From: an uncultured bacterium
GTDB lineage: Bacteria > Armatimonadota > Hebobacteria > Hebobacterales > Hebobacteraceae
Assembly: GCA_964385645.1 (NCBI GenBank)
Contig: CAYLPT010000003.1
Coordinates: 1 to 51,823, forward strand
Direction of reading: 5' to 3'
DNA: 51,823 bases
Shown here: piece after piece, positions 1 to 51,823 of the stretch
Layout: every line of letters begins with the position of its first letter
How positions within the stretch are numbered: the first letter of the stretch is position 1
Notes under the pieces: model-generated
What the model was told of the DNA's origin: nothing
Seen by the model: the letters and a program-made list of their open reading frames with translations, nothing else
Database searches by the model: none
Program-made: the position numbers and the translations under genes

Positions 1-1
1 C

Positions 2-1501
2 CACATCCACGACAACCGGATCACCAGCAATGTGTCGGTCTGCACCAACCGACACGCCTACGACTCCTATGCCGTATGGATTGGGGGAGCAGCAACTGGG
101 GTGAGCTTCCACCACAACACTATCCGCGGGGGTCACGGCGGGATCGCTGTCACCAGAGGCAACGACGTCGCCATATACGAGAACGATATCAGCCACAGGT
201 GCCTTGCGGGCAACGGCTACGGTGTGACCCTCTACGCCCCACGAAACACTGTGGTGCGCGACAATCGCATCGTCAGCGAGGACGGGCTCGGCATACTGGT
301 TGACAACGAATACCAGAACGTAGAGATCACGGGGAACTACATTGACGTCCGGATGGTCCCGAAAGCTGAGGGGATATACGCGTGGGGTATCAAGTGCCGG
401 ACCTACCCAGAGGTCGCCAACCCCTATGGTCTCCGAGTGCGCGCCAATGTGATCACCTCGACCACCGGCGAAGGGTACCTCCCATGGGCGGCCGGCATCG
501 GGATCTACGACGGCCACCAACACCTCGGCAACGAGTACTCGAACAACGCCATCACGGCGATCTCAACGGACGCGACGAAGCGGGCGGCTGGGATCATAGT
601 CGCCGGGGCGAAGGCCGCCAACACCGGAACCGTGGTCTACGGCAACCGGATCGTCAGCAACCACGTGAATGTCAAGCTGTCCTCATCCGATGGCGAAGGC
701 GCTGACGGAATCCGGTTCGTCTCCAACACCCTGGTGAGGGCAGAGAACCCCGTAGACTACGCGACGCTGGGCGTGGGCCATTGGACGTGCTCGACTCTTG
801 ACACGGTCTTCCTAGACACCCGCACTGAGAACGGCGCTGACATCCATGATGCCATGCTCGTGCCCCGGAGCGGCGGCGGGGAGTACAGCTACTACGTGAG
901 CTGGTACCTGGACGTTGAGGTACGGAATGACGCGGGTCATCCGGTTGAGGGTGCTGCGGTGGTGGGGACCACGGCCTCCGAGGGCGAGGGAGGGGAGCGC
1001 GTTGTGCGCATGACCGACGCACGCGGCCTTGCGAGGCTGGAGCTAACGGAGTACTACAGACACGGCATGACCTGGCCCGCCACATCCGAGTACGAGCACC
1101 GTACGCCCCATGTTGTGACCGTCCACAAGGACGGCTACGAGCCCTGGTCTGACAGGGTCGTCATGGACGCCAGCAAGACCATCGGCGTCACGCTGGTGCC
1201 GGAGGAGGCCGCCGGCGAGCCTGACGTGTCGGTGCAGCTCTCGGCTGATCGTCCCGTCGTGGCTCCCGGGGAGGTCGTCACCTACACGATCGAGGTGCGG
1301 AACACGAGCACGAGCACCCTCGGGCCCGTGGTCGTGGTTGACCCGATCCCGGAGCACTGCGTGTATGTCCCGGGGAGCGCCAAGCTGGACGGTGTGCCAA
1401 TCAGCCCTGACCCCTACAGCGCGGGGCAGATGACCGTCGTTCTGGACACCGTGGAGCCAGGGCAGGCCAGGCGGGTGACCTTCCAGGTTGTCTTGCGGTA
1501 G
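2..1501 (+). CDS. 5'-partial protein with right-handed parallel beta-helix (pectin lyase-like) repeats, a carboxypeptidase-regulatory/PEGA-like segment and a C-terminal DUF11 Ig-like domain
   Basis: The frame is open from base 2 (HIHDNRITSN...). It has repeated I-x-x-N-x-I beta-helix rungs, a 'TVHKDGYEP' segment and the DUF11 signature 'VAPGEVVTYTIEVRN...VVVDPIPEHCVYVPGS'. Confidence 0.75.
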   Translation, partial: HIHDNRITSNVSVCTNRHAYDSYAVWIGGAATGVSFHHNTIRGGHGGIAVTRGNDVAIYENDISHRCLAGNGYGVTLYAPRNTVVRDNRIVSEDGLGILVDNEYQNVEITGNYIDVRMVPKAEGIYAWGIKCRTYPEVANPYGLRVRANVITSTTGEGYLPWAAGIGIYDGHQHLGNEYSNNAITAISTDATKRAAGIIVAGAKAANTGTVVYGNRIVSNHVNVKLSSSDGEGADGIRFVSNTLVRAENPVDYATLGVGHWTCSTLDTVFLDTRTENGADIHDAMLVPRSGGGEYSYYVSWYLDVEVRNDAGHPVEGAAVVGTTASEGEGGERVVRMTDARGLARLELTEYYRHGMTWPATSEYEHRTPHVVTVHKDGYEPWSDRVVMDASKTIGVTLVPEEAAGEPDVSVQLSADRPVVAPGEVVTYTIEVRNTSTSTLGPVVVVDPIPEHCVYVPGSAKLDGVPISPDPYSAGQMTVVLDTVEPGQARRVTFQVVLR

Positions 1502-2576
1502 GCGCGCGCGGCGCGCTATCACACGCGCACCTTCGTGCCAGCTCCGCGATCGCGCGCATGCAGTCGTCTGTCGAGTAACCGCCACGCTCGATGCGCTCTC
1601 GTGCCTTTCGTCCCATCTCTGCGGCCAGGTCGGGTTGTGCCAGGAGCGACCGGAGAGCACGCCGCAGCGCGTCGGGGTCTCCCGAGGCGACTATGATGCC
1701 GCCGACGCCGTGCTCGATGTAGCCCTCGGCACCCCTAGAGTCGCAGAGAATGACGGGCTTGCCCATCGCCATCGCGTTCAAGTAGGTCTGCTGACCGCCT
1801 GAGTGCAGAAGACCGGCCTCCATGGGGACGACCACCACGCGAGCGCCGGCCATGAGTCGCCGGAACTCGGCGTGGTCGCAGGGTAGAACTCGCATGTTGT
1901 CCGGGATCGGTACGCCCTTGAACGCGGCGCGATTCGTCGTGGCTACGATCGTCCGGACTCCGAGGTCGCCGACCGCTAACGCTAGGGTGGCATAGTCCCT
2001 GTCGCCGTTGCCTCCGGAGAAGATGTAGCCGCCCGCGCTCACCTTGTACTCGTAGCCGAGGAGAGTGGTGTGGAAAGGCATGAAGACGAACTTGTGCTCG
2101 GGGATGCCGAAGGCGCGGGAGTAACTCTCCACCTCGTGCGCCGCCCAGACGACGAAGCGTGAGACTGAGCGAGACTCGACTTGCAGCTGAAGCGCCTTGA
2201 GGCATCTGATGACCGGCGACCGCGGCAGGTACCAGAGGCAGTCGACCATGACTGTTGGCAGCCGGCGACTGCAGAGAAGCGACTGGAGGAGCGCGAACAG
2301 ATTCCCCGTCGTATCGCTGGCGACGACCGCTGCCCGGAAGCGGTGTCGCTGCCGGAGCATACCCGCGGCCGTCAGGAACGCCCGGAAGACCCGCCCCGGG
2401 CGGCCGGCCCGCACGAGCACGCGGTCCAGGCGCCTCGGGATCCGGTAGCAGTAAGTGTTCTGGTGCCAGAAGCTACTGACGCGTGCAGGGATGTGGGTCA
2501 GCACATCCCGCTTCGGCACCTCAGGTGCGTACTTTGTGCTGCCGGGTCGTCGCGGGCCCACCGCCACCCCGCTCAT
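1401..2576 (-). CDS. Glycosyltransferase family 4 (GT-B)
   Basis: Motifs 'SGGNGDRDY' and 'GQQTYLNAMAMGKPVI...GIIVASGDPDAL'. ATGA overlap with the upstream gene. The C-terminus overlaps the convergent gene by 101 bp. Confidence 0.85.
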   Translation of the reverse strand: MSGVAVGPRRPGSTKYAPEVPKRDVLTHIPARVSSFWHQNTYCYRIPRRLDRVLVRAGRPGRVFRAFLTAAGMLRQRHRFRAAVVASDTTGNLFALLQSLLCSRRLPTVMVDCLWYLPRSPVIRCLKALQLQVESRSVSRFVVWAAHEVESYSRAFGIPEHKFVFMPFHTTLLGYEYKVSAGGYIFSGGNGDRDYATLALAVGDLGVRTIVATTNRAAFKGVPIPDNMRVLPCDHAEFRRLMAGARVVVVPMEAGLLHSGGQQTYLNAMAMGKPVILCDSRGAEGYIEHGVGGIIVASGDPDALRRALRSLLAQPDLAAEMGRKARERIERGGYSTDDCMRAIAELARRCACDSAPRAPTARQPGRSPAWPALAPRCPERRSSAPRCRGQG

Positions 2577-3790
2577 GTCACGCGCTCCGAGCCCGCCTGA
2601 GGCTGTGGGGTGGGGCGGCAGTTCTGCTGCGGGTGCTCCGGCACTGCTGGAGCGCGGGAAGCCTCAACTCCTAAGCAGGATGAACGCGCGACCGCCTCGT
2701 ACAGCCGGAGGTTGCTTTCCACCATCGTCGAGAGCCTATAGCAGGTCAGCGCGCGCGCCTGCGCTGCCCTGCCCAGTCGCCTACGCCTGGCCGCGTCGCG
2801 AGCGAGGGAGAGGATATCAGAGGTGAGGGCTTGAGGGTTCCCGGCTGGGACCAGTACGCCGACAGACGGCGAGCCAATCACTTCGCTGTTGCCGCCAACC
2901 CGCGTGGCGACACACGGCAAGCCAGTCGCCATCGCCTCGAGTAGCACATTGGGCATGCCTTCCGAGAGCGACGGCAACACGAAGATGTCGAACTCCCGCA
3001 GTAGCTGAGGGACATCAGCCCGCGCGCCAAGGAAGTGGACGCGCCCGTTCAGCCCCAGCCGCGACGCCCGCATCCGTAGCGCTTCACCCTCGGAACCGCC
3101 GTCGTCTCCCACCAATACGAAGTGACACTGCGGGCGTGCCTTGACAACCTCAGCAGCCGCGTCGAGAAGATGCCGGTACCCCTTGATGGAGTGGAGCCGC
3201 CCCACCGTTCCCACTACGATCGCCTCCTCAGGAACCCCAAGCGACTGCAGCACGCCAGCCCCGGGCCCTGGGCGGAAGACTTCGGTGTCAACACCGTTGG
3301 GGACAACGGTGATGCGGCCCCTTCGTATGCGGGCGTACTGTGACAGCAGCTCTGCTGCTTCCTCTGACACAGCGGTGACCGCAGATGCCAGCCGCGCGGT
3401 CACCATCCACGCCAGTCGCCGGTACCAGGTTGCGAAATCGTAGTGGACGCTGCGGAGGCTCACGATGCACGGCAGGCTCGCGAGTCCTGCAGCCAGCGTC
3501 CCGTACACGCTCATGTGGAAGAGGAAGCTGTGCACGAGGTCAATGCGGTGGCGTCGCATTAGGGCAGCGAGCCGGAGTACCGAGGTTAGGTTCCAGCCTG
3601 TATAGCGGCGCGCGGGCCCGATGGGAATGACCTCAGCTCCGGCCTGGCGCGCAGCGTCGGCAAGCCAGCCGTCTCCTACGGACCCCAGGACCGGCACGAA
3701 CGGCGAGCCGCGGAGTCCCCGCATAAGCTGCATGATCGCGGTTTCGGTACCCCCCCGATCGGCCGTCTCAGTTAGGTAGAGGATGCGCAC
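2573..3790 (-). CDS. Glycosyltransferase family 4
   Basis: 'GGTE', 'VPNGVD' and 'DIFVLPSLSEGMPNVLLEAMATGLPCVATRVGG' (EX7E motif). Confidence 0.93.
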   Translation of the reverse strand: MRILYLTETADRGGTETAIMQLMRGLRGSPFVPVLGSVGDGWLADAARQAGAEVIPIGPARRYTGWNLTSVLRLAALMRRHRIDLVHSFLFHMSVYGTLAAGLASLPCIVSLRSVHYDFATWYRRLAWMVTARLASAVTAVSEEAAELLSQYARIRRGRITVVPNGVDTEVFRPGPGAGVLQSLGVPEEAIVVGTVGRLHSIKGYRHLLDAAAEVVKARPQCHFVLVGDDGGSEGEALRMRASRLGLNGRVHFLGARADVPQLLREFDIFVLPSLSEGMPNVLLEAMATGLPCVATRVGGNSEVIGSPSVGVLVPAGNPQALTSDILSLARDAARRRRLGRAAQARALTCYRLSTMVESNLRLYEAVARSSCLGVEASRAPAVPEHPQQNCRPTPQPQAGSERVT

Positions 3791-3795
3791 CGCAC

Positions 3796-5184
3796 CTACT
3801 TCCGAGGTTCGCGGGCCGCGCTGGTACCAGCAGACTCAACGAGCGCCGCGCGCGACTCGCAGAAGAGGTACTTGCCGGAGGGGGCGCGGGGGATCGCGGC
3901 GACCTTCTGGACCGTGACTGGGACGTTATCACCCAGCAGCGTCCGGACGGCATCCCGGATGGCCGCTTCGTGTTCGGGGCCGAAGCCATTCCGAGGCAGA
4001 GCGCGGACCTCCATACTCAGGTCCTCCGACTGGACGTACTGAAGCTGCGCGGGGACGTCCACGCAGTGATCCAGGGCGTGACCCGACACCACTGTGCCGC
4101 TCGCTGTGACCAGCAGCGCGCTCTGCCGGCCCGCCAGCCCGGCAAGCAGGGGATGCTGGAGCCCACACGGACAGGGGTGCCGCGCCCAGGCCGCCACATC
4201 GCCGGTGTCGTAGCGGATGAGCGGCATACCGTATGCCTCCAGGTCCGTAGCGACGAGCGTGCCGACCTCGCCAGGCGAGGCGGGCGCTCCGCCTTCAGTC
4301 AGGACCTCGAGCCGCAGGGTGAACATGTTGACGTGGAGACCGCGGTGCCGCCGGCACTCCGTTGCGATGAGGCCGAGCTCCCGACTGCCGTACTCGTTGA
4401 AGACCTCGCCTCCCAGAAGTGCCTGGATGGACTTCCTTTGATGGTCATATAGGGGCTCTGCCGTGCAGGCGATCGCGGGGACCTTCAGGTCAACGCCATG
4501 ATCGGCTGCCCACTCTGCCACGTACCGGATGGCCTCCGTATATCCCCGCAGTAGGGTCGGGCGCAGCCGTCGCAGGCGGAGTACGAAGCGCTTCACGTCG
4601 TTATCCGCCAGGCGGAAGGCGTTGAGAACCAGAGGCCGTCTCATCGCGTACGCAGCTGCGCGGTAGCGCCACGACGGTCGAGCGAAGTCCTGGGGGGCCC
4701 CCCAGACGACGGCGTACGGGTCGCCGGGCCGCCACCCGTACCAGCGCGCGAAGGCAGCGTGACTGGCCCAGTGCATGTCTCTGCAACGCCGGTCTCGTTT
4801 GAAGTGCATGGGGATGCCGGTTGTACCGCCCGTGAAAGCATCCACCAGCTCGCTTCCTGGTATGTTGCGCGCTGTGAGGTCGGGGAGGTGGTTCCTGATG
4901 TCTTGCTTCGTCAGTATCGGGAGCTTCCGAAGATCGTCGAAGTCCTTGATGTCGCGCGGTCTGAGGCCGCGTTCGTCGAAGACCCGGCGGTAGTAGGGCA
5001 CGTTCTCATAGGCATGCTTCAGCAGGCGTTCCAGCTTCCGCCACTGCCGTTCGGCAATCTCGTCTGCCGAGAGGAACTCCCATGCCGCGATCCGCCTTGC
5101 GTACGATTGGCCGTGTGTGCCCCCCTTCAGCGCGGCGTATAGCGGGATCACCAAGTGCCTCGCGATCGGCGCGTACCAGTCCAT
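3796..5184 (-). CDS. Phenylacetate-CoA ligase family / CapK-like adenylate-forming enzyme
   Basis: 'AYENVPYYR', P-loop 'TGGTTG', 'YGSRE', 'PLIRYDTGD', 'SGKY'. Start set at MDWYAP (5184), just after the upstream stop. Confidence 0.88.
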   Translation of the reverse strand: MDWYAPIARHLVIPLYAALKGGTHGQSYARRIAAWEFLSADEIAERQWRKLERLLKHAYENVPYYRRVFDERGLRPRDIKDFDDLRKLPILTKQDIRNHLPDLTARNIPGSELVDAFTGGTTGIPMHFKRDRRCRDMHWASHAAFARWYGWRPGDPYAVVWGAPQDFARPSWRYRAAAYAMRRPLVLNAFRLADNDVKRFVLRLRRLRPTLLRGYTEAIRYVAEWAADHGVDLKVPAIACTAEPLYDHQRKSIQALLGGEVFNEYGSRELGLIATECRRHRGLHVNMFTLRLEVLTEGGAPASPGEVGTLVATDLEAYGMPLIRYDTGDVAAWARHPCPCGLQHPLLAGLAGRQSALLVTASGTVVSGHALDHCVDVPAQLQYVQSEDLSMEVRALPRNGFGPEHEAAIRDAVRTLLGDNVPVTVQKVAAIPRAPSGKYLFCESRAALVESAGTSAAREPRK

Positions 5185-5188
5185 GGCC

Positions 5189-6571
5189 TTACCTGACGAT
5201 TCCGTCTGCTTCGGCAGCGCTCCGCGACGCGATCTCGCACACCGTAAAGCGGTACTTGCCCGATACTGTGCGCTCGATGCGCGCGGGATAAGCAAACTCG
5301 ACGGTGACCGGCCCAAGGTAGGTGAGAAGGCGGCGCCGCACCTCGTCCGCGAGGGACTCGGGCAGCCTCCTGCCGCCCTCAACACGCACTTCGACGCGGC
5401 CCTGGTTGTCCTGGCGGAGCTGGACGGTGCCAAGTTCGGGGAGATCGCGTGTCATAAGGGTCAGCGCAGCCCCCGAGACCATCCGACCGTCTGCGCTCAG
5501 CAGGAAGTCGGTGGTGCGGGAGCCAGCCAGCCTGAGGCGCGGGAGCGCTCGCCCGCAAGGGCAGGGCCGATCCAGCAACTGACCGAAGTCGCCAATATCG
5601 TACCGGATGAACGGCATTCCATAGCTGTTGAGCTTCGTCACCAGGACACGCCCTATGCCCTGCTGGTCAGGGTCGGCGATCTCGACGTAGACGTCTTCGG
5701 CGGCAATGTGTAGGCCGTCCCTGACCTCACACTCACTGGCGATCAGCCCGGTTTCGCGCGCCCCATAGCGGTCGAAGGCAGGACAGCCAGTGACCTCCTC
5801 GATCAACCTACGATTCCCCGGTGTGAGGGCCTCGGCCGACGAGACAATGGAGCGGAGGGAGGGGATGAGCAGGCCGCGATCACTCAGCACTCGCGCGAAC
5901 TCAGCCAGGGCGCCTGCATAGCCGAAGACGACCCGCGCCCGCCAACGCCGCAGCGCGAGGCCGAACCGGCGAAGGCCGTCACTAGTGACATCGAAGGCGT
6001 TGAGGGAGAGCGTGGGCGTCAGCAGGGCGGAGGCCACGCGCTCGCGGAGAGCAGGCGACCCGTTCAGGTCCCGCGGCGCGCCCCAGATAACGCCAGCTCG
6101 GTCACCGACATCCCACGCGGCCCAGCGGTTGTGGCGCCAGGCCGTGGCGGCACGGAGTGCCGTCTCGTCGCGGTCCATGCAGAACCGCACCGGTCGGCCG
6201 CATGACCCGCCTGTGGCGTTCTCCACCACGCAGGTCTCCCATCCGTTGGCGATGAGCCTGCTGGCGTGCTCGCGCAGGTCATCCCGGGTCAGCGGCGACA
6301 GTGCACGAAGGTCATCGAGCGACTGGATGTCCTGTGGCGAGAGTCCGGCCTGTCTGAACCGCTCCCTGTAGAACCGCACATGGCTGAAAGCGTGAGCCGC
6401 GAGCGCCTGAACCCGCGCAAGCTGAAGGGCGGCGATCTCCTCTTGCGACCACCACTGGCTCCGCTCGAGCGCCCGAAGCCGCCGCGCCACCGTGCCCCAG
6501 AAGCCGTTGCCGGAGAAGGAGGCCACCGCGGGGAAGGCGAGGGAGCGCATCAGGGCAGCCCGCGCGCTCAT
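5189..6571 (-). CDS. Phenylacetate-CoA ligase family / CapK-like adenylate-forming enzyme (paralog)
   Basis: 'TGGSCG', 'YGARE', 'PFIRYDIGD', 'SGKYRF'. ATGA overlap with the upstream gene. Confidence 0.88.
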   Translation of the reverse strand: MSARAALMRSLAFPAVASFSGNGFWGTVARRLRALERSQWWSQEEIAALQLARVQALAAHAFSHVRFYRERFRQAGLSPQDIQSLDDLRALSPLTRDDLREHASRLIANGWETCVVENATGGSCGRPVRFCMDRDETALRAATAWRHNRWAAWDVGDRAGVIWGAPRDLNGSPALRERVASALLTPTLSLNAFDVTSDGLRRFGLALRRWRARVVFGYAGALAEFARVLSDRGLLIPSLRSIVSSAEALTPGNRRLIEEVTGCPAFDRYGARETGLIASECEVRDGLHIAAEDVYVEIADPDQQGIGRVLVTKLNSYGMPFIRYDIGDFGQLLDRPCPCGRALPRLRLAGSRTTDFLLSADGRMVSGAALTLMTRDLPELGTVQLRQDNQGRVEVRVEGGRRLPESLADEVRRRLLTYLGPVTVEFAYPARIERTVSGKYRFTVCEIASRSAAEADGIVR

Positions 6572-7995
6572 GCCGCCTGCTCCGCTGTTAGCACGGTCTT
6601 ACCGGCCGCGACGGCCTCGGTCTGAGTGAGCCGATCAAGGATGACCGTCAGGGCGGCGACGAAGTAGTAGGTGAAGCTGGCGAGGTTGTGACCAGCGAGG
6701 CCGGTGATGAGGCGGCTCCAGATCGCGATGGTCATCGCCCACGCGAGGTAGTACTCCAGCCGCCACTCGCCGCCGGCGTCCCTCAGGCGCCGGCGGATCG
6801 CACTCTGTGTCCCCAGCACAGCGACGATGAAGAACAGAAACGCGGCGCCGCCTACGACCCCCGTCTCGCCAAGAACCTGGTAGTAGACGCTGTGGGCGTT
6901 GTGCCAAGTGCTGCCGTACAGCTCATGGCTGGCGGTGCCGAAGTTGCCGATACCCGCGCCGAACAGCGGGTGGTCGAGGAACATCTCCCGCCCAACCCGC
7001 CAGTGAGCCCTGCGCGTCTGGTAGGTGACCTCCTCAGTATAGGTCAGGATCGAGCGCATCCGCTCCTGCTGCTGAGGCGGGGTCAGGATCCACATCACCG
7101 CTGTCAGGACAACGATGGCGCCGGCAGTGACCATCCTGCGGCGGCCGGCAAGCGGTAGAAGCGCCAGGACCCCGGCCAGGCCAATGAACCCGGCGCGGGA
7201 TCCGGTCAGAGGCACTGTGATCAGGATCAGCATCGCGATGGAACCTGCGAGCAGCCGCGGCACGATCCGCCGCGCATGGAGCGCCAGGACGAACGCGAAT
7301 GGGAGCCCCGCGATGAACAGACCGGCGAGGGTGTTGGGGTCTCCGAACGTGTCCGTCATGCCGATGGCGCGGTCAATGCCCTGAACGAACTTGACCTCCT
7401 CGTGGGTCACGAAGCCACGGTAGGACCAGAGGACCTGATAGCCTGTGCAGAGGAGGAACGCCCACGAGACCAGGTGGAACTGCCGCCTGGCAGTTACGAT
7501 GGCGACCAGAAGGAAGTAGCCCAGGACCATCTTCGCGAAGTCGCCGGTGGAAACAAGTGAGCCATACCTCCAGTACGCCATCGGGATGCTCGCTGCAAGG
7601 GCGAGCAACAATCCGAGCATAGCGGCATGGAGACGATGCCGGCCTATGGCGCCCTTGCCTTCGGCGACCAGTATGCGCGCCGTCAGGCTAACGAGCAGCA
7701 CCGCGACCACGAAGCGCTCTGGCCGGAATGCCGCGAGGGCCGGGATCACCTCACCGGGACGCAGGAACTGTACCAGCACATAGGCCACCGCCCCCACGAG
7801 CGGCTGACAGAAGGCGCCAACGCCGATGCCAAGCAGGATGGCCGCGCCGATGGCATACATCGGCTCGGCCGTCAGCACGATCAGCCCAAGGGCAGCACCC
7901 ACCGGTGCAGCGAGCAACCAGCGGGGCCACACAAGCGGCCCACGGCGCAGGTGCGCGAGATAGCCGCGGGCGGCCGGGGACTGCGAGAGGCTCAT
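6568..7995 (-). CDS. O-antigen ligase/polymerase (Wzy_C) family membrane protein, resembling exosortase-associated O-glycosylation ligases
   Basis: About 11-12 hydrophobic segments, with 'DPNTLA', 'TGSRAG', 'HPLFGAGIGNF' and 'HNAHSVYYQVLGETG'. GGAGG lies upstream of the ATG at 7995. Confidence 0.85.
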   Translation of the reverse strand: MSLSQSPAARGYLAHLRRGPLVWPRWLLAAPVGAALGLIVLTAEPMYAIGAAILLGIGVGAFCQPLVGAVAYVLVQFLRPGEVIPALAAFRPERFVVAVLLVSLTARILVAEGKGAIGRHRLHAAMLGLLLALAASIPMAYWRYGSLVSTGDFAKMVLGYFLLVAIVTARRQFHLVSWAFLLCTGYQVLWSYRGFVTHEEVKFVQGIDRAIGMTDTFGDPNTLAGLFIAGLPFAFVLALHARRIVPRLLAGSIAMLILITVPLTGSRAGFIGLAGVLALLPLAGRRRMVTAGAIVVLTAVMWILTPPQQQERMRSILTYTEEVTYQTRRAHWRVGREMFLDHPLFGAGIGNFGTASHELYGSTWHNAHSVYYQVLGETGVVGGAAFLFFIVAVLGTQSAIRRRLRDAGGEWRLEYYLAWAMTIAIWSRLITGLAGHNLASFTYYFVAALTVILDRLTQTEAVAAGKTVLTAEQAA

Positions 7996-8161
7996 GCAGG
8001 CAACCTCCGCATGACGGGGATGACGAGCAGGCGCGGGCGGCGATCGTCGACACTCCCCCTTGGGCCAGCGTGGCGGCCATCGTCTGTCGTTATCGACCCC
8101 TGCGTTGCCGTCCACAGATGCCAGGCAGGGCTCTCGGTTAAGGTCTCTACGGAACCGCGGG

Positions 8162-9166
8162 TCACGGAAGCCATCCTTGAGACGATGTCAGGACGGCAGC
8201 GGCAGCACTGATAACAGTTCGCACGCGCCTCTTCGCGCGCCAGAGCCTGGCCAACTCCCTCTCCCCGCCTAATGCCGCAACTGCAGCGTCACACGCCAAG
8301 AGAGGCAGTCCGCTACGCAGTGCCACCCACGACTCATGCAAGAGCCTCACCCGCGCATGCCAGCCGTCCCCTTCTCGCCACAGCGCGAGAGCGTGGTATA
8401 TGCGCGCCCTGCAGCACCACCCCTGGAGGGCACGCCGTTCTGAGCGAGTCAGCCCCCGGTAGGAACGCAGGGCGTTGTCACCAAGCCGCACCCAATGAAC
8501 GGTCGAGCGCGATCCAGACCGACAGAGACTGCCCCTTGCAGCCCGAAAGGCGGCGACCACTGCGTCAACGTAGCCGATCGGGGTCTCGCGAGCCACACGC
8601 CACCACATTTCGCTGTCTTGGCCACTGAGTATCTGCTCGTCAAAAGGGCCGGCCCTTTCGAGAGCGCTCCGCCGAATGGTGACCGTCGGTGTCGTCATCA
8701 TCTGATGGTCACAGAGTGCCGCGAAGATGCGGCCGCTACGCCCTCCCCCATGGGCCGCGACCCAGAGCCCAGACGATGCCGTTGCACCCAGCCCAAGATG
8801 CCTCACCTCGGCATACGCCGCCCCGTACTCGGGATGGTCGTCCAGGAACCGCACTGCGCTCTCGAGTCTGTTGGGCAGGTAAAGGTCGTCCGAGTCGAGG
8901 AAAGCGATGTACTCGCCTTGGCTGGCGCGGATGCCGTCGTTGCGGGCGGTGCCGGTGCCGCCGTTGATCTGCCGGTAGATAACCCGGATCCTGTCGGGGT
9001 ACCGACGCGCGTAGTCGTCGAGGACCTCGTGGGTGTTGTCGGTGGAGGCGTCGTCCACCACGATGATCTCGAAGTCCCGGTAGCTCTGGGCAAGGACGCT
9101 CTCGATCGCCTCGCCCACGATGTGAGCCCGGTTGTAGGTCGGGATGATCACGGAGACGCGTGGCAT
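8162..9166 (-). CDS. Glycosyltransferase family 2
   Basis: 'VSVIIPTYNR', 'IIVVDDASTD', 'ARNDGI...YIAFLDSDD'. TGATG overlap with the upstream stop. Confidence 0.95.
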   Translation of the reverse strand: MPRVSVIIPTYNRAHIVGEAIESVLAQSYRDFEIIVVDDASTDNTHEVLDDYARRYPDRIRVIYRQINGGTGTARNDGIRASQGEYIAFLDSDDLYLPNRLESAVRFLDDHPEYGAAYAEVRHLGLGATASSGLWVAAHGGGRSGRIFAALCDHQMMTTPTVTIRRSALERAGPFDEQILSGQDSEMWWRVARETPIGYVDAVVAAFRAARGSLCRSGSRSTVHWVRLGDNALRSYRGLTRSERRALQGWCCRARIYHALALWREGDGWHARVRLLHESWVALRSGLPLLACDAAVAALGGERELARLWRAKRRVRTVISAAAAVLTSSQGWLP

Positions 9167-10611
9167 CAGGGCTGTCCACCCGTCCATTTGCTTGGACCTG
9201 CTCCACCCGCGTGAGCCGCGTCGTCTCCTGCGCCATGATGGTCAGGCTGCGCAGCAGTTGTCTTCTCCGCGCGCCCGCTCCCACTGAGAGCACATGCGGC
9301 GCGGTACGCCCTGCCGAGCAGGCGGCGTGCCGTCTCGGAGCAGTGACTCGGCGACAGGGCACCGGCGAGCCTGGAGCGGGCAAGTCGCCTGCGCGCACCT
9401 CTGGCAAACTCTTTCGCCGAGTCGCACTGGGCCATGAGAAGCGACCATTCCATGTGCCGACGCGCCTGCCTCAGGCTCGCGCGCGGGGCAGTGGAGTGCC
9501 AGCGCTCGCCAACCCCGTGCTCAGGTAGCTGGTGCCCCATCTCCGCCCAGACCTGGCAGTACGCCGCCCACTCCTGACGCTTGCGGGGGATGCCCTGACC
9601 CTGGAGGATGCTCTGGGGAGACACTGGCTCCAGCTGGACCGCCTGCGCCCTGGTGGCGCACTTGATGAGCCGCGCGCCCTGCGCGGTCCTCACGAGCACT
9701 GCGGAGACGCCGGCCTCGTCCGTCACCAGGTTGTACCCGTCGCCAAGTGTGACATCTGCCAGTACATTCATCTTATCGAAGCACAGACGGCACCTGGGCG
9801 GCCGGAAGGCCTCCTTGCACCCCATGCGGACCTCGCGCGGCAGCCAGTGTTCTGTCCCGTGTGCATCACAGACCAGCGTGTCCCCGGGCCATCCCCGCCA
9901 GCGCTTGCTTCTATAGGCGAAGTGCGAGACGGCGCTGCGATCCACTCCGGAGCGTGACACCAAGTAGTGAGCGGCGTGGTAGGATAGCACGCCCTCGCAG
10001 ATGAGCCCTACCGCATACACGGTAACGTCCCGCAACGCGGCAACGCGCCGTTGTGCATTACGAAGGGCGTGAACATGGCACGGCAGGCCCGAAAAAGCAA
10101 GTGAGGTGCCCGGCTTGAGAGCACGCATGACCTCGGCCATGGCGGGCGTGGGGCAGTATCTGGAGCCTTGGGCAGCCTTCACGACCTCACTGTCAGAGGT
10201 CACCAGCGTGAGTGGCCGAGTCGGAGCGTCCGGCCTCCACCCGGTCACCACAGCTGCTTGGATGAGCTCGGCGTCGAGCGCAGCCAGCAAGATGGCCGTA
10301 GCGACGCCTCCGCTCGCTCCCGACCAGAGCACATGCTGGTCTGTGGCCTGGCCCCGGTAAGCGGCTACAACGGCGCCCTCGAAGGGGTCGGCCTCAGCAG
10401 GGAGCAGCCCTTTCTCCAGGTGCGTGCCCGGACAGATAGCCGTGCAGAGGCCACAATGTGTGCACCTTCCGTTGTCTACCCTAGGCCAGAGCAAGCCTCC
10501 CGGCGTCTCTGCCATCGTCACAGCGCCCTCCGGACATATGCCGGCACAGGCGCCGCATCCTGTGCATAGCAACGCCTCGACTACTGCCTCCATGTTGCGA
10601 ACGGCGCTCAC
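9166..10611 (-). CDS. Coenzyme F420 hydrogenase/dehydrogenase beta-subunit (FrhB/FdhB) family protein with an N-terminal 2x[4Fe-4S] ferredoxin domain
   Basis: Two CxxCxxCxxxCP motifs, plus 'SGGVATA', 'GSRY', 'GLPC', 'GLIC', 'GWPG' and 'CRLCFD...ADVTLGD'. GTG start overlaps the upstream TGA. Confidence 0.88.
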   Translation of the reverse strand: MSAVRNMEAVVEALLCTGCGACAGICPEGAVTMAETPGGLLWPRVDNGRCTHCGLCTAICPGTHLEKGLLPAEADPFEGAVVAAYRGQATDQHVLWSGASGGVATAILLAALDAELIQAAVVTGWRPDAPTRPLTLVTSDSEVVKAAQGSRYCPTPAMAEVMRALKPGTSLAFSGLPCHVHALRNAQRRVAALRDVTVYAVGLICEGVLSYHAAHYLVSRSGVDRSAVSHFAYRSKRWRGWPGDTLVCDAHGTEHWLPREVRMGCKEAFRPPRCRLCFDKMNVLADVTLGDGYNLVTDEAGVSAVLVRTAQGARLIKCATRAQAVQLEPVSPQSILQGQGIPRKRQEWAAYCQVWAEMGHQLPEHGVGERWHSTAPRASLRQARRHMEWSLLMAQCDSAKEFARGARRRLARSRLAGALSPSHCSETARRLLGRAYRAACALSGSGRAEKTTAAQPDHHGAGDDAAHAGGAGPSKWTGGQP

Positions 10612-11846
10612 CAGCGACACTCCAAGAGCAGCTCAGCCGTGTGATCGAACACCGCGTCGGCCGACTTCTCCATCGGGGGCACCGTGCTCTCTAGCACCTC
10701 GGCCAGCTCGCGCCGACGCTGCCACGCCTGCTTGACGAGGGGCAGTAGTGAGTCCTGGTCGGCAGTCTTGCACTGCAGTACATACTCACCGAGCCCAACG
10801 TCTCGCATCAGCTCGTCGTACTTGTGTGCCCAGCCCACGACCACCGCAGGGATGCGCTGCGACAGCGCAGCGATGGTGGCGTGGTAGCGTGAGCTGATGA
10901 GCAGCTCCACGTGCCCAATGACCGACTTGACCTCGGCCGCGGTGTAGTCTCCGGTCATCGCGAAGACCCGGCCGTTTCCCGCCGCCTCCTGCACGAGTGA
11001 GCACAGGTAGCGGTCATCCCTGGACGCACCTGATCGGATCTCGTGCGGTATCAGGGCCAGCTGGGCCCCCAGCCGACCTGAGCAGAACGCGGCCACAGCG
11101 GCCAGGAGTTGTACGTATCTGTTTGCGGGGCCCTTCCCCTCGGTGCGTTCGTACACGCGCATGTTCGGGACGATGCCGATCACCGGACCCGCGTGGGGCG
11201 AGACGCCAACGCCGACGAGCAGTGCCCGTCCCTCCTCGGAGGCAGCTCCCTGGAATCGGAACGCTACGTCCGAGCCCAGGTGGAGCTTCCCATCAGGCCT
11301 TCCAGGAAGGTTCTGCAGGTAGGCGTGTGACTGCCTGTCCCGCGCGTAGATGGCCCGCGCTAGCCGGCAGACCTGGGCCGCGGGCTCCACCACGAGGGGA
11401 TTGGAGAAGGGGCCCCAGGCCTGAGGAAGGTAGACGACTGACCTCGCTCGCACGCCGTTGAGGCATTCCATTAGGTGAAGGTGGTATCTCGCCGAACCCG
11501 GAAACCGATCGCCTATGGCGAACCCACTCACGTCAACCATGGCGTCCGCTCGACATCGGACTATATGCCGGAGCGAGGGCACATCTCTGGGGCTCTCTAC
11601 GGCCACCCGCGCCAGGCGTCTGGACGTAAGCGCACCAGCAACTAGGCAGACCACTTTGCCAGCAGTCGTGCGGTGCCCAAGGACGGGTTCGCAGTTCTCG
11701 CTCTCGACTAGGCGCGCAGCATCTGGGGAGGCAGGCACTAGGAACCTGGCCCGCGGCACGCGCCTCGCCAGCTCGCGCTGGGCGGTCAGGACCATCGCCT
11801 CGGCGCCCTTGTTCACGAAGCCTCCCCCGTGGATGAGGATCCTCAT
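10608..11846 (-). CDS. Polysaccharide pyruvyl transferase family protein (WcaK/CsaB-like)
   Basis: 'NKGAEAM', 'PQAWGPF', 'ARDRQS', 'SDVAF', 'SSRYHATIAALS...WAHKY'. Confidence 0.92.
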   Translation of the reverse strand: MRILIHGGGFVNKGAEAMVLTAQRELARRVPRARFLVPASPDAARLVESENCEPVLGHRTTAGKVVCLVAGALTSRRLARVAVESPRDVPSLRHIVRCRADAMVDVSGFAIGDRFPGSARYHLHLMECLNGVRARSVVYLPQAWGPFSNPLVVEPAAQVCRLARAIYARDRQSHAYLQNLPGRPDGKLHLGSDVAFRFQGAASEEGRALLVGVGVSPHAGPVIGIVPNMRVYERTEGKGPANRYVQLLAAVAAFCSGRLGAQLALIPHEIRSGASRDDRYLCSLVQEAAGNGRVFAMTGDYTAAEVKSVIGHVELLISSRYHATIAALSQRIPAVVVGWAHKYDELMRDVGLGEYVLQCKTADQDSLLPLVKQAWQRRRELAEVLESTVPPMEKSADAVFDHTAELLLECRW

Positions 11847-11956
11847 CTGCTCCCCCGTCGCGTCCGAGGTGCCTTGACAAGCTGCCCATGGCCGTCCCGC
11901 CCGCGACGGACTCGGCGCCAGCAGTTGGCAGTTGTGCTGTGCATCGTGCTCGCCAC

Positions 11957-13348
11957 CTACTTCGGACTCGCCGTTCCCCTAAGGGCGCTTCGAGGCCGCC
12001 ACACCGAGCCCAGATATGTGATGTCTCTCCGACGGGGAAGCACGGCCGCTGCCAGCGGGGCGCGCGCTGTCCTCATGTACCAGAGAAGTGATACTGCCGC
12101 CTTGCCCGAGTACGCCGCGGAGGACACGAGCCCGGCTCCCAGTATGCCCAGTTGCGGGATCAGGAGCAGGCCCATGCCGACAGTAAGAAGCAGAGCGGCG
12201 ACCGATCCCCAGGTCAAGGCCTGTGGGCGATCATGTCCGACCAAATACGGCCCGACGACCTTCCCCGCGCTCAGAGCCAACACCCCCGGCAAGAGGGCCC
12301 AGAGCACTGGGCCAGCGGACGCAAACTCCGCGCCGAACACCAGAGGTATCAAGGGCGGACCGGCCACAGCGGCCACGACGCAGGCGAGCCCCACGACAAG
12401 CATGGTCATGCGACAGGCGCGTGCGGTCAGTTCGGCGCTGTCGCTTCTGGTGGAGCTGGTGCGCGGGTATAGAGCATTCCCTACCGCGCCCGGGACGTGC
12501 CAGATGAGCTCCGCGAGGGTCACCGCAACTCCGTAGATGCCCACCGCGGCAGGCCCCAGGAAGAAGTTGACGACGAACTGGTCGAGGCGGTAGTTCAGGA
12601 ACTGAGCGATGAACCCGAAGTGGAGCTTGACGCTAAAGCGCACCGCGGAGACGATGGCTGCGAGGTCGAGGGCCGGCCGGATACGCGCCTGGCGGCCCAC
12701 CATCAGGAAGATAAGGGCAGAACCAACGTAGTTGTTGATCGTGAACGCCAGCAGCGCGCCGACAACGCCCCACCTCACACCGAGAACGAGCAACGCACAC
12801 AAGGCGAGCCTGGTGGTGGAGGTGATCGCGCCCACGCGGGCACTGAGTCGGATCAAACCCGCGCCTGTGAGGCAGAGTCCGGCTGTCTCGCCGAAGAGCC
12901 CTGCCGGCAGTCCGATTGCCGCCACCACCAGACTGAGCGTCCAGACGCCGCGGATTACCTGTCCTGCCCATAGGATGCCAGCAACACAGGCCAGCAGCGC
13001 GCCGATCACACCGACGACGAGGGAGAACGTCAGCCCGTTGGAGAGCGCTTCCGACAGAGACAGCTTGCGCTGCCCGATGTAGTAGATGAAGCCGTACCCG
13101 ATGCTCATCGGGAGCACGAGGCCGAACAGCCCGACCCAGAGCCCGGCCACGGCCAGCTCCCCTCGTCCCGCCGCGCCGAGCGCACGCGCGGTGATGACCG
13201 AGGTGCCAGCGCCCATTAGCAGGCCCAGAGCGCGGCGACCCATGATGGCACCGACGTCCCCTAGCAGGCCGGGCTCGTGCGTCGTCGCAGCATCGGCAGG
13301 GCTGCCGGCGCCATGCACGCCATTCGCTGCTTCTGTCTTCCCACTCAC
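11957..13348 (-). CDS. Wzx-type polysaccharide flippase
   Basis: About 12 TM segments, 'ITARALGAAGRG' and 'NYRLDQFVVNFFLGPAAVGIYGVA'. The start is uncertain (GTG 13348, GTG 13318 or ATG 13531). Confidence 0.88.
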   Translation of the reverse strand: MSGKTEAANGVHGAGSPADAATTHEPGLLGDVGAIMGRRALGLLMGAGTSVITARALGAAGRGELAVAGLWVGLFGLVLPMSIGYGFIYYIGQRKLSLSEALSNGLTFSLVVGVIGALLACVAGILWAGQVIRGVWTLSLVVAAIGLPAGLFGETAGLCLTGAGLIRLSARVGAITSTTRLALCALLVLGVRWGVVGALLAFTINNYVGSALIFLMVGRQARIRPALDLAAIVSAVRFSVKLHFGFIAQFLNYRLDQFVVNFFLGPAAVGIYGVAVTLAELIWHVPGAVGNALYPRTSSTRSDSAELTARACRMTMLVVGLACVVAAVAGPPLIPLVFGAEFASAGPVLWALLPGVLALSAGKVVGPYLVGHDRPQALTWGSVAALLLTVGMGLLLIPQLGILGAGLVSSAAYSGKAAVSLLWYMRTARAPLAAAVLPRRRDITYLGSVWRPRSALRGTASPK

Positions 13349-13548
13349 CCTGTTGTCCAGCCGTGTCTTGCCCAAGCACCTGCTGCCCTGCCGCCTGGTG
13401 CTAGCCGACAGAGGAAGCTCTGTCCCGCGGACCTGGGGGCCGGCTTGCTCTACGAGTCTGCCCGGAGAGACTCTGGTGTCTCCTTGCGCACGTCGGCGGC
13501 AGAGCTTCACCCAGATGTCAGCGCGCGGCATTCTGTCGAGGCGGCGGA

Positions 13549-13564
13549 TGCAAGAGTCGTGCCA
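13549..13564 (-). promoter_or_regulatory. sigma-54 (-24/-12) promoter for the flippase-to-GT cassette
   Basis: TGGCACG-ACTC-TTGCA is an exact match to TGGCACG-N4-TTGC(A/T). It is intergenic and correctly oriented. Confidence 0.85.
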
Positions 13565-13657
13565 CGGGCGTCAGACGGTCACGAGGGGCTGTGGGACGGC
13601 GCAGATCGGGGTGCGGGCGAGAGGCTGCCGCCGGTGTGACAAGACGCTGAGAAGCGG

Positions 13658-14713
13658 TCAGGTCCCCGCCCGTGTCAGGACGGTGACGACGGTCATGAGG
13701 AGGATGCGGAGGTCGTGCCAGAGGGACATGCGGTGGAGGTAGATCCAGTCGTAGCGCAGCTTGTGGTAGACGCTGGTGAGGTAGTCGCCGTAGACCTGGG
13801 CGAGGCCGGTGATGCCGGGGCGGACCTTGAGCCGCTCCAGGTAGCCCGGGATGTGGGCGGCGAACTCGCTGACGAACTCGGGGCGCTCGGGCCGGGGCCC
13901 GACGACGCTCATCTCGCCCTTCAGGACGTTCCAGAACTGCGGGATCTCGTCCAACCGGGTCTGGCGGAGGAAGCGCCCGACGGGGGTGATGCGCTGGTCG
14001 TACTCGTGGGCGAGGACGGGCCCGGTCCCCCGCTCGGCGTCAATGACCATGCTGCGGAGCTTGTAGATGCGAAACGGCCGCCCGTCCCGGCCTGAGCGCT
14101 CCTGGCTGTAGAACACGGGGCCGGGGGAGGTGAGCTTGATGGCGACGGCCGCCAGGCAGACCAGGGGCAGGCAGAGGATGAGCATGAGCAGGCTGAAGAC
14201 GATGTCGAAGGCCCGCTTGGCGAGCAGAAAGAGGCGGCACGGCCCGACTCCCCGGAGGCACACGAGGGGGATGTCGGCGACCGGCTCGATGCGGCAGTCG
14301 CCGACCATCGCGTCGTAGAAGCCGGGAAGGACCTTGATGCGGAGCGCCCGGGAGGCGGTCCGCTCCATCGTCCGCTTGATGAGGTCCTCCTGCCAGCTCG
14401 GCATGTAGGCGACGATGACCTCGTCCACCTGGTGGGCCTCGACGATGTCGAGGACCTGGTCGAAGCGCCCCAGGATGGGCAGGCCGTCGAGACGGGGCAG
14501 GTCGAGGCGGTCGTCCGCGAAGCCCACGACCTCGAAGTGCCCATTGGTGCGGCCCATCATGAGCTCGGCGGCGATGTCCTGCCCCCGCGCGCCGGCCCCG
14601 ACGATGAGCACCCGGCGCCGGCGCTCCTGACGCGGGTCGCCGTTGCGCCCAAGGCGCAGGAACCGGCGGGGCGCTGCCTTCAGCCCAAGGCTCTTGTGAG
14701 AGGCCTGTGCCAT
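13658..14713 (-). CDS. Priming undecaprenyl-phosphate sugar phosphotransferase (WcaJ/Bac_transf family) with a Rossmann-like domain
   Basis: 'VLIVGAG', 'KRAFD', 'YKLRSM', 'LDEIPQFWNVLKGEMSVVGPRPERP', 'RPGITGLAQV'. Confidence 0.95.
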   Translation of the reverse strand: MAQASHKSLGLKAAPRRFLRLGRNGDPRQERRRRVLIVGAGARGQDIAAELMMGRTNGHFEVVGFADDRLDLPRLDGLPILGRFDQVLDIVEAHQVDEVIVAYMPSWQEDLIKRTMERTASRALRIKVLPGFYDAMVGDCRIEPVADIPLVCLRGVGPCRLFLLAKRAFDIVFSLLMLILCLPLVCLAAVAIKLTSPGPVFYSQERSGRDGRPFRIYKLRSMVIDAERGTGPVLAHEYDQRITPVGRFLRQTRLDEIPQFWNVLKGEMSVVGPRPERPEFVSEFAAHIPGYLERLKVRPGITGLAQVYGDYLTSVYHKLRYDWIYLHRMSLWHDLRILLMTVVTVLTRAGT

Positions 14714-14720
14714 CTGGCGA

Positions 14721-15746
14721 TCAACCCCACGGGACCGACTCGTCGAGCAGGCTGAGCTGAAGCGACGGCGGGCGCGCGGCGACCGGCGAGGCGGGTGAGT
14801 GAGCGGAGCCGTTCGACCCGGGCGGCGTCCACTCTGCGGAGGCCGGGCTGTGGGCGAGCATGTCGGAGAGCGTGCCGAAGCGGAAGGCGCGAATGAGCCG
14901 GGCGATCCGCGCCTGGGTGTGCTCCAGGTTTGCGTAGCTGCGCAGCCGGCGGAAGGGAGACAGCGCGAAGCGCGGGATGTCCGGGTCGAGCTCCCAGGGG
15001 TGGAGGTAGAAGACCACCGGCTCGCCCCGCTCGTTCAGGCGGCGACAGAACATCTCAACGGCCCACTCGGGCAGCAGGCGGAAGTACGCCCCGCCGGCGA
15101 ACGGGAAGTTCCGCCCTGCCAGGCGCACGGTGGAGGGCGGGACCTCCACGATGCCGGCCGAGCCGTTGACGCGCACCCGGTGGGGCAGCCGGGGAGCCCC
15201 GAGGAAGCCGTAGCGCTCGTGGTAGATCGGGAACACGCTGGAGTCGGTGTCGAAGCCGGCGTACTCGAGGACCTCGAAGGCCCAGGTTGAGCGAGGGGTG
15301 ATCGAGAACGAGGGCGCGCGGTAGCAGCGGGCGCGCACCCCGGCGGCCTCGCCGATGCACTGCGTCGCGCGGAAGAGGTCGGCCGCGAACTGCTCGGGGC
15401 TCTGGTCGAAGACGAGCCGGTGGGCGTAGCCGTGGGAGCCGATCTCATGGCCCGCGTCGCGTATCTCCCTGACGAGGTGCGGGAACCGCGCGGCGTTCCA
15501 GCCCAGGACGAAGAAGGTGGCACGCACCCCGGCGGCGGCAAGGAGATCCAGGAGGCGCCGCGTGTTCTCCACCAGGCGCGGCCGGCAGTTGCGCCAGTCC
15601 TCGAACGGGATGATGTGCTCCACGTTCGAGACCTGGAACCAGTCCTCCAGGTCAACCGTAAGCGCGTTCAGGGTGGGCGCCGCCGGCTGCGGGACCGGCG
15701 CTTCTCCGGTGTGGAGAGTCGGCTCAACGGCGCCCGCGGGCATCAT
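14721..15746 (-). CDS. Polysaccharide deacetylase, exosortase/PEP-CTERM-associated type (CE4 plus DUF3473-like)
   Basis: 'NALTVDLEDWFQV', 'ATFFVLGW', 'HEIGSHGYAH', 'YRAPSFSI', 'GGAYFRLLP', 'FYLHPWELDP'. Confidence 0.93.
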   Translation of the reverse strand: MMPAGAVEPTLHTGEAPVPQPAAPTLNALTVDLEDWFQVSNVEHIIPFEDWRNCRPRLVENTRRLLDLLAAAGVRATFFVLGWNAARFPHLVREIRDAGHEIGSHGYAHRLVFDQSPEQFAADLFRATQCIGEAAGVRARCYRAPSFSITPRSTWAFEVLEYAGFDTDSSVFPIYHERYGFLGAPRLPHRVRVNGSAGIVEVPPSTVRLAGRNFPFAGGAYFRLLPEWAVEMFCRRLNERGEPVVFYLHPWELDPDIPRFALSPFRRLRSYANLEHTQARIARLIRAFRFGTLSDMLAHSPASAEWTPPGSNGSAHSPASPVAARPPSLQLSLLDESVPWG

Positions 15747-18421
15747 GGCGACTGCTCCTCGGCCGCCGTGAAGCGGCGCATGGCCGGCGGGTCGCCGGGC
15801 TCGCCGAGGGGGCCGAGCGAACGGCCGTTGACAGTGACCTCGATGGCCGCGGGGCGGTTCGCCCAGAGCGTGATCTCCTCCGACGCTTGCCAGATCTGCT
15901 GGCCGCCGGTGAGGACGCCCTCGTAGAGCAGCCGGCCGTCGGTCTCGACGCGGAGCTCGACCGGCTGCCGGATGACCGCGATGACCCTGAGCCCCGGCGC
16001 GGCCGGGGCCGGCGCCACCGCGGCCGGGGCCGCGGGCGGGTGGACGGCCAGCCGGCCCGAGGCGACCAGGGCCGCTGCGGCGAGCGCGAGAGCCGCGACG
16101 CCGAGAAGCACAAGGACGCCGCGGCGCAGACGGCCGGGGCGGATAGCGCGCCCGGGAGCGGAGGGCATCTCCTCGACGGCCTGCTGTGGGGCAGCAGGCT
16201 CGCCAGGCGCGGCGGCGCGGTCCTCAGCCGGAGGGTTCGGCCGCGCGGGCACCTCGGCCGGCATGGGCTCGGCCGCCGATCCGGCGCCGGGCGGGGAGCC
16301 CGGCGGCAGGGCACGGGTGGTGGGGTAGTAGTGCCGGTGGAAGTAGTAGCTGTCCACCGCATCGGCCGGGGCCTGGTTGAGCACCGCGCCGATGACGTTG
16401 GCGCCGACCTTCTGGAAGAGGCGCTTAGTGCGCAGCTCCGCCTCGCGCACGGGCTGGCTGGCGCGGACGACGAGGATGACGCCGTCCACCAGCGGGCCCA
16501 GCAGCGCCGCGTCGGCGAACGCGGCGGCCGAGGGCGTATCAATGATGACGTAGTCGCTGTTCTGCTTGAGCCGGTCGAGGAGAGTACGCATGCGGCCGGA
16601 GCTCAGCAGGGCGGCCGGGTTGTCCACCGGCGGCCCGGCCGGCAGAAGGAGCAGGTTCTCGAGGGAGGTGCGCCGGAGCGCCTTCGCCGCACCCTCGCTC
16701 CCATTGGCGAGGAGCGTGGTGAGGCCGGCGTTGTTGGGCTCGTCGAAGAACGCGTGCAGGCCGGGGCGGCGCATGTCCGCGTCCACGAGGACGACGCGGT
16801 GGCCGACCTCAGCGAGGGCGGTGGCGAGGTTGACGGCGGTGGTGGAGCCGCCCTGCCCAGGCCTCGCGGTGGCGATCATGAGGGTGCGCACGGGGGACGC
16901 GCCGTTCTGATGGACGAGCTCGGTGCGCAGGAAGCGGAACGCCTCGGCGTGGGGGGAAAGAGGCCGCAGCTCGGTGATGCGGGCGAGCGGAACGCCGTCC
17001 GCCTCCGCGGTGAGCTCGGGTATGACGGCGGGGACGGGCAGCTCCAGCTCGCGGTGCAGGTCCTCGCCCGCCCGGAGCTTGTCGTCAATGAAAGCGAGCG
17101 CCAGCGCGCCGCCCAGCCCGAGCCCGAGGCTCAGGATCACGCCGAGCAGCAGCAACTGGATGACCGAGGGGCCCTTCTTCGTGACCGGGCCGACAGCCGA
17201 CTTGGCCTGGTCAACGATCTGTATCTCGCCGGCGCTCGCGCTGACCTTCTCCTCCACCCGAGCGTCCTCGAGCATGGCGAGCAGCCGGGCGTGCCGGGTC
17301 TCGGCGTTGGCGTAGTCCCGGGTCTGCGACATCAGGGCCACGGAGGCGTCGGCGAGCTGCGCGGCGCGGCGCTCGTTGTCCGCCATGGCGCCGGCGAGCG
17401 AGTTCAGGCGCGCGGCGAGCGCCGTCCGCTCTGCCTCCAGGTCCACGAGCTGCTCCTGCAACCTGTGGTAAGTCGGGTTCGGCTCGACCGTCCGCCGCGT
17501 GATCATGCGGTCGGCTTCCCGCGCCAGGCGCTCGCGCACGTCCTCGATCTGGGTCTCCAGGTCTCTAACCGTGCGGTGCCTGTCTGTATACCGGGCACGT
17601 GCGAGGAGCAGATCGCGCTCCAACTGGGCCAGGCGGCTCTGGAGTTCCAGGGTCACGGGGTTGTCAGTGGTGGCGGTCTCGGTCTCCCTGGCAGGCGGCT
17701 GCTCCCGGAGCTCGGCCCTCACCGCGCGGATCCGGCCCTCCACCTCCCGGAGCCGGGAGCGGGCCGCATCGGTCTCAGCGCGGAGGGCGTAGAACTGCCT
17801 CAGGAAGGGGTTCTCCGCGGTTCCGACCGGCAGTGCAGCCTCGCCCTGCGCGCTCTTGAAGGCCTGTAGTTCGGCCTTGGCGCGCTCCAGGTCGGCCGCC
17901 GCGGCGGCCACTTCGCCCTCGAGGAACTCGCGATTGCGCTTGGCTTGCTGGCTGGCGATCTCCTGGTAGTAGCGGGCGAACTCGTGAGCGATGGCGTTGG
18001 CGAGCGCCACGGCCCCGTCGGAGGTGCGCGAGAGGCAGGTGATCCGGATGATGCTGCCGGCCGCGGGCTCTACCTTCACCAGGTCCTCAAGCTGGGCCGG
18101 GGTCATCCTGAGCCCGAGGGACCGGATGGCGTTGTGGCGGACCTCCGAGGTGCGGGCGAGCCCGATGAACGTGCCCATGAGCTCGTCCTTGCGCCGCGGG
18201 TCGGGCCCGCGCGCCGCCTGTTGCTGGTGGTCCAGGCCGGGGATGAGCGGCTTGGTGAGGGCGGCCTCGGAGGGCATGACGAAGGCCGATGCTCGGTAGT
18301 AGCGCGGCATGAGGATGCAGCCGAGGGCGACGACGGTCAGCGTGGAGGCGCAGACCGCAATGACCAGCCATCGCCGCCGGTAGACCTCGCGATAGAGCCG
18401 CCAGAAGTCGCGCGCGTTCAT
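15743..18421 (-). CDS. Wzc/GumC-like polysaccharide co-polymerase with a BY-kinase-like domain (degenerate Walker A), followed by an extra TM helix and a RodZ C-terminal (DUF4115)-like domain
   Basis: N-terminal Wzz TM, long coiled coil, second TM, then 'EAFRFLRT', 'PGQGGSTT', 'VDADMRRP', 'IIDTP' and a Tyr cluster 'SYYFHRHYY'. A third TM precedes 'LRVETDGRLLYEGVL...IEVTVNGRSLGPLG'. Confidence 0.9.
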   Translation of the reverse strand: MNARDFWRLYREVYRRRWLVIAVCASTLTVVALGCILMPRYYRASAFVMPSEAALTKPLIPGLDHQQQAARGPDPRRKDELMGTFIGLARTSEVRHNAIRSLGLRMTPAQLEDLVKVEPAAGSIIRITCLSRTSDGAVALANAIAHEFARYYQEIASQQAKRNREFLEGEVAAAAADLERAKAELQAFKSAQGEAALPVGTAENPFLRQFYALRAETDAARSRLREVEGRIRAVRAELREQPPARETETATTDNPVTLELQSRLAQLERDLLLARARYTDRHRTVRDLETQIEDVRERLAREADRMITRRTVEPNPTYHRLQEQLVDLEAERTALAARLNSLAGAMADNERRAAQLADASVALMSQTRDYANAETRHARLLAMLEDARVEEKVSASAGEIQIVDQAKSAVGPVTKKGPSVIQLLLLGVILSLGLGLGGALALAFIDDKLRAGEDLHRELELPVPAVIPELTAEADGVPLARITELRPLSPHAEAFRFLRTELVHQNGASPVRTLMIATARPGQGGSTTAVNLATALAEVGHRVVLVDADMRRPGLHAFFDEPNNAGLTTLLANGSEGAAKALRRTSLENLLLLPAGPPVDNPAALLSSGRMRTLLDRLKQNSDYVIIDTPSAAAFADAALLGPLVDGVILVVRASQPVREAELRTKRLFQKVGANVIGAVLNQAPADAVDSYYFHRHYYPTTRALPPGSPPGAGSAAEPMPAEVPARPNPPAEDRAAAPGEPAAPQQAVEEMPSAPGRAIRPGRLRRGVLVLLGVAALALAAAALVASGRLAVHPPAAPAAVAPAPAAPGLRVIAVIRQPVELRVETDGRLLYEGVLTGGQQIWQASEEITLWANRPAAIEVTVNGRSLGPLGEPGDPPAMRRFTAAEEQSP

Positions 18422-18455
18422 GCTCCCTGCTTCCCGCGCAGCCGGCTCGCCAGCT

Positions 18456-19724
18456 CTAGAAAATGTACCGGTACAGCCATAGGTACCGCCACGCGTTGTC
18501 GGTGATGGACTGGATGATGCTGGTTCGCGACCCGCCGCCCGTCTGCGGCGGCCTTTCCGGCACAAAGACTACGTCGCGGTGCTCCAGCACCGGGTTCTGG
18601 CTCATGTCACCATGCTGGAAGAGCCGCTTCAGATCAGCGGGGATGCGCACCGGCGGGTCGGATCGCACCACCGCGCACCCGTCGAGGATGGCGTTGTCCT
18701 TGAGTCCCCCGGCGGTGGTGATGAGTTCGAGCAGCGTCGTGCCCGCCGGCACCATGTACTGCCCAGGCTCCTTGACCCCGCCCAGGATGTTCACCTCGGT
18801 GCAGTTGCGCGGCACGATCAGCTCGTCGCCGGCCTGGAGGATCGCGTTCCGCTCGCTCCGGGGGTTGGCGTCGAGCGCGGTGAGGTCAACCACGGTCTCG
18901 GACCCATCGGCGCGCACCAGCCGGGCCGACCGGGGGTTCCCGTCATCCGTCCAGCGGCCCGCCTCCTCGATGGCGTCCGAGAGGCGGGTGTCGTCGTCAT
19001 CCTTCAGCCAGTAGCGCCCCGGCTTCTTCACCGCGCCGGAGACCTTGTACTCACCCCGATCGCGCGCCCGGGATACCGCCCTGGCGACCGACACGCGGTC
19101 CCCTGGCTCCAGGAGTGGGTTCTGGTCGGCCTCGCCTAGGCGCCGATAGTCGCGCAGATTGTAGCGGCGCTCGCTGCCGTCGGCCTTCGTGAGGTAGACG
19201 GCGGCGAGGTCTCGCTCCTCGTCCTGCACACCACCCGCCTGGTTGACGGCGTCCAGCAGCCGCGAGCCCGACGACATCTCGTACTCGCCCGGCCGGCGGA
19301 CGTCCCCGATGACCATGACTCGGAAACGGCTGATGGTCAGAATCACGGTCGGGTTCCTGACATACTCGCCGATCTGGCGAGAGAGGGTCTCGGTGGCCTC
19401 GGTGGCGGTCTTGCCTGCCACCTCCACCGCGCCGACCATGTCGTCGGAGAACAGGATGGTCCCGTCGGCCCGGACCGAGTGGGAGCCGGAGTACTCGGGC
19501 GCCCCGAGGACGCTGATCGAGAGGGTGTCCCCCCTCCGGATGCGGTAGGCTGCAGGTGCCGTGCCCTCGACGGCCGGGGCGGCCAGCGCCGCCTCCTCGG
19601 CCTCGGCGAGGGCTGCAGGTTCCTCCAGCTCCGGTTCGGCGGGCGCCTGGGCCGGGCAGAGCCCGAGCAGGACGAAGCAGGCGACGACGATGACGACCAG
19701 CGATCGCGCTTGGCTCGCTTTCAT
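18456..19724 (-). CDS. Wza-like polysaccharide export protein with SLBB repeats
   Basis: Signal peptide, 'YRIRRGDTLSISV...VRADGTI', and three SLBB repeats (G-x-V-x-x-PG-x-Y ... L-x-x-GD). Confidence 0.92.
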   Translation of the reverse strand: MKASQARSLVVIVVACFVLLGLCPAQAPAEPELEEPAALAEAEEAALAAPAVEGTAPAAYRIRRGDTLSISVLGAPEYSGSHSVRADGTILFSDDMVGAVEVAGKTATEATETLSRQIGEYVRNPTVILTISRFRVMVIGDVRRPGEYEMSSGSRLLDAVNQAGGVQDEERDLAAVYLTKADGSERRYNLRDYRRLGEADQNPLLEPGDRVSVARAVSRARDRGEYKVSGAVKKPGRYWLKDDDDTRLSDAIEEAGRWTDDGNPRSARLVRADGSETVVDLTALDANPRSERNAILQAGDELIVPRNCTEVNILGGVKEPGQYMVPAGTTLLELITTAGGLKDNAILDGCAVVRSDPPVRIPADLKRLFQHGDMSQNPVLEHRDVVFVPERPPQTGGGSRTSIIQSITDNAWRYLWLYRYIF

Positions 19725-19774
19725 CACGCTATCCACCGCGGTGGTATGGTCATGTCCTTCGCCAGCCCAGGGGA

Positions 19775-19790
19775 TGCACAGACCGTGCCA
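19775..19790 (-). promoter_or_regulatory. sigma-54 promoter for the wza-wzc-deacetylase-transferase operon
   Basis: TGGCACG-GTCT-GTGCA with GG-N10-GC spacing, about 50 bp upstream of the wza start. Confidence 0.8.
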
Positions 19791-19862
19791 CGCGCGGCGC
19801 ACGACGGCCCCGGCGGACGGCCGAGGGCCTGCTCTGACCTGGAAACAGATTGACACAGGGGC

Positions 19863-19891
19863 TTGACATGCAGAAGGTATGCCACTATACT
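19863..19891 (+). promoter_or_regulatory. sigma-70-type promoter for the enhancer-binding-protein gene
   Basis: TTGACA-17 nt-TATACT in an AT-richer divergent intergenic region. Confidence 0.8.
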
Positions 19892-20349
19892 GCCAGGCGT
19901 CGTCTCTGCAGGCGATTGCCGCGATATCCGCAGCCTCTTCCCAGCCCGAGCGACAGCAGATCGCAGCCGCGAAAGCCCCGTGCCCAGGCGTGCTGCGCTT
20001 CGTGCTGACTTGGGTCTTGTTCTCCGCTGAGCTCCAGCGCAGTCGGCTACACTAGCCATGCGTGGAGCTGTGGCCATGGCTTACCGGCGGCCACGGGGCG
20101 GGGGCTTGCTGGGAATCGGCGGGGAGACGATGTGGACGTTCGGAGGGCGGGCTGCGGCGCAAGGCGCCTCCGGTCCCTCGGTCTGCCGCGCGTCATCTCC
20201 GCCTGGCGGCGTCGCGCCCGACGTAGTCCGACCTGATTCTCTTCTCTCCTCCAGCGGGCCCGCGACGCCTCAGCCCGGCGCCATCCCCTCTCCAGCCACC
20301 GTAGCGCCCGCCCGGGCGGCCACCGGCTCCACGCGGAAGGTGGTGCGAG

Positions 20350-21786
20350 ATGCCGACGCGTGGCCGGATTCTGGTCGCTGACGAGGAGGCCCGCAACCAC
20401 CAGGCCCTCTGCGCCCTCCTCAAGCGAGACGGCTACCAGGTGGAGGTCGCCTCCGACGGGCTCCGGGCCCGCCAGGCGCTGGAGGCGGGGCAGGTGGATC
20501 TGCTCATCGCCAGCCTGCTGGTTCCCGAGTCGGACGGCTTCGAGCTGCTCCGCGCCGCCAAGCGCGTCCGCCCGGGGGTGCCTGTCATCCTGTTCTCGGG
20601 CTACGGGACCATCGAGACCGCCGTGCAGGCGCTGAAGCAGGGGGCCTACCACTACTTCCAGGAGCCCCTCGACATGGACCTGGTCCGCCAGGTCGTCTGC
20701 GAGGCGCTCCAGGGGCGCGAGCGGGCCCCCGCGGCCGCCGAGCCAGACCCTCCGGCGCAGAGGGATACCGCCGATGCGGCCAAGCTGGGGATCATCGGGC
20801 AGGGCCCGTGGCTCGGTCGGGTCCTGGAGCTGCTGGGGCGTGTGGCGCCGACGAGGGCGACGGTGCTGCTGACGGGCGAGAGCGGCACGGGCAAGGAGCT
20901 GTTCGCCCGGGCGGTCCACCGTATGAGCGGCAGGAAGGGGCCCTTTGTGGCGGTGTCGTGCGCCGCGCTGTCGCGGGAGCTGCTGGAGAGCGAGCTGTTC
21001 GGGCACGAGAAGGGGTCCTTCACAGGGGCGGATCGGCGCAAGCCGGGGCGCTTCGAGCTGGCGAACGGGGGCACGCTGCTGCTGGACGAGATCATTGACA
21101 TCCCTCTCGACCTGCAGGTCAAGCTCCTGCGCGTGCTCCAGCAGCACGAGTTCGAGCGCGTGGGTGGGACCGATACCCTGCAGGTAGATGTGCGGATCGT
21201 GGCCGCCTGCAACCGGGACATCGCGGAGGCGGTGCGCCAGCGCGTCTTCCGCGAGGACCTCTACTATCGCCTGAAGGTCGTGGAGATCACGCTGCCGCCC
21301 CTGCGGGAGCGGCAGGAGGACATCGCGCCGCTCGCGCACCACTTCGCGCAGGCCTACGCCAGGGCGAACGGCAGGAAGCCCCTGGGCGTGCCGGAGAGGG
21401 TGATCCGGCTCCTGGAGCGGCACCCCTGGCCGGGCAATGTCCGGGAACTCGAGAACGCCATCGAGCGGGCGGTGGTCCTGTCCCATCCTGAGGCGACGGA
21501 GCTGGATCCCTCGCTGCTCCCGGAGTCCATCTACGGGCGGCAGGCGCCCGTCGCGGCGAAGGTCACGGGCGGCTTGCACTCTGGGGCCGGCCGGCGGCGG
21601 CAGTCGAGCGTGCTGCAGGACATGGACGAGGCGGCGCGGGCGGCCTGCCTGCGGGAGGCGCTGGAGCGCTTCAGCGGCAACGCCGCGGCGGTGGCGCGGC
21701 GCCTGGGCGTATCCCCTCGCATGGTCCGCTACTACGCGGACAAGTACGGTCTGCCGCGGCGAGGCTACGGCGGCCGTGCCTGCTGA
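20350..21786 (+). CDS. sigma-54-dependent transcriptional activator (NtrC/Fis-family bEBP) with an atypical receiver domain
   Basis: Walker A 'GESGTGKE', 'ESELFGHEKGSFTGA', Walker B 'LLLDEI', 'FREDLYYRL', 'WPGNVRELEN' and a C-terminal HTH. Confidence 0.96.
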   Translation: MPTRGRILVADEEARNHQALCALLKRDGYQVEVASDGLRARQALEAGQVDLLIASLLVPESDGFELLRAAKRVRPGVPVILFSGYGTIETAVQALKQGAYHYFQEPLDMDLVRQVVCEALQGRERAPAAAEPDPPAQRDTADAAKLGIIGQGPWLGRVLELLGRVAPTRATVLLTGESGTGKELFARAVHRMSGRKGPFVAVSCAALSRELLESELFGHEKGSFTGADRRKPGRFELANGGTLLLDEIIDIPLDLQVKLLRVLQQHEFERVGGTDTLQVDVRIVAACNRDIAEAVRQRVFREDLYYRLKVVEITLPPLRERQEDIAPLAHHFAQAYARANGRKPLGVPERVIRLLERHPWPGNVRELENAIERAVVLSHPEATELDPSLLPESIYGRQAPVAAKVTGGLHSGAGRRRQSSVLQDMDEAARAACLREALERFSGNAAAVARRLGVSPRMVRYYADKYGLPRRGYGGRAC

Positions 21787-21802
21787 GGGCGTGAGCGGCG
21801 CT

Positions 21803-21818
21803 TGGCACGGTTATTGCT
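21803..21818 (+). promoter_or_regulatory. sigma-54 promoter upstream of the receiver-PilZ gene and rpoN
   Basis: TGGCACG-GTTA-TTGCT is a perfect consensus, 16 bp after the bEBP stop. Confidence 0.85.
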
Positions 21819-21874
21819 CGTCGGCGACCAGCCAGACAGCACTCCCTCAGAGAGGATGCGGGGGTCTCGTCACC

Positions 21875-22930
21875 GTGGCAAGCACCGAGGTCCCTGTCGC
21901 GCTGGCTGCGGACGCCGACCGGCAGTGCAATGAGAGTCTGTCCTCCTACCTGGAGGCGGCCGGGTGGAGGGTCCTGCGCGCGTACGAGGGCCGCTCGGCC
22001 CTCGCCATCCTCAGTTCCGAGCCGGTGTGCCTGGCGATCCTCGACCGCGACCTGCCCGAGGTGGATGCGGCCCGGGTCGTGTCGGCCGCACGGGCGAGCG
22101 GCCGGTGCTTCCAGGTCGTCTTCCTCGGGGACGCGCCTGGGCACGCCGAGGCCAAGGAGGGCGAGATGAGGGCCCTGGCGTGTCTTGCCAAGCCGCTGTG
22201 CACGGCATCCCTGGGCCCCGTGCTGCAGGAGGCCCTGCGCATGTCCGGTTCCGAGGATGGCGCCAGGAGCGGCGACTGCGCCTGGCCGGGTGAGTTGCAG
22301 GCAGGCGGGCGGGTGCGGCTGTCGGTGCGCACAGGGCCGGCGGCAGGGGGGTGTGCCGCCACCGTCGTCGAGGTGCGCCCCGAGGCGCTGGCCGTTCGCT
22401 GCGGCCCCGGGAGGGCCTCGCCGCGCTACATGCCGCTCGGCACCCTCGTAGTGGTCGGGTTCGGTTCGCCCCGCGGGTGGTGTGAGTGCGCCTCCCGCGT
22501 CGTCGCCTCACACGAGAACACGAGCGGCCTGGAGATGCTGCTCTCGGCCCCTGCGCGCATCGAGTATACCGAGCGGCGGCGGGGGACCCGCCGCGCGGCC
22601 TCCTTGGCCGTGGACGCGCGACCGCTGGGCCCAGCCGGGGAGGAGGGCGCGCCGGTCCCGGGCTGGACCGAGGAAATCGGGCCGGCGGGGTTGCGGGCGG
22701 TGCTCGACCGGCCGCTCAGGGGTGAGGGGGCGGTGGTGTTGTCGCTGTCCGGCCTGCGGGGCGGTGAGCGGGCCCTGGTGGCGGGGCGCACGGTCTGGTG
22801 GCAGGACTGCGGGCCCTCGGGCGACACCCGGCGCAGGTACGGATTCCGGTTCGTCCGCCTGCTGGGGGGTCGGTGGGGGAGCTTGGATGAGTTCGTCGCC
22901 GAGGCGACGGGAGAAAGCGAACAGCCCTGA
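21875..22930 (+). CDS. Receiver domain + YcgR-N-like + PilZ-like protein
   Basis: Receiver 'LAILDRDLP...CLAKP', a central beta-rich domain, then PilZ 'ERRRGTR...EEIGPAGLR...GRTVW...YGFRF'. GTG start chosen downstream of the sigma-54 promoter. Confidence 0.7.
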   Translation: MASTEVPVALAADADRQCNESLSSYLEAAGWRVLRAYEGRSALAILSSEPVCLAILDRDLPEVDAARVVSAARASGRCFQVVFLGDAPGHAEAKEGEMRALACLAKPLCTASLGPVLQEALRMSGSEDGARSGDCAWPGELQAGGRVRLSVRTGPAAGGCAATVVEVRPEALAVRCGPGRASPRYMPLGTLVVVGFGSPRGWCECASRVVASHENTSGLEMLLSAPARIEYTERRRGTRRAASLAVDARPLGPAGEEGAPVPGWTEEIGPAGLRAVLDRPLRGEGAVVLSLSGLRGGERALVAGRTVWWQDCGPSGDTRRRYGFRFVRLLGGRWGSLDEFVAEATGESEQP

Positions 22931-22938
22931 GGCGGCGC

Positions 22939-24357
22939 ATGCGAAGCGTCCAGCGAATCGAGCCCAGGACGACACAGACGCAGCGGGTCAGCCCGAGGCT
23001 GGTCGTCGCGGGAACGGTGCTGCAGATGTCGTCCGAGGAGCTCCGGCTCCGCCTCCAGGAGGAGGCACACGCCAACCCGGCGTTGGAGATCGTGTGGGAG
23101 AACCTCTGCCCGAGCTGCGGTCGCGGCCTGTCGGGGGACACCTGTTGGTTCTGCCGCAACGGCCAGCTGGAAAGTGGCGGTCCGCCGGCGATCTACGACG
23201 GGCCTCTGCCCGGCGAGCCGCGCGCCCGACGCTGGGACGGTGAGGAGAATGGCGACCCGCTCGAGCGGGTGCACAGCCCCTGCTCGCTCCAGGACCACGT
23301 GCTCCTCCAGGCCCGCCTCACGGTCGCGAACAGGGACCTGCCCATCGCCGAGTATCTGGTGGCGGGCCTGAGCGACGAGGGGCTGCTAGAGGTGGATGTG
23401 GAGGAGGCCGCGCAGGCCACCGGCGCAGACGCCGCCCGCGTCTGCGAGGTCCTCTCGGCGCTACAGGGGCTCGATCCACCCGGGGTCTGCGCGCGGTCGG
23501 TCCAGGAATCGGTGCTCATCCAGGTGCGACAACTCGCCGACGAGGAGCGGGTCCCTGAGCTGGCCGAGCCGATCCTGGCGCGCCACTGGCGGGACCTGGC
23601 GAACCACTCCTACGAGAAGATCGCCCGTCGGCTCGGCGTCTCCTGCGAGGCCGTCCAGGAGGCCGCGGAGTTCATCCGTACCAGGCTGTGCCCTTACCCG
23701 GGGCGGCTCTACCACTCGCCCTACGACGGGGCGGGGGGCGACCACGCGCCGGCGCTGCGCTTCGACCTGGCGATCAGGCGGGAGCTGGCGGACTACGTGG
23801 TGGAGGTGGTCCGGCCCTACGACTTCGAGCTGAGGGTGAGCGAGGCCTACCGCCGGCTGGGGGCGGTGGCGGGCAACGGACACGCCGGCGCCGCCGAGTA
23901 CCAGATGGCCCTGGATCAGTACCGCCGGGCCACCTGGCTGCTGCAGAGCATCAAGCTCCGGGAACAGACCCTCCGTGACATCGGCGAGTACCTGATCCGC
24001 GTCCAGCGGCCGTTCCTGGACACCGAGTCAGAGCAGAAGATGAAGCCGCTGACCCAGACCCGGGTGGCGAGCGAGACTGGCAAGCACCCCTCCACCGTCT
24101 CGCGGGCGATCTCGGGCAAGTTCGTCCTGCTGCCGAGCGGGCGGCTGATGGGCCTCGAGCGGTTCTTCTCCCCCGCGGTAGCACCCAAGACGGTGATCGC
24201 CGAGCTGCTCGCCAAGGAAAACCCCGAGAAGCCGCTGACCGACGAGCAGATCTGCCGCATCCTGCGAATCCGGGGGTTCAGCATCGCCCGGCGGACGGTG
24301 GCGAAGTACCGCCTCGCGCTCCGCCTGCCGAGCTCCATCCAGCGCGGGTACCACTAG
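22939..24357 (+). CDS. rpoN: RNA polymerase sigma-54 factor
   Basis: Region I 'QTQRVSPRL...LQMSSEEL...NPALE', 'LDPPGVCARS', HTH 'HPSTVSRA' and RpoN box 'ARRTVAKYR'. Confidence 0.96.
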   Translation: MRSVQRIEPRTTQTQRVSPRLVVAGTVLQMSSEELRLRLQEEAHANPALEIVWENLCPSCGRGLSGDTCWFCRNGQLESGGPPAIYDGPLPGEPRARRWDGEENGDPLERVHSPCSLQDHVLLQARLTVANRDLPIAEYLVAGLSDEGLLEVDVEEAAQATGADAARVCEVLSALQGLDPPGVCARSVQESVLIQVRQLADEERVPELAEPILARHWRDLANHSYEKIARRLGVSCEAVQEAAEFIRTRLCPYPGRLYHSPYDGAGGDHAPALRFDLAIRRELADYVVEVVRPYDFELRVSEAYRRLGAVAGNGHAGAAEYQMALDQYRRATWLLQSIKLREQTLRDIGEYLIRVQRPFLDTESEQKMKPLTQTRVASETGKHPSTVSRAISGKFVLLPSGRLMGLERFFSPAVAPKTVIAELLAKENPEKPLTDEQICRILRIRGFSIARRTVAKYRLALRLPSSIQRGYH

Positions 24358-24380
24358 CCGCGGGCACCCTGGCGGCGCCC

Positions 24381-26180
24381 TCACTCCACGTCCACGATCG
24401 CTGGCAGAGCCGGCAGCTCGACCTCGCCCTCTTCCAGCACCCCCTCGTGCGGCACCTCCGCGTCCGCCCGCAGGAGCAGAAAGTCGGCTGGCGGCAGAGT
24501 CGCGGCGAGGGTCCAGCCGGGCGGCGTCCAGGGCGGGCCGAGCGCCGGATCGCGGTCGCGGGCGCCGATCTGCTGCGCGATCACCGCCTGAAGGAGCTGC
24601 CACCGCCCCACCCCCTCCTCCGGCGGCCATCCAGAGAGCGGGGCCGACAGGAAGATCGCGTCCGGCACGACGCCCGCGCGCTCCAGCCGCTGGAGGCTCT
24701 CGCACCTCGTGGCGTCGGCCGCCTCGGCGATGCTGATCGGATTGTCCTCGTCCGGCTCCGGTGGCGAGGCCTGGGGTATCCAGATCGCGGTCCGGTTGGC
24801 GTACCACGCAACAGCCCAGGGCTGGTCCGTCAGTACGATCGCGTTCGCCGGCAGCGCTCGGCCCAGGTACTCCCAGTTCTGCCGGTCAGGCGGGGACGGC
24901 CTCCGGCCCGGCACGGCCAGCAGGGCTATCGGGAGCGCGGCGAGACACAACACCGCGGCAGTCCCCACGGCCGCAGGGCGGACGCCGATATGCCGCTCAC
25001 GCAGCACGAGGACAAACGCCGTCGCCCCGAGCGCGGCCGTGATGCCCGCGGTGCCGTAGAGCAGGTCGTACATCCCCTCGCCGGCGGCTAGGTTGAGCGA
25101 CACCAGCACCAGGCCGGCCAGAAACGCCCACTTCAGGCCGTTGCCCGCGCGGGAGCGCAGGTCGAGGACTAGCGCGAGACCGAATAGAGGCAGGAGGACC
25201 ATGCCGAGGAGCATCGGCAGGGTCGTCTCCAGGGCCACCAGATTGGTCAAGGTCTTCCTGGCCACCTCCCGGTAGTGTCCGAAGACGAACGTCAGCGCGG
25301 GGGTGTTGTCGAGGCTTGAGCTGACGTGCCGGTAGAGGCTGGACAGCGGATACGTGCCTGTGTTCATGGCAAGCTGGTAGCTGCGGAGGCCGGCGAACGG
25401 GCTGCCCGCGACGAGGAAGTTACGCACAAGCCACGGCGCGACGGCGGCGAAGGACCCGACGAGGAACAGGCCGACGTGCCGAAGCCGCTCAGAGCGCTGG
25501 AGGGCGTACACCAGCGCGGCGGCCGGGATCACGAACAGCAGGGCCGCGAAGTCGGTGAGATAGAGGACGCCGAACGCGACCCCGGAGAGCACGCTCCAGC
25601 GGCGGGCGCCCGGGTGGCGGACGATCAGGTAGAACAGCAGGGTCAGGAAGAAGGCCGTGGCCGCGACGTTGAGCCCGGTGTGGGTGGCCTTCAGGAGCCC
25701 CGGGTGGAGCCCGACGAGGAGCGCGGCGAGCGCGCCGGCCGGCGGGCCGAGCAGCCGCGAGGCGAGCAGGTACGTGAGTATGACGGTCAGCAGCGCCAGC
25801 GCGATCGAGAGAAGGATCATCGCGCGCTCGGTGGCGCCGAACAGGTTGAACCCGATCGCCAGCAGGAAGGGGTAGACGGGCGCGTTGTACAGGTCGGGAT
25901 GGCGCTCCACGCGGGGCGCCTTGGCGAGGCTGAACGGCCGCACGATGCTAGTCGTGAAGCCGTGGCCGTCGCTGATGTTGCGCCCAACCTGGGCCGCGTC
26001 CATCGCGTCCGGTATCCGGATGCCGGTGAAGTGGCTGCTGAAGAACCAGCCGTAGACGACCACACACGGAAGTAGCCAGGCGAGGTGGAAGAGCGCGGTT
26101 CGGACTCCCGCCTCGATTCGGTCGCGGCTGCGCGCGGCCGGGGCCGCCGGCTGTTGCACGACTCCTTCACTCGTGGCCAT
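24381..26180 (-). CDS. Glycosyltransferase family 39/83-like (PMT/ArnT, GT-C fold) membrane protein
   Basis: 'DAMDAAQVGRNISDGHGFTT', 'PVYPFLLA', 'PWLVRN' and many TM segments. Co-oriented directly downstream of the exosortase. Confidence 0.8.
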   Translation of the reverse strand: MATSEGVVQQPAAPAARSRDRIEAGVRTALFHLAWLLPCVVVYGWFFSSHFTGIRIPDAMDAAQVGRNISDGHGFTTSIVRPFSLAKAPRVERHPDLYNAPVYPFLLAIGFNLFGATERAMILLSIALALLTVILTYLLASRLLGPPAGALAALLVGLHPGLLKATHTGLNVAATAFFLTLLFYLIVRHPGARRWSVLSGVAFGVLYLTDFAALLFVIPAAALVYALQRSERLRHVGLFLVGSFAAVAPWLVRNFLVAGSPFAGLRSYQLAMNTGTYPLSSLYRHVSSSLDNTPALTFVFGHYREVARKTLTNLVALETTLPMLLGMVLLPLFGLALVLDLRSRAGNGLKWAFLAGLVLVSLNLAAGEGMYDLLYGTAGITAALGATAFVLVLRERHIGVRPAAVGTAAVLCLAALPIALLAVPGRRPSPPDRQNWEYLGRALPANAIVLTDQPWAVAWYANRTAIWIPQASPPEPDEDNPISIAEAADATRCESLQRLERAGVVPDAIFLSAPLSGWPPEEGVGRWQLLQAVIAQQIGARDRDPALGPPWTPPGWTLAATLPPADFLLLRADAEVPHEGVLEEGEVELPALPAIVDVE

Positions 26181-26222
26181 CACGTCCTCCTGAGTAGGGC
26201 CATGTGGCGCCGCCCTGGGCGC

Positions 26223-27812
26223 TCACAGCCCTGTAGCAGCATTCAAAGTCGGGTAAAGCTCCCGGAGGAGTTCCTCGGCCGCCTCTACCGCCGCCTCCGT
26301 CGAACCGGCCACCGGGGCCGTGACGCGGATCAGCGCGCCGCCGCTGGGGCGGTTCAGGAGCCGGTTGCGCAGCAGGCGGTACTGGAAGATGACCCAGCTC
26401 GGCGACGTCTCCTCGTGGGAGGCGAACCAGTAGAGCACGACCCGGCGGAAGTCCTGGCGCTGGAGCAGGAACTCGTTGGCGACCAAAGGCGCGCCCGCGC
26501 CCACGGACAGCTTGCGCCGGTTCTTCTCAAGGATGTTCCAGCCGCCGCCCAGCAGGCAGAAGCCGGGTGAGTGGAAGGTCTCCTTCTCCCGCCCGACGAC
26601 GATGGCAATGTCCGACCAGTAGCCGTCCTCGCGCACATACAGGCGAGCGACGTAGGCGTCGGGGCGGAGCATCTCCTGGCTCGTCCGATCCAGGGGCCCC
26701 AGGTCCTCGCCCTGCCACTGTTCTGTCTCCATGGGGAGGAGGGAGAAGTCGGAGCTGATGGGCTCGCCCGCCTCAGTGGCCGCATGGGAGCCGACGACCA
26801 GCAGGGCCGTGACGGCGAGCAGGGCCAGGGGCGGCAGGTAGGTCGGCCAGGGGCGCGCGCTCGGCTGGTGGGGCCGGGGCGGCGCGGTCGCATGAGCCGG
26901 GGCATCGCCGCCGGAGTCGCACGGCCCGCGGCCGGAGGGGTAGCGCAGGCCGAGCATCCGTGCGACGCCGGCGAGCCCCACGGCGGCGGTCACGTAGACG
27001 ACGGCGACGCCTGAGAAGCCATGCAGGAAGCCCTGCGCGGCATCCCGGCCCCACCAGGAGCCGATGGCGAGGATGCAGAGAATGCGGACGACGTTCGCGA
27101 TCAACGCTAGGGGAACGGTCAGGGCGAAGAGCGCCCCGCGCTTCCAGATAGGCCCCGTGAGGATGTACGCAGCCAGCGCCCCGACGGCGAGCAGGGCGAC
27201 GAGGGACTTCATGCCACTGCACGGCGCGCCCACCGAGAACGTGTAGCGAGGCAGGTGGATGTCCACGCCGTCACGCATCACCGGGACGCCAAAGAGGCCG
27301 GTGATCATGGCCGCGAACCTGGCGGAGAAGAGCTGCATCGGGAAGCTGAGGAACTCGACGAGGGTGTCCGGCCAGGGGATCGCGAACCAGAGGAACCCGT
27401 AGGCAAAGGCGAGGAGGCGGCTCGCCGCCGGCCCCAGCAAGTAGAGCATCAGACCGCCCAGGACGACCAGGAGCGACACCCGGGGCAGGAAGTGCACGTC
27501 GGAGAGGATGCCGAAAGGGTAGAGCAGGAGGCCCACGGCGATCACGACCAGCGCCCAGCCCCACCGCTGCGCCGCCGCGGCCGCGCCGCGGCGGCGCTCC
27601 CAGGCGAAGTAGCCAACCACGAAGGGCACGAGGAAGCCGTGGGAGGCGTTCTCGTTCGTCCACCACGTTCCCACCATGTCGGTCACCACCGGCCCGTACA
27701 GCGCGCACAGCGCGACGCACAGCAGCACCGGCGGCGCCGCGCGGCCGATGGGCGCGGCCCGCCGCGGTGCCGCCTGCGCCCCCTCCAGAGTCACTTCGCG
27801 CTCGGTCGCCAT
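26223..27812 (-). CDS. Exosortase (EpsH) fused to a C-terminal EpsI domain
   Basis: 'SHGFLVP' and the catalytic Cys/Arg/His motifs 'APCSGMKSL', 'NVVRI', 'FLHGFSG'. EpsI motifs 'HSPGFCLLGGGW', 'VLYWF', 'GALIRV'. Confidence 0.94.
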   Translation of the reverse strand: MATEREVTLEGAQAAPRRAAPIGRAAPPVLLCVALCALYGPVVTDMVGTWWTNENASHGFLVPFVVGYFAWERRRGAAAAAQRWGWALVVIAVGLLLYPFGILSDVHFLPRVSLLVVLGGLMLYLLGPAASRLLAFAYGFLWFAIPWPDTLVEFLSFPMQLFSARFAAMITGLFGVPVMRDGVDIHLPRYTFSVGAPCSGMKSLVALLAVGALAAYILTGPIWKRGALFALTVPLALIANVVRILCILAIGSWWGRDAAQGFLHGFSGVAVVYVTAAVGLAGVARMLGLRYPSGRGPCDSGGDAPAHATAPPRPHQPSARPWPTYLPPLALLAVTALLVVGSHAATEAGEPISSDFSLLPMETEQWQGEDLGPLDRTSQEMLRPDAYVARLYVREDGYWSDIAIVVGREKETFHSPGFCLLGGGWNILEKNRRKLSVGAGAPLVANEFLLQRQDFRRVVLYWFASHEETSPSWVIFQYRLLRNRLLNRPSGGALIRVTAPVAGSTEAAVEAAEELLRELYPTLNAATGL

Positions 27813-27830
27813 GGCGTGAAGTGACATCGG

Positions 27831-27846
27831 TGCAGGAACTGTGCCA
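27831..27846 (-). promoter_or_regulatory. sigma-54 promoter for exosortase-GT39
   Basis: TGGCACA-GTTC-CTGCA with GG-N10-GC spacing, immediately upstream of the ATG at 27812. Confidence 0.75.
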
Positions 27847-27967
27847 GAGGGCTCGGGGGCGCTAGTGGACGGCTGAATGGCGCCTGGCGGGGCGCTAGAC
27901 CCTGATTCCGGGGCGGTCGGTTCATGGCTGCCGGAGAGGACACTGTGGGGATGGCGAGCGGGTGCGG

Positions 27968-27983
27968 TGGTACGCTTGATGCT
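27968..27983 (+). promoter_or_regulatory. sigma-54 promoter for PEP-CTERM gene 1
   Basis: TGGTACG-CTTG-ATGCT with GG-N10-GC spacing, divergent from the exosortase promoter. Confidence 0.68.
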
Positions 27984-28130
27984 GCTCCGTGGTTTCGAGT
28001 GCCGCCGGGTGGCGCCAGGTGCTATCTGTGCCGCCCGGGAGCGCGAGTCGGCGGCAATGCGGGCCGGCCCTGACACGGCTGCCCCGGCGCGCCGGCCCTG
28101 CGGACTCGGCCGGAAGGGAGGTGATGGAGA

Positions 28131-28838
28131 CTGAGACACATACTAGTCGGTAAGTCGTCGTTGCGTTGGGCCATTACCCTCACGCTTGTGAGCGTGATAG
28201 GTCTGGCCCTCAGCGCGGCGCCAGCCCTGGCGTACGACGCCACGGTCAGAGGATGGGTCGGCTACGGCGGTGTCAACAATGGCGGCGAGTTCGACGTGCA
28301 TGTCGCCACGTGGAGCTACCCAGTGCCCTGGATGACGTCCGTCAACACCTCGGGTTCGCACAGCGGGTACGCGACCCAGTTCGCGACCTTCTGTGTGCAG
28401 CGCACCCAGACGTTCAGTCCGGGCTCGCTGTACAACGTAACGCTCAGCAAGCAGACGGACGGCACCAAGCAGGCGCCCCTCACACCTGAGGCGGCGTGGT
28501 TGTTCCACAAGTGGAACTCGCGTGGCCTTACAGACTACCGCTACGACGATCCGACCAACCGCGTGTACGACGCCCGTGACCTGCAGCTAGCCCTGTGGGC
28601 CCACATGGGTGAGTGGGACTCCGGCAGCCTGGGTGGGCAGGCCAAGTCCTGGTATGACGCTGCAAAGGGTCGGTGGACCGGCACGGGCAACGTGTACGTC
28701 ATGCAGCTCTACCGGTCCTCCAACGACCACCAAGACTGGCTGGTCGAGCTGGTCCCGGAGCCTGGGACGATCGTCTTGCTCGCCTGTGGCGCGCTCGGAC
28801 TTGTGCCGGCGCTCAAGCGCCGACGGCGCAACAACTAG
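28131..28838 (+). CDS. PEP-CTERM sorting-domain protein 1 (putative thioester domain)
   Basis: Signal peptide ending 'APALA' and C-terminal 'VPEPGTIVLLACGALGLVPALKRRRR'. The start is either CTG 28131 (after GGAGGTGA) or TTG 28161. Confidence 0.92.
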   Translation: MRHILVGKSSLRWAITLTLVSVIGLALSAAPALAYDATVRGWVGYGGVNNGGEFDVHVATWSYPVPWMTSVNTSGSHSGYATQFATFCVQRTQTFSPGSLYNVTLSKQTDGTKQAPLTPEAAWLFHKWNSRGLTDYRYDDPTNRVYDARDLQLALWAHMGEWDSGSLGGQAKSWYDAAKGRWTGTGNVYVMQLYRSSNDHQDWLVELVPEPGTIVLLACGALGLVPALKRRRRNN

Positions 28839-28891
28839 CGATCGGCCCGCGCACGGCCTGCCTGGCCGCACGCGAGCCCACGCATCGGGCG

Positions 28892-28916
28892 GGGCAGGGG
28901 ACAGAGTCCCCTGCCC
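28892..28916 (+). terminator. GC-rich stem-loop between the convergent PEP-CTERM genes
   Basis: GGGCAGGGGAC-aga-GTCCCCTGCCC, a perfect 11-bp stem with no strong U-tract. Confidence 0.5.
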
Positions 28917-28958
28917 TGCTGCTGTCTAGGCCTGTGGACGGAGCGGGAAGCCAAGCGC

Positions 28959-28987
28959 GCGGGCGGCGCCTCGAGAGCGCCGCCCGC
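28959..28987. terminator. Second GC-rich stem-loop between the convergent PEP-CTERM genes
   Basis: GCGGGCGGCGC-ctcgaga-GCGCCGCCCGC, a perfect 11-bp stem. Confidence 0.45.
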
Positions 28988-29042
28988 AGGTCCAGGGGGT
29001 TGATCACCCCGGTTCGAACTCAGGCAGCAAGGCTGCCTAGCT

Positions 29043-29750
29043 CTAGCACTGTCGTCGTCTGCGGCGCAGCGCGGGCACCAGACCAAACAGCGCGCAGCCC
29101 ATCAGGGCGATGGTGCCGGGCTCGGGGACGAGCTCGACGAGCACGTCCTGCTTGTCGGTTCCCGAGGCATAGAGCTGCATCACCCGGACCGAACCGATCT
29201 GGTTGCCCGTATGCCACGAGCTGGCCAGCGCAAGGTCGTACCACTCCTGCTCCCTGGTGTCCGTGCCCCAGTAGCTGAATGACTCTCCCTGCAGTTTCCA
29301 GAGCACCCGCTGAAGCGCAGCTGCGCTAGCGTCCCTGCCTGCCGCGGTGTAGTCGTACTTGGGCAACGCCTTCCTGTTCCATAGCGCGAACAGATAGGCG
29401 GCTCCTCCACTGAGCGGCTTGACGTGCAGTGGGTTGCCGTCCGTGTGGGTCGAGATCGTGACGTCGTAAGGCGTGTTCATCGAGACGAACTGAGTCGTCT
29501 GCATGCAGAAGGTGGCGAAGTGCCGACTGGTGTTCTTCGGTGTCACCCATGTGATGTACGGCGTGTAGTTCCACTGATTCACCTTTACGTCGAACTCGCC
29601 GCCACGGCCAGACCCGACACCCGGGACATGCTGCAGTGGTGCATTGTAGCCATCATACAGGGTCACGTTCGCATCAGCTGCGAGCCCCACTGAAGCCGAC
29701 AGTAAGGCGGCCATCACGACCAGCCCGATCACAAGCGCTCCTCTCTTCAT
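29043..29750 (-). CDS. PEP-CTERM sorting-domain protein 2 (paralog of protein 1, putative thioester domain)
   Basis: GGAGGTGA RBS, signal peptide 'MKRGALVIGL...VGLA', and C-terminal 'VPEPGTIALMGCALFGLVPALRRRRR'. Confidence 0.93.
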   Translation of the reverse strand: MKRGALVIGLVVMAALLSASVGLAADANVTLYDGYNAPLQHVPGVGSGRGGEFDVKVNQWNYTPYITWVTPKNTSRHFATFCMQTTQFVSMNTPYDVTISTHTDGNPLHVKPLSGGAAYLFALWNRKALPKYDYTAAGRDASAAALQRVLWKLQGESFSYWGTDTREQEWYDLALASSWHTGNQIGSVRVMQLYASGTDKQDVLVELVPEPGTIALMGCALFGLVPALRRRRRQC

Positions 29751-29899
29751 CACATCACCTCCCTTCCGGAGCCGTCTGGCCGGCGCCGCCGGCTCGGCCG
29801 CGCATACACGCGGCCCCGGCGGGCCGACTTGATCCGCCTGCGCGCAGAGAGTCACCAGTGCGGTTCCCAGCCCGCGCAGGCTGTCCATAGGGTTCACGG

Positions 29900-29915
29900 A
29901 GCACAGAACGTGCCA
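29900..29915 (-). promoter_or_regulatory. sigma-54 promoter for PEP-CTERM gene 2
   Basis: TGGCACG-TTCT-GTGCT. Confidence 0.8.
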
Positions 29916-30082
29916 CAGGGCGCCGCTGCTGCGCCGGATGAGCGGCCCCGAGAGCCCCGGCAGCCCGGGGATCGCATCCTGGCGCCCAGCAGGCTGCGCA
30001 GGACCCCAGGGCGGCGCTCGGATGCTCCGAACCGCCGGCCCCGATCCGGTGTCGCTATTCCGTCCCCCTCTGGATCGTCGAG

Positions 30083-30098
30083 GGGCACGCTTTGTGCA
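30083..30098 (+). promoter_or_regulatory. Distal sigma-54-like promoter for PEP-CTERM gene 3
   Basis: GGGCACG-CTTT-GTGCA with GG-N10-GC spacing. Confidence 0.5.
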
Positions 30099-30215
30099 GC
30101 CACGGTTACCCTGCGCGCAGCGCACAGGCGGCGGAGCCGGTCTGTGATGGCATGAGCGGGCCGGCGGCGAGCCCTGCAGGGCCTTGTGCACCGGGGCGCC
30201 CACTGGGCCGGCGGG

Positions 30216-30231
30216 CGGCACGGTGTGTGCA
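30216..30231 (+). promoter_or_regulatory. Proximal sigma-54 promoter for PEP-CTERM gene 3
   Basis: CGGCACG-GTGT-GTGCA, about 55 bp upstream of the ATG. Confidence 0.7.
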
Positions 30232-30285
30232 GGTTAGCGGCGAACGGCGTGGCGCCAGAGGGTGCCACAGCGAGGAGTGTACGAT

Positions 30286-30975
30286 ATGTGGATATGGCGT
30301 CTACTGCTGGTCACGATGTGCGGCGCGATCGCGCTGGCGCTCCTCAGCGTCGCGCCGGCCCACGCGGTGCCCAACCTACAGCTCTACATCGAAGGCGCCA
30401 CCTGGAACTCCACCACCGAAACGTGGGTGACGACATCACCAGCCTTCGAGCTGTGGGTGATCGGTGCGCACGACATCGTCTACAACGTCCATCTGGGAGT
30501 TGCACTCCTGCCCAACTCAACGGACCCGGCCACCGGCACTGTTCGGATCTACGACGACACGAGGACAGGCCTGCTAGCGACACTGACTGACAAGGCCGAA
30601 GACGGCGGGAGTTTCACCTACGGCACGCCGACCTACTCAGGAGGCGACCTTCCGTCTCACGGCGTATACCCCACCTGGTACGCGCAGTACGACGTCGGCG
30701 ACCTCACGCCGCAGCACACCGTGTATGACATGCAGCCGGGCAAGGACGGTGAGGCGCAGGGCGAGATCAAGAGGTACTGGATAGAGGTCTCTGGCTTCGA
30801 GCGCGTCCACTTCGACGCCTACAACTACGTCGTGAAGAGCAAGATGAGGGGACGCTTCGCCCCCTTCAGCCACGACGCAGAGATGGTCCCGGAGCCTGGT
30901 ACCCTCGCGCTCTTCGCGCCGTGCCTCGCCGGGCTGGTCGGCGCGCGGCTGCGGCGCAGGACGAGGACGCAGTAG
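30286..30975 (+). CDS. PEP-CTERM protein 3 with a choice-of-anchor N-like domain
   Basis: GAGGAG RBS, signal peptide ending 'PAHA', 'PNLQLYIEGATW...HGVYPT...HFDAY...APFSHDAE', and 'VPEPGTLALFAPCLAGLVGARLRRR'. Confidence 0.9.
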   Translation: MWIWRLLLVTMCGAIALALLSVAPAHAVPNLQLYIEGATWNSTTETWVTTSPAFELWVIGAHDIVYNVHLGVALLPNSTDPATGTVRIYDDTRTGLLATLTDKAEDGGSFTYGTPTYSGGDLPSHGVYPTWYAQYDVGDLTPQHTVYDMQPGKDGEAQGEIKRYWIEVSGFERVHFDAYNYVVKSKMRGRFAPFSHDAEMVPEPGTLALFAPCLAGLVGARLRRRTRTQ

Positions 30976-31032
30976 CGACCGGCCGCGGGCGGGGACGGCA
31001 CGGCGCTGCCGCGCGCAGCCGAGCGGTGACGC

Positions 31033-33612
31033 TCAGGGTCGGTGGAACGGCAGAGCCCTCCGGTGATTCGGGGCCCCACTGACCCCGGAACGCCGCAGGC
31101 TCAGCTCCGGGCCCTGCTGGATGCTCTGAAGCGCCCGTAGGGCGGCGGCCGCGACGTCCTCCTCGCTCTCGCCTGATATCAGGTAGCGGAGCGCCGGCGC
31201 GGCCTGGGCTGCGGCCCCGCCCATGGCGCCAAGCGCCTCCGCGGCGTACCGGCGGATCCACCTGTCCTCGTCCCGGAGGGCCGCGATGAGCGCTGGCACC
31301 GCGGCTGCGGCGGCCGGACCCATGGCGCCGAGCGCCTGGGCGCACTTCCTGCGCAGAGCCGCGCCCTCGCCAGAGGCGCCCAGGACGTTCGCCAGCGCGC
31401 CCGCGGCAGGCGCCGCGCCGGGCCCGATGTGCGCAAGCGCCTGGGCGGCGTGCAGGCGAACGCGAGAGTCCTCATCCCGGAGCGCCTGTGCCAGGGCGCC
31501 CACTGTCGGCTGGTTAGCGTAGGCGCCCTCGCCGAGTGCCGTCGCGGCCGACCAGCGCACCCGCGGTTCCGGGTCCTCGGTCAGCGTCCTTGCCAGCACG
31601 TCTCCCGCCGCCGGCCCGGCGAGCTGGAACGCCCTGACGGCGGCGACCCTCACTTCGGGGTCGGGATGCCGGGCCGCCTCCTCCAGCTCGCCAAGCCAGG
31701 CCGGCGCGGCGTCCCTGAGCACCCGCTCGGCGCTGGCGCGTCGCCCAGGGCTCTGCCGGTCCCGTAGGGCCTCCAGAAGGGCCATCAGTGACGGGCCGAT
31801 GCGTGGCTCGGGGAGATCGGGCGGCGGCTCGGCCGTTTCCTGGGCAGCGGGCCGCACCGTCTCTGGCTCAGTCGGCTCGCGGGTCAGGGGCGGCGTGGGG
31901 ACCGCCGCCGGGGGTTCGGCCGGGCGGGTCTCCTCTGGAACAGGGGCATACTCCGGAGCGGGCGCCGCAGGCGGCTCCGGCGGCGTCATCGGCACGACCT
32001 CCGCCAGGAGCGGCGCGGCGCTCTGCGGCACGGCGTCACCAGGGTGGTCGGGAGCCGCCCAGGAGAGCGGCGCTTGAGTGCCGGTCGCCGCTGCGGTCCG
32101 CCTCGGCGGCGAGGGTGCAGGCGGCGCTTCGGCGGGCGGAGCAGCCGCCACCGTCGGAGCTGCCGGCGCCGGCTCAATGGCATCCAGAATCCGTCCGGCG
32201 GCCTCGCTCACCTCGGGATCGGCGTCATCGCGCAGGCTCGTCAGCCGGGTGATCGTCTCGGCGGCGCCGCCGAGGGCGCCGAGCGTCGAGGCGGCGGCGA
32301 TGGCTACCCAGGGGTCTTCGTCGTGGAGGGCAGCGGTCAGGGCGGGCACGATCTGCTCCGGGGGCGCGCCGGTGGCCGCCAGCGCACGGGCCGCAAGTTC
32401 GCGCAGGTGGGGCTCGGCCCGGCGCAGGATGCGGACGAGCGCGGGCGCGGCCTGCGGGCCGAGGCGACCGAGGGCCTGGGTGGCGAAGGCGCGCACGGCC
32501 TCGTCCTCGCGCTCGTCACCCACCCGCGCGGCAAGCGCCGGGGCCGCGGAGCGGGCCGCCGGCCCGATGGCCCCAAGCGCCTGCGCGGCCCGCAAGCGGA
32601 GGGCCACCTGGTCATCCCGCAGCGCGGCCGCGAGCGCGCCCACGGCGGGCCCGCCCTCCGCGCCGAGCTTCCCGAGGGCTTCGGCGGCGGAGCTCCGCAC
32701 GAGCCAGTCGTCGTCCTTCAGCGCCTCCATGAGAGGCCGGAGCGAGACCTGCGACGGGTTTCGCGCGGCGAGGGCTGCGGCGGCGGAGCGCCGGAGGGCG
32801 ACGTCCTGGTCGCCCAGGGCCTGCGCGAGCGCCCGCTCCGACGCCGGATTGGCGTCGGCCGAGCTGCCGAGGGCAAAGGCGGCCGCTCTGCGGGCGAGGG
32901 CGCTGTCGGAGAAGTCAACGAGTAGGGCCGCCAGGGTGGCGACCGCCGCCGGGTCGGGCTCGGCGCGTGCCAAGGCCTCGACGGCAAGTCGCCGCAGCCC
33001 GGGCGCGGCGTCCCGGTCTTTCACCGTGCCGAGCAGGAGCGCCGCGGGTATGCCCCCGCGCTGGGCCGCGACCGCAAGCGCCGACTCTCTGGCGAGCGCG
33101 GGGCGTGCCGACACGAGCGCGTGCAGGACCGACCGATCGTCTGCGGCGAGCGTGGCCACCACGCAGCGGGCGGCGCACGCGCTGACCAGATCCGCATCGT
33201 CGGCATCATCCGCGCCCGACTCCTCCCAGGTTTCCTCGACGGGAGGCGCGCCCTCCAGCAGCAGCGTGGTTATGGCGGCAACCGTTCGCGCCGGCCGGGC
33301 GGCCGACTCAGACCCCGCTTCCGGGCCGATGGTGATGCGCAGATGGAGGGGAACGCCGTCGGGGTGCGCAGCGATCATACGAACCCCGATCGACTCGAGA
33401 ACGGCTCGCACGGCCCGCTGTGCCGCCGCGGTCAAGCGCGCCTGATCGCGGTCGGCGTCGAGGGTGACGGCGACCCGGAGTGATGTCAGATCGCCGAGCG
33501 GACGGGGACTCTGTGCGGGCGCTGCCGCGCTCGCCTGCGGTCGAGGGAGCAAGCCCGCCAGGACCAACAGCCACAAGCCCCACCGGGTCGCTGGTTGACG
33601 GGATTTGCGCAT
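31033..33612 (-). CDS. Exported HEAT/PBS-lyase-repeat protein with a central Pro/Ala/Glu-rich linker
   Basis: N-terminal hydrophobic signal and many 'AL-x-D-x-D-x-x-VR-x-x-AA-x-ALG' repeats in two blocks. The start is approximate. Confidence 0.88.
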   Translation of the reverse strand: MRKSRQPATRWGLWLLVLAGLLPRPQASAAAPAQSPRPLGDLTSLRVAVTLDADRDQARLTAAAQRAVRAVLESIGVRMIAAHPDGVPLHLRITIGPEAGSESAARPARTVAAITTLLLEGAPPVEETWEESGADDADDADLVSACAARCVVATLAADDRSVLHALVSARPALARESALAVAAQRGGIPAALLLGTVKDRDAAPGLRRLAVEALARAEPDPAAVATLAALLVDFSDSALARRAAAFALGSSADANPASERALAQALGDQDVALRRSAAAALAARNPSQVSLRPLMEALKDDDWLVRSSAAEALGKLGAEGGPAVGALAAALRDDQVALRLRAAQALGAIGPAARSAAPALAARVGDEREDEAVRAFATQALGRLGPQAAPALVRILRRAEPHLRELAARALAATGAPPEQIVPALTAALHDEDPWVAIAAASTLGALGGAAETITRLTSLRDDADPEVSEAAGRILDAIEPAPAAPTVAAAPPAEAPPAPSPPRRTAAATGTQAPLSWAAPDHPGDAVPQSAAPLLAEVVPMTPPEPPAAPAPEYAPVPEETRPAEPPAAVPTPPLTREPTEPETVRPAAQETAEPPPDLPEPRIGPSLMALLEALRDRQSPGRRASAERVLRDAAPAWLGELEEAARHPDPEVRVAAVRAFQLAGPAAGDVLARTLTEDPEPRVRWSAATALGEGAYANQPTVGALAQALRDEDSRVRLHAAQALAHIGPGAAPAAGALANVLGASGEGAALRRKCAQALGAMGPAAAAAVPALIAALRDEDRWIRRYAAEALGAMGGAAAQAAPALRYLISGESEEDVAAAALRALQSIQQGPELSLRRSGVSGAPNHRRALPFHRP

Positions 33613-33684
33613 CCCAGGGGCCGCCGAGCACGGCGCTGGAGGTGCTGGCATTCGCCTACCACTGACCTGACAACACCTTGAGGA

Positions 33685-33700
33685 GGCAAGAGTCGTGCCA
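33685..33700 (-). promoter_or_regulatory. sigma-54 promoter for the HEAT-repeat gene
   Basis: TGGCACG-ACTC-TTGCC, identical at 15 of 16 positions to the 13549-13564 site. Confidence 0.8.
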
Positions 33701-33737
33701 CAGCGGCCAGCCGCCCCAGGACGCCCTGTGGGCACCC

Positions 33738-34202
33738 TCAGGGCGTGGTCCCGGTGTCACGTCGCTCGCGCGTCGCGTACCACGCGGCGACCACCGCGGC
33801 GGCAGCCACGCCGAGCGCGACCCCGATGCCGTCGAGCACGACGTCCCCGACGGAGGCCGTTCGTCCCGGCACGAGGCTCTGGTGTAGTTCGTCCGCGATC
33901 CCGTACGCAAGCCCGATGGCGGACGCCCACGACCAGGGTCGGCTTCTGAGAGAACGATTGCTCGAGGCGCTGGCGGCGCGCCACAGCAGGGCGCCGAGCA
34001 CGAAGTACATCCAGAGGTGCGCGAGGGCGTGGTCGCCCTCGAAGGTGACGGGCGCCAGCGAGCCCGGGTCTGACTGCGCGGAGAGCGAGAAGATCAGCGC
34101 CATCCAGGCGATGGGCGGCCCCCAGGCGAGCCGGCCGCTCCGCACCTGGCGGACGGAGGTGTGCTCTGTCACGAGGTTGTGCCCGGCTGCGGACTCCTTC
34201 AT
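33738..34202 (-). CDS. VanZ family membrane protein
   Basis: 'WMALIFSLS', 'DHALAH...Y', 'YGIADELHQSLVPGRTASVGDVVLDGIG'. Confidence 0.92.
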   Translation of the reverse strand: MKESAAGHNLVTEHTSVRQVRSGRLAWGPPIAWMALIFSLSAQSDPGSLAPVTFEGDHALAHLWMYFVLGALLWRAASASSNRSLRSRPWSWASAIGLAYGIADELHQSLVPGRTASVGDVVLDGIGVALGVAAAAVVAAWYATRERRDTGTTP

Positions 34203-34618
34203 CTCAAACGGGCTGCTCCATGTGGAATACTACGGTAGCAGGCAGGCGGCGGGCCCCTGCGCTGAGTCTCGCTCCTCCTTCCACCAGGTCGCCGCGCAGC
34301 GAACGCGCGATAATGAGAGGTCCTGCCCCGCCCTGCCGGTCTCCGGGCACGGGGCGCCGGTGGTGGCGGGGCAGGCCTATTCCTGTCACCGCGCTGGCAA
34401 GTAGACGCGCCCACGCCTCCCCCCTACCGACCGACCGCCCCGCTGGCCGCACATTCCGTGCCCCGCCGCAGCATCCCCCGGCCGGAGGGGTGGTGAGCTG
34501 ACGGGAAGGAGCCCGGCCGAGGGGGCGTGCAACGTGCCCGGCGTATGCTATCATGGGACGGGACAGCCCGGGAGCGCGTCGGCCCTGAGGGCGCCCGGCA
34601 GGAGAGCGGGCGGGGACC

Positions 34619-34903
34619 ATGACGGCGAGCAGGCTCATCGTGATAAGCGACCATGCGCGCTTCGAGATGGAGCGGCGGCAGATTGCCGAGGAGTCGGTGC
34701 GCCAGGTGGCGCTGGCGCCTGAGCAGGTGGTACCATCGGGGACGGGACGAACGATCCGACAGTCCCGGATCACCGATGAGGCTTCGGGCAAGCGGATGCT
34801 GCTGCGTGTTGTCACCGAGGAGCGGGCGGGGCACTTGTTCGTCGTCACCGCCTACCGGACGTCGAAGCTCAGCAAGTACTGGCAGCCGGAGGATAGGTCA
34901 TGA
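34619..34903 (+). CDS. DUF4258 family protein (putative RelE-like toxin)
   Basis: 'ISDHARFEMERRQI...LLRVV...VVTAYRTSKLSKYW'. ATGA-coupled to a DUF2283 gene. Confidence 0.82.
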   Translation: MTASRLIVISDHARFEMERRQIAEESVRQVALAPEQVVPSGTGRTIRQSRITDEASGKRMLLRVVTEERAGHLFVVTAYRTSKLSKYWQPEDRS

Positions 34904-35109
34904 GGGTGATATACGACCGGGAGACTGACACTCTCAGCCTGCTCTTCGCGGAGGGGCAGGTGGCGGAGAGTGACGAACTGCGCGAGGGCCTTATCATAGA
35001 CTACAGCGAGGACGGGCGTATCGTCTCGGTGGAGGTGCTGGATGCGTCCAGGCACGTAGCCGATCCGGCCTCGATCGCCTTCGAGCTCAAGGAGGCCGCG
35101 GCGCGCTGA
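34900..35109 (+). CDS. DUF2283 family protein (putative antitoxin)
   Basis: 'MRVIYDRETDTL...ESDE...IIDYSEDGRIVSVEVLDAS'. Confidence 0.88.
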   Translation: MRVIYDRETDTLSLLFAEGQVAESDELREGLIIDYSEDGRIVSVEVLDASRHVADPASIAFELKEAAAR

Positions 35110-35276
35110 GCGCCCACCGCAGGCGGCCACTGCCGACCGGCCCCGTCTTCCTCACCAGAGGGCCTTGGTAGTCTGGCGGCGGCGAGGCCCGGACGCCAGG
35201 CGGAGCCGCCCACGACTGAAGACCGGTTGCGCCGACACAGGGGGCCAGACGGACCTCGGGACCGCCCTCTTGCTGC

Positions 35277-35316
35277 TGACTACAGCATGTGGTTGAATGA
35301 CTACAGAATGTGGTCA
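35277..35316. promoter_or_regulatory. Tandem palindromic operator-like repeats upstream of the HTH-MNT gene
   Basis: TGACTACAGCATGTGGTTG (35277-35295) and TGACTACAGAATGTGGTCA (35298-35316), 21-bp period, each an imperfect TGACnACA-N3-TGTnGTCA palindrome. Confidence 0.65.
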
Positions 35317-35950
35317 TGCAGGACGCGGTGAGAAGTCGGCTCCTTGAGGGACTGCTGGGACGCCAGCGTGCAGCCGTGCTCTCGGTGGTGCTGGCGCGCC
35401 CCGAGACTCGGCTCTATCAGAGGCAGATCGCGCAACTGGCAGGACTCAGGCTGCTCCAGGCCCAGCGCGCCCTGCGCGGCCTCGCCGACCTCGCGGCGTG
35501 TTGCGGGCCGAACGAGAGGGCAACCGACTCTACTACTCACCCGACCCAGCCTGCCCGGTCGTGGCCGAGCTGACGGCCATGGTGCTCAAGACCGCCGGCT
35601 TGGTGGAGGTGCTACGCCGGCGCCTTGGCGACCTGCCTGGCATCACCCTCGCCTTCGTCTGTGGGTCAACGGCCCGCCTGGAGCACACGCCGGAGAGCGA
35701 CGTGGATTTGATCGTCGTCGGCGACGCCACCGTGCGCGACCTCGCGGGGCCCCTGCGTGAGGCAGAGCAGACCCTCGCGCGGGACGTTAACCCGACGCTC
35801 TACCCCGAGGCGGAGTTCTGGCAGAAGATGGCCGAGGGACACCGCTTCCTGACCTCGGTCATGGGCGAACCTAAGCTGTTTGTCATTGGAGACGCTGATG
35901 TCCTTGCGCGACTGGCTGAGACAGGGGGAAGCGAGGGAACACACGCGTAG
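35316..35950 (+). pseudogene. HTH + minimal nucleotidyltransferase (MNT) antitoxin, frameshifted near 35495
   Basis: The N-terminal wHTH lies in one frame and 'LRAEREGNRLYY...FVCGSTAR...SDVDLIVVG' (GS...DxD) in another. Confidence 0.8.
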
Positions 35951-36053
35951 CCGCGCGGAGATGAGGGATGTGTTCGCCCTCGCCACAGAGCTGCGGGCCG
36001 GCGTGGGGGAGTCGCTCCGCGCCAGCCATCCGTCCCTCCTGCCCTCCGAGTAG
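35898..36053 (+). pseudogene. Internally deleted HEPN-type toxin remnant
   Basis: 51-codon ORF 'MSLRDWLRQGEAREHTRSRAEMRDVFALATELRAGVGESLRASHPSLLPSE' overlapping the MNT 3' end. It resembles the joined N- and C-termini of MNT-partner HEPN proteins. Confidence 0.6.
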
Positions 36054-36672
36054 ACTGGGAGGGCGTACAGGAATCCCAACCGACCCCGGATCAGAGAGTC
36101 GTGTCCGTCCGAGGAGGGGAGCTGGCGGCCGCGGCCGTGGAGGACCGGCGCTGACCCCGGCTCAACGCCGCCAGCCAGGCGCCCGGTGATGCTCCCACGA
36201 ACACGGCGAGCGCTGCTGCCCCCCGCCACCAGATCGCGCCGTGCCAGAGCGCACGAGCGCCTATTGCGATCGGCGGGAGAAGGCTGAGCCACACGACACA
36301 CCAGCCGCCCCGACCTCCCGGCTCACCGCCTCCAGGTCCTCCCCCCGCAGTCCGCCTCAGGCGGACACCACCCCAGCCTTCTTGTATGCGCTCCAGCGCC
36401 TCTGTTTTCTCGTCTCCTCCATCGTCCCTCTCTCCTTGGATCGTCTGCTCTTTTGTCCCATATTCAAAGAGATCGGTGGCAGTACAAACGAACCTGCTCC
36501 GGGCCGTTTCTCCGTGCTCGTTCCTCATGCAGTGGCAACACGGGGCCCTTAGGAGAATCCCCCGCAGCCCCCGCTCGCCGCGATGGCGAGCAGCAGGGCC
36601 GCGGGTGACAGGGCTCTTAGCATGACCGTCGTCTCCTTGCTGTGTGGGGTTGTGGGATGGCCCGGCAGGGGC

Positions 36673-37011
36673 TCAGACCGCCTCGTCGCCTCGGTCGCCG
36701 GTGCGGATTCGGACCACCTCCTGGACGGGCAAGACGAAGATCTTGCCGTCGCCGATGTCTCCCGTGCGGGCGCTCTCGACGATCGCCTGGACGAGCGCGG
36801 GCGCCTCATCATCGGAGGCGAGTATCTCGATCCTCACCTTGGGAAGCATGTCCACCACGTACTCCCGGCCCCGCCACTGCTGGCTGAGGCCCTTCTGGCG
36901 GCCGTGCCCCCTCACGTCGGAGAGCGTGAGCCCCGGGTACTGCAGTTCCTCGAGCGCCCGGCGGACCTGGTTCACCCGCTCGGGGCGGATGATCCCAACG
37001 ATGAGCTTCAT
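36673..37011 (-). CDS. glnK: P-II family nitrogen regulator
   Basis: 112 aa with 'IIRP', 'GHGRQKG', T-loop 'WRGREY', and 'TGDIGDGKIFV...RIRTG'. Directly downstream of amtB. Confidence 0.96.
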   Translation of the reverse strand: MKLIVGIIRPERVNQVRRALEELQYPGLTLSDVRGHGRQKGLSQQWRGREYVVDMLPKVRIEILASDDEAPALVQAIVESARTGDIGDGKIFVLPVQEVVRIRTGDRGDEAV

Positions 37012-37056
37012 GCTCGCGACCTCCAGTTAGCCTCAGGGTCGGAGTGAGCGCGCCGC

Positions 37057-38421
37057 TCACTTGGCCGTGGTCAGGACAAACTCCGGGTAGGCATTGGAGC
37101 GGTGCTCGCCGGCGTCAAGTCCGCCTAGCTCCTCCTCGGCGCTGGCGCGCAGGCCGACCGTCGCGGCAAGCAGGCGGAAGAGCAGGTATCCGTTCCCGAA
37201 TGCCCAGACGAAGCAGACGAGCACCCCGAGCGCCTGCACGCCGACGGCGGTGAGCGAGGGGCCGCCGGTGGCGAAGATGCCCGCCGCCAAGGTGCCCCAA
37301 GCCCCGCACACGCCGTGGACCGAGATCGCGCCCACCGGGTCGTCGACCCGGAGCCGCTGCTCGATGAAGGTGATCGCGAACACCACTATCACCCCCGCCA
37401 GCAGCCCGATGGCGGCGGCGCTGCCCTGACCCACGTTCGCGCACCCGGCGGTGACGGCCACCAACCCCGCGAGCACACCGTTCAGGCTCATGCTCGAGTC
37501 AGGCGCCCCGAACCGCAGCCACGAGGTGAGGAGCGCACCCACCGCGCCGGCCGCGGCCGCCAGGTAGGTGTTGGCCGCGATGGCGGCGATTGAGGGGTCA
37601 CTGCCGGAGGTGGTGCTGCCAGCGTTGAACCCAAACCAGCCGAACCAGAGGATGAACACGCCGAGGGCGGCGATGGGGATGTTGTGGCCGGGGATCGGCC
37701 TGGGCGAGCCGTCGCCGTTGTACTTGCCCAGGCGCGGGCCCAGCACCATCGCGCCGGCGAGCGCGCACCACCCCCCGACCGAGTGGACCACGCTCGACCC
37801 GGCGAAGTCGATGAACCCGGCCTTCTCCAGCCAACCACCGCCGTGGAAGAGCCCGCCCCACGCCCAGGACCCGAACACCGGGTAGACGAAGGCGCTGATG
37901 ACCAGGCTGTAGAGCAGATAGCTGGCGAACTTCGTCCGCTCGGCCATTGCGCCGGACACGATCGTCGCCGCGGTGGCGGCGAACACCGCCTGGAAGACCC
38001 AGAAGGCGAAGGTCCACGGGTCGCCGCCCAGCCCCGAGAGGAAGAAGCCGTCGGCGCCGAACAGGCCGGTGGCGCTGCGCCCGAACATGAGCCCGAAGCC
38101 CACCGCCCAGAAGGCGAGCGCGCCGACCGAGCAGTCCATGAGGTTCTTCATGATGATGTTCGTGGCGTTCTTCGCGCGGGTGAACCCGACCTCGACCATG
38201 GCGAACCCGGCCTGCATGAAGAAGACGAGGAACGCGGCGAGCAGCGTCCAGACGAAGTCAAGGGCAGGCCGTTCGGCAGCCACCATCGCCGCCGTCTGGG
38301 TCAGGGCGGTGGACTCGACTACCGCCCCCGCCGCGCCGGCCGTAGCCAGCAGCAGCCCGCTGACGGCGATCCCCTTCGCCAAGCGTCCCCGCGGGAATGT
38401 AAGCCTCATGGGCGGCTTCAC
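37057..38421 (-). CDS. amtB: Ammonium transporter
   Basis: 'FMQAGFAMVE', 'SGAMAER', 'DFAGSSVVH', 'WFGWFGFN', 'DDPVGAISVHG' (twin His present). Confidence 0.97.
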   Translation of the reverse strand: MKPPMRLTFPRGRLAKGIAVSGLLLATAGAAGAVVESTALTQTAAMVAAERPALDFVWTLLAAFLVFFMQAGFAMVEVGFTRAKNATNIIMKNLMDCSVGALAFWAVGFGLMFGRSATGLFGADGFFLSGLGGDPWTFAFWVFQAVFAATAATIVSGAMAERTKFASYLLYSLVISAFVYPVFGSWAWGGLFHGGGWLEKAGFIDFAGSSVVHSVGGWCALAGAMVLGPRLGKYNGDGSPRPIPGHNIPIAALGVFILWFGWFGFNAGSTTSGSDPSIAAIAANTYLAAAAGAVGALLTSWLRFGAPDSSMSLNGVLAGLVAVTAGCANVGQGSAAAIGLLAGVIVVFAITFIEQRLRVDDPVGAISVHGVCGAWGTLAAGIFATGGPSLTAVGVQALGVLVCFVWAFGNGYLLFRLLAATVGLRASAEEELGGLDAGEHRSNAYPEFVLTTAK

Positions 38422-38562
38422 TCTCTGTTCCGTCCCCAGCGACCATTGAGGAAGATGCTACCGCGCCTGGGTTTCGGGGGTGTTTCCCGCGGGTGAAATG
38501 ATGATAGCGGATGGGGTCACGGCGGGGCGCCCGTCCCACGCGGGGGGCCGGTCGCGTTCAAC

Positions 38563-38778
38563 TCAGTAAGAACGGAAGAGGTTCCCCCACTTAGCCTGGA
38601 GGGCGTCCTTGACGCGGCCGGTCCCGACGCACGGGTGCCAGTATGCGTCGTGGTAGAGCTTGGAGGCGGCATAGGACCAGGGGGCGAGGGCAGTCCGCAG
38701 TAAGAGCTTCTCCAGCGGCTTGAGCGGCCCCCAGTAGATCGTCTTCTGGCCGCGGCTGGCGAAGGTACTCTGGTCGCC
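38563..38778 (-). pseudogene. C-terminal fragment of a DUF362-like protein fused to the IS remnant
   Basis: 'TFASRGQKTIYWGPLKPLEKLLLRT...PWSY...YHDAYW...WGNLFRSY' resembles DUF362-family C-termini (from recall). It has no start of its own. Confidence 0.5.
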
Positions 38779-39330
38779 GGTGGAGGCGACGACGGACACG
38801 TCCAAGCCCCACAACACCGTGGCGATACGGTGACGACCCCACAGGGGGTTCTGCCGGAAGACCTCCCAGATCAAGTGGGCGATCTCCTTCGGCTCGTTCC
38901 GCTTGCCCAGCTTCCCCTCCGCAGATCATCTCCGCCACCTCCGCACACTGGAACGTGACACTCCCAGCGTCCCCCGCAACCGCCTTCCCGGGATGCGGAA
39001 GTACTCCATCAGCCAGATGATGCGCAGTCGCTCCATCAGGGGATAGGGTGAGCGAGGCCGCTCCTGGTCCAGCCGGGGCTCCAGCACCTCGATCTGCGCC
39101 TCCCGCAGCTCGAGCGCGCTCTCAAGGGACGCCAGTCTTGCTTCCAGCTGAGCCACGCGGCTTGTCCCGGCAGCAGCGGCCAGCCGCGCAAGGGCGCGCC
39201 GGCGACTCCTGCCCGCCCAGCGCGCGCTGACGACCAGGGCTCGAATGATGAGAACAACCGACGCAGGGAAGACCTCCATGGCAGTTCCACTCCCCAACGC
39301 GCAAGCGGCGCCCGAAGGCGCCGCACTCTG
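38779..39330 (-). mobile_element. Degenerate IS-like transposase, N-terminal part (copy 1)
   Basis: Coiled coil, HTH 'LGVSRSSVRRW', an in-frame TGA at 38926, then 'IWEVFRQNPLWGRHRIA' typical of rve-type transposases. Truncated before the catalytic core. Confidence 0.72.
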
Positions 39331-39531
39331 GCTTCAGATGATACAGGAGCAGAACCCGGAGCATGACCCCACACTGGCCTCAGGCCGGCGTCACGGGCGG
39401 CTGACATGCACAGCCGGCGCCGCAGCTGAGCCCCGGGGAGGACGTCCTCACAGTGGCGGCGTGCGTTGACCCGCGTCTGCTGTTCCCTTGTCTCCGCGAA
39501 CCCGGTATAATGCAGGAACGAGGAGAGTCTG

Positions 39532-39786
39532 GTGAAGCCGGTGCGACTCACGAGCCATGCTCGTCTTCAGTGTGCGGAGCGTGGCCCCAGCGAGGCGGAG
39601 GTGGAGCAGGCCGTACGGGAAGGTCTGCGAGAGCCTGCCAGACACGGTCGCACGCTGTGCCGGTTCAACTTCCCGTTCCGTTCCACATGGCAGGACACAC
39701 CATACGCCGTTAAGCAGGTGGCCCCGGTGATTCGCGAAGAGGCAGACGAGATCGTCGTGATCACGGTCTACGTGTTCTACTTCTAG
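39532..39786 (+). CDS. DUF4258 family protein (putative toxin), second pair
   Basis: 'LTSHARLQCAERG...EIVVITVYVFYF'. TATAAT at 39506-39511 and GAGGAG upstream. Confidence 0.82.
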   Translation: MKPVRLTSHARLQCAERGPSEAEVEQAVREGLREPARHGRTLCRFNFPFRSTWQDTPYAVKQVAPVIREEADEIVVITVYVFYF

Positions 39787-39799
39787 GAGGACGGAGGCG

Positions 39800-40021
39800 A
39801 TGAAGATCAGCTATGACCCGGAGGTCGATGCGCTCTACATCCGACTCGTCGAGGGGGAGGCGGAGTGCCGGACGCTCCGTCTGAACGAGGAGATAGCCCT
39901 CAACATCGGCCCTGGTGAGATATTGGTGGGCATCGAGGTCCTCGACGCCAGGCAGGTGCTCGGCAAGGGTGAGCTGCCGCAGGTCGTGCTGGAGAATCTG
40001 GCCGCAACCTCGGCTCCCTGA
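39800..40021 (+). CDS. DUF2283 family protein (putative antitoxin), second pair
   Basis: 'MKISYDPEVDALYIRL...LVGIEVLDA' with a GGAGG RBS. Confidence 0.9.
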   Translation: MKISYDPEVDALYIRLVEGEAECRTLRLNEEIALNIGPGEILVGIEVLDARQVLGKGELPQVVLENLAATSAP

Positions 40022-40097
40022 CCCGCCGGAGCAGAGTGCGTGTGTTGAGGCCTCGTGAGGCCGCGGTCTGGGCAGGGCCCTGGCGTAGCACAGCCGC

Positions 40098-40800
40098 TCA
40101 CGCAGCCAGCTCGTAGACGGTGCCCCGTGGCTCGGGGAAGTACCGGAGCCGGATGGGGTGCTGGGGCGTCTTCGCCGACCGGTCGGGCTTCTGCCAGGCG
40201 CCTCCCTGGTAGATGATGGAGCGGGTCGCACCGCCCAGTCGCCGGTGGCCCCGATGGTGATTGTAGTACCGCTCGCAGCCGCCCGGCAGTTCTCCCAAGT
40301 GGTCCAGCCCGCAGATGAGCGGCGCCCGCGCCAGCCACTCCCGCTTGAGCGTCCAGATCAGGCGTTCCGTCACCGCAATGGAGCCGTGCTTGCCCACTGC
40401 CCCGAGGCGCCGGTGAGTACCCCAGTCCCGAAGCAGGGCGGTGAAGGCCTCGCCCACGAAGACCCCCTCTTGATCGGTGATGAGATGCTTTGGGGGGCCG
40501 TGGCAAAGGAAGGCCTGTTCGAGCGCCTCCGGGCGCGTATCCCGGAATGCCAGCGCGTCCTCCAGCAGCAGGAGGCGAGCTTCCAGGTGTGCCACTCGCC
40601 CTGCCTCCGCACCGGCGCAGGCCCGTTCCAGGCTCAGGCCCCGGCTGCGCGCCGCCCACCGGGCGCTGACCACCATCGCCCGCACCATCAATGACACCGA
40701 TGCTTCGTAGATCCCCATCCCGCTTACGCCCAAGAGCAGAGGGAGCCACCCCCGAAGGCGCCGCTCGCCGGTCACAGATGACACCGGGGAGAATCAGCCA
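40098..40800 (-). mobile_element. Degenerate IS-like transposase with an rve integrase core, internally deleted (copy 2)
   Basis: The N-terminus is homologous to copy 1 ('ASV..VRA.VVSARWA.RSR...RVA.LEARL'). It is joined directly to 'PKHLITDQEGVF...ERLIWTLKRE...YYNHHRGHRRL'. Confidence 0.8.
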
Positions 40801-41044
40801 AGACAAGCCCAGAACGCTCTCGGGTCGGAAGATCCGACTGCTGGCGGAGCGGTCCTACCCGCTCTCGGCACCCGCACGGGGCCCTGCGATCGGCGAGAAT
40901 GTACAGTTCTTCGGAGGTGTTCCTGTCCCTTGGCCGCTTCCCCTTGTGCGCGATGCGCAGTAGCATTATGTAGAGAGCTTGTGTCGCCGCTGGTGGGGAC
41001 GGCCGGGACACAGAGAGGAGGTGACCAAGGGGAGTTACAGGTGA

Positions 41045-41449
41045 GTGCCGACCTCCGGTCGGTGGCGCGGCAACCGCGATGCAGGTGTGTGGACCGATGA
41101 CTACTGCGGGCTCGGTCAGGCGGCCTATCCGGACATCTGCGCGGCCGAGTGCGGCAACGAGATCTGTTCCTGGTCCTGGGAAGGGGCGGAGCATCTGGTG
41201 GCCGGGCCTACCTTCACCAGGGACCCCGCGTACCGGATGCGGCACACCCGCCACCTGGGCGGATCGAACCTCGGCTTCCTGGACGGCCATGCGAGATGGT
41301 ACTCGGCCGAGGCGATCATCTCCGCGCTGGCCAAGTGCGAGATACAGGGCGTCATCCCGTGGGGTCCCAACGGCCAAGGCTACGGCGCTACCTGGGCCAG
41401 TGGATTCGCCGAGTGCTGGCCGGACTACGTCTACCAGCTGTTGTTCTAG
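41045..41449 (+). pseudogene. C-terminal part of a prepilin-type/H-X9-DG (DUF1559-like) protein lacking the pilin N-terminus
   Basis: 'AAYPDIC' and '[17 protein letters not shown]', the latter identical to the motif in 50678..51811. There is no GFTLIE leader and the gene lies next to the IS remnant. Confidence 0.75.
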
Positions 41450-41532
41450 GTCAACCAGGGTGACCCAGGAGCGCTCTCGCCAACGGTCACGGCGGTGGGG
41501 CGATCAGGCGCGCCCGGCAGAGGTGATGTGCC

Positions 41533-41787
41533 ATGAAGAGAAGCATCAGCCCGAGAACGGCCCTGGTGGTCATCATCATGGTCGTTGTCGTCGCCGGTTG
41601 GCTGTTGGTCAGGGCTGCTCGGGGCCCGGGGCGAGTAACGTGGGTGCAGGGGGTGGGCTTCGTCGACCCCTCGGGTCGAGTGGTGGAGCCGGAGGCTCGC
41701 CGTCCGGCGCGGCGGCCCGAGCCCCAGCCCCAGGGGGAGCAGCCCGGAGTGCCGCGCCAGCAGCCGGCGGCCCGCTCGGGCCCGTGA
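41533..41787 (+). CDS. Small single-pass membrane protein
   Basis: GAGGTGA RBS, one hydrophobic helix 'ALVVIIMVVVVAGWLLV' and a Pro/Gln-rich tail. Confidence 0.7.
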   Translation: MKRSISPRTALVVIIMVVVVAGWLLVRAARGPGRVTWVQGVGFVDPSGRVVEPEARRPARRPEPQPQGEQPGVPRQQPAARSGP

Positions 41788-41993
41788 GCGGGCGCGCGAG
41801 TGCCTGCGCCATGCGGGGAGGCGGGCTGGGCAACCCGGACCAGCGGGATCGCGCCTTGGCGCGTTGCGAGCCCGCTGGTCCTGCGGAGGGCTTTCCCGCT
41901 GGCCGGGGCGGAGTGCTTCCACAGCGGGGGAGTGCGGCCAGAAGGACCAGGCGGCCAAGCGGTCCGGCCTAGACTGTAGAGGGAGGGGACGCG

Positions 41994-43946
41994 GTGTCCG
42001 GGGCCCAGGACGCAGACCGCTCGGTGAGAGAACATCGCCCGCAAGTCGTAACCTGGCGGTCGGTCGTCGTCGCGCTGGTCCTGATGCCGCTGCAGTCGTG
42101 GTGGGTGGTGCAGATGGAGGTGATCCAGCACGACACCTGGCCGAGCATGCTGGCCCTCCCGCTCCAGAGCCTCTTTCTGCTGCTTATCGTGACGGGAGCG
42201 AATGCGCTCGCGAAGCGCCGGCGGGCGCAGTGGGCCCTAATGCAGGGCGAGCTGCTGACCATCTACATCATGCTCGCCATCGGCGGCGTCATCGTCGGCT
42301 ACGGCATCCTTCAGCACGTGATCTCGTGGGCGATCGCGCCCATCGGGCGGGCTACCGCAGAGAACCAGTGGGAGGAGCTCTTCTCGCAACACCTCCGGAG
42401 CTGGCTGGTCCTGGTGGACCGGGCAAGCCTGGAGGCGCTGTACCAGGGAGAGACCAGCCTCTTCGCCAGTGACAACCTGCGCGCCTGGGCGCCGGTGATG
42501 CTGTCCTGGGGGGCCTTCTTCCTGGCCTTCTTCTCGGTTATGATGGCGCTTAGCACACTGCTGCGCCGGCGCTGGATCGAGGAAGAGCGCCTCACCTTTC
42601 CGCTGGTGCAGCTGCCGGTGGCGGTCACAGAGCCGCGGGGCGCGGTCTTCCGCAGTTGGCTGCTATGGATCGGTTTCGGGCTGGCGGCGGGGCTGGGGAT
42701 CCTTAACGGTCTGCACGCGCTGCTGCCCGCCATGCCCAGCTTCCAGTACGACTTCGGCGCGGCGAACCAGGCGCTGACCCTGCACGCAGCCTGCTTCGGC
42801 AAGCACGGAGGGACCTTTTGGCCGCCCCGCCCCTGGGCGATCGGGGTGGCGGGGCTGATGCCGCTCGACATCGCCTTCTCGTACTGGTTCTTCTTCTGGG
42901 CAGTGAAGCTGGGGGAGTGGGCGACTTTTCGGCTGGGCTGGACCGTGGCGCCGGACGCGCCCTTCGTCTACCAGCAGTCGGCGGCGGCCCTTCTGGCGGT
43001 GGGGGGATACACCCTGTGGTCGGCGCGCAGGCACCTGTGGAGGGTGGTAACAGGCGCTCTTCGACCAGGGCGCGAGTTGGGTGATCAGGAGGAGCCCCTC
43101 CCCTATCGGAAGACCCTGGCGCTGCTGGTGCTGTCCGTCGGCTTCCTCTGCGTGTTCCTCTGGCAGGCCGGTCTCCCGGGCTGGCTGGTGCCGGTCTTCC
43201 TTGCGCTGTATCTTAGCGCCAGCCTGGGCCTCACCCGGATCTCGGCGGAGCTGGGCGCGCCGGCGAACGAGATTCACGATGCGGAGCCCCACCGGATGCT
43301 CACCCAGCTGGCGACGCCGGCCTCCTTTCCGGCGGCCGCGCTAACCGCGCTGACCGTCCTGGGTTGGACCTCGCGCAGCTACGGCGTGGACCCCACTCCC
43401 CACCAGATGGGCGGCTTCAAGATGGCGGAGCGGACCGGGCTGCGCACGCGGGGCCTGGTGGGCGCGATGTTCCTGGCCGCGCTGGCGGGGCTGATCTTCG
43501 GCTACCTGGCGCTGCTGATCCCGCTGCACCGGCTGGGGGCGGACAGCGCGAAGCTCCACTTCAACGTCAGCGGGCAGTACGCGTTCGCCGAGCTTCACAC
43601 CTGGCTGATCGGCGTGGCGCCGGCGACCGGGCTCCGCGCCCTGGCGATGGGCTTCGGGTTCGTCTTCTCCGTCTTCCTCTATCTGATGCGGAGCCGCTTC
43701 CTCTGGTGGCCGTTTCATCCCATCGGCTATCTCCTGGCGCCGATGTGGTTCACACACCACCTATGGGTCTCAATCCTCATCGCTTGGGCGGCTAAGTTCC
43801 TCCTGCTGCGGTATGGCGGCATGAGGACCTACGCCGCGGCGCTGCCGTTCTTCTTCGGGCTGATCATCGGCGACTGCGTGATCGGCGGCATCTGGGCGCT
43901 GATCAGCTTGATCGCCCAGGTGCCGACCTACAGCGTGTGGATGTGA
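41994..43946 (+). CDS. DUF6785/DUF6784-like polytopic membrane protein (putative transporter)
   Basis: About 16 TM segments, 'ELLTIYIML', 'WIEEERLTFPLVQLP', 'WWPFHPIGY', 'LRYGG...PFFFGLIIG'. Confidence 0.82.
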   Translation: MSGAQDADRSVREHRPQVVTWRSVVVALVLMPLQSWWVVQMEVIQHDTWPSMLALPLQSLFLLLIVTGANALAKRRRAQWALMQGELLTIYIMLAIGGVIVGYGILQHVISWAIAPIGRATAENQWEELFSQHLRSWLVLVDRASLEALYQGETSLFASDNLRAWAPVMLSWGAFFLAFFSVMMALSTLLRRRWIEEERLTFPLVQLPVAVTEPRGAVFRSWLLWIGFGLAAGLGILNGLHALLPAMPSFQYDFGAANQALTLHAACFGKHGGTFWPPRPWAIGVAGLMPLDIAFSYWFFFWAVKLGEWATFRLGWTVAPDAPFVYQQSAAALLAVGGYTLWSARRHLWRVVTGALRPGRELGDQEEPLPYRKTLALLVLSVGFLCVFLWQAGLPGWLVPVFLALYLSASLGLTRISAELGAPANEIHDAEPHRMLTQLATPASFPAAALTALTVLGWTSRSYGVDPTPHQMGGFKMAERTGLRTRGLVGAMFLAALAGLIFGYLALLIPLHRLGADSAKLHFNVSGQYAFAELHTWLIGVAPATGLRALAMGFGFVFSVFLYLMRSRFLWWPFHPIGYLLAPMWFTHHLWVSILIAWAAKFLLLRYGGMRTYAAALPFFFGLIIGDCVIGGIWALISLIAQVPTYSVWM

Positions 43947-44060
43947 TGACAGGGGACAGGAAGGCCGGGGCGAAGCGAAGGGGGCACAGGCAGCGGAGCC
44001 CGGCGACGGATGCCAGACCGCGTGCAGCCTATGCGGACTCCTCTCGGGAAAGGGCGAACG

Positions 44061-45131
44061 ATGAACCAAGTGAGCGTCTCTAGCCTTCATCTGGCGCCGG
44101 GCAGCCCCGCCCTCGTGGGCATGGCGACGCTTATCGTCTTGCTGGCCGCCGGTCCGGCACAGGCCGAGGCGAAGCCGGCTGAGTGGCAGGTCCGCGCCAG
44201 CATCCCCCACCCCGTCTATGGCCACTCGTCGGCCGCCATCGGCGGCCGGGTGCACGTGCTGGGTGGGTGCGACACCCCCGACTGGCAGGTGCCATCGGCG
44301 CTCCACCAGGTTTACGACGTCCTTAGCGACACCTGGACAACAGCGGCCGACCTGCCCTTAGCGGTCGGCTGGGCCATGCCGGCCCTGCACGAAGGCAGAA
44401 TCTACCTCTTCGGCGGCGGCTGCCATGAGGAGGGTGTGGGGCTGACCGCGACGGACAAGGCGTGGGTGTACGATCCGGCGAGCGATCAATGGTCAGAGAT
44501 TAGGCCCTTACCGGAGCCGAGGATGAACGGATGCGCCGTGTCTATCGGCGACTTCATCTACATCGCCATGGGCTATCACCGCCGGGGCGGCCGCGATGAG
44601 GACGTACGGGAGGAGTATGTGACCACCTACCGGTATGATCCTGAGAGCGACACCTATGCCAGGGTCTCAGACTCGCCCCACACCGGGTGCTACATCGCGG
44701 CCGGCGAGTACGGGGGCAGGCTCTACGCGGTGGTGGGCACCTACCACGAGGCGACCGCGATGCAGGACCGCGTTCCGGCCGAGGGCGCGCTGGAGTACGA
44801 TCCGCGGGAGGACGTGTGGACGTACATTGACGTCCCCCGCGTCCTGAGGCGCGTCTTCTACGCGACCCAGTGCTCGGCCTCCGTCATGCACGATGGCCGG
44901 CTGCACGTCGTGGGCGGGGTATCCGAGCGGGGCCGCACCGGGGTCACGAGCCACTTCGACGTGCGGGCGCGGCGCTTCGTCAGGGGCCCTGATCTGCCCG
45001 AGGGGCGGTGCTGCGGCGGGGGCGTCGTCAGCGACGGGGTGCTGATCATCGCCGGGGGCTTCCTGGGCGACGTGGGCGACCCCGGGGCGCCCACCTGGGC
45101 GCTCACCCTCTACCTGGAGGCCGGGAGGTGA
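44061..45131 (+). CDS. Exported kelch-repeat beta-propeller protein
   Basis: Signal-like N-terminus and about six 'IYLFGG...YDP...W' kelch blades. Confidence 0.88.
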   Translation: MNQVSVSSLHLAPGSPALVGMATLIVLLAAGPAQAEAKPAEWQVRASIPHPVYGHSSAAIGGRVHVLGGCDTPDWQVPSALHQVYDVLSDTWTTAADLPLAVGWAMPALHEGRIYLFGGGCHEEGVGLTATDKAWVYDPASDQWSEIRPLPEPRMNGCAVSIGDFIYIAMGYHRRGGRDEDVREEYVTTYRYDPESDTYARVSDSPHTGCYIAAGEYGGRLYAVVGTYHEATAMQDRVPAEGALEYDPREDVWTYIDVPRVLRRVFYATQCSASVMHDGRLHVVGGVSERGRTGVTSHFDVRARRFVRGPDLPEGRCCGGGVVSDGVLIIAGGFLGDVGDPGAPTWALTLYLEAGR

Positions 45132-45341
45132 GGCGGCGGTCGCCGCCGCACAGTCCCGTGCCCGGCGTCGGCCAATGAGGGCGGTCGCGAAGTGGCCCGC
45201 GGCAGGAACCCGATCCTGATCAGGGACTGGGGGATGACCGGGCGTGGCTTCGTCAGGGGGTGCTGAGAGCGGCCGCGCGTGGTGGGCTCTCCAGGCGGAG
45301 GGGAGCAGTGGGGCTCAGCACACACCGGGAGAGGAGTACCG

Positions 45342-48300
45342 ATGCGGAGAGTCATCCGTCTCACGAGCCCGCAGCCGGCTCCACTCATCTTCGAGCTAGA
45401 CGTGTTGGTGGTTGGCGGCCGGCTCGCGGGCGTGGCGTCGGCGCGAGCCGCGGCCGATGGGGGGCTCAAGGTGGCCCTCATCGAGTCAGAGACCTACCTC
45501 GGATACGAGTTCGGCGCGTGGCAGCGCCCGTGGATACAGTGGCGCCGCGAGAGCGCCGGTCTGCTTAGGGACTGGCTGCCCGTCGAGCACTTAGCAGACT
45601 GGTGCGCCGAGGGGCACCACGTTCCCCTGCATATGGACCGGACGAAAGCGAAGTTGGAGGACCGCCTCCTGGAGCGGGGCGTTCAGCTCCTCTATGCAAG
45701 CCGCCCCGTCGCCTACCGCCGCGAGGGAGAGAGCTGGCTCGTCGCGTTCGGCAGCAAGTCAGGGCTCCAGGCCGTCCGGGCGCGATTTGTCGTTGACGCC
45801 TCAGAGCACGGGATCCTGGCCTGTCTGGCGGGAGAGGCGCCGCGCGGCCCCAGCGCAAAGGTCGCCCGCCGCACAATCGAGTTCACGGGCGTGCGGGGGG
45901 CGGGGGTGCGGCGCCATCCGGTGCCGGGCGAGCTGGGCGTGCTCAACGACACGGTGACGGTATACCCGGGGGCCTTCGCGGACGACCACGCATATGTGGA
46001 GGTCGCGCTTAGCGTTCCGCAGGCGGGCGGCCGATCCATGGAGAACGACCGCGAGGTCGAGCTGCTGTGCCGGGCGGCCTCGCTTAGGGTCGCCGAGCAT
46101 CTACTGCAGCATGTCCCTGCTTTCGCGGAGGCAAAGTTGGGGCTTGGCTCCATGCGCGTGATGAGGGAGCCCGTCCTGGAGGTAAGCAAGGCCCTGGCCA
46201 CAGGGGCCGAACTCGGGCGGGCGCTGGCCGCGGGCGAGATCAGCCCGGAGGCGTGCTACCGAGTGGACGGGCACGGCTGGAGGGCAGTGCCGCTCCCGGC
46301 GGAGCGCGGACCATCGGGCGAGGAGGTCACAGGGGAGGTCGGCCTGAGTGTAATGTCGGAGTTCGCCGCCTCCTGGCCGGGCAAGACGGTCGGGGTGACG
46401 CTCGGCGCGCTGCCGCTGGCAGAGCAGGCCGACGTGCTGGTGGTGGGCGGTGGGACCAGCGGCGCGCCGGCCGCCTGCGCGGCGGCCCGCGAGGGGGTGA
46501 GCGTGGCGCTGGCCGAGATGAACCCCCGCCTGGGTGGGACCGGGACGCTGGGGGGGATCAAAGCGCACTGGATGTCCAGCCCCAACGCCTTCAACGATGA
46601 GGTTGACGAGCGGGTGCAGGCCTGGGAGGCGCGAGTGCGCTACCCGGACGTTCGGTGGGAGTGGCGGCGGAGGGACGCCGAGGGCAACGAGTATCTCTGG
46701 GGCGAAGATCGCTCGTGGAGCATCGAGCTCAAGCAGCAGGTGCTGGAGGAGATGTGCCGCCAGGCGGGAGTCTCCCTCCATCTCGACAGCCTCCTCTTCG
46801 GCGCGCTGGTGGACTCTGGCAAGGTGGTGGGCGCGGCGCTGGCCACTCCTTATGGGCCCTGTGCCGCGCTCGGGAAGGTGACGGTTGACGCGACCGGAGA
46901 TGGCGACGTCGCCGCCTTCGCGGGCGCTGAGTACACATACGGGAACGCGCGGGACCGCCAGACGATGTTCACCTCCCTCGCCTTCTTCAGGGAGCCGGGA
47001 GGGCTCGGCAACAACTTCATGACCCCGGCCGATATCGGAGATGTCTTCGACTCCACGCGCTTCATCATCACCAGCAGGAGGCGGCGGACGCGACCCGGGG
47101 AGCGCCTGCACGACCACGGGACGTACGTGGCCCCTCGGGAAAGCCGGCACATCCATGGAGGGACAGTGGTCACCCTCGAGGACCAACTGCGGCTCAGACG
47201 CTACCCGGATACCGTGGCGGTGCTTTTCAGCAACTGGGACATGAAGGGGCAGTGGTTCGCCGACATCGTGGATTTCGGGATCAACCCACCGCACCTCGAG
47301 ATCGAGGTTCCCTATCGCGCCCTGGTGCCGCTCCAACCCGATCAGGTGATCGTTGCCGGCAAGGCCTTCTCCTTGACGCACGATGCCTGCGCCGCGCCGC
47401 GGATGCAGCGCGACCTCATCCTCCTTGGCGGAGTCGTCGGATTGGCGGCCGCGCTCGCCGTCCGAGACGGAGTCAGCCCGAGAGAGCTGGATGTCGCTAA
47501 GCTGCAGCGCCGACTCGTCGAGGCCGGGAACCTGCCCGAGAGAGTGCTCGAGTACGCGCCAGAGCGCCCGCCCGATGTGCGGGCGCTGGTGGAGGGGCTG
47601 ACGGGAGACGAACCCCTCGAGTGGCAGGAGATGGGGTACCGGGAGCGGGCCACCGCGGTCTCACCGGTGGTTCAGCTCTGCCTCGCCTCCTCAAACGAGG
47701 CCGTGCCGCCCCTGCGGGAGGCCTTCGCGAGGTCGGGCGGACCGCGGCGCCTGCTGCTGGCCCGGCTGCTGCTGTTCCATCGCTGTGCCGACGGAGCAGA
47801 CGTGGTCGTCGAGGAGGTCGAGCGGCGATTCGCCGCGTGTGAGGCGCTGCCGAGGCGGGCCGGCAACCTGGAATGGTCCACCGGCTCGCCCGAGCAGGCG
47901 ATCCAACCGGAGGTCATCTTCCTCATCAACAATCTCATCCGGGTAGCCGACCGTCGGCTACTGGGCATCATGGGCGCGATCGTGGACCGGCTCGAGCGCA
48001 TGGAGCGGGACTACCGGGACGTCGCCGCGGGGATATACGACTACGTGCGCACCGTGGCGGAGGCCGCGGAGCGCCTGACCTGGGCCGAGTTCGTCCCCCT
48101 GCTCGAGCGGCTACAGGAGCTCCCGGAGGTGGCGCAGTCGGTCTCCCCGTCGGGCCTTGAGACCGACCCATTCGATGAGAGAAGGGCCTTCTTGGTTCTC
48201 TACCTGGCGCGCGCCCTGGCCAGATGCGGATGCAAGAGGGGTCTCCTCCAGTTGGCGGACCTGATCTCTGACCCGCGCGCCCTGCTGGCCGAGAGCGCAC

Positions 48301-48422
48301 GGAAGGAGCTGTGCTGGCTGACCGGCATGAGCCACCCCAGAGACACCGGTCGGTGGCGAGACGCCCTGCGCGACTGGCCGGAGGTGTTCCCCGCGGCGCC
48401 GTGGCGGCGGGAGGTCGCTTAG
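45342..48422 (+). CDS. FAD-dependent oxidoreductase with duplicated FAD_oxidored-type domains and a helical C-terminus
   Basis: 'DVLVVGGRLAG...FVVDAS', then 'DVLVVGGGTSG...VDATGDGDVA...RESRHIHG...VPYRALVP'. GAGGAG RBS before the ATG at 45342. Confidence 0.88.
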   Translation: MRRVIRLTSPQPAPLIFELDVLVVGGRLAGVASARAAADGGLKVALIESETYLGYEFGAWQRPWIQWRRESAGLLRDWLPVEHLADWCAEGHHVPLHMDRTKAKLEDRLLERGVQLLYASRPVAYRREGESWLVAFGSKSGLQAVRARFVVDASEHGILACLAGEAPRGPSAKVARRTIEFTGVRGAGVRRHPVPGELGVLNDTVTVYPGAFADDHAYVEVALSVPQAGGRSMENDREVELLCRAASLRVAEHLLQHVPAFAEAKLGLGSMRVMREPVLEVSKALATGAELGRALAAGEISPEACYRVDGHGWRAVPLPAERGPSGEEVTGEVGLSVMSEFAASWPGKTVGVTLGALPLAEQADVLVVGGGTSGAPAACAAAREGVSVALAEMNPRLGGTGTLGGIKAHWMSSPNAFNDEVDERVQAWEARVRYPDVRWEWRRRDAEGNEYLWGEDRSWSIELKQQVLEEMCRQAGVSLHLDSLLFGALVDSGKVVGAALATPYGPCAALGKVTVDATGDGDVAAFAGAEYTYGNARDRQTMFTSLAFFREPGGLGNNFMTPADIGDVFDSTRFIITSRRRRTRPGERLHDHGTYVAPRESRHIHGGTVVTLEDQLRLRRYPDTVAVLFSNWDMKGQWFADIVDFGINPPHLEIEVPYRALVPLQPDQVIVAGKAFSLTHDACAAPRMQRDLILLGGVVGLAAALAVRDGVSPRELDVAKLQRRLVEAGNLPERVLEYAPERPPDVRALVEGLTGDEPLEWQEMGYRERATAVSPVVQLCLASSNEAVPPLREAFARSGGPRRLLLARLLLFHRCADGADVVVEEVERRFAACEALPRRAGNLEWSTGSPEQAIQPEVIFLINNLIRVADRRLLGIMGAIVDRLERMERDYRDVAAGIYDYVRTVAEAAERLTWAEFVPLLERLQELPEVAQSVSPSGLETDPFDERRAFLVLYLARALARCGCKRGLLQLADLISDPRALLAESARKELCWLTGMSHPRDTGRWRDALRDWPEVFPAAPWRREVA

Positions 48423-48441
48423 CGGGCGACCGGAAGGGTGC

Positions 48442-50430
48442 TTACTCCCAGGCGGCGAGGTGCATATGGAGGCCGATAAGGGGATCGAGGAGGCTGCGGA
48501 GGCCCATGATGACGAGGTGGGAGATGACCATGCCGAGGAAGGCCGGGCGGACGGTGCGGTAGAGTCGCAGCCCGCCGGCGCGGCGAATGATAGTGACGAG
48601 GAGCCAGGCGATGAAGGCGTTGGCCCACATCCGCTGGACCATTCCCCAGGTGCCGGCCATGATGAAGCCGAGGGGGCTGATGGCGAACCAGATGAAGCGC
48701 CCGTGAAGCCACATCAGCCCGGCCATGATGGCAGCGCCGAAGGCAAGCCCCGCGGGCAGGAAGGGGATGGCCGGCTGGGGCGAGCGAAGGTCGCTGGCGA
48801 GTTCTCCGAACTCCCAGGCCCCCATGTCGCGGAACAGCCAGGAGTCGAAGGTGAAGGCGCCCAGGGAGTAGGCGTAGCGCAGCGTGACCCAGGGGACGAT
48901 CGCCATGATGATCAGCAGGGAGGCCCAGAGGCAGGCGGTGGTGAGCCGGCCGGGGAGCCCGGCCGAGTGGGCGATCTTGAAGTTGTTGAGGGCGAAGTGG
49001 AGCAGGTTGAGCTTGTACTGGCGAGTGAAGGGTGACTGGAGCATGGAGAACATGGTAAGCGTGCGGGCTGGGTAGGCGGCGGCGCCGCGGAGAGCGACCA
49101 GGAAGGAGCGCGGGGTGACGCTCATGTCCGGGACGTAGACGCCGCCGGCGGAGACGAGGCGCGCCATGGTGAGGGAGTAGCCGAAGAACACGGCCAGCAG
49201 AGCGGCGAAGGCGAACGGATCGAGGCCGGCGGCGCGGCCCCACAGGGCCAGCGCGAGGCCGCTGGCGATAAGACCCAGCAGGGCGGCGGGAGGCGACATG
49301 GGAGCGAGTGGGTCGGGACGGGAACGCTGTCCGAGCAGGGCGCGCGCGGCGGTGGTGAGGTAGCCGCGGGAGCGCCACAGCAGGATCCCAGCCAGCATCA
49401 GGCAGGCGCCTACCTCCTGATAGGAGATGAAGGCGCCGGGGCTGAAGGCGCGGGCGGCGACGCCCCCGTGACCGTAGCCGAGGATCGAGAAGACGAGGAT
49501 CTCTAGGCGGTTGAGCAGGAAGAAGAACCAGAGACTGAGGGAAACCTCGACGGGAAGCAGGCCGAAGATGCCGATGGTGTCGAAGCCGATGTAGGCGGCG
49601 GTGTCGGAGAGCGTCTCCCAGGGACCGCGGCCAGTGAACCAGTGGCCCAGGGGGTAGTAGAGCCGGGAGTAAGGGACGGCCGGGGCGTAAGCGTGGGCCA
49701 TTTGCAGGAGGTTCTGCAGAAGGGGCAGGGAGGCGCCGACCCACAGGTAGGGACATCGCCACACGGGGCCGTGCAGGGTGGGGCGCTCCTGCGAGGCCAT
49801 CTCCAGGGGGATGGCGGCGAGGGGGAAGGCGAGCCGCTCCGACTCGATCCACTCCTTGCGCACGAGGGCGCCGAGGCAATACAGGAACAGGTAGACGCTA
49901 AGCGCGAGGCAGGACCACGCGAGCACTGGGCTGAGCCAGGGCCGCCAGGCCCAGCCCTGGCCGGGCGCGGCGCCGTGGAAGAAGCCGGTGACCAGTTCGG
50001 GGTCGGACACCGTGAGCCACACGGGCAGGTTGGGCAGGATGAGCTCCGCCCAGCGGTTGGCCGCAGAGGCGGCGTAGAAGGGGTAGACCGAGTGGTAGAG
50101 GGCATAGCCCCAAAGGCCCTCGTAGATGAGCCCCGCCGAGATGGCCATCATGGCATAGCCGAGGAGGAACTCCTGGCGGGTGAAGGCCCAGGAGGGGCGG
50201 ACCCGGTGCAGGAGGGTGTTGAGGGGCCAGATGAGCAGGAAGAGGACGAAGACCGGGCCGGTGGAGAGGGGACGGAAGGCCCAGTCGTACTTACGGAGGG
50301 CGAGGTTCACCCACGGCATGACGAAGGCCAGGCCGATGACGAGGGCCAGGCCGAGAACGATGCCGCGCGGTCGGATGCGGCCGAGGGGGTCTGCACTAGG
50401 GGCAGACGCTGCTGGGTCAGCGGTCGCCAC
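48442..50430 (-). CDS. DUF6785/DUF6784-like polytopic membrane protein (paralog)
   Basis: 'EFLLGYAMM', 'WIESERLAFPLAAIP', 'WFAISPLGF', 'RAGGLRLY...PAFLG'. Confidence 0.82.
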   Translation of the reverse strand: MATADPAASAPSADPLGRIRPRGIVLGLALVIGLAFVMPWVNLALRKYDWAFRPLSTGPVFVLFLLIWPLNTLLHRVRPSWAFTRQEFLLGYAMMAISAGLIYEGLWGYALYHSVYPFYAASAANRWAELILPNLPVWLTVSDPELVTGFFHGAAPGQGWAWRPWLSPVLAWSCLALSVYLFLYCLGALVRKEWIESERLAFPLAAIPLEMASQERPTLHGPVWRCPYLWVGASLPLLQNLLQMAHAYAPAVPYSRLYYPLGHWFTGRGPWETLSDTAAYIGFDTIGIFGLLPVEVSLSLWFFFLLNRLEILVFSILGYGHGGVAARAFSPGAFISYQEVGACLMLAGILLWRSRGYLTTAARALLGQRSRPDPLAPMSPPAALLGLIASGLALALWGRAAGLDPFAFAALLAVFFGYSLTMARLVSAGGVYVPDMSVTPRSFLVALRGAAAYPARTLTMFSMLQSPFTRQYKLNLLHFALNNFKIAHSAGLPGRLTTACLWASLLIIMAIVPWVTLRYAYSLGAFTFDSWLFRDMGAWEFGELASDLRSPQPAIPFLPAGLAFGAAIMAGLMWLHGRFIWFAISPLGFIMAGTWGMVQRMWANAFIAWLLVTIIRRAGGLRLYRTVRPAFLGMVISHLVIMGLRSLLDPLIGLHMHLAAWE

Positions 50431-50622
50431 GGTCAGCCATCCCAGCTCCAGAGGTACGGGACCCGGGGCGGCTCGACCTGCCGGCGGTCACGGCGCAGGG
50501 CGACACCGGTATCGCCAGCGCCCGGTGGGAGGGAACGGCGGAAGGCGTTGCCGATCGTGGCGACCACGGGGTCCATGGGCTGGCAGGCCCTGCCGGGGCC
50601 GGCGCAGAGGAGCGAAGGCGGG

Positions 50623-50649
50623 GCGGGGCGCCCGTGCAGGGCGCCCCGC
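50623..50649 (-). terminator. Stem-loop just downstream of the prepilin-like gene
   Basis: GCGGGGCGCCC-5 nt-GGGCGCCCCGC, a perfect 11-bp stem 28 bp after the stop. Confidence 0.5.
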
Positions 50650-50677
50650 GGCTTGTCACGGGCACGCTTCGGCGCTG

Positions 50678-51811
<1,134 letters not shown>

Positions 51812-51823
51812 AGGATCGCACCT

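Follow-up and report, generated by a model that had tools for sequence, protein, structure and literature searches.

A probable sigma-54-transcribed EPS and PEP-CTERM/exosortase locus built around its own activator and rpoN genes in an uncultured Armatimonadota bacterium

Small specialised sigma-54 regulons served by one sigma-54 and one enhancer-binding protein (bEBP) are represented by the Rrp2-RpoN-RpoS system of Borrelia and the CtcC-sigma-54 system of Chlamydia; to our knowledge, no promoter ahead of rpoN itself has been reported for either of them. PilZN-PilZ proteins are also able to act in transcription, as exemplified by MrkH, and we know of no precedent for a PilZ gene positioned between a bEBP gene and rpoN, the publications retrieved in our literature searches being not directly on point. 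The proteobacterial PEP-CTERM/XrtA system was reportedly described by Haft in 2006. The closest precedents for the locus described below are the prxS-rpoN2/NifA circuit of rhizobial islands and the RpoN-dependent pepA of Aquincola. Rhizobial symbiosis islands are described as holding rpoN2, nifA and the target promoters (PMC3538637), and the idea of a locus-borne sigma-54 therefore has a precedent. Aquincola pepA is a PEP-CTERM gene described as RpoN-dependent, while the EPS genes of the same organism were reported to be independent of RpoN1, which has three paralogues and acts as a global regulator (PMC9850573).

The window analysed here is the whole 51,823-nt stretch of a contig from the MAG (83% complete, 71% GC; denoted G000) of an uncultured hot-spring Armatimonadota bacterium. 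Judging from its sequence, the locus is probably an EPS and PEP-CTERM/exosortase surface-matrix cluster, the operons of which would be transcribed by sigma-54 and the centre of which is occupied by an activator/REC-PilZN-PilZ/rpoN cassette. Gene identities were assigned by Pfam and NCBIfam profile searches, and the structural genes are as follows.

11957-13531, minus strand: Wzx-type flippase (Polysacc_synt_3, Pfam; start codon uncertain, 13531 to 13375)
13658-19736, minus strand: wza operon (Pfam, NCBIfam), comprising the next four genes
13658-14713, minus strand: priming sugar transferase
14721-15746, minus strand: polysaccharide deacetylase with DUF3473
15743-18421, minus strand: Wzc-type chain-length/tyrosine kinase
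18456-19736, minus strand: Wza
24381-26183, minus strand: PMT_2-family membrane glycosyltransferase, downstream of the exosortase (unit 24381-27827)
26223-27827/27812, minus strand: exosortase (EpsH)-EpsI fusion (TIGR02602 and TIGR02914 above cut-offs)
28161-28838, plus strand: PEP-CTERM protein 1 (C-terminal VPEPGT, transmembrane stretch, RRRR)
29043-29753, minus strand: PEP-CTERM protein 2, paralogue of protein 1 (TIGR02595, 18.2 bits, cut-off 16)
30277-30975, plus strand: PEP-CTERM protein 3, choice-of-anchor N domain (NF038141, 144.7 bits, cut-off 40; VPEPGT tail)
31033-33612, minus strand: secreted HEAT-repeat protein (Pfam HEAT_2 and related; signal-peptide-like start MRKSRQ...)
33738-34202, minus strand: VanZ-like membrane protein (Pfam)

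The flippase gene leads a downstream cassette extending to about position 1401 and coding for pyruvyl transferase, FrhB-like, GT2, Wzy-like and GT4 proteins. None of the named Xrt subtype models matched the exosortase at cut-off, and the C-terminal matches of PEP-CTERM protein 1 to PEP-CTERM family models were all below cut-off.

The location of a bEBP gene and rpoN in the middle of the locus, proposed in the first-pass annotation, was confirmed by the profile searches. These genes and their neighbours on the same strand are:

19863-19891, plus strand: sigma-70-like promoter TTGACA-17-TATACT, matching at 11/12 positions and facing the bEBP gene
20350-21786, plus strand: NtrC-type enhancer-binding protein, REC-AAA+-HTH (Pfam/NCBIfam, alignments)
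21875-22930, plus strand: REC and PilZN-PilZ protein, YcgR/MotI/MrkH-like (structure search, alignment)
22939-24357, plus strand: RpoN (sigma-54), 472 aa (Pfam AID, CBD and DBD; tree)

The activator possesses an AAA+ domain (224 bits) with the GSFTGA loop and the Walker A motif GESGTGK. Alignments of its receiver revealed that the phospho-acceptor Asp is replaced by Ser55 and the conserved Lys by Glu; with Ser in place of the acceptor Asp the domain, as predicted from sequence, cannot be phosphorylated. No cognate kinase for the activator is present, and a PrsK-like kinase is therefore probably not the input. Accordingly with the contrast to proteobacterial PrsK/PrsR drawn earlier, both equivalogs were absent by profile search: the best PrsK hit scored 105.8 bits (cut-off 300) and the locus bEBP reached 350.7 bits against the PrsR equivalog (cut-off 502.6).

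The product of the middle gene gave a weak Pfam REC hit and no hit to the Pfam PilZ model at E <= 0.01, whereas its language-model neighbours were PilZ families (0.90). Its AlphaFold model is of medium confidence only (mean pLDDT 67.9); the best Foldseek matches were MotI, MrkH, VCA0042, PP4397 and YcgR (E 5e-10 to 7e-7), and the alignment contains a conserved RRRxxR motif, so that the model supports a PilZ fold bearing this motif. The rpoN gene starts 8 nt past the stop of the PilZ gene. RpoN carries the box ARRTVAKYR and a Cys4 insertion (C57, C60, C69, C72; cysteines invariant) separating region I from the core-binding domain, and scores slightly below the cut-off of the TIGR02395 equivalog (271 versus 277 bits).

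Candidate sigma-54-type promoters precede nearly all operons of the locus, including that of rpoN itself. Bit scores refer to a matrix trained on 25 sites, all from relatives, and applied to G000 with a threshold of 14 bits.

13550-13564, minus strand: candidate -24/-12 TGGCACGACTCTTGC, flippase cassette; exact match; 23.0 bits, genome-wide rank 2
19776-19790, minus strand: candidate -24/-12 TGGCACGGTCTGTGC, 40 nt upstream of the wza start; exact match; 17.0 bits
21803-21817, plus strand: candidate -24/-12 TGGCACGGTTATTGC, PilZ-rpoN; exact match; 24.9 bits, genome-wide rank 1
27832-27846, minus strand: candidate -24/-12 TGGCACAGTTCCTGC, exosortase; one mismatch; 20.0 bits
27968-27982, plus strand: candidate -24/-12 TGGTACGCTTGATGC, PEP-CTERM gene 1; one mismatch; <14 bits
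29901-29915, minus strand: candidate -24/-12 TGGCACGTTCTGTGC, PEP-CTERM gene 2; exact match; 17.5 bits
30083-30097, plus strand: candidate -24/-12 GGGCACGCTTTGTGC, PEP-CTERM gene 3; one mismatch; <14 bits
30216-30230, plus strand: candidate -24/-12 CGGCACGGTGTGTGC, PEP-CTERM gene 3; one mismatch; <14 bits
33686-33700, minus strand: candidate -24/-12 TGGCACGACTCTTGC, HEAT gene; exact match; 21.5 bits
34449-34463, minus strand: tenth candidate GGGCACGGAATGTGC, intergenic, 247 nt upstream of the VanZ gene; one mismatch; weak

All nine motifs reported previously are thus present, the minus-strand starts having been given one base too low, and their number is far above chance; the genes they precede are indeed those of the flippase cassette, the wza operon, PilZ-rpoN, the exosortase, all three PEP-CTERM proteins and the HEAT-repeat protein. 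The tenth candidate was missing from that list; with it, ten out of ten sites are intergenic and face a gene, as had been claimed for the nine. The site at 13550-13564 separates the sugar transferase gene from that of the flippase, and the one at 21803-21817, located 17 nt past the bEBP stop and 58 nt ahead of the REC-PilZ gene, would drive PilZ-rpoN. The site at 27968-27982, divergent to the exosortase candidate, is among the weakest of the set, and GGGCACGCTTTGTGC (30083) and CGGCACGGTGTGTGC (30216) are tandem candidates. At the exosortase, the candidate promoter is followed by ATG codons after 5 and 20 nt, leaving a very short leader (<=20 nt), which was counted against the sigma-54 reading of the locus. 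No upstream activator site shared by the promoter candidates was found, and no RNA run was found to contain the sequence.

These elements can be assembled into a putative circuit. Transcription of the activator gene would be sigma-54-independent and start from the sigma-70-like promoter at 19863-19891; one such match at 11/12 positions was found where shuffles gave 0.1, and G007, a relative described below, has no equivalent at the same stringency. As no terminator was found after the activator gene, read-through may provide basal PilZ-RpoN. The activator and E-sigma-54 would then open the promoter 17 nt past the activator stop, and the resulting rise in PilZ-RpoN would constitute positive feedback on the sigma factor, after which the same pair would fire the wza-wzc, flippase/glycosyltransferase cassette, exosortase, PEP-CTERM, HEAT and VanZ promoters. 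The best candidate for the signal input is the co-operonic PilZ protein, which we infer to bind c-di-GMP and to act on a target protein.

In order to get insight into the conservation of the cassette, 31 genomes of the class were surveyed. The rpoN gene is present in five (G000, G007, G015, G018 and G020); exosortases scoring at least 128 bits are found in the same five, as are strong bEBPs, one per rpoN, with one additional orphan in G010. The order activator, sigma-54 motif, PilZ-rpoN is kept in all five rpoN-bearing genomes, the motif being positioned 14-76 nt past the bEBP stop within unrelated flanks; the REC domain of the PilZ protein is absent in G007. The single-contig genomes of G007 and G020 each contain one rpoN and one strong bEBP gene, adjoining one another, and in these two complete relatives the cassette is the sole source of RpoN and of a clear activator. 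Linkage of the bEBP-rpoN pair to Wza/Wzc is seen in G007, G015 and G020, and the first two of these also show linkage to the exosortase; the order Xrt-PMT2-rpoN-PilZ-bEBP-Wza-Wzc-deacetylase-transferase is kept in G007 and rearranged in G015, and the wza operon has collinear orthologues in G007, G015 and G020. In these three genomes the motif also precedes wza or a PEP-CTERM-wza unit and lies directly upstream of PEP-CTERM genes, as it does for all four PEP-CTERM genes found in G000. The exosortase is motif-preceded in G015 and G020; no motif was found upstream of that of G007.

It is also conceivable, albeit unlikely, that the cassette is the only, general sigma-54 system of the lineage, that its EPS neighbours are incidental and its regulon dispersed, and that a dedicated island circuit is an overstatement. 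Such a dispersed regulon would be consistent with G020, where 3.2 Mb separate rpoN from the exosortase/PEP-CTERM locus, in which motifs are still present, and where the chromosome is dotted with about a dozen exact sites having T-rich spacers; only this subset looks real, the exact pattern showing no excess in the whole genome (27 versus 32 for a reversed-pattern control). The 16.6-kb contig of G018 carries the cassette with no linked EPS gene, three of the seven exact TTGC-ending sites of G007 are outside its locus, and in G000 candidate sites are found upstream of BKACE, ADP-ribosylglycohydrolase, C39-like and ComM-like genes, with three AGGCACGC-N4-TTGC sites outside the window lying upstream of non-EPS genes. 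However, the best eight matrix hits in the G000 genome (at least 16.9 bits) are all intergenic, six of them in the locus and one more upstream of a glycosyltransferase operon, and the co-occurrence of this exosortase type with rpoN and the bEBP is perfect, at 5 of the 31 genomes. Typical nitrogen targets are without the motif; amtB (37057-38421) lacks an upstream match even with two mismatches allowed. A few good candidate sites are located outside the locus, mostly ahead of EPS genes: contig C19 encodes PEP-CTERM-Wza2-GT4 with a candidate site at the contig edge, and on contig C70 one is found ahead of a GT4 operon.

Contig C202 of G000 carries a second rpoN (43% identical) and a second bEBP gene, a pair counted against exclusive pairing of the locus sigma factor and activator with the locus promoters. 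That this pair represents the housekeeping sigma-54 mainly serving the promoters, the locus copy being redundant or a specialised amplifier as in rhizobial RpoN1/RpoN2, seems improbable. The 15-nt spacing of bEBP2 and rpoN2 and the lack of a PilZ gene and -24/-12 motif there fit constitutive co-transcription, the near-identical RpoN boxes (ARRTVAKYR in the locus, ARRTVTKYR in RpoN2) suggest that the two sigma factors should recognise one and the same -24 element, and the C19 genes with their contig-edge motif resemble a second module. Against this, the architecture is also found in G007 and G020, each of which has one rpoN only, so that a second sigma factor is unneeded, and our phylogenetic tree nests RpoN2 in the same class-level clade (100/99) rather than in a distinct housekeeping lineage. 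C202 begins inside bEBP2 and could in principle have been mis-binned in the 83%-complete MAG.

Motif statistics argue for the promoter interpretation. TGGCACG-N5-TGC occurs five times in the window with 0.26 expected (shuffle maximum 2; 0/100 shuffles reach 5), and with one mismatch allowed there are 18 matches against 8.02 expected (sd 2.91; 0/100 reach 18), ten of which are the intergenic, correctly oriented sites listed above and eight of which are within genes, about the chance expectation. The sites share information over the 15 motif positions only, their flanks being unrelated, which indicates that the motif is not a repeat element. The exact pattern is found seven times in the 2.76-Mb assembly, five of these being the locus sites. 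The relaxed NGGCACG-N5-TGC is found 32 times: 17 in coding sequence, 8 within ~2.75 kb of intergenic DNA of 11957-34600 and 7 within ~249 kb of intergenic DNA elsewhere, a density roughly 100 times higher in the locus; the split relies on a crude in-house gene caller, hand-corrected inside the window. An explanation of the motifs as random hits in GC-rich DNA or as a dispersed repeat is therefore largely refuted and hardly credible: although the genome is GC-rich and the two-mismatch pattern is unenriched (103 versus 99.4 in the window), which means that the signal is restricted to the strict motif, four further genomes share the motif at orthologous positions, their flanks having diverged.

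Returning to the sigma-54-transcribed surface-matrix cluster, its earlier description as self-contained holds for the bEBP, rpoN and target-facing motifs within the locus but not for the C202 pair, the outside sites and the linkage gaps in G020 and G018. The refutation tests proposed with that description, on motif density and on linkage in relatives, did not overturn it. It is more apt to regard the cassette as the whole, minimal sigma-54 system of the lineage than as an extra beside a housekeeping sigma factor.

Compared with known systems, the locus shares with those of Borrelia and Chlamydia the pairing of one sigma-54 with one bEBP; there, in host-associated pathogens, the genes are not known to adjoin their targets in one locus. 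The PilZ protein has the two-barrel fold, as modelled, and the RRxxxR-type motif of YcgR/MotI/MrkH-type receptors (PDB 5vx6, 5ejl, 2rde, 5y6f), but differs in its extra N-terminal receiver domain (lacking in the G007 protein), a DxSxxG motif that is degenerate in G000 (EIGPAG) and the missing Pfam PilZ hit. As in proteobacterial XrtA systems, the exosortase is linked to Wza, Wzc, a deacetylase with DUF3473 and a priming transferase, and the activator is of the REC-AAA+-HTH type; here, however, there is no PrsK, the activator is no PrsR equivalog, and the exosortase is under the XrtA cut-off and fused to EpsI. Substrate genes behind -24/-12 promoters are likewise described for PrsK-PrsR-PrsT systems, and unlike in Aquincola, as reported, export, flippase and exosortase genes also bear the motif here and rpoN is inside the locus (PMC9850573). 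In the published description, the rhizobial circuit differs in function (nitrogen fixation rather than surface matrix), in its activator (NifA with a GAF domain rather than a REC-type protein), in the gene upstream of rpoN2 (the peroxiredoxin gene prxS rather than a PilZ gene), in a chromosomal housekeeping rpoN1 that is always present, whereas two complete relatives here have the cassette copy only, and in residing on a mobile ICE, whereas no mobility or tRNA genes were seen at this locus (PMC3538637). The likeness nevertheless extends to the design: in Mesorhizobium loti ICEMlSymR7A and Rhizobium etli, as apparently here, a second rpoN, borne by the locus, is accompanied by its own bEBP and most target promoters are clustered, a -24/-12 promoter drives an operon of two genes with rpoN as the distal one, yielding positive feedback, and the loop is primed by basal expression from another source (PMC3538637).

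The nine -24/-12 elements that the first-pass annotation had reported in the EPS/PEP-CTERM/exosortase locus are all present, with the minus-strand coordinates one base low. In the window, the pattern TGGCACG-N5-TGC occurs five times exactly against 0.26 expected from dinucleotide shuffles, and 18 times with one mismatch against 8.0 expected; with two mismatches it is not enriched. Ten of the 18 one-mismatch matches are intergenic and gene-facing, namely the nine sites and an additional one at 34449-34463(-), and the eight located within genes are close to the number expected by chance. Since the sequence information is limited to the 15-nt motif, the sites do not represent a repeat family. The sigma-54 promoter consensus has GG and GC dinucleotides 10 nt apart in a TGGCACG-N4-TTGCW-like context. 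Intergenic, gene-facing and sharing this spacing and context, the locus sites have the sequence form expected of sigma-54-dependent promoters. The same consensus agrees with the sites tabulated in PMC3538637. The genes of the locus are, from left to right:

Left end: GT4 and GT2 glycosyltransferases, Wzy-like polymerase, FrhB-like protein and pyruvyl transferase (Pfam/NCBIfam)
All (-): flippase, then priming sugar transferase, DUF3473 deacetylase, Wzc and Wza
20350..21786 (+): REC-AAA+-HTH activator (enhancer-binding protein, bEBP)
21875..22930 (+): 351-aa REC-like protein (REC-PilZ), with the motif at 21803 between it and the activator gene
22939..24357 (+): RpoN
(-): PMT_2 glycosyltransferase and exosortase fused to EpsI
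Right part: three PEP-CTERM proteins (one with a choice-of-anchor N domain), secreted HEAT-repeat protein and VanZ

The neighbours beyond VanZ, a glnK-like gene and amtB, have no motif upstream in a pattern scan allowing up to two mismatches. Further to the right, paralogous genes for DUF6785+DUF6784 membrane proteins (41994-43946(+) and 48442-50430(-)) lie on either side of a Kelch-repeat gene and a gene for a 1026-aa FAD-oxidoreductase. An Rfam scan of the window gave no match at gathering score and nothing credible in the 460-nt leader 5' of the bEBP gene. A search of public sequencing runs found the sequence in no RNA run and in a single DNA run, from a hot-spring metagenome, which may be its source.

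The concentration of motifs in the locus holds at the scale of the whole assembly (2.76 Mb in 234 contigs, 83% complete, 0.8% contaminated, 71% GC): the exact pattern is found seven times, and five of these are the locus sites. Relaxed to NGGCACG-N5-TGC, it matches 32 times, with eight matches in ∼2.75 kb of locus intergenic DNA, seven in ∼249 kb of other intergenic DNA and 17 in coding sequence, a division that rests on our own crude gene calls. To avoid circularity, a weight matrix was trained on 25 sites taken exclusively from the loci of relatives and then used to scan the assembly. It retrieved 15 matches above 14 bits, of which the best eight (at least 16.9 bits) are all intergenic. The locus holds six of these eight (21803, 13550, 33686, 27832, 29901 and 19776); the remaining two are found 5' of a GT4 glycosyltransferase operon (contig C70) and 5' of a ComM-like gene (C44). 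The three weakest of the nine original sites (27968, 30083 and 30216) and the added site at 34449 score below the threshold.

A shared activator site was sought between -260 and -15 at 10-11 sites, by enumerating palindromes (4-6-nt half-sites separated by 0-13 nt) and k-mers of 7-9 nt with one mismatch allowed. No palindrome recurred in at least five of the 10-11 upstream regions, and k-mer enrichment was weak only, e.g. CTGTGTCA in seven of ten regions versus 8% of controls. Elsewhere in the assembly, AGGCACGC-N4-TTGC is common to three intergenic, correctly oriented sites (C213:4015, C226:31680 and C70:67551) preceding genes for a BKACE enzyme, a C39-peptidase-like protein and an ADP-ribosylglycohydrolase, with a chance expectation of ∼0.6 by our own estimate; these may be non-EPS sigma-54 targets or targets favoured by the second RpoN of the genome. 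The sequence TGGCACGGCAAGTGC, which belongs to a palindrome, is identical in the assembly (C100:10953-10969) and in its relative G007 (C1:855300-855314), in both cases just 3' of a ClpB-like AAA+ gene, and is more likely to be a conserved hairpin than a promoter.

The locus RpoN carries all three domains of the family (PF00309, 37.0 bits against a cut-off of 23.8; PF04963, 119.4; PF04552, 116.5) and the RpoN box ARRTVAKYR at residue 450. Residues 57-72 (23107-23154 in the window), between region I and the core-binding domain, form a zinc-ribbon-like CxxC-N8-CxxC insertion, which is invariant in six class-level RpoNs. A similar Cys4 insertion is present in four of six more distant Armatimonadota RpoNs and absent from the gammaproteobacterial and unclassified-MAG sequences compared. 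The protein narrowly misses the TIGR02395 equivalog cut-off (271.0 versus 277.35 bits), plausibly because this insertion stands in place of region II.

The locus has its own RpoN, as the first-pass annotation had maintained; it is not the sole one. Two rpoN genes, 43% identical, are present in the assembly, and its two strong bEBPs each lie next to one of them. The second pair is on C202, a 10.8-kb contig that starts inside bEBP2; bEBP2 and rpoN2 are 15 nt apart, with neither a PilZ gene nor a motif, and face a MacB/HlyD/TolC-type efflux operon. No end overlaps joining C202 to other contigs were found. A REC-PAS gene cut by the end of contig C158 (L034) could be the missing N-terminus of bEBP2. 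On the same contig (4013-10705), HydG/HydE-like radical SAM genes and HydF come first; next in order are a histidine kinase with a fused [FeFe]-hydrogenase large-subunit-like domain, of the sensory hydrogenase type, a receiver protein and the REC-PAS gene.

In the RpoN tree, from which genome G036 was left out, both paralogues fall into one class-level clade (100/99) with those of the relatives G007, G015, G018 and G020; the locus RpoN is sister to that of G007 (100/100), and the topology approximates the taxonomy. The regulatory core has a genome-typical GC content of 70-72%, with lower values (65-67%) at the glycosyltransferase end only. Because of this typical GC, the agreement of the tree with taxonomy and the finding of no tRNA genes at the locus, recent transfer of the locus from another phylum is not claimed.

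The activator has a well-conserved AAA+ domain (PF00158, 224.1 bits), AAA_lid_14 and HTH_8 domains, and the motifs GESGTGK (Walker A), ESELFG and the GSFTGA loop. In an alignment to Spo0F and other receiver-domain chains, its receiver has Ser55 at the acceptor Asp and Glu at the conserved Lys; the acceptor position is occupied by Glu in G007, and Asp is kept in G020 and G018. Profile searches detected no histidine kinase gene in the locus. The residues predict that the activator cannot be phosphorylated in the source genome or in G007. The protein does not reach the PrsR equivalog TIGR02915 (350.7 bits versus a cut-off of 502.6) and scores higher with the AtoC and NtrC models than with the PrsR model, while the best match to PrsK (TIGR02916) in the 83% complete assembly attains 105.8 bits versus a cut-off of 300 and covers the catalytic part only. 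Facing the activator gene, at 19863-19891(+), is a sigma-70-type promoter that agrees with the consensus at 11 of 12 positions (0.1 such sites expected), and no terminator-like site was found 3' of the gene. A further -24/-12-like sequence, TGGCATACCTTCTGC at 19870-19884(-), lies ∼94 nt upstream of the main wza promoter and overlaps the sigma-70-like promoter on the opposite strand.

The protein encoded between the activator and RpoN consists, in its predicted structure (mean pLDDT 67.9; in the last domain, 75-87 for most blocks of 10 residues), of a receiver domain followed by two beta-barrels. Its ten best Foldseek matches are to MotI, MrkH, VCA0042, PP4397 and YcgR (E 4.6e-10 to 1.8e-6), and the modelled fold is PilZ-like, with a PilZN barrel before the PilZ barrel; the Pfam PilZ model PF07238 does not match the sequence at E <= 0.01. 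The RRRxxR motif is invariant in all four PilZ-like orthologues. At the position of the second binding motif, (D/N)xSxxG, G020 and G018 have DACEGG or DVGEGG and the source genome has EIGPAG. Prediction of a complex between RpoN and the REC-PilZ protein from 6-row and 4-row alignments returned a score of 0.00, which speaks neither for nor against binding.

The exosortase-EpsI fusion scores 216.5 bits with PF09721 and 112 bits with PF11984, and exceeds the cut-offs of TIGR02602 (161.1 versus 105.55) and TIGR02914 (81.8 versus 42.8). It reaches no named subtype among XrtD (251.4 versus 400), XrtW (235.2 versus 425) and XrtA (186.1 versus 208). The C-termini of three locus proteins comprise VPEPGT, a hydrophobic segment and RRRR, and one of these proteins scores above the TIGR02595 cut-off. 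Together with a protein on contig C19 (PF07589, 28 bits), they make up the four ORFs with genuine PEP-CTERM tails in the assembly, chosen by eye out of 19 regex matches, and all four have a motif upstream. The C19 gene opens a second small EPS unit (PEP-CTERM - Wza2 - GT4 - GT4; L020, 1-4073) behind GGGCACGGGAATTGC at the contig edge, with Wza2 45% identical to the locus Wza. This unit may adjoin the bEBP2-rpoN2 pair of C202; no overlap between the contig ends was found.

Genes for RpoN are common in the phylum (213 of 301 genomes sampled) and rare in the class (five of 31 genomes); in the same family they occur in one of 14 other genomes (two of 15 with the source assembly), and in family f3 of the class in none of 12. 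Exosortases of at least 128 bits are found in the same five genomes and in no others of the class, with distant exosortases (74-88 bits) in five f3 genomes that lack rpoN. Strong bEBPs number one per rpoN in the five genomes, which are related and do not amount to five independent events of co-occurrence. The single-contig genomes of G007 and G020 each encode one rpoN and one strong bEBP, adjacent to each other; G020 has a second AAA+ match of 78.7 bits. The only other strong bEBP AAA+ domain (246 bits; G010:C103:982-1485) is in a 96% complete genome of the same family in which no rpoN or exosortase was detected, and could be an orphan activator, a remnant or part of a mis-binned contig.

Linkage of the cassette (bEBP, PilZ and rpoN genes) to EPS genes, another element of the first-pass annotation, recurs in G007, G015 and G020 and does not on the 16.6-kb G018 contig, which holds the cassette alone. 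The order is Xrt-PMT2-rpoN-PilZ-bEBP-Wza-Wzc-deacetylase-transferase-GTs in G007 (Xrt, exosortase), rpoN-(partly masked gene)-bEBP-Xrt / PMT2-PEP-CTERM-Wza-Wzc in G015, and transferase-deacetylase-Wzc-Wza / bEBP-REC-PilZ-rpoN in G020, where the exosortase is 3.2 Mb distant. In all five genomes, a -24/-12 element is located 14-76 nt 3' of the bEBP stop codon, before the PilZ/rpoN genes, in spacers that are otherwise unalignable. In G007, G015 and G020, motifs are likewise located ahead of wza (or of a PEP-CTERM-wza unit) and of a PEP-CTERM gene of 220-230 aa; the exosortase is preceded by one in G015 and G020 and not in G007. Within 25 kb around rpoN lie four of the 25 exact matches of G007 (11 matches for the reversed-pattern control), and the 27 exact matches of G020 show no excess over a control of 32.

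In the order of events that we infer, basal read-through from the activator gene into PilZ-rpoN would come first; sigma-54 and the activator would then amplify expression from the internal promoter, and the structural operons would fire last. The read-through step is tentative, since no counterpart of the sigma-70-like site was found in G007 at the same stringency. The most plausible candidate for the signal input would be the PilZ-like protein. Conceivably, if rather improbably, the cassette is a minimal sigma-54 switch, portable and under positive autoregulation, in which a PilZ-type c-di-GMP receptor made in fixed ratio to the sigma factor gates sigma-54 or the kinase-independent activator, so that the cell flips bistably to the matrix state, and which has been gained and lost as one unit with its exosortase/EPS targets in a class otherwise devoid of sigma-54.

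Most work on sigma-54 treats it as a factor that is made constitutively and shared by many activators. Here the system appears cut down to a single sigma factor with a single activator and a single surface-matrix regulon, and the gene of the sigma factor behind its own type of promoter would offer a sigma-54 feedback switch in compact, natural form. Sigma-54 would also be linked to PEP-CTERM/exosortase systems outside the Proteobacteria, without PrsK/PrsR, and the PilZ protein of the rpoN operon may provide an input for c-di-GMP. The locus offers a few promoters and proteins that lend themselves to testing, and the presence/absence pattern may help to predict whether Armatimonadota of hot springs and other habitats form aggregates or biofilms.

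The proposal that the locus packages its whole circuit, sigma factor included, as a dedicated surface-matrix programme thus stands in substance, on evidence that is entirely that of sequence; 'self-contained' overstates it, and there are precedents for the arrangement. In word searches of open-access text, no paper turned up that deals with sigma-54 in Armatimonadota, with rpoN operons that include a PilZ gene or with Cys4 insertions in RpoN. That sigma-54 is associated in general with the cell exterior has been described (PMC3162934). In Aquincola, PEP-CTERM genes with mapped TSS are RpoN-dependent; there are four RpoN paralogues, RpoN1 among them, and the EPS genes are reported as independent of RpoN1 (PMC9850573). 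On the symbiosis island of M. loti, the locus-borne rpoN2 is preceded by a NifA/sigma-54 promoter and accompanied by its activators and targets (PMC3538637). The Armatimonadota locus differs in belonging to another phylum, in its economy of one sigma factor and one activator, in the PilZ-rpoN operon, in an apparently kinase-independent activator with PrsK/PrsR absent, and in a cassette and exosortase that are present or absent together within the class.

Follow-up and report, generated by a model that had tools for sequence, protein, structure and literature searches.

A putative autoactivated sigma-54 operon within an exosortase and exopolysaccharide locus of an Armatimonadota bacterium

Introduction

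The window, a 51,823-nucleotide stretch of DNA from an uncultured bacterium of the phylum Armatimonadota, carries a gene for a bacterial enhancer-binding protein (bEBP), a sigma-54-type promoter, a gene for a receiver (REC) and PilZ domain protein and rpoN, in that order and on one strand. The arrangement is best explained, with a probability of about 0.65, as an autoactivated sigma-54 operon lying within a sigma-54-controlled exosortase/exopolysaccharide (EPS) locus. The sequence features reported in the initial annotation were all present where it had placed them, each rarer than expected by chance. Positive feedback on sigma-54, which that annotation had proposed as the wiring of the locus, is well supported as a prediction from sequence, since the promoter is kept in five of five cassettes, the intergenic gaps are short and terminator-like sites are lacking, but the genome also encodes a second sigma-54.

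The cassette and its sigma-54 promoter

The activator gene (20350..21786, forward strand) was assigned from Pfam matches and its translation to an NtrC-type bEBP with a REC domain, an AAA+ sigma-54 interaction domain bearing a GSFTGA loop, and an HTH_8 domain. Scores were 224 bits for Sigma54_activat (PF00158) and 24 bits for HTH_8, and an AAA lid was also present. A GAFTGA-type loop together with a DNA-binding HTH marks a bEBP, and the protein has both, the former as GSFTGA. Matches to the NifA equivalog (359.6, cut-off 528.85) and to PrsR, the PEP-CTERM-box response regulator of TIGR02915 (350.7 bits, cut-off 502.6), fell below threshold, and the architecture is the REC-AAA-HTH order of NtrC-type proteins. 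In three relatives (G015, G018 and G020) a histidine kinase gene lies immediately upstream of the bEBP gene. No kinase gene adjoins it in the window, and elsewhere in the genome the best matches to the relatives' kinases covered only the catalytic core, at 26-40% identity, on other contigs.

The sigma-54 promoter TGGCACGGTTATTGCT occupies positions 21803..21818 of the forward strand, in non-coding DNA 16 bp past the TGA stop of the bEBP gene (21784-21786), as originally claimed, and 57 bp ahead of the GTG at 21875, with the same orientation as the gene that follows. It agrees with the -24/-12 consensus TGGCAC-N5-TTGCW, with the GG doublet at 21804-21805 and the GC doublet at 21816-21817 spaced by 10 nt, and the predicted transcript start falls at about 21829, 12 nt past the C of the -12 element (21817). 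The exact pattern TGGCAC-N5-TTGC has three occurrences in the window, where 0.14 are expected, and a relaxed pattern has six, where 0.44 are expected; neither count was reached in any of 100 shuffles. Three of the four exact sites in the 2.76-Mb genome lie within these 52 kb, and genome-wide enrichment of the exact motif is weak (four sites against two for the reversed control). A search for an enhancer motif of the activator, using shared k-mers and palindromes upstream of four and then eight sigma-54-type sites, found none above the level of shuffled sequence. Any enhancer for the promoter at 21803 would have to fall within the bEBP coding region.

The middle gene (21875..22930, forward strand, GTG start) was assigned as REC + PilZN + PilZ from Pfam and its homologues. 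In the window's own protein both domains stayed under their Pfam thresholds: REC reached 24.2 bits (cut-off 30.2), and PilZ (PF07238), recovered only in a separate scan of the C-terminal part, 19.9 bits (cut-off 22.5). In precomputed Pfam annotations, six of seven family clusters of homologues carry REC + PilZNR + PilZ, and among the aligned family members REC was found in three of four and PilZ, at E values up to 0.01, likewise in three of four. PilZ domains bind c-di-GMP through the motifs RxxxR and D/NxSxxG. The former appears here as RRRGTRR and is kept in all four aligned members, and the latter is degenerate in the window, reading EIGPAG, with DIAQRG, DVGEGG and DACEGG at this place in relatives. 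A single complex prediction of the REC-PilZ protein with sigma-54 gave no support, a result that counts neither for nor against binding. As a co-induced product, the REC-PilZ protein is likely to couple the loop to c-di-GMP or to phosphorylation state.

The last gene, rpoN (22939..24357, forward strand), encodes a 472-aa sigma-54 in which a CxxC-x8-CxxC insert follows region I. Its Pfam matches comprise the full set of activator-interacting (PF00309, 37 bits), core-binding (PF04963, 119) and DNA-binding (PF04552, 116) domains, and the score against TIGR02395 (271.0) is slightly below the cut-off of 277.35. The gap of 8 bp between the REC-PilZ stop and rpoN is as first described, the bEBP and PilZ genes are 88 bp apart, and a scan of 19500-24600 returned no terminator-like site. 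The window thus has the order typical of autoactivated rpoN operons, a sigma-54 promoter followed by a gene and then by rpoN with no terminator-like site between them; the activator is of NtrC type rather than NifA, and the partner gene is REC-PilZ rather than nifU2 or prxS.

Sigma-54-type sites across the locus

Six more sigma-54-type sites lie in the window, ahead of slime-export, exosortase, PEP-CTERM and other genes, all on the reverse strand. Two of them precede the divergent EPS operon, whose first gene (18456..19724, reverse strand) encodes a Wza-like polysaccharide export protein by profile matches. The proximal one, TGGCACGGTCTGTGCA (19775..19790), which is conserved in the closest relative, G007, stands some 50 bp ahead of position 19724, where the export gene starts; the distal one, TGGCATACCTTCTGCA (19869..19884), is directed towards the same operon. 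Sigma-54 promoters were also assigned before the flippase, pyruvyl-transferase and glycosyltransferase genes (13549..13564) and before a HEAT-repeat protein gene (33686..33700), and sigma-54-type sites before the exosortase-EpsI (26223-27813) and PMT_2 (24381-26183) genes (27831..27846) and before a PEP-CTERM protein gene running from about 29720 down to 29043 (29900..29915).

Distribution within the class

Within the class, rpoN has a patchy distribution, being found in five of 31 genomes, and all five carry the order bEBP gene, sigma-54 promoter, REC/PilZ gene, rpoN. Besides the window's genome these are G007, G015, G018 and G020, so that TGGCAC-N5-TTGC stands in five of five bEBP/PilZ-gene gaps across three families. 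The -24/-12 motif is the sole block that aligns among these gaps, and its distance to the proposed PilZ-gene start is 43-121 bp. In the four cassettes measured, the gaps between the PilZ gene and rpoN were 8 bp (window), 8 bp (G007), 25 bp (G018) and 30 bp (G020). The five cassettes are related to one another and do not amount to five independent observations. A wider survey by rpoN alignment gave at least 80 loci, with best-segment identities of 26-36% and generic rpoN patterns, and was uninformative on the cassette.

Each of the four relatives has a single rpoN. A single PF00158 match above 200 bits was likewise found in each of G007, G015 and G018, and G020 has one such match together with another of 78.7 bits. 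Since the sole rpoN and the sole strong bEBP gene lie in the cassette, the loop must close on itself in these genomes, and sigma-54 must, to judge from their gene content, take part in transcribing its own gene.

The divergent control region and a candidate basal promoter

Between the export gene and the bEBP gene lies a non-coding divergent control region of 625 bp (19725..20349), with no codon-position GC signal and no Rfam family. The leader of the bEBP gene (19898-20349) belongs to no Rfam family in a search of the whole window, and its fold is not unusual (z-score -1.07). An ORF of 107 aa at 20058 within this leader was rejected, as the codon-position GC signal gives it no support.

A sigma-70 promoter facing the bEBP gene had been proposed in the initial annotation. 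The match itself is real: TTGACA-17-TATACT (19863..19891, forward strand) is the sole exact match in the window, none of 100 shuffles gave any, and it was the only sigma-70-like site in a scan of 19500-24600 (shuffle mean 0.2). Nevertheless, 459 bp separate it from the ATG at 20350 and about 3 kb from rpoN. It has no counterpart in G007, and in three relatives the place directly ahead of the bEBP gene is taken instead by the histidine kinase gene. The basal route is accordingly uncertain: the read-through suggested as the source of basal sigma-54 is plausible given the lack of a terminator-like site, but the sigma-70 promoter from which it would start is not conserved.

The spacer of this sigma-70 match is the reverse complement of TGGCATACCTTCTGCA, so that this site fills it from the other strand; in alignment, TGGCATACCTTCTGCA roughly corresponds to the distal one of two sigma-54 motifs in G007. 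The overlap of the spacer with a conserved sigma-54-type site suggests that a negative arm may be added to the circuit.

Proposed mechanism and alternative explanations

A low-level transcript of the bEBP, PilZ and rpoN genes would arise upstream, here probably from the sigma-70-like promoter at 19863, and read-through across the 88-bp gap would yield a basal REC-PilZ and rpoN transcript. The resulting sigma-54 holoenzyme would then wait as a closed complex at the 21803 promoter until the adjacent NtrC-type bEBP, presumably switched on by phosphorylation of its receiver domain, opened it and so raised the presumed co-transcription of the REC-PilZ gene and rpoN. The additional sigma-54 may also supply the six other -24/-12 sites, ahead of the export, flippase, exosortase, PEP-CTERM and HEAT-repeat genes. 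Such a loop might behave in a switch-like manner, and the bistable switch for matrix production suggested in the initial annotation would be one possible form of this.

The loop need not be purely self-acting in the window's genome, an assembly only 83% complete, where contig C202 carries a further bEBP-rpoN pair and brings the totals to two rpoN and two strong bEBP genes. It is possible, if unlikely, that the wiring is a cascade, in which the sigma-54 from C202 is the resident factor and, with either bEBP, switches on the window's rpoN. The C202 rpoN directly follows its bEBP gene after a 15-bp gap, and no -24/-12 motif was found on that 10.8-kb contig; the C-terminal DNA-binding motifs of the two sigma-54 copies are nearly identical (ARRTVAKYR and ARRTVTKYR). 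The second sigma-54 could read the 21803 promoter, and autoregulation is not forced in this genome. Rhizobial RpoN1 is likewise able to start expression of prxS-rpoN2, according to the available text of PMC3538637. Against a cascade, the same promoter is present in the four relatives with a single rpoN and so does not need a second sigma-54, and the C202 rpoN falls inside the clade of cassette genes (support 100/100), which is more readily explained by a duplication within the lineage than by a housekeeping role.

The remaining alternatives concern what the 21803 site does for rpoN. Unactivated sigma-54 holoenzyme bound there might block read-through from the bEBP gene and thus act as a brake, with negative rpoN autoregulation as in R. 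leguminosarum, a known pattern (PMC3538637, available part). The site does lie between the bEBP gene and rpoN, the scan found no other promoter in that interval, and another site of this type falls within the sigma-70 match ahead of the bEBP gene. A brake is nonetheless judged quite improbable as the main function: the full consensus, the downstream orientation and the position 43-121 bp before the PilZ-gene start in all five cassettes are what an active promoter would show, each cassette has an activator gene next to the site, and activation and braking are in any case compatible. There is also a slim chance that 21803 serves the REC-PilZ gene and that most rpoN transcription starts at a constitutive promoter within that gene which escaped recognition, with sigma-54 feedback a minor component. 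Weak promoters immediately ahead of rpoN are described for R. capsulatus and R. etli in the available text of PMC6925177 and PMC3538637, and in DNA of 71% G+C such promoters would evade a consensus scan. At its threshold, however, the scan detected no sigma-70-like site in 21875-22938, and since only 8 bp without a terminator-like site separate the two genes, RNA initiated at 21803 ought still to run into rpoN. The autoactivated operon remains the preferred reading.

A broader reading, offered tentatively and considered doubtful as a whole, joins these elements into a self-contained sigma-54 regulon inherited as a unit, combining a sigma factor of its own, its sole activator and a c-di-GMP- or phospho-sensing REC-PilZ modulator, the cassette being retained or lost together with the exosortase/EPS locus. 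Transcription of rpoN by sigma-54 would form the positive loop, and closed-complex holoenzyme at 19869-19884, filling the spacer of the activator's sigma-70 promoter, the negative arm. If true, commitment to matrix production would be all-or-none or pulse-like, with the loop gated by the REC-PilZ protein.

Significance

Sigma-54 is usually viewed as housekeeping and constitutive, with activators determining how active it is. In the four relatives, sigma-54 and its single activator, the sole ones in each genome, sit inside the locus under their predicted control, and the sigma gene stands behind a promoter of its own type. Its presence in five of 31 genomes indicates that sigma-54 can be an accessory trait. 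If confirmed, the cassette would represent a sigma-54 system outside the Proteobacteria that is minimal and serves a single purpose, as well as a compact natural example of an enhancer-dependent sigma factor bootstrapping itself, and would tie c-di-GMP, through PilZ, to sigma-54 abundance in the control of extracellular matrix.

Comparison with known systems

The statement in the initial annotation that rpoN is usually constitutive or negatively autoregulated is incomplete, since positive autoactivation has been published for R. capsulatus, R. etli and M. loti (PMC6925177 and PMC3538637, each as far as its available text goes). In the R. capsulatus nifU2-rpoN superoperon, a weak constitutive promoter is combined with a second one that responds to NifA together with RpoN (Cullen et al. 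1994, as cited in the available part of PMC6925177). As predicted for the window, rpoN there lies behind another gene with a sigma-54- and activator-dependent promoter and provides the sigma factor for one dedicated regulon; its separate weak sigma-54-independent basal source has a putative counterpart here in the sigma-70-like site at 19863. In contrast, the NifA activator is encoded outside the unit, whereas here an NtrC-type response regulator is encoded within it; the upstream gene is nifU2 rather than REC-PilZ; the setting is nitrogen fixation in Pseudomonadota rather than exosortase/EPS in Armatimonadota; and the basal promoter was mapped, whereas here it is predicted from sequence (same source). 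The prxS-rpoN2 operon of R. etli and M. loti, which NifA switches on with RpoN, also has a -24/-12 promoter ahead of a two-gene operon ending in rpoN, and in the model given an activator with basal sigma-54 amplifies sigma-54; these rhizobia retain a housekeeping rpoN1 (PMC3538637, available part), whereas no other rpoN was found in four of the five cassette-bearing Armatimonadota genomes.

Two further systems share other parts of the arrangement. In Xanthomonas, fleQ-vemR-rpoN2 brings bEBP, receiver-domain and sigma-54 genes into a single operon, and VemR binds RpoN2, as the REC-PilZ protein might do by analogy; the available text mentions no sigma-54 promoter within the operon, VemR is without a PilZ domain, the regulon is flagellar and a second rpoN1 is present (PMC6637908). 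In the PrsK/PrsR/PrsT system, sigma-54 sites likewise stand ahead of PEP-CTERM and EPS genes and the exosortase locus encodes a response regulator of NtrC type, but there is neither rpoN nor a PilZ gene, as far as the accessible part of the paper describes it (Haft et al. 2006, PMC1569441), and the window differs from it in a bEBP below the PrsR cut-off and in the lack of an adjacent kinase gene. Among the titles listed in a non-exhaustive literature search on Armatimonadota sigma-54 and exosortase and on PilZ with rpoN autoregulation, none described the present arrangement. Autoactivated rpoN operons are already known, and what is new here is the phylum and the functional context.

Organisation of the cassette

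The window contains an NtrC-type enhancer-binding protein (bEBP) gene at 20350-21786 (+), with Pfam matches to a receiver domain, the sigma-54 interaction domain (224 bits), an AAA lid and HTH_8. Sixteen bases past its stop lies the sigma-54 promoter motif TGGCACGGTTATTGCT (21803-21818, +), followed by a REC-PilZ gene (21875-22930, +) and, 8 bp further on, by rpoN (22939-24357, +), which carries three of three sigma-54 Pfam domains. These elements and both spacings had been named in the initial annotation, together with a sigma-70 promoter facing the bEBP gene, and all are present. The last, TTGACA-17-TATACT at 19863-19891 (+), is the sole exact match in the window (0/100 shuffles gave one); the bEBP gene is the next plus-strand gene downstream, its start codon being 459 bp away. 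No coding signal, Rfam family or unusual fold was found in the intervening stretch. Statistically the match stands out, yet its interpretation is complicated by this distance, by the lack of any such feature in between, and by two points taken up below, its absence from G007 and its overlap with a sigma-54-type site.

The middle-gene protein of the window falls below both Pfam cut-offs (REC, 24.2 bits against 30.2; PilZ, 19.9 against 22.5, and then only with the C-terminal part scanned alone), so that its REC-PilZ assignment rests on homologues. A profile of four orthologues retrieved seven related clusters from a large protein collection, six with precomputed REC, PilZNR and PilZ, and one homologue is labelled at source as from Armatimonadota. 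PilZ and REC were each matched in three of the four aligned family members. All four orthologues retain RxxxR, the window's protein has a degenerate second PilZ motif, and the copy in G007, the closest relative, lacks the receiver domain.

The rpoN product contains a CxxC-x8-10-CxxC insert immediately past sigma-54 region I (residues 57-72; window 23107-23154). Noted for the window and for loci L001, L023-L025 and L117-L146, it is invariant in the five class rpoN genes and present in 22/30 other Armatimonadota rpoN genes sampled. It resembles a zinc-ribbon-type element inserted in region II, and no description of it is known to us.

Conservation and copy number

Among 31 class genomes, rpoN was detected in five: that of the window (G000) and its relatives G007, G015, G018 and G020; in the phylum sample it was found in 213 of 301. 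All five have the order bEBP gene, PilZ-type gene, rpoN, with TGGCAC-N5-TTGC in the gap between the first two, and this motif is the sole block common to the five aligned gaps. The gap from PilZ gene to rpoN, given for four genomes since the G015 gene has masked bases, is 8 bp in G000 and G007, 25 bp in G018 and 30 bp in G020. The genomes span three families, and as the cassettes are mutually related they do not represent five independent events. In G007 the wider synteny also matches the window (exosortase, PMT_2, cassette, exporter). In the other three, G015, G018 and G020, the gene immediately upstream of the bEBP gene encodes a histidine kinase.

Each of the four relatives has a single rpoN match. 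A PF00158 match above 200 bits occurs once, in the cassette itself, in G007, G018 and G015; G020 has its cassette match above 200 bits and an extra match of 78.7 bits. G001 and G011, each a single-contig genome from the same family (81% and 65% complete), gave no rpoN match, and a bEBP scan covering G001 gave no strong match there.

Elsewhere in Armatimonadota, TGGCA-N6-TTGC was found upstream of 4/30 other rpoN loci (approximately 500 bp scanned), on the same strand and some 100-300 bp away. Three of these (L136, L140, L145; family f7) have the full TGGCAC-N5-TTGC form, with rpoN followed by kinase and bEBP genes; in L135 (family f11) a bEBP gene directly follows rpoN. Self-driven rpoN may be recurrent within the phylum.

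The surrounding exosortase locus

The cassette is embedded in an exosortase/exopolysaccharide locus. Divergent from the bEBP gene are genes for a Wza-like exporter, a Wzc-like co-polymerase/kinase, a DUF3473 deacetylase, a priming sugar transferase, a flippase, a pyruvyl transferase, Wzy and glycosyltransferases; a PMT_2 glycosyltransferase and an exosortase-EpsI fusion converge on rpoN, and three PEP-CTERM proteins are encoded farther along. Two large paralogous DUF6785/DUF6784 proteins (41994-43946, +; 48442-50430, -) flank Kelch-repeat and FAD-oxidoreductase genes.

The window has three copies of TGGCAC-N5-TTGC, where 0.14 would be expected, and six matches to a relaxed -24/-12 pattern, where 0.44 would be. 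With an exact match at 33686-33700 the window total is seven, each preceding, on the same strand, an EPS, exosortase, PEP-CTERM or HEAT-repeat gene. This total excludes two weaker sites before the PEP-CTERM gene at 30262, GGGCACG...GTGCA (30083-30098, +) and CGGCACG...GTGCA (30216-30231, +). Across the 2.76-Mb assembly the exact motif occurs four times, three of them in the window, a small excess over the two in a reversed control.

Two sigma-54-type sites precede the exporter gene, TGGCACGGTCTGTGCA at 19775-19790 and, 94 bp upstream, TGGCATACCTTCTGCA at 19869-19884; G007 carries a pair of this type, 101 bp apart, at the equivalent position. On this basis the divergent region has two putative sigma-54 promoters serving the export operon. 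The distal site lies on the strand opposite the sigma-70 match, and the reverse complement of TGGCATACCTTCTGCA makes up 16 of the 17 bases of that match's spacer. The putative activator promoter thus overlaps the distal site back to back, in G000 only, and sigma-54 holoenzyme bound at 19869-19884 could hinder sigma-70 holoenzyme.

Regulation of rpoN

In the proposed mechanism, a basal transcript from 19863 or from an unrecognised promoter would run through the bEBP gene and across the next gap, where no terminator-like site was found, into the REC-PilZ gene and rpoN. Sigma-54 holoenzyme would then bind at 21803, where activated bEBP would open the promoter and raise both REC-PilZ and sigma-54, the latter next being used at other promoters of the locus. 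We give this mechanism as a whole a probability of about 0.65. Transcription by sigma-54 requires a bEBP, so that a lone rpoN and a lone strong bEBP in four relatives imply that the promoter before rpoN can be used there only by the product of that rpoN together with the adjacent activator. No other observation favours the feedback reading as strongly. The initial interpretation is partly borne out: the promoter is present in 5/5 cassettes, and the sigma-70 match has no counterpart in G007. Bistability of the loop, also proposed, is possible in principle.

Three main rivals were weighed. The window's rpoN could be driven in a cascade by a second sigma-54, as G000 differs from its relatives in having another rpoN on contig C202. 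There it follows a further bEBP gene by 15 bp (pair at L116, 1-2401; L001, 1-1959), and this bEBP gene is truncated by the contig end. Neither a PilZ gene nor a -24/-12 motif was found on this 10.8-kb contig. A 35-protein rpoN tree, with G015 left out and the other 30 being the best-scoring loci of the phylum-sample search, groups the five class members, C202 included, in one clade (100/100 support). The four relatives carry the cassette with no second sigma-54 to head such a cascade. Alternatively, a dominant internal promoter could supply rpoN; a consensus scan of 19500-24600 found no sigma-70-like site other than 19863-19891. The site at 21803 could also be purely repressive, a reading to be set beside the strong bEBP encoded directly before it in every cassette.

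Comparison with known systems

The principle of sigma-54 feedback on rpoN is already known. In the nifU2-rpoN superoperon of R. capsulatus, rpoN is preceded by a weak constitutive promoter and nifU2 by one that NifA and RpoN activate (PMC6925177, citing Cullen et al. 1994). In R. etli and M. loti the prxS-rpoN2 operon depends on NifA/RpoN, and the published model has RpoN2 amplified by basal sigma-54 with its activator (PMC3538637). In the Xanthomonas fleQ-vemR-rpoN2 operon the receiver protein binds RpoN2 (PMC6637908). PEP-CTERM genes have also been described with sigma-54 sites and an NtrC-type regulator (PMC1569441); the window's bEBP falls below the PrsR cut-off. What is new relative to these systems is the phylum, REC-PilZ as partner gene, an activator gene directly upstream of the promoter, the setting of the cassette within an exosortase locus, and the fact that four of the five genomes have no other sigma-54 or strong bEBP.
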